Assembly: GCA_040390195.1 (NCBI GenBank)
Contig: JAZJYV010000078.1
Span: 4,362-68,361, forward strand
Source: Pseudomonadota bacterium
GTDB taxonomy: Bacteria > Pseudomonadota > Gammaproteobacteria > Burkholderiales > Burkholderiaceae_D
Direction: 5' to 3'
Length of the DNA: 64,000 nt
Position numbers and translations under genes: made by a program
Notes under the pieces: model-generated
Told to the model about the DNA's origin: nothing
Databases searched by the model: none
What the model saw: only the letters and a program-made list of their open reading frames with translations
Shown: positions 1 to 64,000 of the stretch, piece by piece
Layout: each line of letters begins with the position of its first letter
Position numbering within the stretch: the first letter of the stretch is position 1

Positions 1-58
1 GACGGGCTAAGGGCGCTATTATAGATTCTCTGCAGGTTGCAAAAAACATATTTTGGAC

Positions 59-1723
59 TCAGGACGCCAGCAACTCGCGCGCGTGCTTGCGGGTGGTGGC
101 TGTGATCTCCAGCCCGCCCAGCATGCGCGCCACCTCTTCCACGCGCGCCTTGGCGTCGAGTACCTCGATGTGCGAGACCGTCTTGCCCTGTCCGCTGCTG
201 CCCTTGCTGACCTGGAAATGCTGGTTGGCCTGGCTGGCCACCTGCGGCAAGTGGGTCACGCACAGCACCTGGCGCTGCTGTCCCAGGCGCTTGAGCAGGC
301 GCCCCACCACTTCGGCCACGGCGCCGCCGATGCCGCTGTCGACCTCGTCGAAGATCAGGGTCGGGGTGGTCGTCGCGTTCGAGGTGATCACCGAGATGGC
401 CAGCGCGATGCGGGCCAGCTCGCCGCCCGAGGCCACCTTGGCCAGCGGGCGCGGCGCCACGCCGGCGTGGCCGGCGACCAGGAACTCGACCTGTTCGAGG
501 CCGCTGGCGAGCGGCTCGCTGGGGTGCAGGGCCACCACGAAACTGCCGCCCGTCATGTTCAATTCTTGCATCGCGGCGCTCACCTGCGTGCCCAGCATGG
601 CGCCCGCCGCGGCGCGCGTTTTCGACAGCCGCGCGGCCGCCGCCATGTAGTTGGCGCGCGCCTTATCTTCCTGCCTGCGCAAGCCTTCAAGGTCGCTGGC
701 GTCGGCCAGCTGGCGCAGTTGCGCGGCCAGGTTGGCGTGTTCCTCGGGCAGCTGTTCGGGCGCGACGCGGAACTTGCGCGCCGTGCTGTGGATCGCTTCG
801 AGCCGCGCGTCGACCTGGCGCAGGCGCTCGGGGTCGAGCTCGACCCGGTCCAGGTAATCGTTGAGCGCGTACACCGCCTCCTGCAGCTGGATGCGGGCCG
901 GTTCCATGCAGTCGAGCACCGGCTGCAGGGCGGCGTCGACCGCCACCAGCTTGCCCAGCTTCTGGTTCAGCGCGGACAGCTGCGACAGGATCGGATGGTC
1001 CGATTCGGAGATCGCGGCCAGCGCTTCCTGGGCGCCCTCGAGCAGGCTGGCGGCGTGCGACAGGCGGCTGTGCTCATTGCCGATCTCGGCCCACTCGCCC
1101 GGCTTGACGGCCAGCTTCTCGAGCTCGGCGACCTGCCATTCGAGGCGCTCGCGCTCGAGCAGCACGTTGCGCGCGTTGTGCTCGAACTGCTCGCGCTGGC
1201 GCGCCAGCGCGCGCCATGCCTTGTAGTCGGAAGCGACCAGGGCGCCGTCGGCGCCGGCGTCGGCATCGCGCAGGGCCGCCTGGGTGTCGAGCAGCGCACG
1301 CTGTGCCTCGGGCTTGAGCAGCGACTGGTGCGCGTGCTGGCCGTGGATGTCGACCAGCAGATCGCCCAGTTCGCGCAGCTGGGCCGCGGTGGCGGCAATG
1401 CCGTTGATGAAAGCCTTCGAACGGCCCGCGTTGTCGATCACGCGGCGCAGCAGGGCGCCGTCCTCGCCGCTCGCATATTCGTTCTGTTCCAGCCAGGCCT
1501 GGGCCGCGCCGGCGACCGCGAAGTCGGCCGTGATGTCGGCCTTGGGCGCGCCCTCGCGCACCACGCTGGCGTCGCCGCGCCCGCCCAGGGCCAGCTGCAG
1601 CGCGTCGATCAGGATCGATTTGCCGGCGCCGGTCTCGCCGGTGAGGACCGAGAAGCCGCTGGAAAATTCAAGTTCGATGGAGTCGACGATGACGAAGTCG
1701 CGGATGGACAGGGTACGCAGCAT
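59..1723 (-). CDS. recN: DNA repair protein RecN
   Basis: ORF 59..1762(-). Internal ATG at 1723 gives the N-terminus MLRTLSIRDFVIVD...LTGETGAGKSILIDAL (Walker A, SMC-like). The C-terminal signature GGELARIALAI is present and the length is that of full RecN. Confidence 0.9.
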   Translation of the reverse strand: MLRTLSIRDFVIVDSIELEFSSGFSVLTGETGAGKSILIDALQLALGGRGDASVVREGAPKADITADFAVAGAAQAWLEQNEYASGEDGALLRRVIDNAGRSKAFINGIAATAAQLRELGDLLVDIHGQHAHQSLLKPEAQRALLDTQAALRDADAGADGALVASDYKAWRALARQREQFEHNARNVLLERERLEWQVAELEKLAVKPGEWAEIGNEHSRLSHAASLLEGAQEALAAISESDHPILSQLSALNQKLGKLVAVDAALQPVLDCMEPARIQLQEAVYALNDYLDRVELDPERLRQVDARLEAIHSTARKFRVAPEQLPEEHANLAAQLRQLADASDLEGLRRQEDKARANYMAAAARLSKTRAAAGAMLGTQVSAAMQELNMTGGSFVVALHPSEPLASGLEQVEFLVAGHAGVAPRPLAKVASGGELARIALAISVITSNATTTPTLIFDEVDSGIGGAVAEVVGRLLKRLGQQRQVLCVTHLPQVASQANQHFQVSKGSSGQGKTVSHIEVLDAKARVEEVARMLGGLEITATTRKHARELLAS

Positions 1724-1742
1724 GAAGTGTGATTCTCGATGG

Positions 1743-2645
1743 TTAGGTGAACTTGCCTTCACCCGAAGGATACTCGTTCCAGTGCAGCTTTTCGCGCAAG
1801 GTATCGTAGTAGCTCCAGCCCTCGGGGTGCAGGAAGGTGATGCTGTTGGGCGAGCGCTCGATGACGATCTGGTCGCCGTGCATGAGGCTGGCGAAGGTTT
1901 GCATGTCGAAGTTGACGCTGATGTCGCGACCGCTGACGATCTCGACCACGATCCGGCTCGAATCGGGGATCACGATGGGCCGGTTCGACAGCGCGTGCGG
2001 GGCGATCGGCACCAGCACGATGCCGCCCAGGCTGGGGTGCAGCAAGGGGCCGCCGGCCGACAGCGAGTAGGCGGTCGAGCCGGTCGGGGTGGCGATGATC
2101 AGGCCGTCGGAGCGCTGGTTGTACATGAAATGGTCGTCGACCGTCACGCGCAGTTCGGCCATGCCGGCGCCGGCGCCGCGCGCCACCACCACGTCGTTGA
2201 CGGCCAGGCCGTGGGCGATGGTGGTGCCGTCGCGCAGCACCCGTCCCGCGAGCAAGGTGCGCTTCTCGGCCTTGGCCTTGCCGCCCAGGATGTCGCCCAG
2301 CACCGGCAGCATGCGTTCGATCGGGATGTCGGTCATGAAGCCCAGGCGCCCCTGGTTGATGCCGATCAGCGGTACCTCGAACGGCGCCAGCTGGCGCGCG
2401 ATGCCGAGCATGGTGCCATCGCCGCCCATCACCACCGCGGCGCAGGCCTGGGCGCCGATCTGGGCCACGCTGAGCGCCTCGATGCCGGGCAGGCCGAGGT
2501 GGGCCGCCGTTTCGGCCTCGAACACGACGCGGTAGCCGGCCTGCTGCAGGAAGGCCACGATGCCCGCCACGGGCGCTTCGATACCGACGGTGTTGTGCCT
2601 GACGACCAGCGCGATGGTGTTGTTCAATCCAGGCTTTGCGGGCAT
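1743..2645 (-). CDS. nadK: NAD(+) kinase
   Basis: ORF 1743..2675(-), ATG at 2645. Contains the GGDGTMLG and [10 protein letters not shown] motifs of NAD kinases. Lies 19 bp upstream of recN on the same strand. Confidence 0.9.
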
Positions 2646-2768
2646 AAAATTCTCAGCAATAAGGGGCAGCGACACGCAGCAGATTACCCCATAATGGCTG
2701 CTTCTGCCATATGCGGGCGGCGTGCCGCCGCCTGTATGGATGGACAGTATATCTCGGGAGGAAGCGCA

Positions 2769-3146
2769 ATGGCAAAAGCACTGGGCGTGGGCGGCATCTT
2801 TTTCAAATCACCGGATCCGAAAGCGTTGCTGGCGTGGTACCAGGCTGCGCTGGGCTTTCCCGGCGATTCGGCCGACTACGCGTCCTTCCCGCCGGCGATG
2901 GTGCCGCCCGGCGGCAGCACCACGTTCTGCCCCTTCAAGCAGGACAGCGACTACTTCGCACCTTCCACGCGCGATTTCATGTTCAACCTGATGGTCGACG
3001 ACCTCGACGGCGCGCTGTCCCAGGTGGCGGCGGCCGGCGCCACGCTGATCGGCGAACCGGAGGACTATGGCTTCGGGCGCTTCGGCAGGTTCATGGACCC
3101 GGACGGCAACAAGGTCGAACTGTGGCAACCCAAGGACGAGTCTTAA
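2769..3146 (+). CDS. VOC (glyoxalase/bleomycin-resistance/dioxygenase) family protein
   Basis: Only the last 125 aa of track ORF 1284..3146 look coding: [17 protein letters not shown]...[20 protein letters not shown], a typical VOC fold C-terminus. GGAGGAAG RBS lies upstream of the ATG at 2769. Confidence 0.75.
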
Positions 3147-3388
3147 AGATCGAAAACTTAATTCGTCGAGCAATCAAGATATCCACAAGTTCGTGGGGTG
3201 CGCCGACACGGTGGAAGGCGCTACGCTTTCCACACCCCCTACAAAATCAGCGCCAGGCCAAACGCGGCCAGCACGATGCTCGCCCCGGGACGGTCGCTGC
3301 GAGCATTGCGTTCCTGCACCATCCAATTGCGCGACCGGAATCGCGCCAACGCGTTAGGATTTGACTAACGTCATGGAGGGAGCGCGAG

Positions 3389-3688
3389 ATGGTCACCGAT
3401 ACCAGGGATCGCAGAACGGATCCCGCACGGGCGCGCGACGCCGGTGCCAAGCCGCTGCCGCACGAACGCGACGAGACGCCCGAGCATGGCGACCAGGCCC
3501 CGCGCGGGGTCATGCAGCAAGCCGCCGACGATCTTGAGCAAGGTCTGGTCGACACCGACCTGCACGGCATTCGCGGGGTCGAGGCCAGCGTGCCCGAGCC
3601 GGCCAAGCCGGGCCAGGCGCGCCCGCGTCCGAACGCCGGCAACGGCATGCGCCACCACACCATCGCCCACGACAAGGACAAACCGTGA
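3389..3688 (+). CDS. small charged hypothetical protein (99 aa)
   Basis: GGAGGGA RBS before the ATG and high third-position GC across the frame. The stop overlaps the GTG start of the next gene (GTGA at 3685). No recognisable domain. Confidence 0.45.
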
Positions 3689-4989
3689 ATCCCCTGGCGG
3701 GGGGCGTCCAGCTGCTGTTGCTGCTGTGCTGTGGCGCGGCCGGAGCGCAAACCTACCCGCCCGGCTTCGGTCCGGCGCCGGTCCTGCCCGAGCCGGCAGT
3801 CACCTTGATTCCAACGGTCAAGGTCGCCAAGGCGACGCCCTGGCCAGCCGGGCACAAGCCGGTGGCAGCAGCAGGCTTGGCAGTGAGCGCGTATGCCAGC
3901 GGCCTGGCCCATCCGCGCTGGCTGTACGTGCTGCCCAACGGTGACGTGCTGGTGGCCGAGACCAACCGCCCGGCGTCCAGCGAGCATGAGGCGCCCAGCA
4001 TCAGGGGCACGATCATGCGCTTCGAACAGGGCAAGGCCGGGGCCACCAGCGCCAGCGCCAACCGCATCACGCTGCTGCGCGGGGTGGCGCCCGATGGCAC
4101 GGCGGCCAGCCGCCACATCTTCCTCGAACACCTGAACGGCCCGTTCGGCATGGCGCTGGTCGGCAACGAACTGTACGTCGCGAACGCCGACGCACTGCTG
4201 CGCTTCCCCTACCGCGAAGGCCAGACCAGCATCAGCGACAAGGGTGTCAAGGTGCTCGAACTACCTGCCGGCATCAACCACCACTGGACCAAGAACATGG
4301 TGGCCAGCCCGGATGGCAGCCACCTGTACGTATCGGTCGGCTCGAACAGCAACGTCGGCGAAAACGGCATGAACCACGAGGATGGCCGCGCCGCCGTCTG
4401 GGAGCTCGAGCGCGCCAGCGGCAAGGCGCGGGTATTCGCCAGCGGCTTGCGCAACCCGGTCGGCATGGCGTTCCAGCCGCGGGGCGGTGCCTTGTGGGTG
4501 GCCGTCAACGAGCGCGACGAGCTTGGCAACGAGCTCGTGCCCGATTACATGACGGCACTTAAAGACGGCGCTTTCTATGGCTGGCCCTACAGCTACTTCG
4601 GCGCCCACGTCGACACCCGGGTCAAGACATCGCGGCCCGATCTGGTGGCCAGGGCCCTCGTCCCCGACTACGCGCTGGGCGCGCATACAGCTTCGCTGGG
4701 ACTGGCGTTCTACGACGCCGACTTGATGCCAGCATTTCGAAACGGCGCGCTGGTCGGCCAGCACGGCTCGTGGAACCGCAAACCGTTTTCCGGCTACAAA
4801 CTGATTTTCGTCCCGTTCAGCGACGGCAGGCCGAGCGGACCGCCGCAGGACGTGCTGACCGGATTCCTCAGCACGGACGGGCGCGCCTTTGGGCGGCCGG
4901 TCGGGGTCGCGCTGGACCACGCCGGCGCGATCCTGCTGGCCGACGACGTCGGCAACACCGTCTGGCGCATCACGCCGGCGGCCAAATGA
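3685..4989 (+). CDS. PQQ-dependent sugar dehydrogenase (sorbosone dehydrogenase family), secreted
   Basis: 434 aa with signal peptide [23 protein letters not shown]. Beta-propeller-like repeats ([36 protein letters not shown]) are typical of soluble PQQ glucose/sorbosone dehydrogenases. Confidence 0.8.
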
Positions 4990-5014
4990 AGTTTTTTTCA
5001 ATACGGAGGGCATC

Positions 5015-5443
5015 ATGATCAAGCGGACAGGCAACGCCATCTGGAGCGGCGGGCTCAAAGACGGCAAGGGCACCATCTCGACCCAAAGCGGGGTGCTTGA
5101 CAATACCCCATACGGCTTCATGGCGCGCTTCGAGAGCGGGCCGGGCACCAATCCCGAGGAGTTGATCGGCGCGGCCCATGCCGGCTGTTTTACGATGGCG
5201 CTGGCGGCCCAGCTGGGCGAGGCGGGCATGACGGCGGACACCCTGAAAACGAGCGCCACGGTCACGCTCGAGAAGGTCGATGGCGGATTCACGATTTCGG
5301 CCGTGCACCTGAACCTGGTGGCCAAGATCCCGGGCGCCAGCCAGGCAGCGTTTGAGGCGGCCGCGCTGAAGGCAAAGCTGAATTGTCCGGTGTCAAAATT
5401 ACTCAATGCCGCCATCACGCTCGATGCGCGATTGGAGGGTTAG
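5015..5443 (+). CDS. osmC: OsmC family peroxiredoxin
   Basis: ATG at 5015 after a GGAGGG RBS. MIKRTGNAIWSGGLKDGKGTIST...NPEELIGAAHAGCFTMAL...CPVSKLL carries both conserved OsmC cysteines. Confidence 0.85.
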   Translation: MIKRTGNAIWSGGLKDGKGTISTQSGVLDNTPYGFMARFESGPGTNPEELIGAAHAGCFTMALAAQLGEAGMTADTLKTSATVTLEKVDGGFTISAVHLNLVAKIPGASQAAFEAAALKAKLNCPVSKLLNAAITLDARLEG

Positions 5444-5503
5444 CAGGCAAGAATATGCGAGTCGGCATAAAATCGGGGCTGATTCCCTTTTGGAAAGCCT
5501 GAA

Positions 5504-5917
5504 ATGCGTATTTTGCACACCATGCTGCGGGTCGGCGACCTGCAGCGATCAATCGATTTCTATACCCGGGTCTTGGGCATGAGCTTGCTGCGCACGAGCG
5601 AGAACCCCGAGTACAAGTACACCCTGGCCTTCGTCGGCTATGGCCGGAACCCGGAGCATGCGGAGCTGGAGCTGACCTACAACTGGGGCGTGAGCGAGTA
5701 CCAGATCGGCACCGCGTACGGACACCTGGCCATTTCGGCGGACGACATCGTGGCCGCCTGCAAGGCCGTGCGCGAACATGGCGGCGACGTCACGCGCGAG
5801 CCAGGGCCGGTCAAGGGCGGCAGCACCATGATCGCCTTCGTGACCGATCCGGATGGCTACAAGATCGAGCTGATCGAGCGGAGCGACGCTGCGCGCAGCG
5901 GTGGCCTGAACGCGTAG
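5504..5917 (+). CDS. gloA: lactoylglutathione lyase (glyoxalase I)
   Basis: [26 protein letters not shown]...ELTYNWG...GYKIELIE. Near-canonical GloA sequence and length (137 aa). Confidence 0.92.
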
Positions 5918-6094
5918 TTCTGCTGTCGGAAAATTTTACACTTCCCCATGGGGAATATATATAGGCGTACAGCAAGTCTTTGAATTGATGGGCAATCCAT
6001 AGTTTGGCTTGATTCTTGCTTTTAATAAAGCAAGGGGCGAATCCATGCCGGATGAGCAAGAAAATTCAAGCCAAATGTCTAAGGATTTCTGAAA

Positions 6095-6664
6095 ATGAAC
6101 AAATTCATGTCGGGCGCACTCCTCGCCCTTGCACTTGGAGTTGCGGCGGCCAGCGCATCTGCCGGCACGATCACCTACACGTCGGCCACCAACACTTGGG
6201 AATATACCGGTTTCCAGAAGTCGAGCGTCGGCAACTACGCGTTTACGGGTAACGGCGCCCTCGCCGGCGACGGCGGCATTGTCGTGGGCGGCGGCTCCCA
6301 TTTCATGTGGAACGCAGGTACCATCGGTGGCGGCGTCGGCACGTATGACTGGAGCAGCTATACCGACTACTATTTCCCGGTCGGCTATCAGATTGAGGTC
6401 ATTGGCGCCACGTGGACGAACCTGGAAGTTCGCAACAGCAACCGCGGCGAAGGCATTCTCGGCTACCAGCATCTCGACAATACACAACTGGTCGGCGCGC
6501 AAATCGCCGACGGCACCGTGCTGAACGGCGTGTTCACGTTCGGCGTTTCGAACAATTCCGCAACCTGGACCTATGCTGCGAGCAATGCTGTCCCCGAGCC
6601 TGCGTCGATCGCCCTGTTCGGCCTGGGCATCCTGGGGCTGGCGCTGAGCCGCCGCAAAGCCTAA
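6095..6664 (+). CDS. PEP-CTERM sorting-domain secreted protein
   Basis: N-terminal signal MNKFMSGALLALALGVAAASASA. C-terminus VPEPASIALFGLGILGLALSRRKA has the PEP motif, a TM helix and a basic tail. Confidence 0.75.
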   Translation: MNKFMSGALLALALGVAAASASAGTITYTSATNTWEYTGFQKSSVGNYAFTGNGALAGDGGIVVGGGSHFMWNAGTIGGGVGTYDWSSYTDYYFPVGYQIEVIGATWTNLEVRNSNRGEGILGYQHLDNTQLVGAQIADGTVLNGVFTFGVSNNSATWTYAASNAVPEPASIALFGLGILGLALSRRKA

Positions 6665-6670
6665 TTTCTG

Positions 6671-6810
6671 CTAGCGTCCCGAGTCAGAAATTCGCTGACA
6701 AAATGTAGGGTGGAACCCCAAGGGGTCGAGCGCATTCCACCAGGCACGCGTCAATGTGGCGCATACATGGCGGGATGCGCTCGCCCCCTTGGGGTTCCAC
6801 CCGACATACA
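6671..6810. repeat. REP/BIME-like palindromic element, copy 1
   Basis: The left part ctagcgtcccgagtcagaaattcgctgacaaaatgtagggtggaa closely matches 55591..55635. It has internal inverted arms gtagggtggaaccccaaggggtcgagcgcat / atgcgctcgcccccttggggttccacccgacatac. Confidence 0.6.
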
Positions 6811-6843
6811 AGAACGGCGCCCGAGGGCGCCGTTCTTGTTTTG
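6810..6843. terminator. bidirectional Rho-independent terminator between the PEP-CTERM gene and tolC
   Basis: Hairpin aagaacggcgcc-cgag-ggcgccgttctt followed by gttttg. It sits between convergent genes. Confidence 0.6.
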
Positions 6844-6853
6844 CTGAAGCCGC

Positions 6854-8209
6854 TTATTTCTGCAGCAGGTCGTTGACCGGCACCAGGTCCGCTTCGCGCA
6901 GCGAGCCCGATGCCGACTTCAGGCGCAAACCGTTCATGATGGTGTCGTAGCGCGCACGCGACAGGTCGCGGCGGGTCTGGTACAACTGGCGCTGCGCATT
7001 GAGCACGTCGATGTTGATGCGCACGCCAACCTGATAGCCAAGTTTGTTCGAGTCGAGCGCCGACTGGCTCGACACTTCCGCCGCCTCCAGCGCCTTCACC
7101 TGCGCCAGGCCACTGGAGACGCCCAGGAAGGCCTGGCGCGCGCCCAGCGCGGCGCTGCGGCGCGTCGCCTCGAGGTCATTGCGGGCCTTGTCCTCGAGCG
7201 CGATCGATTCACGCACGCGGCTGGTGACGGCAAAGCCGTTGAAAATCGGCACGCTCCACTGCACGCCGATGCCCTTGTTGGTGACCGTGCCCGACGACGA
7301 GGTCTGGCCGCTCACGCTGCTGCGGGTGCCCGAGGCGACCAGGTCCAGGGTCGGCATGTGGCCGGCGCGGTTGCGCTGGATGTCGCGCTTGGCCGACTCC
7401 AGGCCCAGCTGCGCCACCACCACGCCATAGTTCTGGTTCTCGGCCGACGAGACCCAGGGCTCGCTGACAGCCGGTTGCGGCTGAGCCAGCACCACGCCCG
7501 GCTTGAGCGTCGACAGGGTGGCCGGCGCGGCGCCGATGATCGCCTGCAGCGCAGCCTTCTTGTTCTCCAGGTCGTTGACTGCGGCGAACTCGAGCGCCAC
7601 CACCAGGTCATACGCCGCCTGCGCTTCATGGGTATCGGTGATGGTCTGGGTGCCGACCTCGAAATTGCGCTTGGCCGAGGCCAGCTGTTCAGTCGTTGCC
7701 GTCTTCTGGGCGCGGGTCGATTCGAGCGTGTCTTGGGCCGCCAGCACGTCGAAATAAGCTTGCGATACACGGGTGATCAAGTCTTGCTGGGCTTGGGCAA
7801 ACAGGGCTTCGGACTGCGCCTGCTGCAGCTTGCTCTGTTCGTAGCTCTGCCAGTTGGCCCAGCGGAACAGCGGCTGGGACAGGGCCAGGGTGTAGGCGTT
7901 GGTGCGTGAGTTGGTGCTAATGCCGGGCACGACGCCCAGGCCGCTCGGCGTGGCCACGAACTGGCCTTCATTCCATGGCGAGATGTCGCTGTCGTTGCGG
8001 ATGATGCTGCCGCTCAGGCCCACGGTTGGCATCAGCAGTGACTTCCCTTGCGGAACCCGTTCCCGACCAGCTGCCAGTGCGGCGCGCGCGCTGGCATACG
8101 CAGCGTCGTTCGCCAGCGCTTGCTGGTAGACCTGAATCAGGTCGGCCGCCTGTGCGTTGAGCGAAAAAAAAGCGCTGGCAATCAGCACGGCGAGGGTGGG
8201 TTTCTGCAT
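6854..8209 (-). CDS. tolC: TolC family outer-membrane efflux channel
   Basis: ATG at 8209 gives MQKPTLAVLIASAFFSLNAQAADLIQVYQQALANDAAYASARA, the classic TolC N-terminus. About 450 aa with two repeat halves. Confidence 0.88.
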   Translation of the reverse strand: MQKPTLAVLIASAFFSLNAQAADLIQVYQQALANDAAYASARAALAAGRERVPQGKSLLMPTVGLSGSIIRNDSDISPWNEGQFVATPSGLGVVPGISTNSRTNAYTLALSQPLFRWANWQSYEQSKLQQAQSEALFAQAQQDLITRVSQAYFDVLAAQDTLESTRAQKTATTEQLASAKRNFEVGTQTITDTHEAQAAYDLVVALEFAAVNDLENKKAALQAIIGAAPATLSTLKPGVVLAQPQPAVSEPWVSSAENQNYGVVVAQLGLESAKRDIQRNRAGHMPTLDLVASGTRSSVSGQTSSSGTVTNKGIGVQWSVPIFNGFAVTSRVRESIALEDKARNDLEATRRSAALGARQAFLGVSSGLAQVKALEAAEVSSQSALDSNKLGYQVGVRINIDVLNAQRQLYQTRRDLSRARYDTIMNGLRLKSASGSLREADLVPVNDLLQK

Positions 8210-8260
8210 TGCATTCTCCATGGGAGTCATCAAGAAAAAAGGGTTAGTAAAGCAGGTGAT

Positions 8261-8584
8261 TCAATACTTCGGCATGGCGAGATCGACCTGCACAGCCCAG
8301 GCGTGAACACCGCCCGTCAGGTTGGACATCCGGGTAAAACCATTGCGTTCCAAAAATGCCGCTACTTGCATACTGCGCGCGCCGTGGTGGCAGATGCAGA
8401 CGATTTCGGCATCCTCATCGAGTTCCTCGATGCGTGCCGGAATTGTGTTCATGGCGATTTGAATCGAGCCGGCAATCATGCAGGTCTCGACTTCCCAATT
8501 CTCGCGCACGTCCAGCAACAGCGGGCGCGGGCGCGAGGGGTCGGCCAGCCATGCGGCCAACTCGGGAGCGGAGACATGGTTCAT
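8261..8584 (-). CDS. rhodanese-like domain protein
   Basis: MNHVSAPELAAWL...LLLDVRENWE...VCICHHGARS has the active-site loop CxxxGxR(S). Single-domain size. Confidence 0.8.
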   Translation of the reverse strand: MNHVSAPELAAWLADPSRPRPLLLDVRENWEVETCMIAGSIQIAMNTIPARIEELDEDAEIVCICHHGARSMQVAAFLERNGFTRMSNLTGGVHAWAVQVDLAMPKY

Positions 8585-8591
8585 GGGTGGC

Positions 8592-9245
8592 TCAAAAACT
8601 GAAATGCGAGGGCGTGGCCGCACCATTGAGCGGCTTGACGTTGGTTTCGAACACCTTGACGGTATCGTAGGCCAGTTCCGAGACGCGGGTGATCACCTGA
8701 GCCGTCATCACCGGCGCCTGGCCGAGAATGACCGCCAGGCGGCCGCCGACCTTGATCTGCTTGAGGAACGCTTCCGGCAGCACTTCCAGCGCACCAGAGA
8801 CGACGATCACGTCGTAAGGTGCACCCTTGGCCCAGCCTTCGGCGCCGTTGCCCAGTTCCACCGTCACGTTGTGGATGCCGGCCTTGACCAGGTTCTGTTC
8901 GGCCATCGCCTTCAGTTCCGGATTCGATTCCACGGTCGTCACATGGCGCCCCTTGTGCGCGAGCAAGGCGGCCATGTAGCCGGAGCCGCTGCCAATTTCG
9001 AGCACGTTCTCGTGCTTTTTGACGCCAACTTCCTGCAACAGGCGCGCTTCGAGCTTGGGGGTGAACATCGCTTCGCCGCCCGGCAGGGGGATTTCGGTGT
9101 CGACAAAGGCCAGGCTCGTGTAAGCGGCGGGCACGAAATCTTCGCGCTTGACGACCACCAGCAGGTCGAGGACGTCCTGGTCCAGTACGTTCCAGGGGCG
9201 GATTTGCTGTTCAATCATGTTAAATCGGGCTTGTTCGATATTCAT
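8592..9245 (-). CDS. pcm: protein-L-isoaspartate O-methyltransferase family protein
   Basis: ATG at 9245. Contains the SAM-binding motif VLEIGSGSGYMAALLA and PCMT-like flanks. The tolC-rhodanese-pcm order is a conserved Burkholderiales arrangement (from memory). Confidence 0.8.
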   Translation of the reverse strand: MNIEQARFNMIEQQIRPWNVLDQDVLDLLVVVKREDFVPAAYTSLAFVDTEIPLPGGEAMFTPKLEARLLQEVGVKKHENVLEIGSGSGYMAALLAHKGRHVTTVESNPELKAMAEQNLVKAGIHNVTVELGNGAEGWAKGAPYDVIVVSGALEVLPEAFLKQIKVGGRLAVILGQAPVMTAQVITRVSELAYDTVKVFETNVKPLNGAATPSHFSF

Positions 9246-9404
9246 TATTGGCTCGGTAAGTGGTAGATAATCCGATATTTTATCGTTGAACGGCCTCAGA
9301 ACGCACATCTTAACGACACGAAGGGCAAACGGCATGAAATTGCGACAGTCTGCAGTTTAAAGGGAATGAACGCCCGGAAACAGCGATTTGACGTTTTTGA
9401 CAAC

Positions 9405-10055
9405 TCACCGGGCCGCCGAATCGGGCGGCAGCAAGCCGTGCAGTGCCATCGCCAGGAAGGCGTCGAGGAAGGCCTGCGGGGCGAGCGCACCCTGGCCGCA
9501 AGGGCCGTTGGTGTGTTTCCACATGATCAGCATGAGCATCGGGGCAATCAGCACCTGGGTCGTCACAGCCACGTCGAGCGGGCGGAATTCACCTTTCGCG
9601 ACGGCCACGGCGAGCATGCCGGCGATCATCGCGGTGGCGCGGTCGATCACTTCTTCCTGGTAAAAACGCGCAAGATCGGGGAAATTGCCCGCTTCGGCCA
9701 TCACCAGCTTGACGATGCCGGACGCCTTGGTGGCCCCCATGCGTTCCCACCAGCCCAGCATCACGGCGCGCATCAGGTCCGCGCTGTGGCCGTCGAAGCC
9801 GGCAATGATGTCTTCGGCCGCACCGATGGCCGGCACGATGTTTTCGCGCACCACGGCTTTGAACAGTTCTTCCTTGTTGGTGAAATACAGGTAGAGCGTG
9901 CCTTTGGAAACGCCGGCGCGCCTGGCCACGTCTTCCAGCCGGGTCGACGCGAAACCGCGCTCGACGAACAGGTCGAGGGCGGCGGCCAGCAGTTCCTGCG
10001 GGCGCGCATCCTTGCGGCGCTCCCAGCGCGGCTTGATCTCAAAGGGGCATTGCAT
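9405..10055 (-). CDS. TetR/AcrR family transcriptional regulator
   Basis: The HTH region ELLAAALDLFVERGFASTRLEDVARRAGVSKGTLYLYFTNKEELF is canonical TetR. Confidence 0.87.
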   Translation of the reverse strand: MQCPFEIKPRWERRKDARPQELLAAALDLFVERGFASTRLEDVARRAGVSKGTLYLYFTNKEELFKAVVRENIVPAIGAAEDIIAGFDGHSADLMRAVMLGWWERMGATKASGIVKLVMAEAGNFPDLARFYQEEVIDRATAMIAGMLAVAVAKGEFRPLDVAVTTQVLIAPMLMLIMWKHTNGPCGQGALAPQAFLDAFLAMALHGLLPPDSAAR

Positions 10056-10064
10056 GGCGATTCC

Positions 10065-10075
10065 GGTAACTTACC
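10065..10075. promoter_or_regulatory. 11-bp palindrome GGTAACTTACC next to the TetR start (possible operator)
   Basis: Perfect odd palindrome about 10 bp upstream of the TetR ATG. The assignment rests on position alone. Confidence 0.25.
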
Positions 10076-10157
10076 TACGAGTCATTTAATATAGTCGCCA
10101 CTTGTCATGCCGTCAAGCATCAACGCAAGTGTTTCGTCCTAATAGATTTTTGAACAA

Positions 10158-10182
10158 AATAATAAATTCTTGAATAGGAGGG
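10158..10182. repeat. left copy of the 23-bp inverted repeat (aataataaattcttgaataggaggg)
   Basis: The reverse complement of 14054..14076 matches at 22 of 23 positions. A second degenerate copy lies at 10185..10210 and a third TTTTTGAAC-type copy at about 10146. Confidence 0.7.
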
Positions 10183-10291
10183 ATGGGCGAAATATTAAAT
10201 TCTTGAACGCCCCCCACCAATTCTAAACATTGAAATCGCAGCTTCAGCGGACGCAGACTTTTGAAATTGCATAGCAAAAGCGCTTACCAGA

Positions 10292-10726
10292 TTGTTCTGC
10301 ATACTTTCCATTGCACAGCCCAAAGGCTGTCTGGAGGACGCCCTGCGCGAACATGGCAGGCCCTTGGTGTTCAACAGCGACCAGGGCTCGCAGTTCACGA
10401 GCAAGGTCTTCACGGACGTGCTCAAGCGCGAGAAGGTGGACATCAGCATGGACGGACGGGGACGGGCCTTGGACAAAATCTTCGTCGAGCGCTTGTGGCG
10501 CAATGTGAAGTACGAGGACGTGTACCTGACGGGATACGCCAACATGGCGGAGCTGATGATGAGATTGGCACAATACTTCGCGTTCTACAACAGCGAAAGG
10601 CCGCATCAATCCCTCGGCTACCATACGCCAGCCAGCGTTTACGAGAGCGGCGTCGGCGGAGGTGCGCTGATCGTTGATAAGTACGGCGGTGTTGAGAAAG
10701 AAGTGATGGAAATGGCGATGGCGTGA
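10292..10726 (+). pseudogene. IS3-family transposase (OrfB) C-terminal remnant
   Basis: LVFNSDQGSQFTSKVFTDVLKREKVDISMDGRGRALDKIFVERLWRNVKYEDVYL...YNSERPHQSLGY is the DDE integrase-core C-terminus. The N-terminal two thirds and OrfA are absent. A possible right IS end ...gtcttgaccgatgggtccacgtttccCA lies near 10941. Confidence 0.8.
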
Positions 10727-11002
10727 GGCTGGCGCCGACTTTACCACCGCGCGGCACGCTCTTGCCCTGTGCATTGGGCGACGAGCGGCGCCGTGGAAAA
10801 GTCTACCGGCTTCGAACAAGAACACGTCCGAAAAGCCGAAGTGGCGAGCAATACGGGCAGCGCCGGTCAGCTGAATGCACGTAACGGACACAGCTTAAAC
10901 TCGCTGAAAAATTGTCTTGACCGATGGGTCCACGTTTCCCACCCCGCGTTAGGGATATATTTTTCTAACATGAGCCATTTACGCGACGGAATTCGCAGTA
11001 TT

Positions 11003-11034
11003 GGGTAAGGACGATGCGGGGTAAGGACGATGCG
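11003..11034. repeat. perfect 16-bp tandem duplication (gggtaaggacgatgcg x2)
   Basis: Read directly from the sequence. It lies about 60 bp beyond the putative IS end. Confidence 0.8.
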
Positions 11035-11266
11035 CAGTGTTCGCTACATCGCTCTGGCCCAACTGACTGATGTCCTCCGTCGGTCGATGGCGCCGTGGAT
11101 ACACCGGCCCACTGCAACCTTATTCCGGTTCGTTCAATATTGAGAAATGAAATTACTGTAGTACAAGCCGCAGCGACGAAAACAAGTGTTCATACTATTC
11201 TGGGATGGGAAAATGAAGAAGGAAGTCTATGTGTTGTCGGCCGCCTACAACGGCCTCGCGCGAAAA

Positions 11267-12238
11267 ATGTTGCGGCGCGGTGTCAATCTTGTTTGCGCCG
11301 CGAGCTTCATGTGCGCTCTGATTCCCATTGGTCCCGCGCAGGCTGCAGGTTTGTTTGGTGGTGATAAAGACGCCTCGGTCAAAGTCACGAATGGTGGTGA
11401 ACTCAAAGGACGATCAACTATCGCCATTGGCGCTTTTCGCGTGGCGTTTGTCACCGAGGATGCTGCGAACGCCGCCACACGTGGTATTTTTGGCAGTAGC
11501 GCGGCACGCATCAGCGCCGAACTTGTCGGCGTCGATCACGCGCTGATGCAAAAAATAACCGACAAAATCTATGCCGATTTCGTCCAGCATGCAAACGCCA
11601 AGGGGTACACGGTCATCGACTCCGTGGCGCTGGCCACCACCGCGCCGGCCTACACGGCCCTAGCTCCAATGGAGAATTTCACGGTGGGTCGTCTCGGCAC
11701 CTTTGTCATCCCGAGTGGACAGCGATCAGTTGCATTGGCCTCCGATAGCCGCGCAAAAGAGGAAAAAGGCACAGGCGGATTCGCGGCACGATTCAATATC
11801 GTCTCCGATCAATTGGCGAAGTCACCTGCCAGCGATGCCTTTCCAGTCGTTGCCAAACAAGCTGACGCGGCGGTCCTGGGAGTGACCATCGTGGCGAATT
11901 TTGCCAATTTCAAGGGGACTGCCTCTCTGGGAGGATCGAATGCCTCGCTCGCTGTGGGCGCAACGATCGATGGACGCAACAAGAATGAGATTATCGCGTC
12001 CACGTCCATTTACGGCTGGAATAGCGGTACTGGAACTTGCGCCCGCTGCCCGGCTCAGCTCGGTCTGGAGGGGCAGCTTCATTCCGACGCGACAATTGGC
12101 ACTTACGGCAGCGGCGGCGCCAAGAACAATCTTTCCGGCACGGTGACAGCTGACCCTGCGGCCTATGAGCAAAACATTCTCCTGTTGGCAGCGAAGGCGA
12201 GCGACATGCTCCTGGGCGCCCTGCAAGCTGAAAAATAG
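11267..12238 (+). CDS. secreted hypothetical protein (about 323 aa; alternative starts at 11213 and 11186)
   Basis: MLRRGVNLVCAASFMCALIPIGPAQA is a good signal peptide. The ORF is long in a lower-GC region. No domain recognised. Confidence 0.55.
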   Translation: MLRRGVNLVCAASFMCALIPIGPAQAAGLFGGDKDASVKVTNGGELKGRSTIAIGAFRVAFVTEDAANAATRGIFGSSAARISAELVGVDHALMQKITDKIYADFVQHANAKGYTVIDSVALATTAPAYTALAPMENFTVGRLGTFVIPSGQRSVALASDSRAKEEKGTGGFAARFNIVSDQLAKSPASDAFPVVAKQADAAVLGVTIVANFANFKGTASLGGSNASLAVGATIDGRNKNEIIASTSIYGWNSGTGTCARCPAQLGLEGQLHSDATIGTYGSGGAKNNLSGTVTADPAAYEQNILLLAAKASDMLLGALQAEK

Positions 12239-12325
12239 CGCGCCCGGCTTGCTAGACGAATCAGTGTTTGAATTTCGGACCGCCCCCTTCTGAATCGAAG
12301 TTACGACTAATTACTGATAGAAAAT

Positions 12326-13012
12326 ATGACCGCCACTGTCCTCAATAAAAAAGACTTCACTGCCGCCATCGGCACAGTCGCAGCGATAATCGCCGCCGCC
12401 CTGTTTAGTGGCGCCGCAATTGCTTCGCCCATTACCACCCCGACCCAGCTCGCCGGTGCTACCACGTTGATCGACTTCAATACTCTGAGCCAAGGTGACT
12501 ATGCGAATCCGATCACGATCTCAGGCGTCACTTTCAGCGGAAACCTCAATGTGAAGAATGCGCAGCCTTACTATGCGCCGGTCAACTTTCCAACTTTCGT
12601 CTCCGGTATGACTTTGGGCCTGCCAAGTGTCGCCGGGCAGGGACAGGTGTTCACAATTACTTTCGCAAACTTGGTGTCTGAAGCCGGATTTGGCATCTTT
12701 GACCCGAATTTCGCTGGCAACGTCATCACCGCCTATGACAATGCCGGAAATGTACTAGAGTCGACCACGCCCGACGCGCTGTTCCCCGTCGGTGGCACTG
12801 GCGCTGACTATGTCGGCTTTTTGAGGAGCGGCGTCGACATCCGGCGCATAGAAATTGTAGCCGGTTCGCGCGCTGGGGTCTCAGACGGTATCTGGATCGA
12901 CAATCTTCGGTTTGATATCGCCACGCCGAACGCCCTGCCCATCCCAGGAAGTCTGATTTTGATATTGACTGGGCTGCTGGTTGCAACTGCCGTGCGACGC
13001 GTCAAAGCATAG
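12326..13012 (+). CDS. PEP-CTERM-like sorting-domain secreted protein
   Basis: N-terminal hydrophobic signal. The C-terminus LPIPGSLILILTGLLVATAVRRVKA has a P-x-P motif, a TM helix and a basic tail. Confidence 0.7.
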   Translation: MTATVLNKKDFTAAIGTVAAIIAAALFSGAAIASPITTPTQLAGATTLIDFNTLSQGDYANPITISGVTFSGNLNVKNAQPYYAPVNFPTFVSGMTLGLPSVAGQGQVFTITFANLVSEAGFGIFDPNFAGNVITAYDNAGNVLESTTPDALFPVGGTGADYVGFLRSGVDIRRIEIVAGSRAGVSDGIWIDNLRFDIATPNALPIPGSLILILTGLLVATAVRRVKA

Positions 13013-13329
13013 CTATCTTTTTTGTGGCCTTCAAGCAAGCCCAAGTGTGAAGCCCTGTTGAAAGTGTTGCGCGAGCCGGCCGAAGTCGTGCTCAAACTGA
13101 ACTAGAGCGACGTGATGGCATTTTTGGTGCCCGCCTGAGCGAACGCCATCAAGAGCGACCTGATGAGCATTTCGGTCGTTCTCCATAATAGGCCGCAATG
13201 GGCGTATGCTGGGTCTAGACGCGAGCGTGAAGATGACCCTGGCCGGCCCCCGATGGCGGTCCCATTCCCTCGCCCAAGTGACGCTGCCGGCCTAACAGAT
13301 GGACGCGGCCCTTGACCGCGCAGCCGAGA

Positions 13330-13652
13330 AATGGAAGCGACGATTACTTCGTGTGCACCACTGACACGGGCTGGTCATGGTCGACCTGCGGAAGGATAGA
13401 GTCGAGTTCCCCGATCTCAAACGCGCGGCGGTGGAGCTGGCGCAGCGGCTTAGCCTCCACGCCGTGCTGGTGAAAGTCAAGGCGAGCGGGCAAAGGCTGA
13501 TTCAGGAACTGCGCAACCTGACGCGCCTACCCGTCCTTGCCATCCCGTGGCTCCATTACGCCGACGATGAAATGGCTCCTATACGCCGACGATTCACAGC
13601 AACGAAACCTTCGACGTTCAAGGCTTCGACGGACGCAAGACGCCACAAGTGA
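13330..13652 (+). pseudogene. phage terminase large-subunit C-terminal (nuclease domain) fragment, frameshifted
   Basis: DYFVCTTDTGW in one frame, then DLRKDRVEFPDLKRAAVELAQ...VKVKASGQRLIQELR in another. This resembles the terminase pattern DWSVCTTW...W.G.WEFPELK...EDKASGQSLIQEL recalled from memory. No intact N-terminal ATPase. Confidence 0.5.
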
Positions 13653-14053
13653 ACCGACACCGATTCACCGCTGTCATCCGCCTTCATCAAACTAATGCAG
13701 CACTGAAGAGCTGAGTCGATGTAGGTGTGGTAGGCAATCTCAGTGTGTGTCATGCCCCCCTGTGGATGTCGACCTGCAGCTAGTTCAATTGTGCGTTCGA
13801 ACAACATACACAATCGAAGGGATTCACTGATAATTTCATTTCTCCCAGCTGTTCAACCGGCCCCGCGGCAATTCCTTCCGACCTTTTGCCATTGCGACCG
13901 CCACCGTGCAGACGACAACCGAGAGCTATTGTCAGGCGCATTCAAGAATATATTATTCGAGTCGCCCGAAAAATCAGGTGAAGTGCAGCAAATTCAAGAT
14001 ATTACGTCGTAATTCTTGTAGACGCTGCGACGCTAAGTCATTGATTTTTTTAG

Positions 14054-14076
14054 CCTCCCATTCAAGAATTTATTAT
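14054..14076. repeat. right copy of the 23-bp inverted repeat (cctcccattcaagaatttattat)
   Basis: Inverted match to 10158..10182. Additional TTCAAGA(A/T)AT copies lie at 13941 and 13993, with an opposed copy at 14012. Confidence 0.7.
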
Positions 14077-14246
14077 GACGAAACAACGCAAGCACTCCAC
14101 GACACACATTATTGCAAGTTCGAGGATTGTGCCTTGCGTCTTCCCCCATTTTTCTCCCACGGGCATTTCCCTAGACTGTGATTCATCGGTGGCGGCAACA
14201 CGAAGACCTGCTACCGAAACCCTGATCAATTTTTCTGGAGAATCAC

Positions 14247-14681
14247 ATGAACATCAAACACATCATCGCATCCGTTTCCCTGTTGGCAGCTGTGACTGGC
14301 GCATTCGCTGGAAGCGACATTTCCTCCTCCGATCAAGTGCTAACACGTCAACAAGTGTACAAAGAGTTGCTGCGCGCCCGCGCTGCCGGTGAGCTCAACT
14401 ACTCTGACGCCACTTATCCTTTGGCACCCCGTGAGGTTGCGAGCAAAGTGACGCGCGAAGAAGTCTTGGCAGAATTATACCGAGCCCGTGCTGCCGGCGA
14501 AATGAACTACACCGATGCGACATATCCACTGTCCTTGACTGCGGCGCCAACTTTGCTGACACGCGAAAGCGTTCGGGCCGAGGCGATCAGAGCGCGCGCC
14601 GCGGGCGAACTGGACTACACCGAGGCGAGCTATCCGTTCACCTTGAGCAGCTCGAACCCACTTAGTGCCGTGAACAATTAA
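14247..14681 (+). CDS. DUF4148-like periplasmic protein with three tandem repeats
   Basis: Signal MNIKHIIASVSLLAAVTGAFA, then three copies of TR..V..EL.RARAAGE(L/M)(N/D)Y(S/T)(D/E)A(T/S)YP. Confidence 0.7.
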   Translation: MNIKHIIASVSLLAAVTGAFAGSDISSSDQVLTRQQVYKELLRARAAGELNYSDATYPLAPREVASKVTREEVLAELYRARAAGEMNYTDATYPLSLTAAPTLLTRESVRAEAIRARAAGELDYTEASYPFTLSSSNPLSAVNN

Positions 14682-14738
14682 AGCACTGGACTCAGGCGAA
14701 CGCACACCAGGCGATTGACATGGCTTGCGTCGAGCCCG

Positions 14739-15035
14739 TCAGCCCTCCAAGGAAAAGAATTTCTCCGCGCCCAAAGCGCACTTGGTCGGGCTGAATTCGA
14801 TGACCTGGTACGTTGCCAACTGCTCACGCGAGAACGGATCTTTATTCAGTACAAGATCCAATTCTTTGCGGCTCAGGTTCCTAGCCAAGATAACGCCACC
14901 GATTCGAGGTTCTTGGGCGCCAGAGGCAAGAAAATGACCGGCAGCGTAGTGCTTATCGAGGAAATTTCGATGTTCCTGTAGATATTTTTCGACTACCTCA
15001 AGCGGTTGAACGTAGTGCAGTAGAACGATGAACAT
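14739..15035 (-). CDS. YciI family protein
   Basis: 98 aa. MFIVLLHYVQPLEVVEKYLQEHRNFLDKHYAAGHFLASG...DPF is the typical YciI-like pattern. Confidence 0.72.
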   Translation of the reverse strand: MFIVLLHYVQPLEVVEKYLQEHRNFLDKHYAAGHFLASGAQEPRIGGVILARNLSRKELDLVLNKDPFSREQLATYQVIEFSPTKCALGAEKFFSLEG

Positions 15036-15103
15036 TCGTATTTTCCTTCATAAAACTCATTAAAATTGAAACTGCGGACCAAGGCCGGACCATTGCCGCT
15101 TGC

Positions 15104-15994
15104 CTAACACTTGAATAGTTGTTCGACGAAGTCCACAAATACCTTCACCTTTGCAGCACGGTGATGGCGCGGATGGTAGAGGACCGATACATCCGGGCCT
15201 GGCGCGCTCCACTGTTCCAGGACAGGTACCAGCGCCCCAGTCCGGATCGGCTCCTCCACCGACAGCGACAGGTGCTGCACAATGCCGCAGCCGACTTTGG
15301 CTGCCTCGATGAGCGACTCCACGTGGTCCATTTCCAGCACTCCGCGCGGCGTCAACGGGAACTGTTGCCCGTCTCGTTCAAACATCCATTGCCTGACTTT
15401 TCGCGACTTCGGATTAAGAAAATTCAAGCAAACAAAACTCGATAGTTGCTCTGGCGTTTCCGGCTGGCCGTGTGCCGCAAGGTAGGCCGGTGAGGCGCAG
15501 CAAATGTACTTCGTCTTCAATACGGTCTTGGCAACCAGGTTTGAATTTTGCAATTCTCCAATACGGATCAGCACGTCGATCCCGTCTTCCACCATGTCGA
15601 TCATTCGGTCGCCCGCAGTCATCCGCAGGCGGATGTCGGGGTACGCCGCCAGGAACGCTGGCAAGGCTGGCGCGACGTATTGTCTACTGATAATGTTTGG
15701 CATGTCGACACGCAGACTACCTCGCGGATTTTGATTTGAATCGAGCATGCTGATCTCTAGCTCGTCCATATCGCCCAGCAAGGCGAGCGCCATTTCGTAG
15801 CACTGGCGCCCTTCGTCAGTCACTGACATACGGCGTGTCGTGCGGTGGAGTAGCTTGATCTTGAAGTGGGCTTCCAACGCCAATACCTGATTCGTCACCG
15901 ACGACGTCGAGATCGCCAACTTGTCGGCCGCACGACTGAAGCCGCCAGCATCGACAACCGCGCAAAAAACTTTTAGTGCATCCAAGCGATCCAT
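15104..15994 (-). CDS. LysR family transcriptional regulator
   Basis: MDRLDALKVFCAVVDAGGFSRAADKLAISTSSVTNQVLALEAHF is a LysR HTH, followed by a substrate-binding domain. Divergent from the oxidoreductase gene. Confidence 0.88.
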   Translation of the reverse strand: MDRLDALKVFCAVVDAGGFSRAADKLAISTSSVTNQVLALEAHFKIKLLHRTTRRMSVTDEGRQCYEMALALLGDMDELEISMLDSNQNPRGSLRVDMPNIISRQYVAPALPAFLAAYPDIRLRMTAGDRMIDMVEDGIDVLIRIGELQNSNLVAKTVLKTKYICCASPAYLAAHGQPETPEQLSSFVCLNFLNPKSRKVRQWMFERDGQQFPLTPRGVLEMDHVESLIEAAKVGCGIVQHLSLSVEEPIRTGALVPVLEQWSAPGPDVSVLYHPRHHRAAKVKVFVDFVEQLFKC

Positions 15995-16055
15995 CGCGGT
16001 ACTCCCTTACCAAGCGGGCGAGTCGGGCTTCGCCCCACCGGCTCCATTATTTACG

Positions 16056-16065
16056 ATTTCGAAAT
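16056..16065. promoter_or_regulatory. ATTTCGAAAT palindrome in the LysR/oxidoreductase divergent intergenic region (candidate LysR box core)
   Basis: Perfect 10-bp palindrome in the 183-bp divergent region. Assigned by position only. Confidence 0.25.
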
Positions 16066-16177
16066 TGTGTGTTGAACCTGGACCCATTTTTCCGCCGGGC
16101 CTTTGTCTCTACACTGGATTCATCGGTTGGGGACTACAAGCCCCACCGTCCTCTTCCCAACTACTAAGGAAACTACC

Positions 16178-17182
16178 ATGTCTGCTACCACCACCATGCA
16201 AGCGATCGTCCTGAATGCCTTTGGCGAGCCGATGACCCTCAGCGCCATCGCCCGCCCTGTGGCCGGCCCTGGACAAGTCCTGGTCCGCATCCTTGCAAGC
16301 GGCGTCAATCCGCTCGACATTAAAATCGCCGCTGGCCAGGCCGCCCACGCTCGCACCGTGCTGCCAGCCGTACTCGGCATTGACTTGGCCGGCGTGGTCG
16401 AGGCCATCGGCCTTGGGGTGACCGCGTTCAAGGTCGGAGACGAAGTCTACGGCATGGCTGGCGGCATCGGTGGTGTGCAAGGCTCGCTGGCGCAATTTTC
16501 CGCAGTCGATGCCGATTTGCTCGCCATTAAACCGGCCAACATCTCGATGCGCGAAGCGGCTGCCCTGCCCTTGGTCTTCATCACCGCCTGGGAAGGTCTG
16601 GTAGACCGCGCCCAGCTCTCCGCCGACAAGACTGTCCTGGTCCATGGTGGCGCCGGTGGCGTTGGCCATATCGCGGTACAGATTGCCGTCGCAGCCGGCG
16701 CCCGCGTGTTCGCCACCGGATCGGCTGAACAGAAGGAAATCATCGAATCATATGGCGCCACTGCGATCGACTACCTCAGCACGACGGTCGAACAATACGT
16801 CGAACAGCATACCGGCGGCGAGGGCTTCGACCTGGTCTACGACACCGTCGGCGGCCCAACCCTCGATGCCTCCTTCCGTGCCGCCCGCCAATACCACGGC
16901 CACGTGGTGAGCTGCCTGGGCTGGGGTACCCATGCGCTGGCGCCGCTCTCGTTCCGTGCCGCAACCTACTCCGGCGTGTTCACCCTGCTCCCACTGCTGA
17001 GCGGAAAAGGACGCGCCCAACATGGCGCCATCATGCGCGAAGCCACCAGGCTGGTCGAAGCAGGCAAGATCCGCGTCAACCTGGACCCGTCCACCTACAG
17101 CATCAATACTGTTGATGCTGCCCATCGTGCCATCACCCAAGGCACCGCCAAGGGGAAAATCGTCGTCGATATTGATCAATAA
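16178..17182 (+). CDS. zinc-binding alcohol dehydrogenase / quinone oxidoreductase family protein
   Basis: ATG at 16178. MSATTTMQAIVLNAFGEPMTL...GVNPLDIKI...VLVHGGAGGVGHIAVQIA (Rossmann motif) indicates the MDR superfamily. Confidence 0.85.
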   Translation: MSATTTMQAIVLNAFGEPMTLSAIARPVAGPGQVLVRILASGVNPLDIKIAAGQAAHARTVLPAVLGIDLAGVVEAIGLGVTAFKVGDEVYGMAGGIGGVQGSLAQFSAVDADLLAIKPANISMREAAALPLVFITAWEGLVDRAQLSADKTVLVHGGAGGVGHIAVQIAVAAGARVFATGSAEQKEIIESYGATAIDYLSTTVEQYVEQHTGGEGFDLVYDTVGGPTLDASFRAARQYHGHVVSCLGWGTHALAPLSFRAATYSGVFTLLPLLSGKGRAQHGAIMREATRLVEAGKIRVNLDPSTYSINTVDAAHRAITQGTAKGKIVVDIDQ

Positions 17183-17288
17183 GCCGCCAAAGCTCCCGAA
17201 CCGGCAAGCCAGGGCGCAGAGCGGGATCGGGCGCGGGAAGGGCGGCCGGATTCCAAGGACCCGGGGAGCAGGTCGGGGTCGCGATGGC

Positions 17289-17834
17289 TCATGGCGCGCT
17301 CCTCGACAGCACGATATCGACCATGACCGCGGGCGCCAGCGCCACGGTATCGAAGACGAATTCGGGCGACAGCGGGACTTCGTACGGCGCATCGACGCCC
17401 GTCAAGCCGAGCAAGGTGCCGGCGCGCGCCTTGGCGTACAGTCCCTTGGGGTCGCGCGCGGCGCAAGTGGCCAGCGAGGTCGACAGATACACCTCGGCGA
17501 AGCGGCCCACCGCGAACAAGTGCCGCACACCTGCGCGGTCGGCCGCGAACGGCGAGACGAAGGCGCAAATGACGAGCAGGCCGGCGTCGGCCATCATGCG
17601 CGCCACTTCGCCCGCGCGGCGGATATTTTCATGGCGATCGGCGTCGGACATGCCAAGGTCGGCGCACAAGCCGCTGCGCAATTGGTCGCCATCGAGGACC
17701 ACGGCGCGCGCCCCCCTTTGGCGCAGCGTGGCGCACAGGGCCTGCGCCAACGTGCTCTTGCCGGCTCCGGACAGGCCGGTGATCCAGTAACAGGACACCG
17801 GCGGCACGATGCTGGCGGCGCTAGCGCGCGTCAT
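17289..17834 (-). CDS. cysC: adenylyl-sulfate (APS) kinase
   Basis: [17 protein letters not shown] (P-loop), LDGDQLR and FVSPF motifs. First ATG at 17834 (a TTG lies at 17840). Confidence 0.85.
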
Positions 17835-18058
17835 GCGCAATGCTCATTGTCGATGGCCCCATGATTGCGCACTATACCAGCCACAAACCTCGGGCGCCAC
17901 ACTGCGCCGCCACCACATCGGCAATGCCCACGAAGGCGAGCATCAGCTCGGCGCCAGGCTGTGCCTCGTTGGCGCATTCGCTCTGTTTTCTCTAGCCCAG
18001 GCAGACGAGAAGAAGCAAGATGTCCGATGTGCGCGTGGGCTGCCAAAGCGGCGCTGTC

Positions 18059-21000
18059 TCAGGCGCGCAGCTTCTCCGTTTCGAACTGGCGAAACGCGGC
18101 CCGCACCTCGCCGCGCAGGGCGTCGTCGTCCCAGGGCTTGGTGAGGAATTTGTAGATCGAGCCGCGATTGATCGCGTCCGTCACGCTGTGCAGGTCCGTG
18201 TAGCCCGATAGCATCATGCGGATCGTGTGCGGGTACAGGTCGCGCACCCGCGCCAGGAACTCGGCGCCGTTCATTTCCGGCATCCGCTGGTCCGACAGGA
18301 TCACCTGCACCTCGTTTGTGGCCAGCAGCTCAAGGCCGGCGCTGGCGCTGTCGGCGACCAGGATCCGGTAGCCTTCGCGGTGGAACAGGCGATTGAGCGA
18401 AGACAGGATGTTGCGCTCGTCGTCGACCAGCAGCAGCGTGCGCAGGTCCGCGACCGGCGCCTCCGGCAGCGCCAGCATGTGGTTCTGGCGCAGTTGCTCT
18501 TCGAAGTCGGCGCCCGGCATCGGGCGCGCGAAATAATAGCCCTGCATCTCGTCGCAACGGTTGCTGCGCAGGTAGTTGGCCTGGCCCTCGGTCTCGACGC
18601 CCTCGGCAATCACGGTCATGTGCAGGTTGTGCGCCAGGTCGATGATGGCGTGGCAGACGGCGGCGTCGCCCGGATCGCGCGTGAGGTTGCGCACGAAGGA
18701 CTGGTCGATCTTCAGGTGGTCAATTGGCAAGTGGCGCAAGCGGCTCAGCGATGAATGGCCGGTGCCGAAATCGTCGAGCGAGAGCTTGATGCCCAGCGCC
18801 TTCAGGCTCACCAGCGTGGCGAGCGCCTGGTCGACATCATCCATCAGCGTCGACTCGGTGATCTCCACTTCCAGCAGGCTGGGGTCGAGGCCATGCCGCT
18901 CGAGCGCATCGCGGATCTGGCTTGCCAGGTCGGTTTCGCGGAACTGGCGCGGCGACACATTCACCGCCACCGGCACGATCGGCAAACCGGCGTCGCTCCA
19001 GGCGCGCTGCTGGCGCACCACCTCGTCGAGCACCCAGGCGCCGATCGGCACGATCAAGCCGGTGCTCTCGGCCAGCGGAATGAAATCGCCCGGCGCCACC
19101 AGGCCGCGCTGCGGATGCTGCCAGCGTAGCAGCGCCTCGGCGCCCACAACGGCGCCACTGGCCAGGTTCACACGCGGCTGGTAGTACACGCGCAACTCGC
19201 TCTCGTCGAGCCCGTGCTGCAATTCCGATTCGAGCGCGAACAGTTTCAGGCTGCGCTCGTTCATCTCCGGCGCGTAGAAATGGAGCCGGTCGCCGCCCAT
19301 TGCCTGCGCGCTTGCCATGGCCGCGTTGGCGCAGCGCAGCAGAGCGTCGGTGTCGCTGCCATCCTTCGGGTACAGGCTGATGCCGATGCTGGCGCTGGTG
19401 CGGGCGACGCCGCCGGCGATCGCCAGTGGCGCCTGCACCGCCTGCAGCAGCCGCGCGCCGTGCCCCATGACGTCGTCGGCGCATTCGAGGTTGCCCATTT
19501 CGAGCACGAACTCCTCGCCCGACAGGCGCGCCAGCGTGGCGCCGTCGGGCAGCGCGGCCGACAGGGCGCCGGCCACGTGGCTCAGCAGCAGGTTGGCCGC
19601 GTCCGGTCCCAGGCTGTCCTTGATGGTCTTGAAGCGGTCTAGCGTCAACAGCAGTACGGCCACCGTGCGCCCGTCGAGCAGCGCGTGGCGGCTGGACTGG
19701 CGCAGGCGGTCGTTGAACAGGTTGCGGTTAGCCAGCCCGGTCAAGGGATCGTGGTTGAGCTGGTAGTCGAGCGCCTGTTCGGCCTCGACCCGGCCTTCCG
19801 CCTCGCGCTGGCCGACGATGCCAAACGAGAGGTTGTCGGCCAGTTCCTGCAGCAGCTGCATCTCGGCCGTGTCGAACGCGAGCGGATCGACCGAATAGAT
19901 GGTGATCGCGCCAAGCACGCCCTGCTTGTCGCGCAGCGGCAAGGCCATCGAGGCGGCGATGCCGTACTTGCCAGTCAAGGCGCGGCACGGCTCGAACATC
20001 GGCTCGGCACCGGTGTCGCGCGTCACCACGGTTCGTCCGCTGTGGATGGCGTGGCCGCACATGCCGCGCGGCACGGGGTCCGCCGCCCAGCTGAGGTCGG
20101 ACTGGGGCACCCAGCCGACCGGGCCGGCGCTGGCGACGGGGGAAATGCTGCACGCGCCATCATGGCGGGCCAGGCCCACCCAGGCCATCGCATAGCCGCC
20201 ACACTCGACGATGTGCTGGCACACCGTCTGCAGCATCTCCTGTTCGGAGCGGGCGCGCGCGAGCGCTTCGTTGCAGCGCGAGAGCAGGCGCAAGGTACGG
20301 TTCAGCTGGCGCAACTGGTCGCCGCCAGCCGCCTCGCGCTGGTGCGCTGCCAGCATGTCGTCGGCCATCTGGTTCAGCGCCAGGTCCAGCATGCCGAACT
20401 CCTTGCCGCCGGCGCGCTCGGCCATGCGCGCGCTCCAGTCGCCGGTGGCCAGGCGCCGGGCGAACTGGACGCACAGGCCGATGGCGCGGTTGACGTTGCC
20501 GACGATGAAGCGCGCCGCGAGCAGGCCAAGCAGCAGCGCGACGATGCCGCCACCGACCAGGATCTCGCCAATGGTGGCGTTAAGTGTGCGGATGCGCACA
20601 TGGGTGAGCGCCTTGGCCGACTCGGCGTTCTGGCGCAGTTCCTCCAGCGCCGGCTCGATCCGGTGCACCGCTTCGAGATACTCGATGCTGGCCGCATCGA
20701 TCTCCTCGACGCGCGCCACGTAATCGAGGAATCCATCCTCATACAAGGCGAGCAGGTGCTGCAGGCGCTGCGCGTGGTAGGGCGCGAGCCGGGCATGGGT
20801 CAGGGATGTGCGGAACTGCTGCGCCGCATGCGCGAACGCGCCCACGTACAGCTGTTGGCCGCGCGCGATGAAGTCCTTTTCGTAGCGGCGCAGCGTGAGC
20901 AAGTCCACGCGCAGGGCCAGCACGTCGCGCCCCATCACCAGCGCCTCGATCTCATGGGAACGCTGGCGCATGACGCCTTCGAGACCGGTGTCGACCCGTC

Positions 21001-21466
21001 CCAGGCGTCCGTACAGGTCGACCACGTGCAGGAAGCCGCCCGCGTAACGCTCGACGGCGCCGTCGATGGCGCGCGTCTTGGCGTCGATTTCCGTGGAATG
21101 GGACAACAGGCGGATCGCCGCCATGTCCTCGTGCAGCTTCGCCACCTTGTTGCCGACCAGTGTGGCGTAGCGCGCCTTTGCCTCCTCGAAGCTGAACACC
21201 TGGCGCTTGATCAGGAATTCCTTCTCGAAGCGGCGCGCCTTCTCCATCTGGGCCAGGCCGTTCTCGCTCAAGTGGGCGATGCGGTCGTCGCTGTCAAGGA
21301 ACTGGTCGAGCGCGCGCATGCTGCCCCAGTGGCCGAGCAAGGCGCTGGCCGACGAGAGCAGCATCAGCGCGATGACCAGGCCAAAACCGAGCGCCAGCTT
21401 GGCGCGCAGGCTCAGCCGTTCGAAGTGCGCGCGCAGGAAGGTGGTGGCGGACACGGCGCGGTTCAA
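18059..21466 (-). CDS. membrane sensor protein: helical periplasmic domain-HAMP-GAF-GGDEF(SGEEF)-EAL-REC
   Basis: 1135 aa with two TM segments flanking a helical sensor region, then HAMP and GAF. The GGDEF domain carries the motif ARLSGEEF. The EAL domain has EALLRW, DDFGTGHSSL and EGVET. The C-terminal receiver contains LLVDDE...ILSDQRMPEMNG...KFLTKPWD. Confidence 0.9.
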   Translation of the reverse strand: MNRAVSATTFLRAHFERLSLRAKLALGFGLVIALMLLSSASALLGHWGSMRALDQFLDSDDRIAHLSENGLAQMEKARRFEKEFLIKRQVFSFEEAKARYATLVGNKVAKLHEDMAAIRLLSHSTEIDAKTRAIDGAVERYAGGFLHVVDLYGRLGRVDTGLEGVMRQRSHEIEALVMGRDVLALRVDLLTLRRYEKDFIARGQQLYVGAFAHAAQQFRTSLTHARLAPYHAQRLQHLLALYEDGFLDYVARVEEIDAASIEYLEAVHRIEPALEELRQNAESAKALTHVRIRTLNATIGEILVGGGIVALLLGLLAARFIVGNVNRAIGLCVQFARRLATGDWSARMAERAGGKEFGMLDLALNQMADDMLAAHQREAAGGDQLRQLNRTLRLLSRCNEALARARSEQEMLQTVCQHIVECGGYAMAWVGLARHDGACSISPVASAGPVGWVPQSDLSWAADPVPRGMCGHAIHSGRTVVTRDTGAEPMFEPCRALTGKYGIAASMALPLRDKQGVLGAITIYSVDPLAFDTAEMQLLQELADNLSFGIVGQREAEGRVEAEQALDYQLNHDPLTGLANRNLFNDRLRQSSRHALLDGRTVAVLLLTLDRFKTIKDSLGPDAANLLLSHVAGALSAALPDGATLARLSGEEFVLEMGNLECADDVMGHGARLLQAVQAPLAIAGGVARTSASIGISLYPKDGSDTDALLRCANAAMASAQAMGGDRLHFYAPEMNERSLKLFALESELQHGLDESELRVYYQPRVNLASGAVVGAEALLRWQHPQRGLVAPGDFIPLAESTGLIVPIGAWVLDEVVRQQRAWSDAGLPIVPVAVNVSPRQFRETDLASQIRDALERHGLDPSLLEVEITESTLMDDVDQALATLVSLKALGIKLSLDDFGTGHSSLSRLRHLPIDHLKIDQSFVRNLTRDPGDAAVCHAIIDLAHNLHMTVIAEGVETEGQANYLRSNRCDEMQGYYFARPMPGADFEEQLRQNHMLALPEAPVADLRTLLLVDDERNILSSLNRLFHREGYRILVADSASAGLELLATNEVQVILSDQRMPEMNGAEFLARVRDLYPHTIRMMLSGYTDLHSVTDAINRGSIYKFLTKPWDDDALRGEVRAAFRQFETEKLRA

Positions 21467-22299
21467 TCGAGGTAGGGCACGAAATCGAACTTGACGATCA
21501 GGTCCGTCACCTGCGAGGACAGGCAGAACTCGACGAACTCGCGCGCCGCGCCGCTGGGCGCGCCATGGCTGATCAGCATCAGGGGACGGGCCATCGGGTA
21601 ATTTCCATTGCGCACGTTCTTGCTGCTGGCAGTGACGCCGCCCACGGCCAGCAGGCGGATCGGCGCGCCGGCCTGCGCGCGCCGCTCGGCATCGCCGATC
21701 GAGACGAACACGACGGCGTCCGGGTCGGCTGCGACCGCGTCGATGCGCGCCGCGTTCGGGCCGATCGTGCGGTGCGCGGCGAAGCTGGCGTAGGGCAGCC
21801 CGATGTAATGGCTGAACGGCTCGGCCGAGCCGGCCGCGGCCGGACCGGCCAGCAGGTGCACCGGCCGGTCGCGCCCGCCCAGCGCGCGCCAGTTCGCCAC
21901 CTTGCCGCTGTACAGCTCGGCGATCTGGGCAGCGCTCAGGTCGCCCACGGGGTTGTCGCGGTGCACGATCAGGGCCACGCCGTCGCGCGCCACGGGCACG
22001 CCGTACAAGTCATGTTCGCCGGCGCCGAGGGGGCGCGAAACCATGCCCAGGCTGGCCATGCCGCGCCGCGTGTCGTCGATGCCGCTGCCCGTGCCGCCCA
22101 TGCGCACCTCGACCGTGAAGCCGGGGTGGGTCAGCTGATAGCGGCTGGCGATGTCGCGCATCAGCGGCCCCATCGTCGACGAGCCGGACAGCAGCAAGCC
22201 GTTGGGCGCCTCGGCCACCGCGCCCAGCGGGTGGACGGACAGCAGCAACGCGCAGGCGAACAGGCCGAGGCCAATCTTGATCCAGGTCAGGTGTCGCAT
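21463..22299 (-). CDS. PstS-family (PBP_like_2) periplasmic substrate-binding protein
   Basis: ATG at 22299 after an AAGGAG RBS. Signal peptide MRHLTWIKIGLGLFACALLL, then SGSSTMGPL...GGTGSGI motifs. The stop overlaps the start of the downstream sensor gene by 4 bp. The long N-terminal extension of the track ORF is rejected. Confidence 0.8.
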   Translation of the reverse strand: MRHLTWIKIGLGLFACALLLSVHPLGAVAEAPNGLLLSGSSTMGPLMRDIASRYQLTHPGFTVEVRMGGTGSGIDDTRRGMASLGMVSRPLGAGEHDLYGVPVARDGVALIVHRDNPVGDLSAAQIAELYSGKVANWRALGGRDRPVHLLAGPAAAGSAEPFSHYIGLPYASFAAHRTIGPNAARIDAVAADPDAVVFVSIGDAERRAQAGAPIRLLAVGGVTASSKNVRNGNYPMARPLMLISHGAPSGAAREFVEFCLSSQVTDLIVKFDFVPYLD

Positions 22300-22502
22300 G
22301 GTGAAGCTCCTTGCCGCCCGCGCGCGGGGGCGCGGACTCGGACATCGGGTCGCCGCGACGCTGTGGCAGCAGGAAAGGGGAAATCGGGTGCGCGGCGGCG
22401 AGGAGCGGGGAGGCGGGTCCTGGCGGGCTGGCGAGAGCGGCAGCGCGGTCCTATTTGAGTATAGGGCAATAAATACTGGGAAGCAATGACTTTGACGGCC
22501 CC

Positions 22503-24143
22503 TCATTCCGCGACCGGAGCGCGCGGCGCGGGCGGCTTCAGGGGCAGCACCACCCGGAACCGCGTGCCGCGCCCCACTTCGCTGTCCACTTCGATCCGTC
22601 CGCCATGTTTTTGCACGATCCCATAGGACAGCGACAAGCCCAGCCCGGTGCCGGTGCCGACTGGCTTGGTGGTGAAGAAGGGTTCGAAGATGCGGTCCAG
22701 GTGCTGGGGCGCGATGCCCTTGCCGCTGTCCTCGACCTCGACCCAGACCCAGGCCCCGTCCTGGCCGGTGCGCAGCACGATGCGCCCGCTGACCTCGATC
22801 GCGTGCGAGGCGTTCACCAGCAGGTTCATGAACACCTGGTTGAGCTGGGAAGCGTAGCACTCGATCTGGGGAATGCGGGCGTACTCGCGCACCACCTCGA
22901 CCTTGTATTTGAGCTCGTTGGCCACCACCCGCAGCGTGCTGTCAAGGCCCGCCTCGAGGTCGGCCCAGACCCGCTCGGACTCGTCCACGTGCGAGAAATC
23001 CTTCAAGTCCTGCACGATGTTGCGCACCCGTTGCAGGCCATCGTGCGATTCGAGCATCAGGTTGCCGATGTCTTCTCGCAGGTAGGCCAGGTCGATCTGG
23101 CGCCGAATCAGTTCGAGCTCCGGTTCGCTGGCCGCGTCCTCGTAGGCCTTGAGCAGTTGCAGCAAGCCGTCCACGTAGCGCTGCAAGGTGCCCAGGTTGG
23201 CGTTGACGAAGCCGACCGGGTTGTTGATCTCGTGCGCCACGCCGGCTGCCAGCTGGCCGATGGTGGCCATCTTCTCGGACTGCAGCAGCTGGTTCTGGGC
23301 CTGTTCGAGCTTGCCGATCAATTCCTCCTGCTGCTGCTTCTTGGTCAGCAGGGCCGCGTTGAGCATCTGCAGGTCGGCCGTGCGCGCCTGCACCCGCTGT
23401 TCGAGCGCCGCCTCGGCCAGCTTGTGCTCCGTGATGTCGCTAAAGCCGAAGACGCGCCCGATGATGCGCTCGCCAAGCCACTGGGGCCGCGAGCGGCAGG
23501 CGAAATAGCGCCCCTCGTGCAGGTGGAACAAGTCTTCCGTCTCGTCGACCCCGACCACCTCGCGCAGGCGCGAGCGGAACAGGTCGGCCTGCTGCACCCG
23601 GCTGGCCAGGAATTCGAGGATGGCCGCGTCATCCTGGGCGATCAGCAGCGCCTCGGGCAAGGCCCACATGCTGCTGAACAGGCGGTTCATGCTGGTGATC
23701 CTGCCCTGCCAGTCGATCACCAGGATGCCGTTGCCGGTCGATTCGAGCGTGGCGCGCAGCTGCGACAGGGTCTGCGCCAGCGTCTGCTCGATCTCGCGCT
23801 CGTGGCGCACGTCGCGCGCCTGCACCAGCAGCAGGTGCGCGCCCGCGTGGTGCACCAGGCGCACCGATTTCATCACCGTCAGCATCGATTCGTCGGCGCA
23901 CTGGTACAAGCCCTCCTGGGCCTCGACCTCGAGGAACTGGCCGTTGCTCACGTCCTCCCAGTAGAACACGTCCTGCAGGGAGCTCTCGATGCCGGTGATG
24001 GTCATGCCCAGCAAGGCTTGTTCGCTGTAGCCGAGCGTCTGCTGGGCCGCCAGGTTGGCCACCACGATGCGCAGGCCGGCCGGTTCCACCAGCAGCATCA
24101 TGGTGGGGCTGCCGTCGAGCATGAGGCGTTCGAGCTGGCTCAT
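22503..24143 (-). CDS. soluble PAS-domain sensor histidine kinase
   Basis: Two PAS-like regions. H-box AAGVAHEINNPVGF, then the N, G1 and G2 boxes (FMNLLVNASHA, DSGKGI, GTGLGLS). No TM segment and no receiver. Confidence 0.88.
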   Translation of the reverse strand: MSQLERLMLDGSPTMMLLVEPAGLRIVVANLAAQQTLGYSEQALLGMTITGIESSLQDVFYWEDVSNGQFLEVEAQEGLYQCADESMLTVMKSVRLVHHAGAHLLLVQARDVRHEREIEQTLAQTLSQLRATLESTGNGILVIDWQGRITSMNRLFSSMWALPEALLIAQDDAAILEFLASRVQQADLFRSRLREVVGVDETEDLFHLHEGRYFACRSRPQWLGERIIGRVFGFSDITEHKLAEAALEQRVQARTADLQMLNAALLTKKQQQEELIGKLEQAQNQLLQSEKMATIGQLAAGVAHEINNPVGFVNANLGTLQRYVDGLLQLLKAYEDAASEPELELIRRQIDLAYLREDIGNLMLESHDGLQRVRNIVQDLKDFSHVDESERVWADLEAGLDSTLRVVANELKYKVEVVREYARIPQIECYASQLNQVFMNLLVNASHAIEVSGRIVLRTGQDGAWVWVEVEDSGKGIAPQHLDRIFEPFFTTKPVGTGTGLGLSLSYGIVQKHGGRIEVDSEVGRGTRFRVVLPLKPPAPRAPVAE

Positions 24144-25420
24144 CGTGGCGGCACCGCGGGCGCCGCCGTGCCGGCGTCGAAGTAGTAGCTGACGCGCTTG
24201 CGCGGGCTGAGGTAGTCGTACACTTCGCGCGGCACCTGGGCCGGGCGGATCGCCTTGGCGATGTTGACCTCGGTCTCATGCTCGAGGTCGACCAGCACCG
24301 CCTCCTTCTTGGGGATGGCGGCGTCGTAGATCATGATCATCGGCTTCATGGGACGGTTGGTGTTGACGGTGGTGACCAGGCCGATCACCCCGTTCGACAG
24401 CTGCACGATGGTGCCCGGCGGGTAGACCCCGAGGCAGCGGATGAACAGTTGCAGGATCTTCGGATCGAATTTGCTGCGCAGCTTGGCGAACATGAGCGAC
24501 AGGGCTTCATGCGGGGTCAGGGCGTCATTGATGTTGGCCGGATTGCACAGCTGGTCGTAGTGGTTGGCGATGGCGACGATGCGCGCGAGCAGGCTGATCG
24601 CGTCACCCTTGAGCTTGGCCGGGTAGCCGCTGCCGTCGAAAAACTCGTGGTGCTCGCGGATCACGGCCAGGGCCGGCGCGGCCAGCTGCAGGCGGCGCCC
24701 GATGTTGTAGCCGTATTCGGCGTGCATTTCGTAGAGGTGGCGTTCGGGCCCGGAGAACGGCGCTTGCTGCTGCAGCAGCTTGGGCGGCAGCTCCTTGTGG
24801 CCGATGTCGTGGAACATGGCGCCCATGCCCAGCGGCGTGACCGCCTCGGCCGGCAGCTTCATGTCGCGCGCCATCATCATCGACAGGATCGTCACGTTCA
24901 GCGAATGGAAGTACATCTCCTCGCCGCCGGGCTTGTCGCCCATCACATGGATCGCCAGCTCCGGCTCGGACAGGATCGAATCGGCGATCTGGGTCACCAG
25001 CCGGGTGGCCTGCTGGACCGTCTCGGCCGGGCGCGCATACAGGTTGCGGTCGATCTCGCGCAAGGTGTTGGCCGTGTCGGCGTAGGCATTCTCGACGCGG
25101 GCGGTGGCCTCGCGCTGCAGGCGGATGCGCTCGATCATCACGCGCTTGGCCTCGAGCGCCGGCGAGACCTCGGGCGCGGGCGCCTCCGGCTGGACCGGCG
25201 CCGGCGTGTCCGGCGCGGCCGGCGCCAGCGGCAGCGCCGTGCTCAGCTGGGGGCTGTAGCGGACCCGGGCCAGGCCCAGGCTGCGGATGATGCGGATCTG
25301 CTCCTCGTCCTTGATGCGGAAATGGCCGAACACGAAAGGTTGCTCGAACCATTTCAGGTCGAGGTAGATGTACAGCCCGACCCGCAGCTGTTCCATGGTG
25401 ACATGAGTGTGATCCGGCAT
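24140..25420 (-). CDS. HD-GYP domain phosphodiesterase with DUF3391-type N-terminus
   Basis: ATG at 25420 after a GGAGG RBS. The N-terminus LRVGLYIYLDLKWFEQPFVFGHFRIKDEEQI is DUF3391-like. HD (FHDIGH) and HHEFFDGSGYP motifs are present. ATGA overlap with the kinase gene. Confidence 0.88.
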   Translation of the reverse strand: MPDHTHVTMEQLRVGLYIYLDLKWFEQPFVFGHFRIKDEEQIRIIRSLGLARVRYSPQLSTALPLAPAAPDTPAPVQPEAPAPEVSPALEAKRVMIERIRLQREATARVENAYADTANTLREIDRNLYARPAETVQQATRLVTQIADSILSEPELAIHVMGDKPGGEEMYFHSLNVTILSMMMARDMKLPAEAVTPLGMGAMFHDIGHKELPPKLLQQQAPFSGPERHLYEMHAEYGYNIGRRLQLAAPALAVIREHHEFFDGSGYPAKLKGDAISLLARIVAIANHYDQLCNPANINDALTPHEALSLMFAKLRSKFDPKILQLFIRCLGVYPPGTIVQLSNGVIGLVTTVNTNRPMKPMIMIYDAAIPKKEAVLVDLEHETEVNIAKAIRPAQVPREVYDYLSPRKRVSYYFDAGTAAPAVPPR

Positions 25421-25538
25421 GGTGCGACCTCCGGTCCGTGCTGCGATGGGACGGCCTCGCTCCCGCGGGCGGGAACCAGAACGTCTGCCTGCCAAGCTTG
25501 CTACTACGTTTACGACTTCCTATCTTACCATTGCCCAC

Positions 25539-27011
25539 TCAAAACATCGGCAGGCGCGCCGCGTCGACGATTTTGCGGATGATGTAATAGCGGCCCCTGG
25601 TGTAGGGCGGGAAGAACAATTTGATCGTCATCAGGCGCGTCGCGCGCAGCACGCCCCGCTCGTGGGAGAAGGCCCTGAAACCGAACACCCCGTGCGCATT
25701 GCCGATGCCCGAATTGTTGACCCCGCCGAAAGGCAGGTTTCCGTGCGCGAAATGGGCCACGCAATGGTTCACGCAGGCGCCGCCCGAACTGGTGTTCTGC
25801 AAGACCTGGTCGACCTGGCGCTGGCGCCGGCTCCAGACGTACAGGGCGAGCGGCTTGGGGCCGGCGTTGATCTGGGCGATCAGCGCATCCAGGTCGGTGT
25901 AGCCGATGATCGGCAGCAGCGGCCCGAAAATCTCCTCGGACAGGATGCGCGCGCCGGCCGGGATCTGGCCCAGCAGGGTCGGCGCCACATAGCACTGGTC
26001 GGCGTCGACCACCCCGCCGCAATGGACCACCGCGCCCTGCCCGACGGCGTCGGCCAGCAGGCCGGCCACCCGTTCGGTGTGGCGCCGATTGATGATGCGC
26101 GCCAGGTCCGGACTGCGCTGCTGCTCGGCGTCGCTGGCGCCGTAGCGCGCTTGCAGCACGCCCCGGCAGGCGTCGATGAAGGCCAGGCGCACCGATTCGT
26201 GCACGAACACATGGTCGGGCGCGACGCAGGTCTGGCCGTTGTTGATGAATTTGCCCCACATGATGGTCTGCGCCGCCAGCGTCAGGTCGGCGCTGGCGTC
26301 GACGATGGTCGGCGAGCGCCCGCCCAGTTCAAGCGTCACGCTGGCCAGGTGGCGGGCCGCCGCCGCCATGACGAGCTTGCCGACGGCCGGCGAGCCGGTG
26401 AAGAAGATGTGGTCGAACGGCAGCGCCAGCAAGGCCTGCGCGGTGGCGCTGGCGCCCTCGAACAGGGCCACCTCGTCGCAGCGGAAGGTGGCCGCCAGGA
26501 TGCGCGCCATCACCTTCGAGACGGCCGGCGTCATCTCCGAGGGCTTGACGATGACGGTGTTGCCGGCCGCCAGGGCCGACACCAGGGGGCCGAAGCACAG
26601 GCCCAGCGGGTAGTTCCAGGGCGCCACGATCAAGACCCGGCCGCGCGGCTGGTACTGGACCCAGGCCGAGGTGCCCAGCATGGTCGGCGTGGGCCACAGC
26701 TTGCGCGGCTTCATCCACTTCTTGAGCATGCCCAGCGCCTGGCGCATCTCTTCGAGCACCGGCAGCAGTTCCGACGCTTCCACTTCGGCCGGCCCCTTGC
26801 GGTAGTCCTGCTCGAAGGCCTGGTAGAACGCTCCCCGCTCGGCCAGCACGGCCGTGCGCAGGGCCTTGATGCGGGCCATGCGCTCGCTCGCGCCCGAGGC
26901 CCTCCAGCGCAGCGCCGTGGCTTGCTGGGCGGCGAAGGTGGCGGCCATGTCGGCCGGGTCGGCCTCCACGGTGGCGCGCGGGGATGGGGCGTTGAGCTCG
27001 GTCGGGTTCAT
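25539..27011 (-). CDS. NAD(P)-dependent aldehyde dehydrogenase (class 3 / coniferyl-aldehyde dehydrogenase-like)
   Basis: PWNYP, TLELGGRSP and catalytic NNGQTCVAPD motifs. ATG at 27011. Confidence 0.87.
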   Translation of the reverse strand: MNPTELNAPSPRATVEADPADMAATFAAQQATALRWRASGASERMARIKALRTAVLAERGAFYQAFEQDYRKGPAEVEASELLPVLEEMRQALGMLKKWMKPRKLWPTPTMLGTSAWVQYQPRGRVLIVAPWNYPLGLCFGPLVSALAAGNTVIVKPSEMTPAVSKVMARILAATFRCDEVALFEGASATAQALLALPFDHIFFTGSPAVGKLVMAAAARHLASVTLELGGRSPTIVDASADLTLAAQTIMWGKFINNGQTCVAPDHVFVHESVRLAFIDACRGVLQARYGASDAEQQRSPDLARIINRRHTERVAGLLADAVGQGAVVHCGGVVDADQCYVAPTLLGQIPAGARILSEEIFGPLLPIIGYTDLDALIAQINAGPKPLALYVWSRRQRQVDQVLQNTSSGGACVNHCVAHFAHGNLPFGGVNNSGIGNAHGVFGFRAFSHERGVLRATRLMTIKLFFPPYTRGRYYIIRKIVDAARLPMF

Positions 27012-27080
27012 GGGCGCGAATGGGGTGGACGAAAACGCTGAGCCTAGCATGCGCGGCGCGCCCGTTGTGACAGCTTTCCT

Positions 27081-29465
<2,385 letters not shown>

Positions 29466-29470
29466 GGCAA

Positions 29471-29508
29471 AGCGAAAAGGCCGCCCACATCTGCATGCGG
29501 GCGGCCTT
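29471..29508 (-). terminator. Rho-independent terminator downstream of the TonB-dependent receptor gene
   Basis: On the minus strand: aaggccgccc-gcatgcagatgt-gggcggcctt followed by ttttcgcttt. Confidence 0.55.
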
Positions 29509-29528
29509 GGTGACGGGGCGCCAGGCGC

Positions 29529-32069
29529 TTAGAACTTCACGTCAAGGCGCACGCTGAAGTACTTGAAGGCGTCACGCGCGGGAATCCAGGTGGCCACCTG
29601 GGTCGAGGCCGGCGCCGAGGTGGCGCCCCGGTACGACGGCGTGCCGGCGAAACCGGTGGTCGAGTACTGGCGGTCGAACACGTTGTTGATGAGAAAGCTC
29701 AGCTTGTAGCGGTCCTTCTTCTCGCGGATGCCGAAGCCGAGGTCGACGATCGTGTAGGACGGCACGTAGAAGGCCGGATCCTGCGAGATCACCGTCATCA
29801 TGTCGCTCTGGTACTTGAGCATGCCGGTGAAGAAGGCGTTGAAGCTCGCCTCCGGCAGGCGCAAATCGTACTGGCCGCCGATGACCACGCGCTTTTTCGG
29901 CGCCGACTGCATCGGCGCGCCCGCCAGGTTCTGCACGCCGGTGGTCGAACCGGGCGTGATCGGGAAGCAGGCCGAGTTCTTGCCGGCCAGCGAGCCGTTG
30001 GCCGCCAGCGTCTTCGACGGCGCCAGCGCCACGTTGGTGCTGTCGTTGTAGCAGGAGCCGCCGGTCCATTCGCGCACCGTGGCGTCGGTGTAGGCCAGCG
30101 CCGCGTTGATCGTCAAGTCCTGGGTGACCATGGCGGCGGTGTCGATTTCGAGCCCGCGCGTGCCCACCCGCGGCACGCTGCTGATCTGGGTGAAGATGGT
30201 CGGGTCGCCCGGGTTGGTGTAGGTCGAGGAGGACTGGTAGTTGTAGAAGTTGGTGTCGTAGGCCGTGACGTTGAGCGTCATCCGGTTGTGGAACAGATTG
30301 GCCTTGATGCCCACTTCCTTGGTGCGCGAGGTTTCCGACTGCACCGGCGCGGCGCTGATCGGCGTGATCGTGCTCAGCAGGCCGTAGGCGAGGCCCTTGT
30401 AGCCGGTCGAGACGGTGGCGTAGGCCATCCAGTCGGCGTTGAACTGCTTGGCCAGGCTGAGCTTGCCGGTGAGCTTGCGCTCCTTGTTGTCGATGCTCTC
30501 GAAATAGTCCACGCCCGGCTTGCCGGCGACGAAGGTGGCCGGCGTCATGGTGGTGAAGAAGTTGCGGCCGAAATGGTAGCCCGAGGTTTCCTGGTTCGAG
30601 CGCGCGCCCACCAGCAAGGTGTAGGTCGGCACGAATTCCCAGGTGGCCTGGCCGAAGATCGCCTTGTTGATGTTGTAGACGTCGGTGTTGTAGACCACCG
30701 GGCTGGTGGTCGAGGCGCCGCTGCAGACGGTCGGCGCGCGGCAGTCGCCGCGCGTGAAGAAGCGCTGCGTGGTGTTCTTCGCGTACCACAGGCCGGCCAC
30801 ATAGCGCAGCGTGCCGCTGTCGGGCGAGACCAGGCGCAGTTCCTCGGTCTTGGTCTTGATGTCGTAGGTGCCGCCCTGCGAATTGCCCAAGGTGTAGGGC
30901 ACGGCGCCAGGCAGCGCCACGGTCGGCACGTCGCCCAGGTCCTGGTCGCGGAAGTCATCCGACAGGTAGTGGTCGAGCGAGGTGATCGACATCAGCTGGG
31001 CGCCCGAAGGCAGGCTGTAGGAGATCTTCAGGCCGGCGGTGCGGTCCGAGGAGTTCATCCCGGTCGGGAAGTCGCGCCGCACGAAGGTGTTGTTCGGGCC
31101 CGGCGTGATGCCGTCGAGCGCGCGCGAGGCCGGGATCGCATTGACCGAAGCCGGATTGACCGGTGTCGGCGCGCCGGCCGCGATCAGGTACAGGGGATTG
31201 ACCGGATTGGCGCCGGCCAGCCCGACCTGCACCGGTCCGGTCGGCGAGGTCACGGTCAGCTTGTTGATCGCGTTGGCGCCCTTCGAGTTGGTCTGGTAGT
31301 TGTAGCCCGGCGAGAAAGCGACGTCGAGCTCGTCCGTCAGGTGCCAGGCCAGCTTGGCCAGCAAGGTCTTGCCGCCCGAGCCGTTGATTTTCTCGTTGGT
31401 GGTCAGGTTGGTCAGGTTGCCGGGAAAGCGGGTGTCGCTGGCCGAGACGCGCACGCCGAACTTCTCCGACAGTTCGCCACCGTAGGAAATCCCATAGCGC
31501 CATTCGCCGTCCGAGGTCAGCAAGGCGGTGCTGCGCCCGGCCAGCGGACCGGAAATTGGCTTGGTGATGATGTTGACGGCGCCGGCCACCGCCGATTTGC
31601 CGAACAGGGTGCTCTGCGGCCCCTTCAGCACTTCCACGCGCGAGACGTCGGCCAGGTCCTTGAAGGCCTGGAATTGCTGGGCGATGGGGATGTCGTCGAT
31701 GATGATCGCCACATCGGCTTCGATGCCGATGGTGACGGTGGCGGTGCCGATGCCGCGCATGCTGATGGTGTTGTTGGCGCTGGTCGAACCGGCCGTCACC
31801 GACAGCGCCGGCGTGATCGCCACCAGGTCTTCGGTCTCGCGCAGGTTGGTGCGCTGGATGGTCGCCTCGTTGATCACCGAGATGGCCATCGGCACGCTCT
31901 CGAGTTTTTCGACGCGCTTGTTGGCCGTCACCACCACCACTTCAAGCTGGGCCGGCTCGGGCGCGGTTTGGGCGCTGGCCTGGGCCATCAGCAAGACGGC
32001 CAGCGCGACGGAAGCGGCCACGGGCTTGAGCGGATGGTCGGATGGGGCTCTCAACATCTTGTTCGGCAT
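29529..32069 (-). CDS. TonB-dependent outer-membrane receptor
   Basis: ATG at 32069 after GGAG. Signal peptide, TonB box LEVVVVTA, plug domain (VEVLKGPQSTLFGKSAVAGAVNIITKP) and a C-terminal ...YFSVRLDVKF beta-barrel terminus. Confidence 0.9.
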   Translation of the reverse strand: MPNKMLRAPSDHPLKPVAASVALAVLLMAQASAQTAPEPAQLEVVVVTANKRVEKLESVPMAISVINEATIQRTNLRETEDLVAITPALSVTAGSTSANNTISMRGIGTATVTIGIEADVAIIIDDIPIAQQFQAFKDLADVSRVEVLKGPQSTLFGKSAVAGAVNIITKPISGPLAGRSTALLTSDGEWRYGISYGGELSEKFGVRVSASDTRFPGNLTNLTTNEKINGSGGKTLLAKLAWHLTDELDVAFSPGYNYQTNSKGANAINKLTVTSPTGPVQVGLAGANPVNPLYLIAAGAPTPVNPASVNAIPASRALDGITPGPNNTFVRRDFPTGMNSSDRTAGLKISYSLPSGAQLMSITSLDHYLSDDFRDQDLGDVPTVALPGAVPYTLGNSQGGTYDIKTKTEELRLVSPDSGTLRYVAGLWYAKNTTQRFFTRGDCRAPTVCSGASTTSPVVYNTDVYNINKAIFGQATWEFVPTYTLLVGARSNQETSGYHFGRNFFTTMTPATFVAGKPGVDYFESIDNKERKLTGKLSLAKQFNADWMAYATVSTGYKGLAYGLLSTITPISAAPVQSETSRTKEVGIKANLFHNRMTLNVTAYDTNFYNYQSSSTYTNPGDPTIFTQISSVPRVGTRGLEIDTAAMVTQDLTINAALAYTDATVREWTGGSCYNDSTNVALAPSKTLAANGSLAGKNSACFPITPGSTTGVQNLAGAPMQSAPKKRVVIGGQYDLRLPEASFNAFFTGMLKYQSDMMTVISQDPAFYVPSYTIVDLGFGIREKKDRYKLSFLINNVFDRQYSTTGFAGTPSYRGATSAPASTQVATWIPARDAFKYFSVRLDVKF

Positions 32070-32159
32070 GACGATCTCCAGTAATGTAATTTTTATGTAC
32101 CGCGTTCCGTGTTTCACAGCCGGCGCTGGGTGGCGGGCCACCGTGTTTCCCTCCAATGA

Positions 32160-32178
32160 GGAAAACGTTTAACTGGAT
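32160..32178. promoter_or_regulatory. LacI-type operator O(TBDR): ggaaaacgtttaactggat
   Basis: 19 of 19 identical to 35820..35838. The core AAACGTTT is a palindrome with a central CG, typical of LacI/GalR operators. It abuts the predicted -10. Confidence 0.6.
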
Positions 32179-32205
32179 TCTATGCCATTTTTTCGCGGTG
32201 GTAAA
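32177..32205 (-). promoter_or_regulatory. sigma70-like promoter of the TonB-dependent receptor gene (TTTACC-N17-TAGAAT)
   Basis: Read on the minus strand. Same architecture as 35837..35865, with the operator directly downstream of the -10. Confidence 0.45.
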
Positions 32206-32302
32206 GGCTTAACCAACACGTGTGCAAAAGTGCGTGCCTCGTTGTATTTTTTGCGACACACGGAAGCGGAGCGCGCTATGAGCTGGTGGAATAAAGTAAG
32301 AT

Positions 32303-32318
32303 AGTTAAACGCTTAACT
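32303..32318. promoter_or_regulatory. LacI-type operator upstream of the lyase gene: agttaaacgcttaact
   Basis: Half-sites AGTTAA/TTAACT are perfectly inverted. It lies 15 bp upstream of the ATG at 32333. Confidence 0.5.
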
Positions 32319-32332
32319 ACCGAAGATCGATC

Positions 32333-33511
32333 ATGAAACAGATGAAGTGCGCCCTGCTCGCCTTGATCGCAGTGGCCGGTGCGGCCGCCGCCGCGATGGA
32401 ACCGCAGACCATGGATGGCCGCGACCTCGCCTACACCAAGGCCAGGCTGGCCGCGGCCGATCCGGCCTACCGGCCCGCCTTCGACGCCCTGGTGCACGAT
32501 GCCGACGCCCTGCTGGCGTTGCGCGCCGAATCGGTCACCTACAAGAAGCTCGTCCCGCCCAGCGGCGACAAGCACGACTATCTGAGCCTGGCGCCGTACT
32601 GGTGGCCCGATCCTGCGCGGCCCAATGGCCTGCCATACAAGCTGCGCGACGGCGAATTCAACCCGTCGGCCAAGAACGACGAGACCGATTCGGTGCGCAT
32701 GGGGACGATGTGCCACGGGGTCGAGAAACTGGCGCTGGCCTACTACTTCACGGGTGAGAAGAAATATGCGCTCAAGGCCGCCGAGGCCCTGCGCACCTGG
32801 TTCATCGACCCTGCCACGCGCATGCACCCGAACCTGCAATTCGGCCAGGCGGTGATGGGCAAGGTCGAAGGGCGCGGCACCGGTTTGATCGACACCCGCA
32901 ATCTGTGGATGGTCACCGATGGCGTGGCGCTGATCGAGACCTCGGGCGCGCTGTCGCAGGCCGAGGTGGGTGCCATCAAGCAGTGGTTCGGCGCATTCGG
33001 CGGCTGGATGCGCACCAGCCGGCTGGGCCAGGACGAGGCGCAGGCGGCCAACAACCACGGCATGTTTTACGATATGCAGCTGGCCGCGTATGCCTTGTTT
33101 ACCGGCGAGCAGGAGCTGGCCAGGAGCGCCGTGCGCAACGCGCTCGAGCAGCGCATCGCGCAACAGGTCGAGCCCGATGGCAGTCAGCCGCGCGAGCTGG
33201 CGCGCACCACGCCGTTTCACTACAGCGCGTTCAATCTCGATGCGATGACCACGCTGGCACGCTACGGCGAACAGCTCGGGATTGATGTCTGGCACGCGCG
33301 CGGCATGCGCCGCGCGATCGATTACCTGCTGCCCTACAGCGTCAGTCCGGCCAGCTGGCCGCACAAGGAATTGCGCGGGCCGGAGACCGCGATGATGCTG
33401 CCGATCTTGCTGCGCGCCGAGCGCGCGTATGGGACGGGGGAGTATGCACCGGCGGCGGTGGGCGCGCAGGACAGCGTCGAGCGCCTGATCTGGCCGCTCA
33501 GGTCACGTTGA
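32333..33511 (+). CDS. polysaccharide lyase, alginate-lyase domain (PL5-like), secreted
   Basis: Signal peptide MKQMKCALLALIAVAGAAAAA. The motif QAANNHGMFYDMQLA corresponds to NNHSYW of AlgL and A1-III, and RTTPFHYSAFNL corresponds to the catalytic R...HY segment. Confidence 0.75.
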   Translation: MKQMKCALLALIAVAGAAAAAMEPQTMDGRDLAYTKARLAAADPAYRPAFDALVHDADALLALRAESVTYKKLVPPSGDKHDYLSLAPYWWPDPARPNGLPYKLRDGEFNPSAKNDETDSVRMGTMCHGVEKLALAYYFTGEKKYALKAAEALRTWFIDPATRMHPNLQFGQAVMGKVEGRGTGLIDTRNLWMVTDGVALIETSGALSQAEVGAIKQWFGAFGGWMRTSRLGQDEAQAANNHGMFYDMQLAAYALFTGEQELARSAVRNALEQRIAQQVEPDGSQPRELARTTPFHYSAFNLDAMTTLARYGEQLGIDVWHARGMRRAIDYLLPYSVSPASWPHKELRGPETAMMLPILLRAERAYGTGEYAPAAVGAQDSVERLIWPLRSR

Positions 33512-33926
33512 TTCCGCCCCGCGGCTCATTGGCAAGGTGCTGCGCCAGGTTGCTCGATTTGCCTTCCCACGCCGGCGCTATTTCGTCGATGTGCAAAGTG
33601 ATGCCAATCGCGTGCGTGTCGAACAGCGCCTGGAAATGCTGCTGCACGATCTCGAGCAAGGCCTGGCCCGCGCGCGCGACAGTGGCCTTGGCGCGCCCCG
33701 GCGTGATGCGCAAATTGAGGTACACGAAAGCGTAGCCCTCGCGCGCGCCCGCGACCGCGTGATGTGGCGCCGGCGCAGCGAGCACACGCGTGCCGGCCAG
33801 TGGAAACAGCGGCTGGCCGGCGTCGTCGCGCAAGGCCGCCAGCTCCACCGCCAGGGCCCGGCACAGCACGCCGACATCGGTGCAGGCTTCGAGGTTGGCG
33901 CTGTAGTCGATCTTCAAATGCGGCAT
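33498..33926 (-). CDS. 5-carboxymethyl-2-hydroxymuconate isomerase (CHMI)-like tautomerase-superfamily protein
   Basis: MPHLKIDYSANL... (Pro-1 after Met removal), FPLAGTRV, YAFVYLNLRI and GITLHIDEI align with HpcD/HpaF as recalled. Its start is 7 bp from the stop of the upstream 621-aa gene. Confidence 0.72.
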   Translation of the reverse strand: MPHLKIDYSANLEACTDVGVLCRALAVELAALRDDAGQPLFPLAGTRVLAAPAPHHAVAGAREGYAFVYLNLRITPGRAKATVARAGQALLEIVQQHFQALFDTHAIGITLHIDEIAPAWEGKSSNLAQHLANEPRGGINVT

Positions 33927-33933
33927 CTCGCCC

Positions 33934-35799
33934 TCAATGGTATTGAATGACCCACTTGACCGTGAGCGGCGCGTCGAACAGGAAGTCCTTGCTGGCGCAG
34001 CTGACGTGGGTCTGCATCGGCCCGTAAGGCGCCTTGAACGGTTCCTTGCCCAGGGTAGCCTCGGCGCTGCAGGCGGCCAGGCCGCTGACCGTAAACGCGC
34101 TCACGTCGCCGTCGGCGAAGCGGACCTCGGTGCCGGCCACAGTGGCGCCGCCTGAAAACGAGGCGAACTCCAGGCTCAATTGCGCTACCTTGAGCGGTGC
34201 GCGCGGCGTATAGGTATCGGTGCGGGTGAGCTTGCCGGACTCGAAGCTGTATTCGGTCGCCAGCGTGATGCGCTCATCCTTGACTGGATCGCCCTTGCCC
34301 ACCTTGTCCAGCCCATCCTGCCTGTAGCGCACCAGCTGGCGTGCGCCGTCGCGCGCCGTGCTGATGTCCTTGATGTAGGCGGCGCCGATCAGCTGGCTGC
34401 CGTCGGCGAGCGTAAACCTGGGCAGCAGCTGGGCGTGTTCCGGACCACTGTCGGCGGTCCCCGAGATCACACCGTTCGCGAACGGCAGTGGATAGTACGG
34501 GCTGTTCGCGTGCTGCCAGGTACCGCCGTTGACCATGCTCAGGCTGAAGACATGGCCGCGGTCGCGGAACTGTGCCAGCGCGCGCTCGTACTCGCCCTGC
34601 GCATACCAGGTCAGGCTGAATGGCGGCTGGTTCTGGTCGAACCACGCCTGCAGGTCGGCCTTGGGCAGTTGCCCTTTCATGCCCGCCTTGTTCCACAATT
34701 CGTTGGTGAAGATCAGCTGGTGCAGCAGCGAGAAATTTTCACCCAGGATGCGATACTTGGCGCGGTAGGTATCGGTGCGGCGGCCCTTGCCCCACATGTC
34801 GACCGAGTGGATCGCCGGGTCGTACCAGAAGTCGACGTACTTGGCCACGATGTGGTTGGCATAGCTGTAGGCGTACAGTTTTTCCTGCGGCGTGAGCACC
34901 TCCAGATAGGCCGACACCGACAGGATTTCGAGGATCGCCGTCTCGCCGTAGGGCCCCAGGCTGCGCCCGAAACTGAAGCCGTCGCCGGCCGGATTGCCCA
35001 GCTTGAGCGCCAGCGCGGCGGCCTTGCGCAGCATCGCCTTGAGCTCCGGCGTGACGGTCATGCCGGTCTCGATGAAGCGCTCGCAGATCTCGGCCGCCAG
35101 CAAGATGCTGTAGCGGTCGAAGCGGCCCTCACCGGGTGTCTCGTCGGAGAAGCCGTACTTGCCGGAGTAGGCCTCGTAATGCTTCATCATCTTCTCGAGC
35201 AGCACCTTGCTGGCGCTGTCGTCTTCCCAGCCGAGCAGCATGCGCAGGCGCGCCACGCTGAAGGCCACGCCGAAGTAATTGGTCGGCAGCTTGATCAGCT
35301 CATAGTCGGGCGTGGTGACGAATTTTCGCCAGTCCAGGCTGGCCCTGAGCGAGGCCAGCGTGGCCGGGCTGACCGCCTGCTCCAGCAAGCCCGCCTGCTT
35401 CAGGCTGTACAAGGCTTGCAGGTAGTAGTAAGTGCCCCAGGTGTGGTTGTCCATGCCGGCGGTGAGGTCGGCGATGGTGCGGAACTGGCGCAGCCGCTGC
35501 GCGCGGCGCGGGTCGTCGGCGGCCATGTTCAGCAGCGCATGCGACAGGCCGACGGCGATTTTGCCGGGCAAAAACTTGTCGCTGGCCTTGAACGCGGCCA
35601 CGCCGTCGAGCGTGACCTCGCCCTGCTCGGCGGCCAGCTTGTCGAACAGGTAGTCGAGCTGGGGATACAGCTGCTGCTGCACGATCTGCTGCATTGGGGT
35701 GTGCGCCAGCGGTGCGAGGTAGGCGGTGGTGGGCTGGGCGGCATGCGCCTGCAGCGTGACGGCCAGCAGCGCGGCGCCAAATACGGATTTGAAGTGCAT
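33934..35799 (-). CDS. secreted protein of unknown function (621 aa), candidate polysaccharide-active enzyme
   Basis: Signal peptide MHFKSVFGAALLAVTLQAHAA and strong coding signal. Its own promoter and operator lie upstream. No family recognised by eye. Confidence 0.7.
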   Translation of the reverse strand: MHFKSVFGAALLAVTLQAHAAQPTTAYLAPLAHTPMQQIVQQQLYPQLDYLFDKLAAEQGEVTLDGVAAFKASDKFLPGKIAVGLSHALLNMAADDPRRAQRLRQFRTIADLTAGMDNHTWGTYYYLQALYSLKQAGLLEQAVSPATLASLRASLDWRKFVTTPDYELIKLPTNYFGVAFSVARLRMLLGWEDDSASKVLLEKMMKHYEAYSGKYGFSDETPGEGRFDRYSILLAAEICERFIETGMTVTPELKAMLRKAAALALKLGNPAGDGFSFGRSLGPYGETAILEILSVSAYLEVLTPQEKLYAYSYANHIVAKYVDFWYDPAIHSVDMWGKGRRTDTYRAKYRILGENFSLLHQLIFTNELWNKAGMKGQLPKADLQAWFDQNQPPFSLTWYAQGEYERALAQFRDRGHVFSLSMVNGGTWQHANSPYYPLPFANGVISGTADSGPEHAQLLPRFTLADGSQLIGAAYIKDISTARDGARQLVRYRQDGLDKVGKGDPVKDERITLATEYSFESGKLTRTDTYTPRAPLKVAQLSLEFASFSGGATVAGTEVRFADGDVSAFTVSGLAACSAEATLGKEPFKAPYGPMQTHVSCASKDFLFDAPLTVKWVIQYH

Positions 35800-35819
35800 G
35801 GTCTCGATCCAGAGAAATT

Positions 35820-35838
35820 GGAAAACGTTTAACTGGAT
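35820..35838. promoter_or_regulatory. LacI-type operator O(621): ggaaaacgtttaactggat
   Basis: Identical 19-mer to 32160..32178. Lies 21 bp upstream of the 621-aa gene start and abuts the predicted -10. Confidence 0.6.
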
Positions 35839-35865
35839 AGTAGGCGATTTCCTCCGGCTGGTAAA
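35837..35865 (-). promoter_or_regulatory. sigma70-like promoter of the 621-aa gene operon (TTTACC-N17-TACTAT)
   Basis: Read on the minus strand. Paralogous in layout to 32177..32205. Confidence 0.45.
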
Positions 35866-35906
35866 GTCTTGCTTTAAAAAATAACTGGCATGCCGGGACA
35901 GGCAAG

Positions 35907-35920
35907 GGAAAACGTTTGAC
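35907..35920. promoter_or_regulatory. auxiliary LacI-type operator: ggaaaacgtttgac
   Basis: Matches the operator core. It lies about 85 bp (about 8 helical turns) from the centre of the 35820 operator and is flush with the lacI-family gene stop. Confidence 0.4.
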
Positions 35921-36913
35921 TCAACGCCGGCTGAGCGTCGACGCGCGCAGGATCAATTGCGGCTCGACCGTGGTCAAGTCCTTGGTCGGCTTGCCGTTGA
36001 TGATCTCGATGAGTTTTTCCATCGCCTCCACGCCCATCCGCTCGCTTTGCAGGTCGACCGTGGTCAAGGGTGGCGAGGTGTAGCGGCCGAACTGGATATT
36101 GTCGAAGCCGGCCACCGAAATATCGGCCGGCACCCGAAACCCCAGGGTCTGCGCCTCCTTCATGAAGCCGAGCGCCATCAAGTCGTTGTAGCAGATCAGC
36201 GCGTCCGGATGCCCGGCGCCGAGCATGATGGCCGAGCTCACACGCTCACCCTCGAGCGCGGACGGTGCCAGTGCATCGTAGGTGGTCAGGTCGAGCTGGT
36301 TCGCATCGAGGCAGGCGCGGATACCGCCCATGCGGTCCTGGTCGCGGCGCGAGCGCGAAAAACCCAGGTAGGCGATGCGTTTGTGCCCCAGTGCCACCAG
36401 GTGCTGCGCAACCATGTAGGCGCCGCGGTGGTCGTCGCTGCTCACGCACGGCAGCTTGAGCTCGGAGAGCCGGCCGAAATACACGATCGGCTTGTCGAGC
36501 TTCACGACCCAGCCCATGTCCTGCTCCTGCATGCGCGAAAACAGGATCATGCCATCCACGCGCCGGCTCAGCGCTTCGATCAGCGGCCGTTCGCGGTCGG
36601 GATTCTCATCCGTGTCGACCAGCAGCAGCGTGTAGCCGTGTTCGAGCGCGACCCGGTTGGCGCCCTTGACGATGCTGGTGAAATGGGGATTGCTGATGTC
36701 GAGCACCGACAGGCCGATCGTCTTGGTGCGTCCCGTGATCATCGACTGGGCCAGCGGATTGGAGCGGTATCCCAGTTGCTCGATGACGAGCTTGATGGTG
36801 GCCTCGACGCCCGGCGAGAAGCGCTGCGCGCCGTTCACGTATTTCGACACCGTGGCGGTCGACACGCCGGCGGCGGCGGCCACATCTCGGATGGTTGGGA
36901 TGCTTTTTTTCAT
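35921..36913 (-). CDS. LacI family transcriptional regulator
   Basis: ATG at 36913. MKKSIPTIRDVAAAAGVSTATVSKYVNG is the canonical LacI HTH, followed by a periplasmic-binding-fold sugar domain. Confidence 0.9.
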   Translation of the reverse strand: MKKSIPTIRDVAAAAGVSTATVSKYVNGAQRFSPGVEATIKLVIEQLGYRSNPLAQSMITGRTKTIGLSVLDISNPHFTSIVKGANRVALEHGYTLLLVDTDENPDRERPLIEALSRRVDGMILFSRMQEQDMGWVVKLDKPIVYFGRLSELKLPCVSSDDHRGAYMVAQHLVALGHKRIAYLGFSRSRRDQDRMGGIRACLDANQLDLTTYDALAPSALEGERVSSAIMLGAGHPDALICYNDLMALGFMKEAQTLGFRVPADISVAGFDNIQFGRYTSPPLTTVDLQSERMGVEAMEKLIEIINGKPTKDLTTVEPQLILRASTLSRR

Positions 36914-36920
36914 GTAATTA

Positions 36921-36934
36921 GGTAACCGATTAAC
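36921..36934. promoter_or_regulatory. degenerate operator upstream of the LacI-family gene (gttaatcggttacc on the minus strand)
   Basis: 11 of 14 match to GTTAAACGTTTAAC. Lies 8 bp upstream of the regulator ATG, so autoregulation is possible. Confidence 0.3.
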
Positions 36935-37151
36935 TGTCCAGCACATAGCGAAGTTACACGACATCCCGCCATCTGTACAGGGGTAGTGGCGGGTGACGAA
37001 TGTTGGCATGATGACATATTTCCCCAGCGCCGCCCAGCCGGTCCGCCTTGCCCCGCGCCCGCCTTGCGCGCGGGGCACTGCGCGGCGTCGGCGGCGCGCC
37101 CGGCGGGTATTGGCGGCCGGGGCAGCCACTGGCGTCGATTCGAGAAAACGA

Positions 37152-37179
37152 TTGACGTGCAGAAAATTTTTGATATACT
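37152..37179 (+). promoter_or_regulatory. sigma70-like promoter of udh (TTGACG-N16-TATACT)
   Basis: Good -35 and -10 hexamers read directly. A degenerate operator copy gagaaaacgattgac overlaps the -35. Confidence 0.5.
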
Positions 37180-37182
37180 CTA

Positions 37183-37196
37183 GTTAAACGTTTAAC
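37183..37196. promoter_or_regulatory. LacI-type operator O(udh): GTTAAACGTTTAAC (perfect 14-bp palindrome)
   Basis: Perfect palindrome 4 bp downstream of the predicted -10 and 52 bp upstream of the udh ATG. Confidence 0.65.
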
Positions 37197-37247
37197 AGCA
37201 CCCTTCCGCGACATATCAAAGGGTGCCATTCACCCCCTATCCTAGAC

Positions 37248-38075
37248 ATGCACACTATGAGCGAAACTTCGTCCAGCAAACCCTTCCGCCGACTCTTGCT
37301 GACCGGCGCCGGCGGCGGCCTTGGCAGCGTCCTGCGCGAGCGCATCAAACCCTGGGCCGACGTGGTGCGCCTCTCGGACCTCAAGGAACTGGGCGCCGCG
37401 CGCGAGGGCGAAGAGATCATGTGCTGCGACCTGGCCGACCGCGAGGCGGTGCTGGCGCTGGTCGAAGGCGTCGATGCGGTGCTCCATTTCGGCGGCATTT
37501 CGGTCGAAGACAAATTCGAGCCCATCATGCAGGCCAACATCCTGGGCATGCACCACTTGTACGAGGCGGTGCACAAGGCCGGCGTCAAGCGCGTGATCTA
37601 CGCCAGCTCGAACCACGTGACCGGTTTTTACCGCACGACGGACCGGGTCGACGCCGACATGCCGACGCGGCCGGACAGTTTCTACGGCATCAGCAAGTGT
37701 TTTGGCGAGGCGCTGTCGCGCTACTACTACGACCGCTTCGGCATCGAGACCGTGTGCCTGCGGATCGGCTCCTCGTTCCCCGAACCGCGCACGGCGCGCA
37801 TGATGGTGACCTATCTGAGCTACGACGACCTGGTCGAGCTGGTGCGCTGCGCCCTGTTCACGCCGCGCGTGGGGCACACGATAGCGTTTGGCGTGTCCGA
37901 CAACGACACGCTGTGGGTCGACAATCGCAAGGCAGCGCACCTGGGTTTCCGGCCGAAAGACAGCTCGGCGCCGTTCGCCGACCGCTTCCCCGACAGCGGC
38001 GAGCGCCCGCCGGCGGACGACCCGGGCAGCATCTACCAGGGCGGCCCGTTCATCCTGGCCGGCCCGCAATACTAG
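37248..38075 (+). CDS. udh: uronate dehydrogenase (NAD-dependent, SDR/epimerase fold)
   Basis: LLLTGAGGGLGSVLR (Rossmann), ASSNHVTGFY, YGISKCFGEALSRYY (YxxxK) and GFRPKD match Agrobacterium and Pseudomonas Udh as recalled. Alternative ATG at 37257. Confidence 0.83.
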   Translation: MHTMSETSSSKPFRRLLLTGAGGGLGSVLRERIKPWADVVRLSDLKELGAAREGEEIMCCDLADREAVLALVEGVDAVLHFGGISVEDKFEPIMQANILGMHHLYEAVHKAGVKRVIYASSNHVTGFYRTTDRVDADMPTRPDSFYGISKCFGEALSRYYYDRFGIETVCLRIGSSFPEPRTARMMVTYLSYDDLVELVRCALFTPRVGHTIAFGVSDNDTLWVDNRKAAHLGFRPKDSSAPFADRFPDSGERPPADDPGSIYQGGPFILAGPQY

Positions 38076-38097
38076 ACATCGTCGCCCAACGTCGCCT

Positions 38098-38156
38098 AAA
38101 AAAACCGGGGTCAGAACACGTTTTCATGGAAAACGTGTTCTGACCCCGGTTTTTTT
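38098..38156. terminator. bidirectional Rho-independent terminator
   Basis: aaaaaaa-ccggggtcagaacacgttttc-atg-gaaaacgtgttctgaccccgg-ttttttt. Perfect 21-bp stem with A and T tracts on either side, between convergent udh and the mutarotase gene. Confidence 0.85.
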
Positions 38157-38161
38157 GGATG

Positions 38162-39268
38162 TCAATCGAAGCGGTAGCTGGTCGTTGAGCGAAATTGCTG
38201 GCCGGGCGCCAGGCGCGTCGTGGGGAAGTTGGGATGGTTCGGACTGTCCGGCAGATGCTGGGTTTCGAACGCGAAGCCGTCATGGCGGCGGTAGCCCACA
38301 CCCTCGCTGCCAATCTCGCTGCCGTCAAATCCGTTGCCGCTGTTGAACTGGACCGACGGTTCCGTGCTGGCCACCCGCAAACGCCGGCCGCTGCCCGTTT
38401 CCACGATCTCGGCGACCAGCGCCAGCGCGCCATCCTTTTTTGAGAACAGCAGGGAATGGTCGAAGCCGGGCGGATCGCCCAGCAGTGCCGAGGCGCGCAG
38501 CCGTGGCATCACCGCCGCCGCTCGCCGCAAGTCGAGCGGCGTGCCCGCCACCGGCAACAACACGCCGGTCGGCACTCGCTTCGCGTCGGTTTCGGCAAAG
38601 CGCGCCGCGTGAATCGTGAAACGGTGTGTCGCCAGACCGCCGCTGCCGGCGCCGGCCAGGTTGAAGTAGGCGTGGTTGGTCAGGTTGATCACGGTCGGCG
38701 CGTCGCTGCTGGCCGCGTACTCGATCCGGAATTCATTGTGCTTGCGCAGCAGCCGGTAGGTCACGCTGATCTCGACCCGGCCCGGAAAATGCTGGTCGCC
38801 GTCGGGGCTGGTCAGCCGGTACACGGATCCGAGCGAGTCGGCGTCGGCAAAGTCGCGCCGCTGCCAGACCCGCCTGTCGAAGCCATCCGGATCGCCATGC
38901 AGGGCCGTGCCTTTGGCGTTCGGCACCAGCTCCACCGGCCGGCCATCTTGCATGAAGCGGGCGTTTCCAATGCGCCCGGCGTAGCGTCCCATGATGGCGC
39001 CGTAGCGTCGACCGGTGGCCTCGTAATCGGCCAGAGTGGGAAGGCTGAGGACCACGTTGCGACGCTGGCCGTGGCGATCGGCCACTTCGATCGCGGTCAG
39101 CGTGGCGCCGTAGTCGATGTAGGAGACGCGCATGCCGCGCAGGTTCTCCAGCGTAACGCGGCCGACCGCCTGGCCGGCGCGGGTGTGGCCCCAGTCCTGG
39201 GCCTGGATGGCGGCACCGGCGGACGCGCTGGCGCACAGCAGGCAAGCGGCCAGCGCCCGCAGTGCCAC
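38162..39268 (-). CDS. aldose 1-epimerase (mutarotase) family protein with predicted signal peptide
   Basis: Motifs GGRYGAIMGRYAGRI, LHGDPDGFDRRVW, NLTNHAYFNL and FETQHLPDSPN. The likely GTG start at 39268 gives VALRALAACLLCASASAGAA and sits immediately after the upstream stop codon. The longer track ORF would overlap the lactonase gene. Confidence 0.78.
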   Translation of the reverse strand: MALRALAACLLCASASAGAAIQAQDWGHTRAGQAVGRVTLENLRGMRVSYIDYGATLTAIEVADRHGQRRNVVLSLPTLADYEATGRRYGAIMGRYAGRIGNARFMQDGRPVELVPNAKGTALHGDPDGFDRRVWQRRDFADADSLGSVYRLTSPDGDQHFPGRVEISVTYRLLRKHNEFRIEYAASSDAPTVINLTNHAYFNLAGAGSGGLATHRFTIHAARFAETDAKRVPTGVLLPVAGTPLDLRRAAAVMPRLRASALLGDPPGFDHSLLFSKKDGALALVAEIVETGSGRRLRVASTEPSVQFNSGNGFDGSEIGSEGVGYRRHDGFAFETQHLPDSPNHPNFPTTRLAPGQQFRSTTSYRFD

Positions 39269-39269
39269 C

Positions 39270-40154
39270 CTAGCCCCGGTACAGGGTTTCGGCGACGCCC
39301 TTGACGCCGGGACGCAGCAGGAGCGTCGCTCCGGCCCAGCCGTCGCCAGGCGCCGCGCCGGCGCCAATCGAAGTCACCAGCAGCGTGTCGAGATCGGGGC
39401 CGCCAAAGCTGCACATCGACGGTTTGGCCATCGGCAGCTCAATCTTGCGGTCGAGCGTGCCCTCGGGCGTGAAGCGCAGCAGGCAACCGCCGTCGTTACC
39501 GCAGATCCAGTAGCAGCCTTCGCTGTCGACGGCCGCGCCGTCGGGACGACCGGGCAGTGCGTTCATGTCGACGAACAGGCGCCGGTTGTGCGGTATGCCT
39601 TCGTCGGTGTCGTAGTCGAACGACCAGATCAACTGGCGCGCGCCATGCGAGTCGGACAGGTACATGGTGCGTCCATCGGGCGAGAACGCCAGTCCGTTCT
39701 GGGTGATCAGGCCCGACACGATCGGCTCGGACAGTCCATCCTGGGCGCTGTAGCGGTACAGCTGGCCAACCGGGCTGGCGGCGGCCATGTCCATGAACAT
39801 GGTGCCGCTCCAGAAGCGGCCCTGGCGGTCGCAGCGCCCGTCATTGAAGCGCATGCCGGGGCCCAGCTCGGGCGGCGCCGCCAGCAGCGTCGGCGTCGCC
39901 ATCTGCTCTTCGCCCAGCGCCAGGCTGAAGATGCCGCTCTCCATGCCGGCGATCACGCCGCCGCTGTCCTTGAAGGCGAGGCAGGCCACCATCTCGGTGC
40001 CGTGCCAGTTGCGCAGCGCGCCGCTGGCCGCATCCAGGCGCCAGATGCGGCGCGCCGGTATATCCACCCAGTACCACGCGTTTTCAAGCGCGTTCCAGAC
40101 CGGGCATTCGCCCACCGTGCACGTCATGTCGCTGACGCGTTCCATACTGACCAT
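39270..40154 (-). CDS. SMP-30/gluconolactonase/LRE family lactonase (probable uronolactonase)
   Basis: CTVGECPVWN, RFNDGRCD, NGLAFSPDG and PDGAAVDSEGCYW motifs of the six-bladed propeller lactonases. Confidence 0.85.
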   Translation of the reverse strand: MVSMERVSDMTCTVGECPVWNALENAWYWVDIPARRIWRLDAASGALRNWHGTEMVACLAFKDSGGVIAGMESGIFSLALGEEQMATPTLLAAPPELGPGMRFNDGRCDRQGRFWSGTMFMDMAAASPVGQLYRYSAQDGLSEPIVSGLITQNGLAFSPDGRTMYLSDSHGARQLIWSFDYDTDEGIPHNRRLFVDMNALPGRPDGAAVDSEGCYWICGNDGGCLLRFTPEGTLDRKIELPMAKPSMCSFGGPDLDTLLVTSIGAGAAPGDGWAGATLLLRPGVKGVAETLYRG

Positions 40155-40164
40155 CGTTGCCGCC

Positions 40165-41517
40165 TTATAAATCGGTGATTTCCTTGTGCGCCGGGACCAG
40201 CGTCTTCATGATGCACCAGGCCAGCAAGTAGACCACGGCGCAGCCCGAGAACATGATCATGTAGCCCGTTTCAAGATGCCCCTGCCCCTTGTAGTAGTCG
40301 AACAGCCAGCCGCCGATCTTGGTGATCAATACGCCGCCAAGGCCGCCGGCCATGCCGCCGATGCCAACCACCGAGCCGACCGAGTGCTTCGGGAACATGT
40401 CCGACACGGTCGTAAACAGATTGGCCGACCAGGCCTGGTGCGCCGAAGCCCCGACACCGATCAGCAGCACCGGCACCCAGTAGCTGTAGTGGCCAAGCGG
40501 CTGGGCCGCCAGCACCACCAGCGGGAAAAAGGCGATCGTCAGCATGGCCTTCATGCGCCCGTTGTAGGCGCTGTCGCCACGCTTGATGAAGTAGGCGGGG
40601 AACCAGCCGCCGCCGATGCTGCCGACCATCGTCATGCTGTACAACACAGCCAGCGGCACGACGATCGCGGTCTGGCCCATGTGGTACTGCTCGGACAGGA
40701 ATTTCGGCAGCCAAAACAGGAAGAACCACCACACGCCGTCGGTGAGGAATTTGGCGATCGTAAACGACCATGTCTGGCGATAGCCGAGCAATTTGAACCA
40801 GGACGCCTTGGCCAGCGGCGCCGCCTCCTGCACCGCATCGCTGTTGATGTAGGCCAGTTCGTCGGCCGTCATGCGCTTCTGGCGCGCCGGCGTGTCGTAG
40901 AACAGGTTCCACACGCCCATCCAGATGAATCCGATCGCACCGATCAGGATGAAGGTCGCTTCCCAGCCCCAGGCTTCGGCGATCATCGGCACCGTCAGCG
41001 GCGCCAGGATCGCGCCGACATTGGCGCCCGAGTTGAAAATACCGGTCGCGAACGAGCGCTCCTTGCGCGGGAAATAGTCGGCCGTGGCCTTGATCGCGGC
41101 CGGGAAGTTGCCCGCTTCGCCCAGCGCCAGCACCGCACGGCCGAACATGAAGCCGGCAATCGAGACTGGAATTGCAGCGATCCCCAGCGAGGTCAGCACG
41201 TTGTTGACGGCGACCCCGGTGCTGAGCGCAAACGCATGCGAGATGGCACCGATCGACCAGATGCCGATCGCCAGCAGGTAGGCGCGCTTGGTGCCGATCT
41301 TGTCGATCACGCGGCCGGCAAACAGCATGGCGATCGCGTACACGAACTGGAATGTCGACGTGATGTTGGCGTAGTCGGTATTGGTCCAGCCGAATTTGGC
41401 CGACAGGTCCGAAGCCAGCAGGCTCAAAACCTGGCGATCCAGGTAGTTGACGGTGGTTGCGAAGAACAACAGGGCACAGATGGTCCACCTGTATTTGCCG
41501 ATGGCTTGCTGATTCAT
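40165..41517 (-). CDS. MFS transporter, hexuronate (ExuT)-like
   Basis: MNQQAIGKYRWTICALLFFATTVNYLDRQVLS is the typical ACS/ExuT N-terminus. About 12 hydrophobic segments. Confidence 0.85.
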   Translation of the reverse strand: MNQQAIGKYRWTICALLFFATTVNYLDRQVLSLLASDLSAKFGWTNTDYANITSTFQFVYAIAMLFAGRVIDKIGTKRAYLLAIGIWSIGAISHAFALSTGVAVNNVLTSLGIAAIPVSIAGFMFGRAVLALGEAGNFPAAIKATADYFPRKERSFATGIFNSGANVGAILAPLTVPMIAEAWGWEATFILIGAIGFIWMGVWNLFYDTPARQKRMTADELAYINSDAVQEAAPLAKASWFKLLGYRQTWSFTIAKFLTDGVWWFFLFWLPKFLSEQYHMGQTAIVVPLAVLYSMTMVGSIGGGWFPAYFIKRGDSAYNGRMKAMLTIAFFPLVVLAAQPLGHYSYWVPVLLIGVGASAHQAWSANLFTTVSDMFPKHSVGSVVGIGGMAGGLGGVLITKIGGWLFDYYKGQGHLETGYMIMFSGCAVVYLLAWCIMKTLVPAHKEITDL

Positions 41518-41632
41518 TTGATCAGGCCTTTATGGTTGTCAAGTTGAACCCGGCGTCTCCACACCGGGCTTTAATGCCGTCGCTCTCGTGCCGGCGGAAA
41601 CCCATGCCGGCGCCCTTTCCGGCGCAGCATGG

Positions 41633-41652
41633 ATTCCCGCCGGCGCGGGAAT
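41633..41652. repeat. ATTCCC-N8-GGGAAT hairpin repeat (REP-like)
   Basis: attcccgccggcgcgggaat in the MFS/KGSADH intergenic region. This type of repeat produces the spurious RRRGND-type ORFs common in Burkholderiales. Only a single copy was seen here. Confidence 0.4.
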
Positions 41653-41658
41653 GACTTA

Positions 41659-43239
41659 TTACTTTGCCAGTTGCAGCTCGCCGTCGATCAGGCGCGCCAG
41701 GCCCAGCGGGTTGGCAGGGGCAATCGCGGCCGGCAGCAGGTCGACCGGCACGTTCTGATAACATACCGGCCGCAGGAAGCGGTCGATGGCGCTGGCGCCA
41801 ACCGAGGTGCTGCGGCTGTCCGAGGTGGCCGGGAACGGGCCGCCATGAACCATCGCGTGCGACACCTCGACCCCGGTCGGGTAGGCGTTGAACAGGATGC
41901 GGCCGGCCTTGCGCTCGAGCGTGGGCATGAGCGTGTTGGCCAGCGCACTGTCGGCCGCGACCGCATGCACCGTTGCCGTCAGCTGGCCTTCGACGTGGCG
42001 CGCCACCTGGCGCAACTGGTCGGCGTCGGCGCAGCGCACCAGCAGCGCGCACGGGCCGAAGATTTCGTCTTCCAGCGCCGGGCTCGACAAGTAGGTCTGC
42101 GCCTCGCACAGGTACAACGCCGCCTGCGCCGCGCAGCCGGCGCCTTCACGCTGGCCTTGCGCGACCAGTTGCACGCCGTCGACGCCGGACAGGCGTTCAA
42201 TGCCGCCAGTGTATGCCTTGTGGATGCCCGGCGTGAGCATGGTGCCGGCACCCTTGGCCTGCAGCGCGACGCCAGCGGCGGCGACGAACTGGTCGAAATC
42301 GGCACCGGCCAGGCCGAGCACCAGGCCCGGATTGGTGCAGAACTGGCCGACGCCGAGCGTGAGCGAATCGACGAAACCCTGGGCCAGCGCCGCGCCGCTC
42401 GAAGCGAGCGCGCCCGGCAGCATGAACACCGGATTAATCGAGCTCATTTCAGCGTACACGGGAATCGGTTCCTTGCGCGCGGCCGCGGTGCGCATCAGTG
42501 CCACGCCGCCCTGGCGCGAACCGGTGAAGCCGACCGCCTTGACGGCCGGATGGCCAACCAAGCTCTGGCCGATCTGGCGACCATCGCCGAACAGCATCGA
42601 GAACACGCCTTCCGGCAGGGCGCAATCGGCGACCGCCTTTTGCACCGCGCGTCCGACCAGCTCCGAGGTGCCAAGGTGGGCACCGTGGGCCTTGACGATC
42701 ACCGGGCAGCCGGCCGCCAGGGCCGAGGCGGTGTCGCCGCCAGCCACCGAGAACGCCAGCGGGAAATTGCTGGCGCCGAACACCACCACCGGGCCCAATG
42801 CAATCTTGCGCAGGCGCAGATCGGGCCGCGGCGGCGCGCGATCGGGCAGCGCCGAATCGATCGTCGCGTGCAGCCAGTGGCCGTCGCGCACCACCTTGGC
42901 GAACAGGCGCAGCTGGTTCACGGTGCGTCCGCGCTCGCCTTCGAGGCGGGCGGCAGGCAAGCCGCTCTCCTGCGAGGCCCGCTCGATCAGCAGCGGGCCG
43001 ATCGCCAGGATGTTCTCGGCGATCTTTTCAAGGAAGGCGGCGCGCTGTTCGAGCGTCGTTTCGCGGTAGGCGTCGAAGGCTTGTTCGGCCAGCGCGCAAG
43101 CGGCGTCGACGTCAGCCTGGGTGGCCAGGCCGAACGACGGCTCGATGCTCGCGTTGCGCGCCGGGTCGATCGCTTGCACGACGCCTGCCGTGCCGCGCAC
43201 GCTGCGCTGGCCAATGACCATTTCGCCGGTAATGTGCAT
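41659..43239 (-). CDS. alpha-ketoglutaric semialdehyde (2,5-dioxovalerate) dehydrogenase
   Basis: 526 aa. The N-terminus [16 protein letters not shown]... and length match the KGSADH subgroup of ALDHs. Catalytic GQFCTNPG motif. AGGAG RBS. Confidence 0.83.
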
Positions 43240-43266
43240 GTACTGCTCCTGAATCTGTGAGTTGAA

Positions 43267-44178
43267 TTATTGGGCGCCCTGGGCGCGGATCAGCTTGAGC
43301 AGCATCGCATCTTCTTCCGCCGTCAGGTCGGTCAAAGGCGTGCGCACCGGACCGCCGCTGTGGCCGACCAGGCGCGCGCCGGCCTTGACGATGCTCACTG
43401 CGTAGCCGGCCTTGCGGTTGCGGATCTCCAGGTACGGCAGGAAGAACTGGTCGAGCAGGCGGTTGGTCGTGGCATGGTCGTCGGCCGCGACGGCATGGTA
43501 GAAGTCCATCGCCAGCTGCGGCATGAAGTTGAACACGGCCGAGGAATACACGGGCACGCCCAGCGCCTTGTACGCTGCCGCGTAGACTTCCGCGGTTGGC
43601 AGGCCGCCCAGGTAACTGAAGCGGTCTCCCATGCGACGCCAGATCGACACCATCAATTCGATGTCGCCAATGCCGTCCTTGAAGCCGATCAGGTTCGGGC
43701 AGCGCCCGGCCAGTTTCTCGAGCGAGTCGGGCGTGAGGCGGCACACGCCGCGGTTGTACACCACCACCCCGAAGTCGACCGATTTGCAGACCGCCTCGAC
43801 GTGCGCCACCAGGCCATCCTGGCTCGCTTCGGTCAGGTAGTGCGGCAGCAGCAGCACGCCCTGGGCGCCGAGGCGCTCTGCCTCTTGCGCGCAGGCGATG
43901 GCGCTGCGGGTCGGGCCGCCGGCACCGGCCAGGATCGGCACCTTGCCATGGCAGGTGTCGACCGCGACCTTGATCACGTCCGAGAACTCGGGCGCCGTCA
44001 GCGAGAAGAACTCGCCGGTGCCGCCGGCGGCGAACAGGGCGCTGGCGCCGTAGGGGGCGAGCCACTCGAGGCGCTCGGCGTAGGTGGCAGGGTTGAAATT
44101 GCCGGCCGCGTCGAAGTCGGTGATCGGGAAGGAGAGCAGGCCGGACGAGAGGATTTGTTTGAGTTCTTGGGGATTCAT
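43267..44178 (-). CDS. kdgD: 5-dehydro-4-deoxyglucarate dehydratase
   Basis: ATG at 44178. [24 protein letters not shown] and GFKDGIGD (Schiff-base Lys region) are DapA-fold KdgD signatures. Confidence 0.9.
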
Positions 44179-44253
44179 GAAGAGAGGCTCCTGGGGGTGT
44201 TGTCGTTGTTCTGGACTAAGTGATGCGTTATCGTACAACTTGATTCAAGATAA

Positions 44254-44273
44254 GGCAAGCATTAAAGCTTGCC
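44254..44273 (-). terminator. hairpin downstream of the GntR-family gene (ggcaagc-tttaat-gcttgcc, then ttatctt)
   Basis: 7-bp stem with a weak U tract. Assigned by position only. Confidence 0.3.
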
Positions 44274-44281
44274 CGCACCGT

Positions 44282-45031
44282 TTAGCTGGCGCCCGCCTCG
44301 ATCCGCAGCTGGGCCTGGCGCAGACGCTCGCGGCTGTTGCTCAGGTGGGTGCGCATGGCCGCGCGGGCCGCCTCCTGGTCCTGGCGCAAGATGGCGCTGT
44401 AGATGTCCTCGTGCTCGCGGTTCACCCGCACCAGGTAGTCGGCCGGCCGGTCCTGCTGCTCCATGCCGGGGGTGTTGACGCGCGCACGGGGGATGATGGT
44501 GTTGCCCAGCTGGCTGAGGATTTCCACGAAATAGCGGTTGCCGGTGGCTTGGGCGATCAGCAGGTGGAACTGGACGTCGGCCTCGACCGAGGCCTTGCCT
44601 TGTGCCGTGGCAGTTTGCATGTCGGCCAGCGCGCGGCCCAGCGCCTGCACCTGCTCCTCGCTGCGGCGCGCCGCCGCCAGCCAGGCCGCCTCGGTCTCCA
44701 TGCTGATGCGCAGCTCGAGGATGGCCAGCACGTCGAGCACGGTGAAAATGCTGTCGGCGCCGATGCCCAGTCCGGACTGGGGACGCTCGAGCACGAAGGT
44801 GCCGATGCCGTGGCGGGTTTGCGCCAGACCGGCCGCCTGCAGGTGCGAGATCGCCTCGCGCACCACCGTGCGGCTCACGCCGTGCAGCGCCATGATGGCC
44901 GACTCGGTGGGCAGCTTGTCGCCTGGCTTGAGCAAGCCTTGCTGGATCTGGTTGGTGATGTCTTCAATCACGCCCTGGGCGAGGTTGCGATGCTTCTTGC
45001 GCGGGAATGGCGAGGCAGGGGCTGTGTTCAT
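44282..45031 (-). CDS. GntR/FadR family transcriptional regulator (FCD domain)
   Basis: ATG at 45031. LKPGDKLPTESAIMALHGVSRTVVREAISHLQAAGL is a GntR wHTH, followed by an FCD-like C-terminus. Confidence 0.88.
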   Translation of the reverse strand: MNTAPASPFPRKKHRNLAQGVIEDITNQIQQGLLKPGDKLPTESAIMALHGVSRTVVREAISHLQAAGLAQTRHGIGTFVLERPQSGLGIGADSIFTVLDVLAILELRISMETEAAWLAAARRSEEQVQALGRALADMQTATAQGKASVEADVQFHLLIAQATGNRYFVEILSQLGNTIIPRARVNTPGMEQQDRPADYLVRVNREHEDIYSAILRQDQEAARAAMRTHLSNSRERLRQAQLRIEAGAS

Positions 45032-45152
45032 CGGTGTGTGGTGAGTAGGGGAAGATGCCTGATTATACACTTGTTGTAGGACATCTTATCACAAGACATC
45101 CATACCACTGGACCGATTTCCTTGTCAGCACGGTGGCGGCGTATACTTCGGC

Positions 45153-45422
45153 ATGACCTCGTCCGCTCCCCTCTCCTGCCGGCCCGGCTGCGGCGCTTGC
45201 TGCACCGCGCCCTCGATTTCTTCGCCGATCCCTGGCATGCCGAACGGCAAGCCGGCCGGCATGCGCTGCATCCAGCTCGACGACGCCAACGGCTGCAAGA
45301 TTTTCGGCCAGCCGGCGCGCCCGGCCGTGTGCGCCAGCTTGCAAGCGTCGGCCGAGATGTGCGGCGCCACGCGCGAACATGCGATGCATTTTCTGGCCAC
45401 GCTGGAGCGCCTGACCTCCTGA
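45153..45422 (+). CDS. YkgJ family cysteine-cluster protein
   Basis: 89 aa with CRPGCGACC near the N-terminus and further Cys residues (CIQL...GCKIF...CASL). Confidence 0.72.
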
Positions 45423-45540
45423 AAAATCAGGCTGCGCTTGCGCCCGGATCAACGACGCCGGCCGCGCGCATGGTAAGCTTCGTCGCCGCATCCCGCACGC
45501 CCGCGCGGCACATTTCCCGACAACCACACAAATCGACTTC

Positions 45541-46374
45541 ATGGACCTCATTTTCGCGCTAAAAGCCATCATCATGGGACTGGTGGAAGGCTTCACCGAA
45601 TTCTTGCCCATTTCCTCGACCGGGCACCTGATCGTCGCCGGCAGCCTGCTCAATTTCACGGGCGAAAAAATCAAAGTATTCGAGATCGCGATCCAGGCCG
45701 CCGCCATGCTCGCCATTATGTGGGAGTACCGGGTCAAAATCGGCAGCGTGCTGGCCGGCCTGGGCAGCGACGCGAAGGCCCAGCGCTTCACCTTGAACCT
45801 GGTGGTCGCCTTCCTGCCGGCCGCAATCCTCGGCCTGGCATTCAACTCGGCCATCAAGGCCAAGCTGTTCGCGCCGGTGCCGGTGGCGCTGGCCTTCATC
45901 GTTGGCGGCCTGATCATCCTGTGGGTCGAGCGCCGCAACGCCAGCCGGCCGCGCGCCGCGCGCATCGAATCGGTCGACGAGATGAGTCCACTGGACGCCT
46001 TCAAGATCGGCTGCGCCCAGGCGTTCGCGCTGATTCCCGGCACCAGCCGCTCGGGCGCGACCATCATCGGCGGCATGCTGTTCGGCCTGTCGCGCAAGGC
46101 GGCCACCGAGTTCTCCTTTTTCCTGGCCATCCCGACCTTGCTGGCAGCGACCGTGTATTCGGTCTACAAGGAGCGCGCGCTGCTGTCGGCGTCCGACCTG
46201 CCCCTGTTCGGCATCGGCGCCTTGGCCTCCTTCGTATCGGCCTTCCTGTGCGTGCGCTGGCTGCTGCGCTACATCAGCTCGCACGACTTCAGCGCCTTCG
46301 CCTGGTACCGCATCGTGTTCGGTGTGCTGATCGTGGCCAGTTCCCACTACGGTTGGGTGGTCTGGGCTGAGTAA
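45541..46374 (+). CDS. uppP: undecaprenyl-diphosphate phosphatase
   Basis: [18 protein letters not shown] and [10 protein letters not shown] motifs. 277 aa polytopic membrane protein. Confidence 0.92.
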
Positions 46375-46378
46375 TAAC

Positions 46379-48202
46379 ATGAACACCGAGATCGGCGCGC
46401 GCGCGCTGGAACAGCTGCAGACCGTGTTCGGCTACCCCGCATTTCGCGGACAGCAGGCCGAGGTTGTCGAGCACGTGGCCGGCGGCGGCGACGCCCTGGT
46501 CCTGATGCCAACCGGCGGCGGCAAGTCGCTGTGCTACCAGATACCGGCATTGATCCGCAATGGCGTCGGGGTGGTGGTGTCGCCGCTGATCGCGCTGATG
46601 CAGGACCAGGTCGACGCGCTGGCCGAAGTGGGCGTGCGCGCCGCCTTCCTGAACTCGACCCAGACGTTCGAGGAGTCGATGCGCATCGAACGCCAGGTGC
46701 GCATGGGCGAGATCGACCTGGTGTACGTGGCGCCGGAGCGGTTGATGACGCCGCGCTGCCTGGAGCTGTTCGAGGCGTCCAACATCGCCCTGTTCGCGAT
46801 CGACGAGGCGCACTGCGTCTCGCAATGGGGCCACGATTTCCGGCCCGAGTACATCAAGCTGTCGATCCTGCACGAACGCTTCCCGGCCGTGCCGCGCATC
46901 GCGCTCACCGCCACCGCCGACCACCAGACGCGCGCCGAAATCACGCTGCGCCTGCAACTGGGCGATGCGCGCCAGTTCGTCTCCTCGTTCGACCGGCCCA
47001 ACATCCGCTACCAGATTGTCGAGAAGGCCAACGGCCGCAAGCAACTGCTCGACTTCATCACCAGCGAACATGGCGGCGACGCCGGCATCGTCTACTGCCT
47101 CTCGCGCAAGAAAGTCGAGGAGACGGCCGAATTCCTGAACGAGAACGGCATCCGGGCGCTGCCCTACCACGCCGGCATGGATTATCCGAAGCGCAGCAAG
47201 AACCAGGCGCGCTTCCTGCGCGAGGACGCCATCGTGATGGTCGCCACGATCGCCTTCGGCATGGGTATCGACAAGCCCGACGTGCGCTTTGTGTGCCACC
47301 TCGATCTGCCCAAGAGCATCGAAGGCTACTACCAGGAGACCGGGCGCGCGGGGCGCGACGGCGAGCCGGCGTCGGCCTGGATGGCCTACGGCCTGCAAGA
47401 CGTGGTCCTGCAGCGGCGCATGATCGACGAATCGGAGGCCGACGAGACGTTCAAGCGCGTGTTGTCGGTGAAGCTCGACGCCATGCTCGGCCTGTGCGAA
47501 ACGCTCAGCTGCCGGCGCACCCGCCTGCTCGAGTATTTCGGCGAGCAGTCAACGCCCTGCGGCAATTGTGATACCTGCCTGATTCCGCCCGTTTCGTTCG
47601 ACGGCACGGTGCCAGTGCAAAAGCTGCTCTCGGCGATTTACCGGGTCGACCAGCGCTTCGCGGCCGGCCATGTGATCGACGTGTTGCGCGGGGTCGAATC
47701 GGAGCGCGTCAGGCAGTGGCACCACAATGCGCTGTCGGTGTTTGGCATCGGCGGCGAGCGCGCGGAAGCAGAATGGCGCGCCATTTTGCGCCAGGCCATC
47801 GCGCTCGGCCTGGTGACGGTGGACCACGAAGTCTACAGCTCCTTGAAGCTGACCGATGCCGCGCGCCCGGTGCTCAAGGGCGGTCAGAAGGTGCAACTGC
47901 GCCAGTACCAGAAGCCGGTCAAGCAAAAGCGCGCCACCACGGCCGCCGCCAAGGGCTACATCGAGAGCGACCTGTCCAATTCGGAGCAGGCGATCTTCGA
48001 CAAACTGCGCTGGTGGAGAGTCGAGACCGCGCGTTCGCACAACGTGCCTGCGTATGTGATTTTCGTCGACGCCACACTGCGCGAAATCGCCAAGGCCAAA
48101 CCGACGTCACTACAGGCCTTGCGCGGGGTGACCGGGGTCGGCGAGAAGAAGCTGGTCTCCTATGGCGAAGAGATCGTCGCCATGATCATCGAGATGAGCT
48201 AG
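46379..48202 (+). CDS. recQ: ATP-dependent DNA helicase RecQ
   Basis: [27 protein letters not shown] and [17 protein letters not shown], a zinc-binding Cys cluster (CRR...CGNCDTC) and a C-terminal HRDC domain. Confidence 0.93.
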
Positions 48203-48220
48203 CACGCGTCGCATTCAAAA

Positions 48221-48250
48221 GGCGCTCGCCCCTTGGGGGTTCCACCCCAC
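48221..48250. repeat. solo half-copy of the REP/BIME-like element
   Basis: ggcgctcgccccttgggggttccaccccac resembles the right arm of copy 1 (gcgctcgcccccttggggttccacccgac). Confidence 0.45.
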
Positions 48251-48459
48251 GGGCTTGCGAATACATTCAGCATGGGTCCGCGTTCGCGAGGACGACGTTG
48301 GTTCACTATTTTGAGCTTAACCCAGGCCGCGAATTCGGCATGACCGCATGCTCACTGGACTTCTCGCGTCAACTCATTTATTCCGGACACCAGTGCGCGA
48401 AGGCGGGAACCCATCGATCGCCGAATGAGAAGCATGACATGGGGGGAGCGTCAGGTGGC

Positions 48460-49179
48460 TTATTTTTTCAGGAACACCACATCCCACACGCCGTGGCCCA
48501 GCTTGATGCCGCGGTTCTCGAATTTGGTCAGCGGACGGTAGGCCGGCTGCGGCGCATAGCCGTCGGCCGAGTTCCGCAATGTCGTCTCGGCCGTCAGTAC
48601 CTCGAGCATCTGCACCGCGTACTCTTCCCAATCGGTGGCGCAATGCAGGTAGCCGCCCGGCGCCAGCTTCTGGGCCAGCAGCTTGACGAACGGCGCCTGG
48701 ATCAGGCGCCGCTTGTTGTGGCGGGCCTTGTGCCACGGGTCCGGAAAAAACACATGCACGCCGGCCAGCGAGGCATCGGGAATCATCTGGTTCAGCACTT
48801 CGACGGCGTCGTGCTGGATCAGGCGCAAGTTGCCAAGCCCCTGCTCGCCAATCTGCTTGAGCAGGCTGCCCACGCCGGGCGTGTGCACTTCCACGCCGAT
48901 GAAATCCTTCTCCGGCATGGCGCGGGCGATGTGCGAGGTGGTGTCGCCCATGCCGAAGCCGATCTCCAGGATCACCGGCGCGTTGCGCCCGAACGCGGCC
49001 GCGAAATCGAGCGGCGCCTTGGCGTAGTCGATCAGGAACTTCGGTCCCAACTCCTCGAGCGCGCGCGCCTGCGCGATCGACAGCCGTCCCGCGCGCGTGA
49101 CGAAGCTGCGGATGCGGTGTTCGGTCGGGTCGTACATCATGGGCCGGTTCGGGCCGCTGGGAGGCGTGGTCGAGGACAT
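48460..49179 (-). CDS. trmB: tRNA (guanine46-N7)-methyltransferase
   Basis: [18 protein letters not shown] and [15 protein letters not shown] motifs. ATG at 49179. Confidence 0.88.
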
Positions 49180-49251
49180 GGGATCGGGAAGTTGAATGAC
49201 GATGGAAACACCCAGCCGCGCGGGCCGGGTCGTCATTATAACCGATGGTCC

Positions 49252-50046
49252 CTAGCCAACGATGTGATAGCCGCCGTCGACAAAGATGGTCTGGCCCGTC
49301 ATGCCCGATGCCGCGTCAGCGGCCAGGAAGGCGGCGAGCTGCCCGATTTCATCGAGCGTGACGAGGCGCCGCAGCGGTGCCCTGGCGCAGGCGCTGCGCA
49401 TCAAACCGTCGAAATCCTCGAGCCCGGAAGCGGCGCGCGTCATGATCGGACCTGGCGACAGGGCATGCACCCGGATGTTGGCAGGCCCAAGCTCGACCGA
49501 CAGGTAGCGCACCAGCGATTCGAGCGCCGCCTTGACCGGCCCCATCAAGCCGTAGTGGGGCACCGCCTCCTCCGCCCCAAGGTAGCTCATCGTCATGAGG
49601 CTGCCGCCGCCCGCCATGTGCGGCTCGCACAGGCGCGCCAGGCGCGCGAACGAATGGCAGGAGATGTCCATCGCGCGCAGGAAGCCGGCGCTGGACGTGT
49701 CGGTGACGCGGCCATGCAGGTCCGCCCGCGGCGCCCAGGCGACTGCGTGGATGACGAAATCGAGCCCGCCCAGCTGCGCCACGGCGGCGCCGACCAGCTG
49801 ATCGAGCCCGCCGTCGTGCTCGACGTCGCAGCGCATCAGCGTCACCCCGAGCGCGTCGGCCAGCGGCGCGGCATAGGGCCAGGCCTGCTCGTCGGCGCAC
49901 GACAGCACCAGCTGGGCGCCCAGCGCACGGGCGCTGCGCGCGCAGCCGTAGGCGATGCTGTGTTCGTTGGCCAGGCCGAGGATCAGGCCGCGCTTGCCGG
50001 CCAGCGAGAATGGCGGGTGCAGCGCTGCCGCGGTGCTTGAAGTCAT
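49252..50046 (-). CDS. enoyl-[acyl-carrier-protein] reductase FabI-like SDR
   Basis: ATG at 50046. GKRGLILGLANEHSIAYG, MSYLGAEEAVPHYGLMGPVKAAL (Y...K catalytic pair) and VDGGYHIVG align along the full length with FabI as recalled. The track ORF extension to 50580 is rejected. Confidence 0.83.
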   Translation of the reverse strand: MTSSTAAALHPPFSLAGKRGLILGLANEHSIAYGCARSARALGAQLVLSCADEQAWPYAAPLADALGVTLMRCDVEHDGGLDQLVGAAVAQLGGLDFVIHAVAWAPRADLHGRVTDTSSAGFLRAMDISCHSFARLARLCEPHMAGGGSLMTMSYLGAEEAVPHYGLMGPVKAALESLVRYLSVELGPANIRVHALSPGPIMTRAASGLEDFDGLMRSACARAPLRRLVTLDEIGQLAAFLAADAASGMTGQTIFVDGGYHIVG

Positions 50047-50217
50047 GGGCTCAGGCGCGGGACGCGCAAAGCCCCTAGTGTGGACATCGGGTTCCCGGGC
50101 CGCCTTAATTTGAATCAAGGGAAACGGGCCGGCCGGCGATGGGGCTAAACAATACTTGCTTCCTTCATAACATCTGCTAGACTCAACGACCTCGCACGCG
50201 GTTTTTTCATCCCTTCG

Positions 50218-53028
50218 ATGAGGCTGATGATGACGCACTGGTTCTGCCTGCTTGCCTTCCTGCTCAGCCTCGGCGCAGCCAGCGCCGCCACCCCGTCCAA
50301 AGACGCCGGTGCCCGGCCCATCGCCTTGCCGACCGGCCAGGCCATGACGCCGACGGCCGCGCCTGGGGCACGCTACTTGGCGCTCGACCCCGGCCTGAAC
50401 AGCCAGACGCCAGCCGGCTTCGCGCAAACCCTGAGCCTGAGCCCGGATGGCAAGACACTGCTGGTCCTGACCGCCGGCTACAATATGGTGCGCGACGCGG
50501 CCGGGCAAAAGATCGAGGCCGATTCCACCCAGTTCATTTTCGTCTTCGACGTCAGCGCGGGCCATCCCGTGCAGCGTCAAGTCTTGCGCGTGCCCAATGC
50601 CTACGTGGGCCTGGTGTTTGCGCCGGACGGGTCACGCTTCTATGTGCCCGGCGCCGTCGACGACAACGTCCATGTGTTCTCCTTGGCCGATGGCAGCTGG
50701 AAGGAAGCGCGCGCGCCGCTCCCTTTGGGCCACACCAAGGCCAACGGCTTGTCGCCCAAGCCTTTTGCCGCCGCCATGGCGGTGACGGCGGACGGGCGGC
50801 GCGGTGTCGTGGTCAACCGCTTCAACGACGCCGTCACGCTGGTGGACCTGCTCGAGTGGCGGGTCTTGGCCGAACTTGACCTGCGGCCCGGCAAGAATGG
50901 CGGCGTGCCGGGCACGGCCGGAGGCCAGTATCCGAATTCGGTGGCGATCGTGGGCAATGCCGTCGCCTATGTCAGCAGCGAGCTCGACCGCGAAGTGGTC
51001 GTGATTGACCTGGCCGGACCACAGCCCGCCATCCGTGGCCGCATCGCCGTCAAGGGCAATCCCAACAAGATGATCCTGAACCGCGCCCAGAGCGTGCTCT
51101 ACGTCGCGTCCGACAATGCCGATGTGGTCGCGCTGATCGACACGCGCCAGAACATTCTGATGCGCCATATCCCGACGGCCGCACCGCCCGCCCTGTTGGC
51201 GCCGGAGCAGTCGCGCTACAAGGGAGCCTCGCCGAATGGCCTGGCGCTCGCGCCCGATGAACAGACTCTGTATGTGAGCAACCGCGGCACCAACTCGCTT
51301 GCCGTGATCGGGCTCGGCGGACCCCATCTCGGCGTACGCGGCCTGATTCCCACCGGATGGTATCCGTCCGACGTGCGGGTGGCAGGCGAGGGCCGCTTCC
51401 TGTACGTGAGCAATGCCAAGACGCTAGCCGGCCCCAATCCCGGCAGCTGCTCGGGCAGCATGGACGGCAAGTGCAACGTTCCCGCTTCGCCCGCCTCGTA
51501 CCGGCCCAATGACTACATACTGAACCGGACCGGCTCGGCATTGCTGAGCGTCCCGACGCCGACGCTCCGGTCGCTGCGCCAACTTACCCAACAAGTGGCC
51601 CGCAACAACCATTTTGGCGCCGGCCTCACGCCGGACCAGGCCCGCGTCCTCGCTGCCCTGCGCAGCCAGGTCAAGCACGTCATCTACATCATCAAGGAGA
51701 ACCGCAGCTATGACCAGGTCCTTGGAGATTTGGGCCGTGGCAACGGCGCGCCCGCGCTGGCTGAATTCCCCCAGAAGACGACGCCCAACCAGCATGCCCT
51801 GGCGCGCCAGTTCGTCACGATCGATCACTTCCTGAATGCGGGCGACGTCAGCGGAAATGGCTGGGCCTGGAGCACCGCCGGACGCGAATCGGACGCGGGC
51901 GCCAAGATGGTGCCCTCCAATTACGCGGGCAACGGCGGCTCGGGAGACTGGTTCGGCGCCAACCGGGGCGTCAACGTGGGCTTGGACGGGGCCGCGCGGG
52001 TGGCCGCCAATCCCCAGGCGGCGGGACTGGACGTCGACACCTTGCCTGCCGTCAGCAACGTGGCGGCGCCGGATGGCCCGGACGAGCAACTCCAGCAGGG
52101 CTACCTGTGGCATGCCGCGCTGCGCGCCGGGCTGTCCGTACGCAACTACGGCTGCTTCGTCGACGTCAGGCGCTATTTCCTCAGCGGCAGCGCAGCGATC
52201 GCCGTCGAGCGCGATCCGCACGCCAGCGGCACCATCGTCGCGTACGCCACCGTGCCCGAGCTGGTCAGCCGCACCGATCCGTATTACCGCGGCTTCGATG
52301 ACCGCCTGCCCGAGTTTTACCGCGAGCAGGAATGGGAGCGTGAATTCCGCGCCTTCGAGGCCAGCGGCGAGCTCCCCAGTCTAAGCCTGGTGCGCATGAT
52401 GATGGATCACACGGGCTCCTTCGATGAAGCCCTCGACGGCGTGAACACGCCCGAAATCCAGGTGGCCGACAATGACTACGCCGTGGGCCGCCTGGTGCAG
52501 ACGGTGGCACGCAGCAAATTCGCCCGGGACACCTTGATCTTCATCGTCGAGGACGATTCCCAGGATGGCCCCGACCACGTCGACGCCCACCGCGGCCCCT
52601 TGTTCGTCGTCGGCCCCTACGTCAAGAAGGGCGCCGTGGTCAGCACCCACTACACGACCGCCAATCTGGTGCGCACAATCACGGACATCCTCGGCCTGGA
52701 CCACCTGGGCCTGATCGACGCCCATGCCGCGCCCATGCTGGACTTGTTCGACACAGGCGCGCGCAACGCTGGCTGGACCTACACGGCCAGCGCTTCGAGC
52801 CTGCTCAAGCTGACCAGGCTGCCGCTTCCGGCAGACACGGTATTCGGCCCCCCTGCCGTGCCCACGCGCGACATGGCGTACTGGGCTGCGGCGACCCGCC
52901 AATTCGATTTCAGCGAAGAGGACAAGCTCGACGCGGACGCCTATAACAGGATCCTGTGGGCCGGCCTGATGGGTGGCAAACCCTATCCCGGGCAAGCGAC
53001 AAGAGCGGGCAAGGCGAAGCCGGACTAA
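50218..53028 (+). CDS. secreted bifunctional YncE-like beta-propeller / phosphoesterase-family (AcpA/PLC-like) protein
   Basis: Signal peptide. The N-terminal half has propeller repeats (LYVSNRGTNSLAVIG and others). The C-terminal half carries IYIIKENRSYDQVLGDL and VEDDSQDGPDHVDAHR motifs of the PF04185-type phosphoesterases. Confidence 0.8.
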   Translation: MRLMMTHWFCLLAFLLSLGAASAATPSKDAGARPIALPTGQAMTPTAAPGARYLALDPGLNSQTPAGFAQTLSLSPDGKTLLVLTAGYNMVRDAAGQKIEADSTQFIFVFDVSAGHPVQRQVLRVPNAYVGLVFAPDGSRFYVPGAVDDNVHVFSLADGSWKEARAPLPLGHTKANGLSPKPFAAAMAVTADGRRGVVVNRFNDAVTLVDLLEWRVLAELDLRPGKNGGVPGTAGGQYPNSVAIVGNAVAYVSSELDREVVVIDLAGPQPAIRGRIAVKGNPNKMILNRAQSVLYVASDNADVVALIDTRQNILMRHIPTAAPPALLAPEQSRYKGASPNGLALAPDEQTLYVSNRGTNSLAVIGLGGPHLGVRGLIPTGWYPSDVRVAGEGRFLYVSNAKTLAGPNPGSCSGSMDGKCNVPASPASYRPNDYILNRTGSALLSVPTPTLRSLRQLTQQVARNNHFGAGLTPDQARVLAALRSQVKHVIYIIKENRSYDQVLGDLGRGNGAPALAEFPQKTTPNQHALARQFVTIDHFLNAGDVSGNGWAWSTAGRESDAGAKMVPSNYAGNGGSGDWFGANRGVNVGLDGAARVAANPQAAGLDVDTLPAVSNVAAPDGPDEQLQQGYLWHAALRAGLSVRNYGCFVDVRRYFLSGSAAIAVERDPHASGTIVAYATVPELVSRTDPYYRGFDDRLPEFYREQEWEREFRAFEASGELPSLSLVRMMMDHTGSFDEALDGVNTPEIQVADNDYAVGRLVQTVARSKFARDTLIFIVEDDSQDGPDHVDAHRGPLFVVGPYVKKGAVVSTHYTTANLVRTITDILGLDHLGLIDAHAAPMLDLFDTGARNAGWTYTASASSLLKLTRLPLPADTVFGPPAVPTRDMAYWAAATRQFDFSEEDKLDADAYNRILWAGLMGGKPYPGQATRAGKAKPD

Positions 53029-53379
53029 TCGTCCCTGGTCGACGCAGCGCTACCAGATCTGAAACGCAAGCAGTCACGGTACTACCGCTTGCTGACTGCA
53101 ACACGAGCAAGCGGCGCCTGGGAAGAATGGCTTAGCTTTTTCCTCATCGGCGTGACCGAAGCGGCTGCCGAGGCCGAGCGAAACGTCGTTGATGTCGCGA
53201 CGCTCATCAGCGCAGACCGCCGCCGCTTGCTCGAATCGCAAAAGGCGAACACGGCTGCATTCCGTCTGTTCGAAATGCTGCCGATGATGCCCCGCTTTGC
53301 GGTAGAAAAGGTGAAGCAAGAATTATCGACAAGCTACCCAACGGCAAACAAGGCGGTCAAGATGCTGACCGACCTCGGC
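53029..53379 (+). pseudogene. Fic-family protein C-terminal fragment
   Basis: In frame straight after the preceding stop: ...KQSRYYRLLTATRASGAWEEWLSFFLIGV...LFEMLP...VEKVKQELSTSYPTANKAVKMLTDLG. This matches the Fic C-terminal region and winged helix. The HPFxxGNGR core is missing. Confidence 0.55.
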
Positions 53380-53469
53380 ACGGGCGCCATGCCGCTAGGT
53401 CATGAGGACGTTAAGACAACTCAGCGGCACTACTTGCGCCGGGAACGCATCGTCGCGCCCACTCAATGA
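53380..53469 (+). pseudogene. tyrosine integrase C-terminal fragment fused in frame to the Fic fragment
   Basis: ...MPLGHEDVKTTQRHYLRRERIVAPTQ resembles the extreme C-terminus (catalytic Tyr box LGH..VKTT..Y) of phage-type integrases. It lies 74 bp from the tRNA-Gly 3' end. Confidence 0.5.
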
Positions 53470-53542
53470 CTTTTGTGGAAATCGGATGAGTTTTTCGGAA
53501 ATGATAAAGATGAGTAAAACGCTGGTAAGTCATTGATTTTAC

Positions 53543-53616
53543 TGGAGCGGGTGAAGGGAATCGAACCCTCGTCGTAAGCTTGGGAAGCTTCTGCTCTACC
53601 ATTGAGCTACACCCGC
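53543..53616 (-). tRNA. tRNA-Gly (anticodon CCC)
   Basis: The minus strand reads GCGGGTGTAGCTCAATGGTAGAGCAGAAGCTTCCCAAGCTTACGACGAGGGTTCGATTCCCTTCACCCGCTCCA. Cloverleaf arms fold, the anticodon loop is TTCCCAA and CCA is encoded. Very similar to E. coli glyU as recalled. Confidence 0.9.
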
Positions 53617-53897
53617 GTTGCCCGCATTCTACGCGGGTTCACGGTGCCTGACAAATTTCAAGCGCGGCAGGTGGGATGGAAATGGGATGGCTGCTTTGCC
53701 CGATGGGTGATGGCTCAACGCGAAGTAGAAGCCGAATCCGACCGGGCTGAGTCTACGTTACTGCCTCATCAAGAAGGCGATTGGAAAGTTCTACCAGAGC
53801 TGTTGCATTGTGTTTTTGATGAATTTCATCCCCATGAAACCATTTCTCGGATTGCTTCTCGCGGCCTCGATGCCGCCAATCGAAGCTGAGCGACTGG

Positions 53898-54158
53898 ATG
53901 CAAGCCGACGTGTGGGACAGGGTCACCATGCCAGATACCCGGTTTACTGTGGCGCCGGAAAAGCGCGCCCGGCTGGCCCAAGCGCTGCCACTCGATCCGC
54001 TCACGGCTCAGCCGCAAAGCATCTACTCCTACGAACACGAGGCGAAATTCGACTGCGCCGGTTCGTGCGCCTTCGGTACCGTTGGCGGCTACACCCGCGA
54101 GCAGACGCAATCTGCCCGGATTTCTCCGCTGTTGCCAAGCTTCTCACACTGGCGCTAA
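53898..54158 (+). CDS. hypothetical small protein (86 aa) or gene fragment
   Basis: This frame has clearly elevated third-position GC compared with the overlapping 53810..54241 frame. No RBS or homology recognised. Confidence 0.3.
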   Translation: MQADVWDRVTMPDTRFTVAPEKRARLAQALPLDPLTAQPQSIYSYEHEAKFDCAGSCAFGTVGGYTREQTQSARISPLLPSFSHWR

Positions 54159-54323
54159 CAGGCGGGCTTGGCCGGGTCGCGGCCGCGATGGGCAAGCTCA
54201 CACGAACAAGTCCTGCTCACTTGGCACCTGCCCTTACCTAAATATTTTCAAAAAGTAATGTTCCTGAAGAAATAGATATACACTGCCCCAGCCGCTCTAC
54301 CAACCCTCAATCAGAAACCTGCC

Positions 54324-55541
54324 ATGAACAAGACCCGCTGGCCTGCCGTACTCCTGACCCTTGCCAGCCTGTGCGCCGGTCCCGCGCTGGCCAAGGATGC
54401 TGCCGTGTATGCACAGGCCCAACAAGCCCGCGCCGACGCCACCATCCTGCTCGAGCGCCTGGTCAATATCGACTCGGGCACCGGCAGCGAGGCGGGCGTC
54501 GACAAAGTCGGCGCCATCGTGGCGGCCGAACTGCGCGCACTCGGTGCCCGAATTGAGCTATCGCCGTCGGGACCCGGCATGGGCCAGAATATACTCGCCA
54601 CCTTCCAGGGCAAAGGCCGCAAGAAACTACTGGTGATGGCCCATCTGGACACTGTATTTGGCGCCGGCACCGTGGCACGGCGGCCATTCAAGATCGTCGG
54701 CGAACGCGCTTATGGTCCCGGCATTGCCGATGACAAAGGCGGCATCGTCGCTGCCCTGTTCGCGCTCAAGATCCTCAAGGCCGTGCAATTCGATGACTAT
54801 GAACGCATTACGCTGCTGTTCAATACCAATGAAGAAACCGGCTCGGCCGGCACGCGTGGCCTGATCGAACAGCAAGCCAAGTTGCATGACGTGATCATCA
54901 ATGTCGAGCCGGGCCGTCCCGCCGACGGCCTGGTCGTATGGCGCAAGGGCTCGGGCGAATTACTGGTCGAAACGCACGGCAAGTCTTCGCACGCGGGCAA
55001 TGCGCCAGAAGCAGGGCGTAATGCGGTGACGGAAATGTCGCACCAGACGCTGCAGATGGCGGCACTCAATGACAAGGTCAAGCAAACGAGCGTGAACTTC
55101 ACCGTCGTGCGCGGCGGCGATCGGCTCAACGTGATTCCCGATGCCGCTGCGGCGCGCGCCGACGTGCGCGCGGCCACACCGGCTGAATTTGACCGAGTCG
55201 AGCGCGATGCGGCCAGCATGGCCGAGCACAAGCTGATCCCGGACGTGCGAGTCAGTACCAAATTGATCCGCAACTTCCCGCCGATGCCGCGCAATAGCGA
55301 CACCGACCGCCTCGCTGTCGCAGTGCAGGCTGTGTACGATGAGCTGGGGCTGAAACTTACCCTCGAAGGATCGGGCGGCGCGTCCGATTCCGGTTTTTCG
55401 ACCGCGCTGGGACGCCCAACAATCGATGGCATGGGCTTGGTCGGCGGCGGCTTCCACGCCGACGATGAATACCTGGAACTAGACAGCATCGTGCCGCGGC
55501 TTTACTTGCTGGCGCGCGTGTTGATGACGACAAGGCCTTAA
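54324..55541 (+). CDS. M20 family metallopeptidase (glutamate carboxypeptidase / CPG2-like), secreted
   Basis: Signal peptide MNKTRWPAVLLTLASLCAGPALA. Motifs LVNIDSGTG, LVMAHLDTVF, GPGIADDKGG and NTNEETGS are typical of carboxypeptidase G2. Confidence 0.85.
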   Translation: MNKTRWPAVLLTLASLCAGPALAKDAAVYAQAQQARADATILLERLVNIDSGTGSEAGVDKVGAIVAAELRALGARIELSPSGPGMGQNILATFQGKGRKKLLVMAHLDTVFGAGTVARRPFKIVGERAYGPGIADDKGGIVAALFALKILKAVQFDDYERITLLFNTNEETGSAGTRGLIEQQAKLHDVIINVEPGRPADGLVVWRKGSGELLVETHGKSSHAGNAPEAGRNAVTEMSHQTLQMAALNDKVKQTSVNFTVVRGGDRLNVIPDAAAARADVRAATPAEFDRVERDAASMAEHKLIPDVRVSTKLIRNFPPMPRNSDTDRLAVAVQAVYDELGLKLTLEGSGGASDSGFSTALGRPTIDGMGLVGGGFHADDEYLELDSIVPRLYLLARVLMTTRP

Positions 55542-55593
55542 CGCTGCTGCGCATGGGCGGCGCCGCATTCTACTGGGTCGCGTCGTCCATCTA

Positions 55594-55748
55594 GTGTCCC
55601 AAGTCAGAAATTCGCTGGCAAAACGTAGGGTGGAAAAGGCGCAGCCGCCTTCCACCATTGCCAGCGCTTCGATGGTGCATGCAATGGTGGAAGGCGGCTA
55701 CGCCTTTTCCGCCCTACATTTTGTCAGCGAATTTCTGATTCGGGACAC
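55594..55748. repeat. REP/BIME-like element, copy 2: 155-bp near-perfect palindrome
   Basis: Arms of about 68 bp (gtgtcccaagtcagaaattcgctggcaaaacgtagggtggaaaaggcgcagccgccttccaccattgc and its inverted partner). Identity is about 90% by eye around a 19-nt loop. Each arm contains a nested hairpin. Confidence 0.75.
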
Positions 55749-55869
55749 CAGGCGGGTTTCAACGGTGTTGACAATTTTCAAATACGGCAGACGGTAGCGC
55801 CGCCCGCTGCTCCGCCGTAGCTGGCGCTTCCTCTGCTATGCTTCGCGCTCCGACTTTTCTGGAGCTGCC

Positions 55870-56121
55870 ATGGCCATCAAACTCGACAATCAAACGGAAG
55901 AACGCTTGCTCACGTCGCTGCAACGCTACTGCGCACAAAACTTCGATGACGACATCGGCAGCCTGCAGGCGCGCCTGCTGCTCGACTTCTGCCTGCGTGA
56001 AATCGGCCCCTCGATTTATAACCAGGCGGTCCGGGATGCGCAGGCGGCGATGCAGGAAAAAATCGCCGAGCTTGAAACAAACTGCTACGAGGCCGAGTTT
56101 GGATATTGGAAGAAAAATTAG
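55870..56121 (+). CDS. DUF2164 domain protein
   Basis: 83 aa. MAIKLDNQTEERLLTSLQRYCAQNFDDDIGSLQARLLLDFCLREIGPSIYNQAV is the typical DUF2164 sequence. Confidence 0.72.
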   Translation: MAIKLDNQTEERLLTSLQRYCAQNFDDDIGSLQARLLLDFCLREIGPSIYNQAVRDAQAAMQEKIAELETNCYEAEFGYWKKN

Positions 56122-56244
56122 CGCCGATGCGCAGGAAAACATGCCAGCGGAGATCGCCATCGCCTGCGATGCATCACTGAGAAAAGACCGAATCGGCTGA
56201 GGCTGTCGCTGGCATGCCTAGATGGGTTCAGATCCCCTACGAGG

Positions 56245-56739
56245 CTAATCGGGGTGCACTTTTCCGACGCTGAAAAAGCCGGGATAAATACCGCAGCCAA
56301 TGATGATGTCCTCGAATCGCTCAATGTAGGTCGACTTCGGCTCGATCGCGCCGGTCATCGGATTGGGCCATTTGTAGTCGACCCAGCCCTTGCCTTTGCC
56401 GGTTGCAATATCGATGAAATCCTTCACGATGTACTTGCCATCGATGTCCTTCAGTTCGAGATTGTTCTTGCCGATCATTTTCTGGTTGACGCCATGGGCA
56501 AGCTTGGTTCCCTTGATGTCGTACACGACCAGGAACAGGGCGCGGTCGCGAAATGGCCCGCTCGGGTTCTTAAATTCGGCAAACGCCTTTTCCCGTCCAT
56601 GGGTCTTGACGTAGTCGACCGCCTTTTTGACGAGTGCGATCGCTTCACTGACGTTGCCGCCGCGGTCTTGGGCAAACGCCAGCTTATTGGCCAACACAAG
56701 GAGCAGAGCGCTCAGTACGACTTTCAGAATGGTTTTCAT
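56245..56739 (-). CDS. stand-alone periplasmic single-Cache (sCache_2-like) domain protein
   Basis: Signal peptide MKTILKVVLSALLLVLANKLAFA. Contains AIALVKKAVDYVKTHGREKAFAEF...LFLVVYDIKGTKLAHG...GKGWVDYKWPNP...KSTYIE. No transmitter domain. Confidence 0.72.
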   Translation of the reverse strand: MKTILKVVLSALLLVLANKLAFAQDRGGNVSEAIALVKKAVDYVKTHGREKAFAEFKNPSGPFRDRALFLVVYDIKGTKLAHGVNQKMIGKNNLELKDIDGKYIVKDFIDIATGKGKGWVDYKWPNPMTGAIEPKSTYIERFEDIIIGCGIYPGFFSVGKVHPD

Positions 56740-57128
56740 GCTAAGCCTTCAACGAGGAGCGGATTCATGGCGAGCGATCGCCAGCGGCAGCGATCCACCT
56801 GCGTCAAGAGGCGGAACGTGGACTACAAGCTGCGCTTTTCGGGAAGGTGCGTGCTTGCACTTCATTCATTGCAATGTCCATGCCACTCCGCTTGTTGCGG
56901 CCCTGTGTCGGGAAACACGGATTTCCTGTCGGCGCACACGGCGTGCAGTGTCATGTTTTGGAGCAACTGTTGAAATATGGCGGAGTGCGTCGCTGCCGAT
57001 CGCCCGCGCCTGTGCAGTCAAGTTGTAACTTTTTGTCTTTACAATGAGACATTTTTCTTGAAACGGAACGGCGTACACTGGCCAGTCCGCAAGGCCGATC
57101 TTAATTACAACAACAATGAGAGGCAATC

Positions 57129-57860
57129 ATGAAAAAAATAATTTGTCTGGTACTCATCCTGCTGTCCCCCCTGCTTGCAATCGCCGACGCACCCAAGGCC
57201 GAAACCCTGACCGTCGACAGGGTCTGGGTCAAGGATGGCCACTTGGAAGCTTTCAAGAAAGCCATTGCCGCCCATGCCAAGCAATTCCATACCGGGCATT
57301 GGAAATGGCGCACCTATGACGTGCTCAGCGGCCCCGATGGCGGCGCCATCCAGATCAACGAGGGACCGAATACCTGGACCGACCTGGACGGCCGCGGCGA
57401 CCTGTCAGCGGCGCACACCAAGCACTATGAGACGACGGTCATGCCGCACCTGGCCAAGTCCGCTCCCAGCATATACATGACCTACGACGACAAGCTCAGT
57501 ACGACGGCACTGGGCAATTTCTCGACCAAGGCCGTGATCACCCGCGTCTACATCAAGCCGGGGCGGGGCATCGCCTACACGGCCGCCCTCAAGACCAACA
57601 AGGCGGTGTGGGAAAAACTGGGGCGCAATGTCGTCGTATGGCGTTCGTTCGCATCGGGCCAGCAGCAACTGAGCATCGTCACGCGCCTGAAGGATGGATT
57701 CAAGGATTTCGACGTCGACAACAAGCTCTACAGTGCTACGTATGACGAGGTCAATGGCGCCGGCGCCTACGAAAAATATCTGGAGGAAATGGCGCGCGAT
57801 GTCGACCAGTATGTCGGCGAAATGATCGAGTACAAGCCGGAGATGAGTTCGCCGAAATAA
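57129..57860 (+). CDS. secreted hypothetical protein with apparent internal two-domain duplication
   Basis: Signal MKKIICLVLILLSPLLAIADA. Two roughly 100-aa halves share the pattern (L/A).(V/I).RV..K.G...A...A......W. Confidence 0.62.
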   Translation: MKKIICLVLILLSPLLAIADAPKAETLTVDRVWVKDGHLEAFKKAIAAHAKQFHTGHWKWRTYDVLSGPDGGAIQINEGPNTWTDLDGRGDLSAAHTKHYETTVMPHLAKSAPSIYMTYDDKLSTTALGNFSTKAVITRVYIKPGRGIAYTAALKTNKAVWEKLGRNVVVWRSFASGQQQLSIVTRLKDGFKDFDVDNKLYSATYDEVNGAGAYEKYLEEMARDVDQYVGEMIEYKPEMSSPK

Positions 57861-57980
57861 GCGCGTGCCAGGCGGCGCGCAGACCAGGGAAGCACTTCCA
57901 TCCGGTCTTGCGGAAACGCGCCGCCAGCGCCGCGCTAGAGCGTGAGCCGATGTCGCAACCGTTCCCCATGTAGTGTCACC

Positions 57981-59693
57981 CTACAAATCCCTGCGCAACG
58001 CCGCGTCGGCGAGTGCCCAGCTGCGCTCCAGGTCGCGCTGGGCTGACTGCGCCTCGAGCTGCTTGTCCTGCGCCCGCAAGGCCGCGCCCAAACCCCGCAA
58101 GGCCCAGCCACTGCCCGGATGCACCGACAGGTCGGCGCGATAACTTTGCTCGGCCGCCGCGAAGCGCCGCGCCTGCATCTGCATCGCGCCCAGCCGCTGG
58201 CGCGGTCCGCCGGCCAGCATCGGTGGTTCGCTGGCGTCGGCAGCGTAGGCCGCCGTCACGGCCAGCGCCTGCTGCGCCAGGGCCTCGTCGGTGCGCTTCT
58301 CGGCCAGCGCCAGCTCGGCGCTCAATTGCAGCTGCGCGCTGGCGGCGAGGCTGCGGATCATCTTGTCCATGAAATCGACGCCCGTGTGCTGGCTGGCGAG
58401 TGCGCTGGCACCCGGCTCAAGGCGGGCCAGTGCGGCCCTGGCGCCGGCGCTGTCGCCCGTGCGCGCCATCGCAATGCCGCGCGCCATCTCGCCGAGGGCC
58501 GCCGCGATGCCCTTGCCACCGCTGGGCATCGGCTCCTTGAGCAAGGCATCCCAGCGCTGCAGGTGCAGCAAGGTGAGCATCGGCAGGCTGCGAATGTACT
58601 CGCTGTATTCGTGGTCGCCCTTGGAGTGCGCAGCGGCGGCCCGCGCAGTCTCGAGCGCGAGCGCGCTGCGCCCCTCCATCAGGGCGCCGTACCACTGGAA
58701 GTGACGGTTATGCCCGCGCCAATCCTTGCTGATGCTGAAATTCTGCTTCTTCAACTCGATCGCCATCGCCTCGTCGGCAGCGACGGCCAACTGGTTGACC
58801 CGGGTCGCGTCGGCGTAACGCCCCACCTGGGCGTAGGTGTGGGCCGGCATGTGCAGCAAATGGGGCGACTTGGGCGCCAATTTTCCCAGCCGGTCGGCCG
58901 CAGCGACCGCGCGCCCGGCCACCTGCACCGCGTCGACACTATGAATCATGTAGTGGTTCAGGCCGACGTGTTCGGGATGGCTGGCCAGCCCCGTTTCGAT
59001 GCGCGCCGCCAGCTCGCCGATGCGCCCGGCCGGCTTGCCACTCTCGCGGTCCCACCAGTCGACGCGGGTGGCGACCATCTCCGCTTCGGCGTACATCGAC
59101 AGCACGTCGGGATCATCCGGGAAGCGGTCGGCCAGCTCGCGCATGCGCTCGGCGTAGGCAATGTCGAGCGGATCGGCGCGCTCGCCGCCGCCGGGTGCAG
59201 TGCAGATCTCGCCGGCCAGCGGTGCGATCTCGCGCGCCACGCTGGCATGGCCGTAGCGCAGCGCCAGCGCCGCGATCAGCGCGCGGTCGCGCTCCGAAGC
59301 GGCGCCGCTGTGGCGCAGCGCGTAGTCGACGTACTGCACCGCCTCGCCCAGCTCGCCGCGCTTGGTGTCGTTGATGTTCGGTCCCAGTTGCGAGGCCACG
59401 CCCCAGGCGCACAGCGCACAGTCGGGGTCTTGCGCGAGCGCGGCCTTGAAAGCGCGGATCGCTTCACGGCCGTTGAACGCGTACACCTGCGCCATGCCCT
59501 GTGCGAACAGCGGACGCGCGGCGGCATTGATCTGCGACGGCGCCATGCTGGTGGCGCCAAAGCCGTCGAGCAGCGGCGCCGTGGCCTTGCTGTCGGGCCG
59601 GAACGGCAGCAGCGAACAGGCACCCACGGCGAACAGCGCCAGGGCCAGGGCGCACAGGCGCTGGGCGCCGCGGGTGGGGGGACGGATGCGCAT
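57981..59693 (-). CDS. TPR-repeat lipoprotein
   Basis: ATG at 59693 after an AAGGAA RBS. Lipobox LFAVGAC, then Ala/Leu-rich helical repeats throughout. Confidence 0.72.
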   Translation of the reverse strand: MRIRPPTRGAQRLCALALALFAVGACSLLPFRPDSKATAPLLDGFGATSMAPSQINAAARPLFAQGMAQVYAFNGREAIRAFKAALAQDPDCALCAWGVASQLGPNINDTKRGELGEAVQYVDYALRHSGAASERDRALIAALALRYGHASVAREIAPLAGEICTAPGGGERADPLDIAYAERMRELADRFPDDPDVLSMYAEAEMVATRVDWWDRESGKPAGRIGELAARIETGLASHPEHVGLNHYMIHSVDAVQVAGRAVAAADRLGKLAPKSPHLLHMPAHTYAQVGRYADATRVNQLAVAADEAMAIELKKQNFSISKDWRGHNRHFQWYGALMEGRSALALETARAAAAHSKGDHEYSEYIRSLPMLTLLHLQRWDALLKEPMPSGGKGIAAALGEMARGIAMARTGDSAGARAALARLEPGASALASQHTGVDFMDKMIRSLAASAQLQLSAELALAEKRTDEALAQQALAVTAAYAADASEPPMLAGGPRQRLGAMQMQARRFAAAEQSYRADLSVHPGSGWALRGLGAALRAQDKQLEAQSAQRDLERSWALADAALRRDL

Positions 59694-59774
59694 GCCAATT
59701 TCCTTTGGGCGGGAGTGCGGGCGCGGCCGCGATGGCAGCACCGGAGTTGTCATGTTAGCATGCTTGCCGGCGCA

Positions 59775-60788
59775 TCAATCGGGTGTTTCGACCAGATAGC
59801 CCTTGGCCTGCAGGGCCATCACGTAGCCCGTCGGATCGAGGATATTGCGGATCGGAAGCGTCGCAAAAGTCGTCGCATTGGCCGCCAGGGAGGCTTCGGC
59901 TGCCGCCAGCCACGCCTGCTGCATGCGCACCTGGAGCGACTGCATGCCCGGCTGCGACTTGAGCAGGGCGCTGTCCATCACGGCAGCGTCGCAGGCTTGC
60001 TCGCGGTCCGCATAGCTCAATTTCTGGATCGCCTCCAGGTCGCCCTTGGCCCAGGCGTTGGCACGCACCTGCATGGCGTCGATGTCCGTTTCGAGCCGAT
60101 CGAGGGTACGCGAAAAACAGGCCGTGTCGTCCAGCGCCGACTTCTTGAATGCCTTGATCATGGCCGCCGGATCGTCGAATTCAAGCTTGACGTCGGACGC
60201 CGTGGTCTTGATCTTGTTCTTCCTGGCGATGGCGTCGATCGCCATATTCACTTCGTGGCCCGACGACAGCCCGGCGTGCTGCAAACCCGCGTTGAACAAG
60301 GTGTTGGCCACGAAGATCGGGCGCTCGCGCTCGATGCCCTCGTCGTTGCCGATGTATTTCTGTTTGAGCACTTGCCAGCGTGCGTAGTCCGCGGCCGGCA
60401 GCACGTCCTTCAGCTGCGCACCATCGGGATTTTTCCGGATGCCGAACGCATACGGCAGCAGCGTGAGTGTCCTGAAAAACCCCAGCTTTGCCGTCGCCGA
60501 GGGCGCCGTCAAATATTCCTGCGACTGGGCCAGGATGGTCTCGACCTGGGTTGAGCGCCAGACCATGTTCCTGGGCAGCGGCGAGTACAGGCCGAACACC
60601 CACAGCACGTGCCCGTCCCTGGAAATTTTCCACAGGCCGGGGCCAGGGCGCTGGCCCACCACCAGGATTTTTTCGGCGGCGGCCTCGGACGCCTCGGTCT
60701 CGGTCTGGCAATGCGCCGGCGCCATCAGCATGCCAAGGCACAGCGCCGCAACGACGCGTTGCAACATGATCGTCATCCTTTTTCTCAT
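59775..60788 (-). CDS. TraB/GumN family protein, secreted
   Basis: Signal peptide followed by GPGLWKISRDGHVLWVFG. I recall W.I...G..V.L.G.H as the characteristic GumN N-terminal motif. Confidence 0.75.
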   Translation of the reverse strand: MRKRMTIMLQRVVAALCLGMLMAPAHCQTETEASEAAAEKILVVGQRPGPGLWKISRDGHVLWVFGLYSPLPRNMVWRSTQVETILAQSQEYLTAPSATAKLGFFRTLTLLPYAFGIRKNPDGAQLKDVLPAADYARWQVLKQKYIGNDEGIERERPIFVANTLFNAGLQHAGLSSGHEVNMAIDAIARKNKIKTTASDVKLEFDDPAAMIKAFKKSALDDTACFSRTLDRLETDIDAMQVRANAWAKGDLEAIQKLSYADREQACDAAVMDSALLKSQPGMQSLQVRMQQAWLAAAEASLAANATTFATLPIRNILDPTGYVMALQAKGYLVETPD

Positions 60789-60928
60789 CCTTTTTCCGCG
60801 AAGCCCAGAGCGTACTGTCTTTACGGTGGTTCGAGAATGCGCGAAACAGGTTGTTACAACTATGTCAATAAAATCATCGCCGTGCAGGTGAGCTCGCTCA
60901 GCGCCAAACCGGCCGGCTCGGGTTTGGA

Positions 60929-63900
60929 TTAGCGCGCCGCCGCGCAGACCTGGTTGCGGCCCTGGCGCTTGGCCTGGTACAGATTCTGGTCAGCCAGCTC
61001 GAGCAGCTCGGCCAGGCTGGCGTCCTGGTGCGCGACCATCGCCGCCAGGCCGGCGCTGAAGGTGATCACTGCGCCCGCGGCGCTGTCGGCGTGCCTGAGC
61101 GCCAAGGCTTCGACCTTGTGGCGCAGCTGCTCGAGCACCAGGGCCGCCTGCTCCAGGTCCTGCCCGTACAGGATGACGACGAATTCTTCGCCGCCGTAGC
61201 GCGCCACGAAGTCGCCGCCGCGCCGCAAGCCGTCCTGCAGCGCCAACGCCACCGAGCGCAGGCAGACGTCGCCGGCCAGGTGGCCGAACTGGTCGTTGTA
61301 ATCCTTGAAGTGGTCGATGTCGACCAGGGCCAGCGCCAGCCACTCGTGCTGGCGCTGGGCGCGCTGCCACTCGCTGGCGGCGACCTGGTCGAAGCGGCGC
61401 CGGTTGGCGATGCCCGTCAGGCTGTCGCCGATGCTCAATTCAGTCAGGCTGCGGTTGGCCAGGCGCAGCGCGCGCTCGGCCTGCTTGCGCGCCGTGATGT
61501 CCTGCAACACCACGACCATGCCGCCGCCGGCCTTGCGCTCGTCGATCAATTTGATGTTCAGGCTGCACCAGACGGCGCCCCCGTCCTTGCGCCGGAACTG
61601 GCGCGCGCCGACCGCTTGCGCGCCCCCGGCCAGCTGGCGCTCGAGCCGGCGCCAGCGGCGCTCGTATTCAAGGTCCGAGAAGAACAGGATGCGCAGCGGC
61701 TGGCCGGCCAGTTCGCCCGCCGCGTAGCCGAGGATGCGCTCGAAGCTGACGTTGCAGCGTTCGATCACGCGGCGCCGCTGGAAGGCGATTCCGGTCAGCG
61801 CATTGTCGAGGATCGCCTGCTGCTCGAGCAGCGCGCGCTGCAGCTCGTCGGTGCGCAGCTGCACCAGGCCGGCCAGGCGCCGTTCGTTCCGGCGCAGGCG
61901 CGCCAGGCGCCAGCGGTAGGCCAGCGCAAGCGCGCCCAGCAGCGCCAGCGTGACGAGCGTGCGCCACCACCAGGTGGCCCAGAACGGCGGCGGCACCGTG
62001 ATCGCCAGCGTCATCCCCGGTTCGCCCCACAGGCCGTTGTTGTTGGCCGCCTTGATCCGCAACAGGTACTGGCCCGGCGCCAGCTTGGTGTAGCTGGCCG
62101 TGCGGTGGGCGGCGTCGGTGCCGATCCAGCCGCTGTCGACGCCGTCGAGCCGGTAGGCGTAGCGGTTGCGCTCCGGGTCGGCGAAATGCATGGCCGCGAA
62201 TTCGACCGAAAACGAGGCCTGGTCCCAGGCCAGCGTCAGGTGGCGCGGCGCGCCGACCGGGCCCTCGAGCAGCACCGAAGCCGGGCGCGGCATGGTGCGC
62301 AGCGAACGGTTCGCCACCGCCAGGTCGACCAGCGCCACCTGCGGCGCCAGCGTGTTGCTGCGCAATGCGTCCGGGCGCACCGTGGTGAAACCCTGGGTCG
62401 AGCCGAACACCAGGCTGCCGTCGGCGTCGAGCAGCGCCGCGCCGTCGTAGAAGTCGCCGCCGCTGATGCCGTCCGAGGCATGGTAGTACTGGCCGGCGCC
62501 GCTGGCCGGGTCGATCCGGATCAGCGCCGCCTCGCCGCTGGCGGTGGCGCCGGCCGCCCACAGGCGCCCGCTGGCGTCACCCTCGATCGACTCGATGTAC
62601 ACCGAGGCCAGCCCCTCGAGGGCCGGCGCACGAAAGTGCAGGCGCCCGTCCTCGCCCTCGACGGCCTCGTTCAAGCCCTTCAGGGTGCCGACCCAGACCC
62701 GGCCCTGGCGATCCTGGTACAGACTGCGCACGAAGTTGTTCGACAGGCTGCCGGCTACCCGCTCGTCGTGCCGGTAGCGCACGAACTTGCCGCTGGCCGG
62801 GTCCTGGACGTCGAGTCCGTCGCCATGTGGATTGCCGATCCACAAACGGCCCTTGCGGTCTTCCAGCATCACGCTCACGGCGGCGCGCGCGGCGCCGTCG
62901 ACGCCTGCCGGATCGTAGGCGACCGGCGTGGCAGTGGTGCGCCGCGGGTCGAAGCGCAGCACGCCGCCGTCGGTGCACAGCCACAGCATGCCGCCGCGCC
63001 CGGCCACGATCTTCTGGACCGCCGTCGCCCGCGCCAGCGGCACGCTGGCAAACGGTCCGTCGGGCCGGTCAAGCCGGGACAGGCCCGACGGACCGCCCAC
63101 CCACACCGGTCCCGCGCCCTGCTGAAGCACGGCCTGCACATAGGTGCTCGGCAGGCTGCCGCGGCGGGCGGGGTCATGGCGCCAGCTGCGCACGACCTTG
63201 CCGCTGGCGCGGTCGTACAGGCGCAAGCCGCCCGGACCGCCGAGCCAGATCCGCCCACCCCCGGCGCGCGAGAGCGTGACGATCACGTTGTCGGCCGACC
63301 GGCCCTGCTCGGCCTCGGGGATGAAGCGCTCCAGGCCTTCACTGCCCAGGTCGGTGCGCGCCAGGCCCGCGCCCCAGGTGCCGACCCACAGCGTGGCGCT
63401 GCGGTCGACCAGCATGCTATACACGTGGTCCGACGGCAGGCTGTGCAGGTCGCCCTGCTGGTGGCGGTAGCGCGCGAACTGCCGGGTCCGCGCATCCCAT
63501 TGCAGCAGGCCCGCGCCCTGGGTGCCGACCCAGACCGTGGCGTCGGGGCCGAGGTGGATCCCAAATACGCTGTACGGCGCCGGGCCGTCCGGCCCCGGCA
63601 GCGCCGCGCGGCTGGCCCAGGCGCTGCCCGGTCGCCACAGCACGATGCCGCGGTCGGTGCCGATCCACAATTGCTCGCTGGCGTCGAACTGCAGCGCGCT
63701 GACGCTGGCCACGCGCGGGCCCGGCCCCTGATTCAGGTCGAAATGCTCGAACACGGCGCTGCCGGGGGCCAGGTAGTCCAGGCCGGCGGTGCCCACGCTG
63801 AGCCACAGGCCGCCGTGCGCGTCGCGCGCCAGCGCCCCCACCTGGTCGCTGGCCAGGCTGGTCGCGCGCGCCGGATCGTGCACATGGCGCAAGAAACGAC

Positions 63901-64000
63901 CGCTGGCGCTGTCGACATGGTTCAAGCCATGGCGCGTGCCCAGCCACAGGCCATCCTTGCCGTCGTCGGCGATGCTGCCCACCAGCTCGCCGGCCACGCC
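60929..64000 (-). CDS. two-component-regulator-propeller / Y_Y_Y / TM / PAS / GGDEF diguanylate cyclase (N-terminus beyond the window edge)
   Basis: Repeated LW(V/I)GT..GL propeller blades, a Y_Y_Y-type region (YAYRLDGVDSGW), a TM helix and a PAS domain. The GGDEF domain has an RGGD I-site and a canonical RYGGEEF. The ORF is open at coordinate 64000. Confidence 0.88.
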   Translation of the reverse strand, partial: GVAGELVGSIADDGKDGLWLGTRHGLNHVDSASGRFLRHVHDPARATSLASDQVGALARDAHGGLWLSVGTAGLDYLAPGSAVFEHFDLNQGPGPRVASVSALQFDASEQLWIGTDRGIVLWRPGSAWASRAALPGPDGPAPYSVFGIHLGPDATVWVGTQGAGLLQWDARTRQFARYRHQQGDLHSLPSDHVYSMLVDRSATLWVGTWGAGLARTDLGSEGLERFIPEAEQGRSADNVIVTLSRAGGGRIWLGGPGGLRLYDRASGKVVRSWRHDPARRGSLPSTYVQAVLQQGAGPVWVGGPSGLSRLDRPDGPFASVPLARATAVQKIVAGRGGMLWLCTDGGVLRFDPRRTTATPVAYDPAGVDGAARAAVSVMLEDRKGRLWIGNPHGDGLDVQDPASGKFVRYRHDERVAGSLSNNFVRSLYQDRQGRVWVGTLKGLNEAVEGEDGRLHFRAPALEGLASVYIESIEGDASGRLWAAGATASGEAALIRIDPASGAGQYYHASDGISGGDFYDGAALLDADGSLVFGSTQGFTTVRPDALRSNTLAPQVALVDLAVANRSLRTMPRPASVLLEGPVGAPRHLTLAWDQASFSVEFAAMHFADPERNRYAYRLDGVDSGWIGTDAAHRTASYTKLAPGQYLLRIKAANNNGLWGEPGMTLAITVPPPFWATWWWRTLVTLALLGALALAYRWRLARLRRNERRLAGLVQLRTDELQRALLEQQAILDNALTGIAFQRRRVIERCNVSFERILGYAAGELAGQPLRILFFSDLEYERRWRRLERQLAGGAQAVGARQFRRKDGGAVWCSLNIKLIDERKAGGGMVVVLQDITARKQAERALRLANRSLTELSIGDSLTGIANRRRFDQVAASEWQRAQRQHEWLALALVDIDHFKDYNDQFGHLAGDVCLRSVALALQDGLRRGGDFVARYGGEEFVVILYGQDLEQAALVLEQLRHKVEALALRHADSAAGAVITFSAGLAAMVAHQDASLAELLELADQNLYQAKRQGRNQVCAAAR

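Follow-up and report, generated by a model that had tools for sequence, protein, structure and literature searches.

A predicted polyuronate locus that pairs a LacI-controlled lyase module with an oxidative uronate operon

Described routes for uronate utilization

The oxidative hexuronate pathway, known from Agrobacterium tumefaciens, Pseudomonas and Burkholderiales, leads from uronate dehydrogenase (Udh) through the lactonases UxuL/UxuF, or Gli/Gci, to GudD or GarD, and then to KdgD and KGSADH; lactonases working between Udh and the dehydratases have been described (PMC6353982). The 4,5-unsaturated uronates are handled by the KduI/KduD/KdgK/Eda route, with KdgF (PMC6353982). Flavobacterium sp. 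UMI-01 has an oxidative pathway for DEHU that involves FlRed, FlDet and FlDeg (Nishiyama et al., 2021, PMC8563752), and Brevundimonas sp. SH203 degrades cellouronate (beta-1,4-glucuronan) using the endo-lyase CUL-I, of family PL38, and the exo-lyase CUL-II (PMC12423752).

The locus described here lies in a 64-kb stretch of DNA that was analysed as a whole (the window). With the oxidative hexuronate pathway it shares Udh, an SGL-family lactonase, KdgD, an aldehyde dehydrogenase encoded after kdgD, a sugar-acid transporter of the MFS type and a GntR-family regulator, and the route proposed for it has the same end product, 2-oxoglutarate. Unlike that pathway, the window lacks GudD, GarD and Gci, puts udh and polysaccharide lyase genes under one LacI repressor, and has a periplasmic mutarotase as well as a CHMI-like tautomerase. 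The Flavobacterium pathway has the logic of a shortcut, in which a lyase-made monomer passes via keto-deoxy-glucarate and 2-oxoglutarate semialdehyde to 2-oxoglutarate without an aldarate dehydratase. There, however, the monomer is the erythro isomer from alginate, and the enzymes are a DEH-reductase-type SDR oxidant and an RraA-family dehydratase/decarboxylase; in the window the substrate, judged from the genes alone, is likely threo, and the candidate enzymes are Udh and KdgD, of the DHDPS family. As in Brevundimonas SH203, a secreted PL38-type lyase is paired with a second secreted enzyme, of 621 aa, that may finish the conversion of oligomers to monomers. The lyase is likened to CUL-I by its family and the 621-aa protein to CUL-II by its proposed role, and both would presumably act on glucuronan. 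The KduI/KduD/KdgK/Eda route takes the same lyase products, and its genes occur in more distant loci of the 621-aa family, whereas close loci hold Udh, and often the CHMI-like protein, in their place.

Gene content and regulation of the two modules

All genes of the original prediction were recovered in place. The lyase module begins with a gene for a TonB-dependent outer-membrane receptor (29529-32156, reverse strand) with Plug and TonB_dep_Rec beta-barrel domains; the gene caller puts its start at ~32069, which gives 846 aa. The lyase gene (32333-33511, forward strand) encodes a protein with a predicted signal peptide and a match to PF05426 (Pfam Alginate_lyase) of 298 bits. This protein had been labelled PL5-like. 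Its matches in the PDB are PL38 structures only (3NFV, 3e-84; BoPL38, 8BDQ and 9FHT-9FHZ, 6e-61), and no PL5 structure was matched even at E ≤ 10; thus the label was wrong and a PL5-like identity was rejected. Glucuronan lyases, among them CUL-I, belong to PL38 (PMC12423752), and the enzyme is probably an endo-glucuronan lyase.

The 621-aa protein (33934-35799, reverse strand) carries a signal peptide and has no sequence match in Pfam, NCBIfam or the PDB, whether searched singly or as a profile. Its family comprises 331 clusters at 50% identity, in which N174, D219, R226, D228, Y230, R279, W325, W336, Y345, R346, R350 and Y435 are invariant. An AlphaFold model (pLDDT 86) has an (alpha/alpha)-toroid and a beta-sandwich, and its best Foldseek matches are PL33, PL35, PL15, PL8, PL12 and PL17 (E down to 2e-12, TM ~0.5). 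The protein, earlier described as unknown, belongs to an uncharacterised family but is not featureless, given the lyase fold of the model. On the basis of this fold, we propose that it may be a second (exo/oligo) lyase. The gene for the CHMI-like protein (33498-33926, reverse strand) begins 8 bp past the 621-aa gene. The product matches PF02962 (104 bits) and scores 51 bits against the NCBIfam CHMI equivalog, far under the cut-off of 215. It begins with Met-Pro, and Pro-1 is kept in orthologues; the lack of a signal peptide points to a cytoplasmic location. It is a CHMI-like member of the tautomerase superfamily and may have a role in the pathway.

Also encoded are a LacI-family repressor (35921-36913, reverse strand; LacI and Peripla_BP domains, called product 330 aa) and, transcribed divergently from lacI, Udh (37248-38075, forward strand). 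The latter matches solved Udh structures (6MFH, 6.6e-87; 3AY3, 6.2e-83; 3RFT, 1.3e-77) and shares 73-81% identity with Udh proteins encoded in other LacI/621-aa loci; for the GntR-linked Udh of Massilia putida the figure is 61%. A bidirectional intrinsic terminator (~38096-38157), seen directly in the sequence as a long perfect hairpin with A-runs and T-runs at its flanks, separates udh from the convergent mutarotase gene.

The oxidative module lies on the reverse strand and is headed by a gene for a GntR/FCD regulator (44282-45031; GntR and FCD domains). KdgD, 5-dehydro-4-deoxyglucarate dehydratase/decarboxylase (43267-44178), is confidently identified (TIGR03249, 431.9 bits vs. a cut-off of 374; NF002958, 468 bits). 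The 526-aa aldehyde dehydrogenase (41659-43239; Aldedh, 158 bits) falls far under the cut-off of every KGSADH equivalog (104 bits vs. 770); its gene comes after kdgD in all related loci, and we presume that it is a 2-oxoglutarate semialdehyde dehydrogenase. The MFS sugar-acid transporter (40165-41517; MFS_1 domain) scores 169 bits for the D-galactonate transporter subfamily TIGR00893, under its cut-off. The SMP-30/SGL (gluconolactonase-family) lactonase (39270-40154; PF08450, 259 bits) has no NCBIfam equivalog match and is presumed to be a uronate-lactone hydrolase. The module ends with a mutarotase (aldose-1-epimerase, GalM-like; 38162-39268; PF01263, 239 bits; NF008277, 269 bits vs. a cut-off of 240) that has a signal peptide and is periplasmic. 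Mutarotases occur in 621-aa loci whether these are of the Udh or of the KduI/KduD type. Lactonase and mutarotase together suit pyranose uronates that yield lactones.

A palindromic 14-bp operator, GTTAAACGTTTAAC, is present in seven copies (at 32160, 32200, 32304, 35820, 35907, 36921 and 37183, spanning 32160-37196), against 0.43 expected at ≤3 mismatches. It precedes the genes for the TonB receptor (32160-32173) and the lyase (32304-32317, ending 16 bp short of the ATG), the 621-aa/CHMI operon, lacI (36921-36934, directly upstream) and udh. No copy was found in the window outside the promoter regions of the lyase module, and no LacI-type operator lies upstream of the GntR/FCD gene of the kdgD operon. 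The motif keeps its positions in four related loci (L002, L085, L086 and L087) and is missing from the M. putida loci L003 and L004. By its operator, udh belongs to the lyase module and shares its LacI regulon, which supports a functional link between the lyase and oxidative modules, as had originally been supposed.

Related loci and the location of the dehydratase

Of 22 close loci, 20 have a udh gene no more than 10 kb from the gene for the 621-aa protein, and none has KduI, KduD or KdgK. The distant loci (48-60% identity) show the reverse, with Udh in one, KduI in four and KduD in five of 13, a distribution that looks like a pathway swap. The CHMI-like protein is linked in 9/22 close and 0/13 distant loci. 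The recurrence of kdgD beside the 621-aa module also bears out the pairing, as at least four gene orders were seen (the window, L090 and L104; L101 and L108; L097; L122, L124 and L125). In other loci a GH88 gene is co-transcribed with udh; the product of GH88 is 5-keto-4-deoxyuronate (PMC12269599).

A Pfam scan of all sizeable ORFs of the window revealed no MR_MLE, GD_AH, KduI, PfkB or KDPG-aldolase domain. Six-frame tblastn of the window with GudD, GarD, KduI, KduD, KdgK, Eda, UxaC and UxaA as queries (E ≤ 1e-3) gave a single match, to a 22%-identical SDR region in a FabI-like gene. GudD, GarD, a Gci-type enolase, KduI, KdgK and Eda are thus absent from the whole 64 kb, and the original claim that the window has neither a dehydratase or cycloisomerase nor KduI/KduD/KdgK/Eda is correct.

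The argument built on this absence is not supported. In a Duganella-like relative (L087), gudD ends a homologous LacI-controlled operon, 621-CHMI-GH2-GH3-gudD, and is a true gudD (TIGR03247, 846 bits vs. a cut-off of 828.7); glucarate is therefore an intermediate in sister loci. On contig Ga0209282_1000002, the 621/CHMI/KdgD locus L108 resembles that of the window and likewise lacks a dehydratase, and ~160 kb away on this contig lies the arrangement udh-GH88 / TBDR-GH2-GH3-gudD-lacI (L174). In M. putida, garD (900.7 bits vs. a cut-off of 730.85) adjoins a second kdgD (L004), and a kdgD-ALDH-MFS-lactonase operon like that of the window occurs with Udh and GntR and without lyases (L003). A 621-aa homologue and GudD also occur together on many Duganella contigs, including ones of 11.7 and 15.6 kb (paired by equal size). 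Because relatives encode gudD or garD in a homologous operon or elsewhere, the missing dehydratase is weak evidence. A gudD, garD or gci gene in the same regulon, which the original prediction had named as evidence against itself, was thus found in relatives and not in the window. Two GudD proteins considered as candidates for this genome proved to come from other assemblies.

Possible routes from polymer to 2-oxoglutarate

In sister loci the slot of the lyase is filled by a Smlt1473-like PL5 lyase, a PF14099 lyase or GH88. These enzymes and the PL38 assignment favour a threo, glucuronate-type substrate and agree with the earlier guess of such a polymer over alginate. We infer that the substrate is glucuronan (a beta-glucuronan-type polyuronate).

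The host is a Massilia-type soil bacterium. The best reading, to which we give a probability of roughly 0.55, is that it follows the classical oxidative uronate route with a dehydratase supplied in trans. Two cooperating regulatory units would use the polyuronate. The first, the LacI regulon, comprises LacI itself, the TonB receptor, two secreted enzymes (the PL38 lyase and the 621-aa protein with its lyase fold), the CHMI-like tautomerase and Udh; it would import and depolymerise the polymer and oxidise uronate monomers at C1. The second, the GntR-headed operon, encodes KdgD and the aldehyde dehydrogenase along with the MFS transporter, the SGL lactonase and the periplasmic mutarotase; it would take in monomers, open the aldarolactone and turn 5-keto-4-deoxyglucarate into 2-oxoglutarate. 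Conversion of glucarate or galactarate to 5-keto-4-deoxyglucarate would most likely fall to a gudD or garD elsewhere in this genome, as in close relatives.

Several observations sit poorly with the classical route: the window itself has no dehydratase, KduI, KduD and KdgK are not linked in the close loci, and the CHMI-like tautomerase is left without a role. Should the two secreted enzymes both prove to be lyases, almost every monomer would be 4,5-unsaturated and little carbon would pass through the classical route; neither GH2 nor another obvious source of saturated glucuronate was found at the window locus.

A tentative alternative, less probable than the classical route, is that lyase-made 4,5-unsaturated glucuronate is oxidised at C1, in either of two ways, to give 5-keto-4-deoxyglucarate directly for KdgD. 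The common LacI operator of udh and the lyase genes, the co-transcription of udh with GH88, and the exchange of KduI, KduD and KdgK for Udh in close loci all favour it, as does a CHMI-like protein with the catalytic Pro-1 of enol-keto tautomerases in a module that appears to be lyase-only. The KdgD substrate agrees with threo stereochemistry, and there is precedent in the SDR FlRed, which oxidises DEHU to 2-keto-3-deoxy-glucarate on the way to 2-oxoglutarate (PMC8563752). The concept is thus not new: experiments published in 2021 demonstrated that a different set of enzymes takes a lyase monomer, alginate-derived DEHU, through keto-deoxy-glucarate to 2-oxoglutarate (PMC8563752). Against it, our literature search found no biochemical report of any Udh taking an unsaturated or ring-opened monomer, gudD in the homologous operon places glucarate on the path in sister loci, and in L101 and L108 the 621/CHMI/KdgD genes lack a udh gene at a distance of up to 10 kb. 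KduI and KduD may also simply be encoded elsewhere, and the lyase activity of the 621-aa protein is predicted from its fold. The original reading is partly supported: the module linkage, the guess of a threo-type polymer and the Udh distribution speak for it, and the argument from absence is not supported. If true, the shortcut could operate alongside a GudD branch for saturated glucuronate.

Alginate, the polymer implied by the Pfam label, is an improbable substrate; erythro DEHU would then be oxidised and passed to KdgD in a version of the Flavobacterium route. BoPL38, a true alginate lyase in PL38, cuts polyM, polyG and polyMG (bioRxiv 10.1101/2024.12.11.627697), and oxidative DEHU metabolism has precedent (PMC8563752). 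However, KdgD is not known to accept the erythro isomer (PMC8563752), both an FlDet-type RraA protein and a DEH reductase are absent from the 64-kb window, and the sister-locus partners (GH88, GH2, GH3, the Smlt1473-like PL5 lyase and the PF14099 lyase) point to glucuronate-containing glycans.

Chance adjacency, with Udh and the kdgD operon serving only free hexuronates and the lyases, for example, turnover of the cell's own exopolysaccharide, is slightly less probable still: the M. putida Udh/GntR/kdgD operon does come without lyase genes and each unit has its own regulator, but udh carries the LacI operator and accompanies the 621-aa gene in most close loci, and kdgD returns beside the 621-aa module in several independent arrangements.

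Gene content and regulation

The locus is most likely (probability roughly 0.55) a LacI-controlled polyglucuronate module combined with the classical oxidative uronate pathway, for which gudD or garD is encoded elsewhere in the genome. Every gene originally predicted for it was found again in the window, with spurious overlapping ORFs sorted from real genes via codon-position GC content. The lyase module consists of genes for a TonB-dependent receptor (29529-32156, - strand), a PF05426 lyase (32333-33511, +), a CHMI-like protein (33498-33926, -), a 621-aa protein without a family match (33934-35799, -), LacI (35921-36913, -) and the uronate dehydrogenase Udh (37248-38075, +). A hairpin terminator for both strands lies at about 38096-38157. 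The kdgD operon encodes a mutarotase (38162-39268), an SGL lactonase (39270-40154), an MFS transporter (40165-41517), a 526-aa aldehyde dehydrogenase (41659-43239), KdgD (43267-44178) and GntR (44282-45031), all on the - strand. The window has a GC content of ~65%, and several of its proteins have their nearest relatives in Massilia, Duganella and Undibacterium; the source organism is a member of the Oxalobacteraceae, Massilia group. NCBI assembly GCA_040384345.1 also contains the 621-aa protein.

The 14-bp palindrome GTTAAACGTTTAAC, a LacI-type operator, occurs seven times in the window at up to three mismatches (0.43 copies expected), and all copies precede the receptor, the lyase, the 621-aa/CHMI operon, lacI or udh. 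None was identified near the gntR-kdgD operon or elsewhere in the 64 kb. The motif recurs at identical intergenic positions in four related loci, and was not found in two M. putida loci devoid of lyase genes. From the placement and conservation of this operator, udh is predicted to be a member of the polysaccharide regulon.

The 43 bp that separate gntR from kdgD contain a 20-bp near-perfect palindrome, GGCAAGCATTAAAGCTTGCC (44254-44273), which might act as a binding site for GntR or as an attenuating hairpin.

Enzymes of the two modules

When compared with all PDB sequences, the PF05426 lyase matches 3NFV (3e-84) and the BoPL38 structures 8BDQ and 9FHT-9FHZ (6e-61) and no others, and it is assigned to PL38 by sequence similarity. 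The original prediction had called this enzyme PL5-like, a label that we abandon, as no PL5 structure (AlgL, A1-III, Smlt1473) is matched even at E<=10; an AlgL-type NCBIfam match is also lacking. In contrast, the lyase of L086, one of the related loci compared (L-numbers), matches Smlt1473 (7FHU) at 2e-48. Members of PL38 include glucuronan and alginate lyases (CUL-I, BlCUL1, BoPL38) (PMC12423752; bioRxiv 10.1101/2024.12.11.627697).

The 621-aa protein has a signal peptide. Searches of Pfam and NCBIfam, phmmer against the PDB and a 40-member profile run against the PDB identified no sequence relative, and 40 diverse members of the family have zero Pfam matches. In the AlphaFold model (pLDDT 86), a beta-sandwich follows an (alpha/alpha) toroid, and the structures that the model most resembles are polysaccharide lyases from families PL33, PL35, PL15, PL8, PL12 and PL17 (Foldseek E values of 2e-12 to 1e-8 and TM of about 0.5 for the PL33, PL35, PL15 and PL8 structures). 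Thus, the protein described earlier as unknown does belong to no described family by sequence, but the toroid plus beta-sandwich fold of lyases is recognisable in its model. The family is small (331 clusters at 50% identity), and certain Asn, Tyr, Arg, Asp and Trp residues are invariant across it. Judging from the model, the protein is probably a second lyase that acts on oligomers, with a hydrolase as the alternative. Distant homologues are associated with KduI, KduD and KdgK, which supports formation of 4,5-unsaturated uronates by this family.

The polymer-cutting genes vary among the close loci and include PL38, PL5 of the Smlt1473 type (L086), a PF14099 lyase, GH88, GH2 and GH3, all compatible with a glucuronate-rich glycan. 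No sequence relative of the PF14099 lyase (L085) was found in the PDB, and the putative link of this enzyme to PL20 glucuronan lyase comes solely from the Pfam family.

KdgD is confidently identified, with 431.9 bits to TIGR03249 (equivalog cut-off 373.95), 468 bits to NF002958 and 171 bits to PF00701, the last in keeping with a DHDPS fold. Residues 13-272 of Udh match the solved uronate dehydrogenases 3AY3 (6e-83) and 3RFT (1e-77), and similarity to characterised Udh predicts the activity EC 1.1.1.203, with NAD+ as the oxidant of D-glucuronate or D-galacturonate. Identity is 73-81% to Udh of other LacI/621-aa loci, but only 61% to M. putida Udh, whose gene is linked to GntR. The gene directly behind kdgD encodes a protein of the Aldedh family that scores 104 bits against the equivalog for KGSADH (2-oxoglutarate semialdehyde dehydrogenase), for which the cut-off is 770.

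The CHMI-like protein, which is cytoplasmic, belongs to the CHMI family of the tautomerase superfamily (PF02962, 104 bits; gathering cut-off 26.5). Its N-terminus is Met-Pro-His, and this is kept in orthologues; an N-terminal proline is the catalytic residue of tautomerases. Assignment to the HpcD equivalog was rejected (51 bits vs a cut-off of 215).

The mutarotase is a GalM-like aldose-1-epimerase with a signal peptide, and is therefore probably periplasmic. To our knowledge, a periplasmic mutarotase is unusual in polyuronate loci. Its gene accompanies that of the 621-aa protein in Udh-type as well as KduI/KduD-type loci (the window, L085, L092, L100, L125, L129, L133 and L152), often right behind the TonB receptor, and the enzyme might function in ring opening or in anomer supply for released uronates.

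Proposed routes from lyase products to 2-oxoglutarate

The classical oxidative route requires GudD/GarD or Gci between Udh and KdgD, and none of these is encoded within the 64-kb window. Pfam scans of all sizeable ORFs identified no enolase-superfamily, GarD/UxaA-type, KduI, PfkB or KDPG-aldolase domain, and tblastn with GudD, GarD, KduI, KduD, KdgK, Eda, UxaC and UxaA gave no real match. The predicted absence of a dehydratase and of KduI, KduD, KdgK and Eda thus holds across the whole stretch. The step taken from this absence to direct oxidation of lyase products is not supported, as relatives have gudD in the homologous operon or ~160 kb away. Aldarate dehydratases were identified in several of them: gudD in L087 (Duganella-like), L114 and the metagenomic L174, and garD in L004 (M. 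putida). In L087, a 621-CHMI-GH2-GH3 operon closes with a true gudD (846 bits; cut-off 828.7). Many Duganella contigs, some of only 11.7 and 15.6 kb, appear to carry both a 621-aa homologue and GudD, judging from contigs of the same size.

A related locus without a dehydratase does occur. On a 1.07-Mb metagenomic contig, MFS-mutarotase-LacI-621-CHMI faces lactonase-ALDH-KdgD-GntR, and neither Udh nor a dehydratase is encoded there (L108). However, on the same contig ~160 kb away, udh-GH88 faces TBDR-GH2-GH3-gudD-lacI (L174). M. putida encodes a kdgD-ALDH-MFS-lactonase operon with Udh and GntR and lacks the lyases; its garD is elsewhere, adjoining a second kdgD. With M. putida GarD as the query, about nine Massilia loci were among the matches listed. 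By comparison with these relatives, whose dehydratases are encoded elsewhere, kdgD loci without a dehydratase appear to be normal in this family and complemented in trans.

Related loci were sampled around 621-aa homologues, with five contexts taken from genomes and 80 from metagenomes, and were annotated by tblastn with a reference set. Counts cover features within 10 kb in those 35 loci whose 621-aa gene is flanked by 6 kb or more in each direction, and loci were split by 621-aa identity (>=60%, n = 22, close; 48-60%, n = 13, distant). Udh was identified in 20 of the 22 close loci vs one of the 13 distant ones. The CHMI-like gene (9/22), KdgD (5/22) and GudD (2/22) were found only in close loci. 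KduI, KduD and KdgK occur in four, five and four of the 13 distant loci, respectively, and in none of the close ones. The route through KduI, KduD, KdgK and Eda requires four genes; tblastn with the E. coli proteins finds none in the window, and they are absent from the 22 close loci too. It is possible, and we suggest it tentatively, that Oxalobacteraceae exchanged the KduI/KduD/KdgK route for lyase products for an oxidative one of five steps.

In such a scheme, the PL38 lyase and the 621-aa protein, as a new lyase family, would release 4,5-unsaturated glucuronate, Udh would oxidise its C1, and the SGL lactonase would open the product. The CHMI-like tautomerase would then ketonise the opened compound to 5-keto-4-deoxyglucarate, which KdgD and then the aldehyde dehydrogenase would convert to 2-oxoglutarate. 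GudD would serve just a minor saturated fraction, and the periplasmic mutarotase would aid anomer interconversion or ring opening. For the present locus, we consider this dehydratase-independent oxidation less likely than the classical route, although it does have real circumstantial support. Lyase and GH88 genes are accompanied by Udh and not by KduI/KduD, and in sister loci udh and GH88 form one transcription unit. The window module is apparently lyase-only, so that monomers would be almost all unsaturated, and the attached Pro-1 tautomerase could ketonise an enol formed from the opened unsaturated uronate or from the oxidised lactone. A gudD gene in the same regulon makes the direct route unnecessary, without disproving it because both branches would converge on KdgD. 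Our literature searches yielded no description of Udh activity on unsaturated or ring-opened uronates, nor of a tautomerase in uronate catabolism.

An oxidative pathway for alginate-derived DEHU is described in Flavobacterium sp. UMI-01, where FlRed (SDR), FlDet (RraA-family) and FlDeg (aldehyde dehydrogenase) lead via 2-keto-3-deoxy-glucarate and 2-oxoglutarate semialdehyde to 2-oxoglutarate (PMC8563752). Unlike that system, the window encodes neither an RraA-family KDGR dehydratase/decarboxylase (FlDet) nor a DEH-reductase-type SDR (FlRed). No RraA domain was found in the scanned ORFs, and a FabI-like gene (49.3-50.6 kb) is the sole other SDR. The same authors state that acceptance of the erythro isomer by KdgD is unknown (PMC8563752), a remark that agrees with the earlier argument that KdgD stereochemistry favours threo over erythro substrates.

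That the lyase and oxidative modules are chance neighbours is rejected, given the operator-defined regulon and its conservation, the adjacency of kdgD and the Udh counts. In several loci, kdgD adjoins the 621-aa module in differing gene orders; thus, the link between them is not a single inherited arrangement.

Under the preferred reading, that of a LacI-controlled module with a dehydratase in trans, soil Oxalobacteraceae couple polyglucuronate depolymerisation to the oxidative uronate pathway via a defined LacI operator. This reading also highlights an uncharacterised lyase-fold family (~330 clusters at 50% identity), with loci that suggest a function in uronate metabolism. If true, direct C1 oxidation would be a second, NAD(P)H-sparing way to use lyase products, here threo uronates via Udh and KdgD, would give the tautomerase superfamily a part in sugar-acid catabolism, and would offer metabolic engineering a short route to 2-oxoglutarate that starts from glucuronan or pectin-type lyase products. 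The finding overall is a variation on known systems and is not new in kind. Among its new elements, the most solid are the regulon delimited by the operator, the uncharacterised family with a lyase fold and the replacement of KduI/KduD by Udh across lineages.

Other arrangements were also observed. In the metagenomic loci L101 and L108, genes for the 621-aa protein, CHMI-like protein, lactonase, ALDH, KdgD, GntR, MFS and mutarotase occur together, with Udh absent within 10 kb. In L129 (17843-19186, +), and also in L133 and L136, the gene immediately upstream of Udh encodes a GudD-related enolase-superfamily protein. This protein reaches just 257 bits with TIGR03247, is 34% identical to GudD and could be a lactone cycloisomerase or uronate dehydratase; the locus also has KduI, KduD and KdgK. 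We did not identify a KdgF-like cupin as a counterpart to the CHMI-like gene beside KduI in L129, where a 115-aa ORF has no Pfam match.

Genomic surroundings

To the left of the locus are signalling genes, and to its right bacA/recQ. Genes for cyclic-di-GMP and two-component signalling are dense at 18059-29465 and 60929-63997, and encode GAF-GGDEF-EAL-REC, PAS histidine kinase, HD-GYP with DUF3391, triple-PAS hybrid kinase and Reg_prop/Y_Y_Y-PAS-GGDEF proteins. A second aldehyde dehydrogenase (25539-27050, -; Aldedh, 294 bits) is encoded 2.5 kb to the left of the locus, flanked by the genes for a PAS histidine kinase on one side and for an HD-GYP protein on the other. There is no LacI operator close by, so this enzyme is probably unrelated to the locus, although it is another potential aldehyde oxidiser.

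GC content falls to 0.54-0.56 (vs ~0.66) at 10000-16000 and 53000-58000, where several ORFs have no Pfam match; these stretches may be horizontally acquired islands. Also encoded, at 50218-53028 (+), is a 936-aa protein with a weak match to 7-bladed beta-propeller lactonase and a match to phosphoesterase (PF04185).
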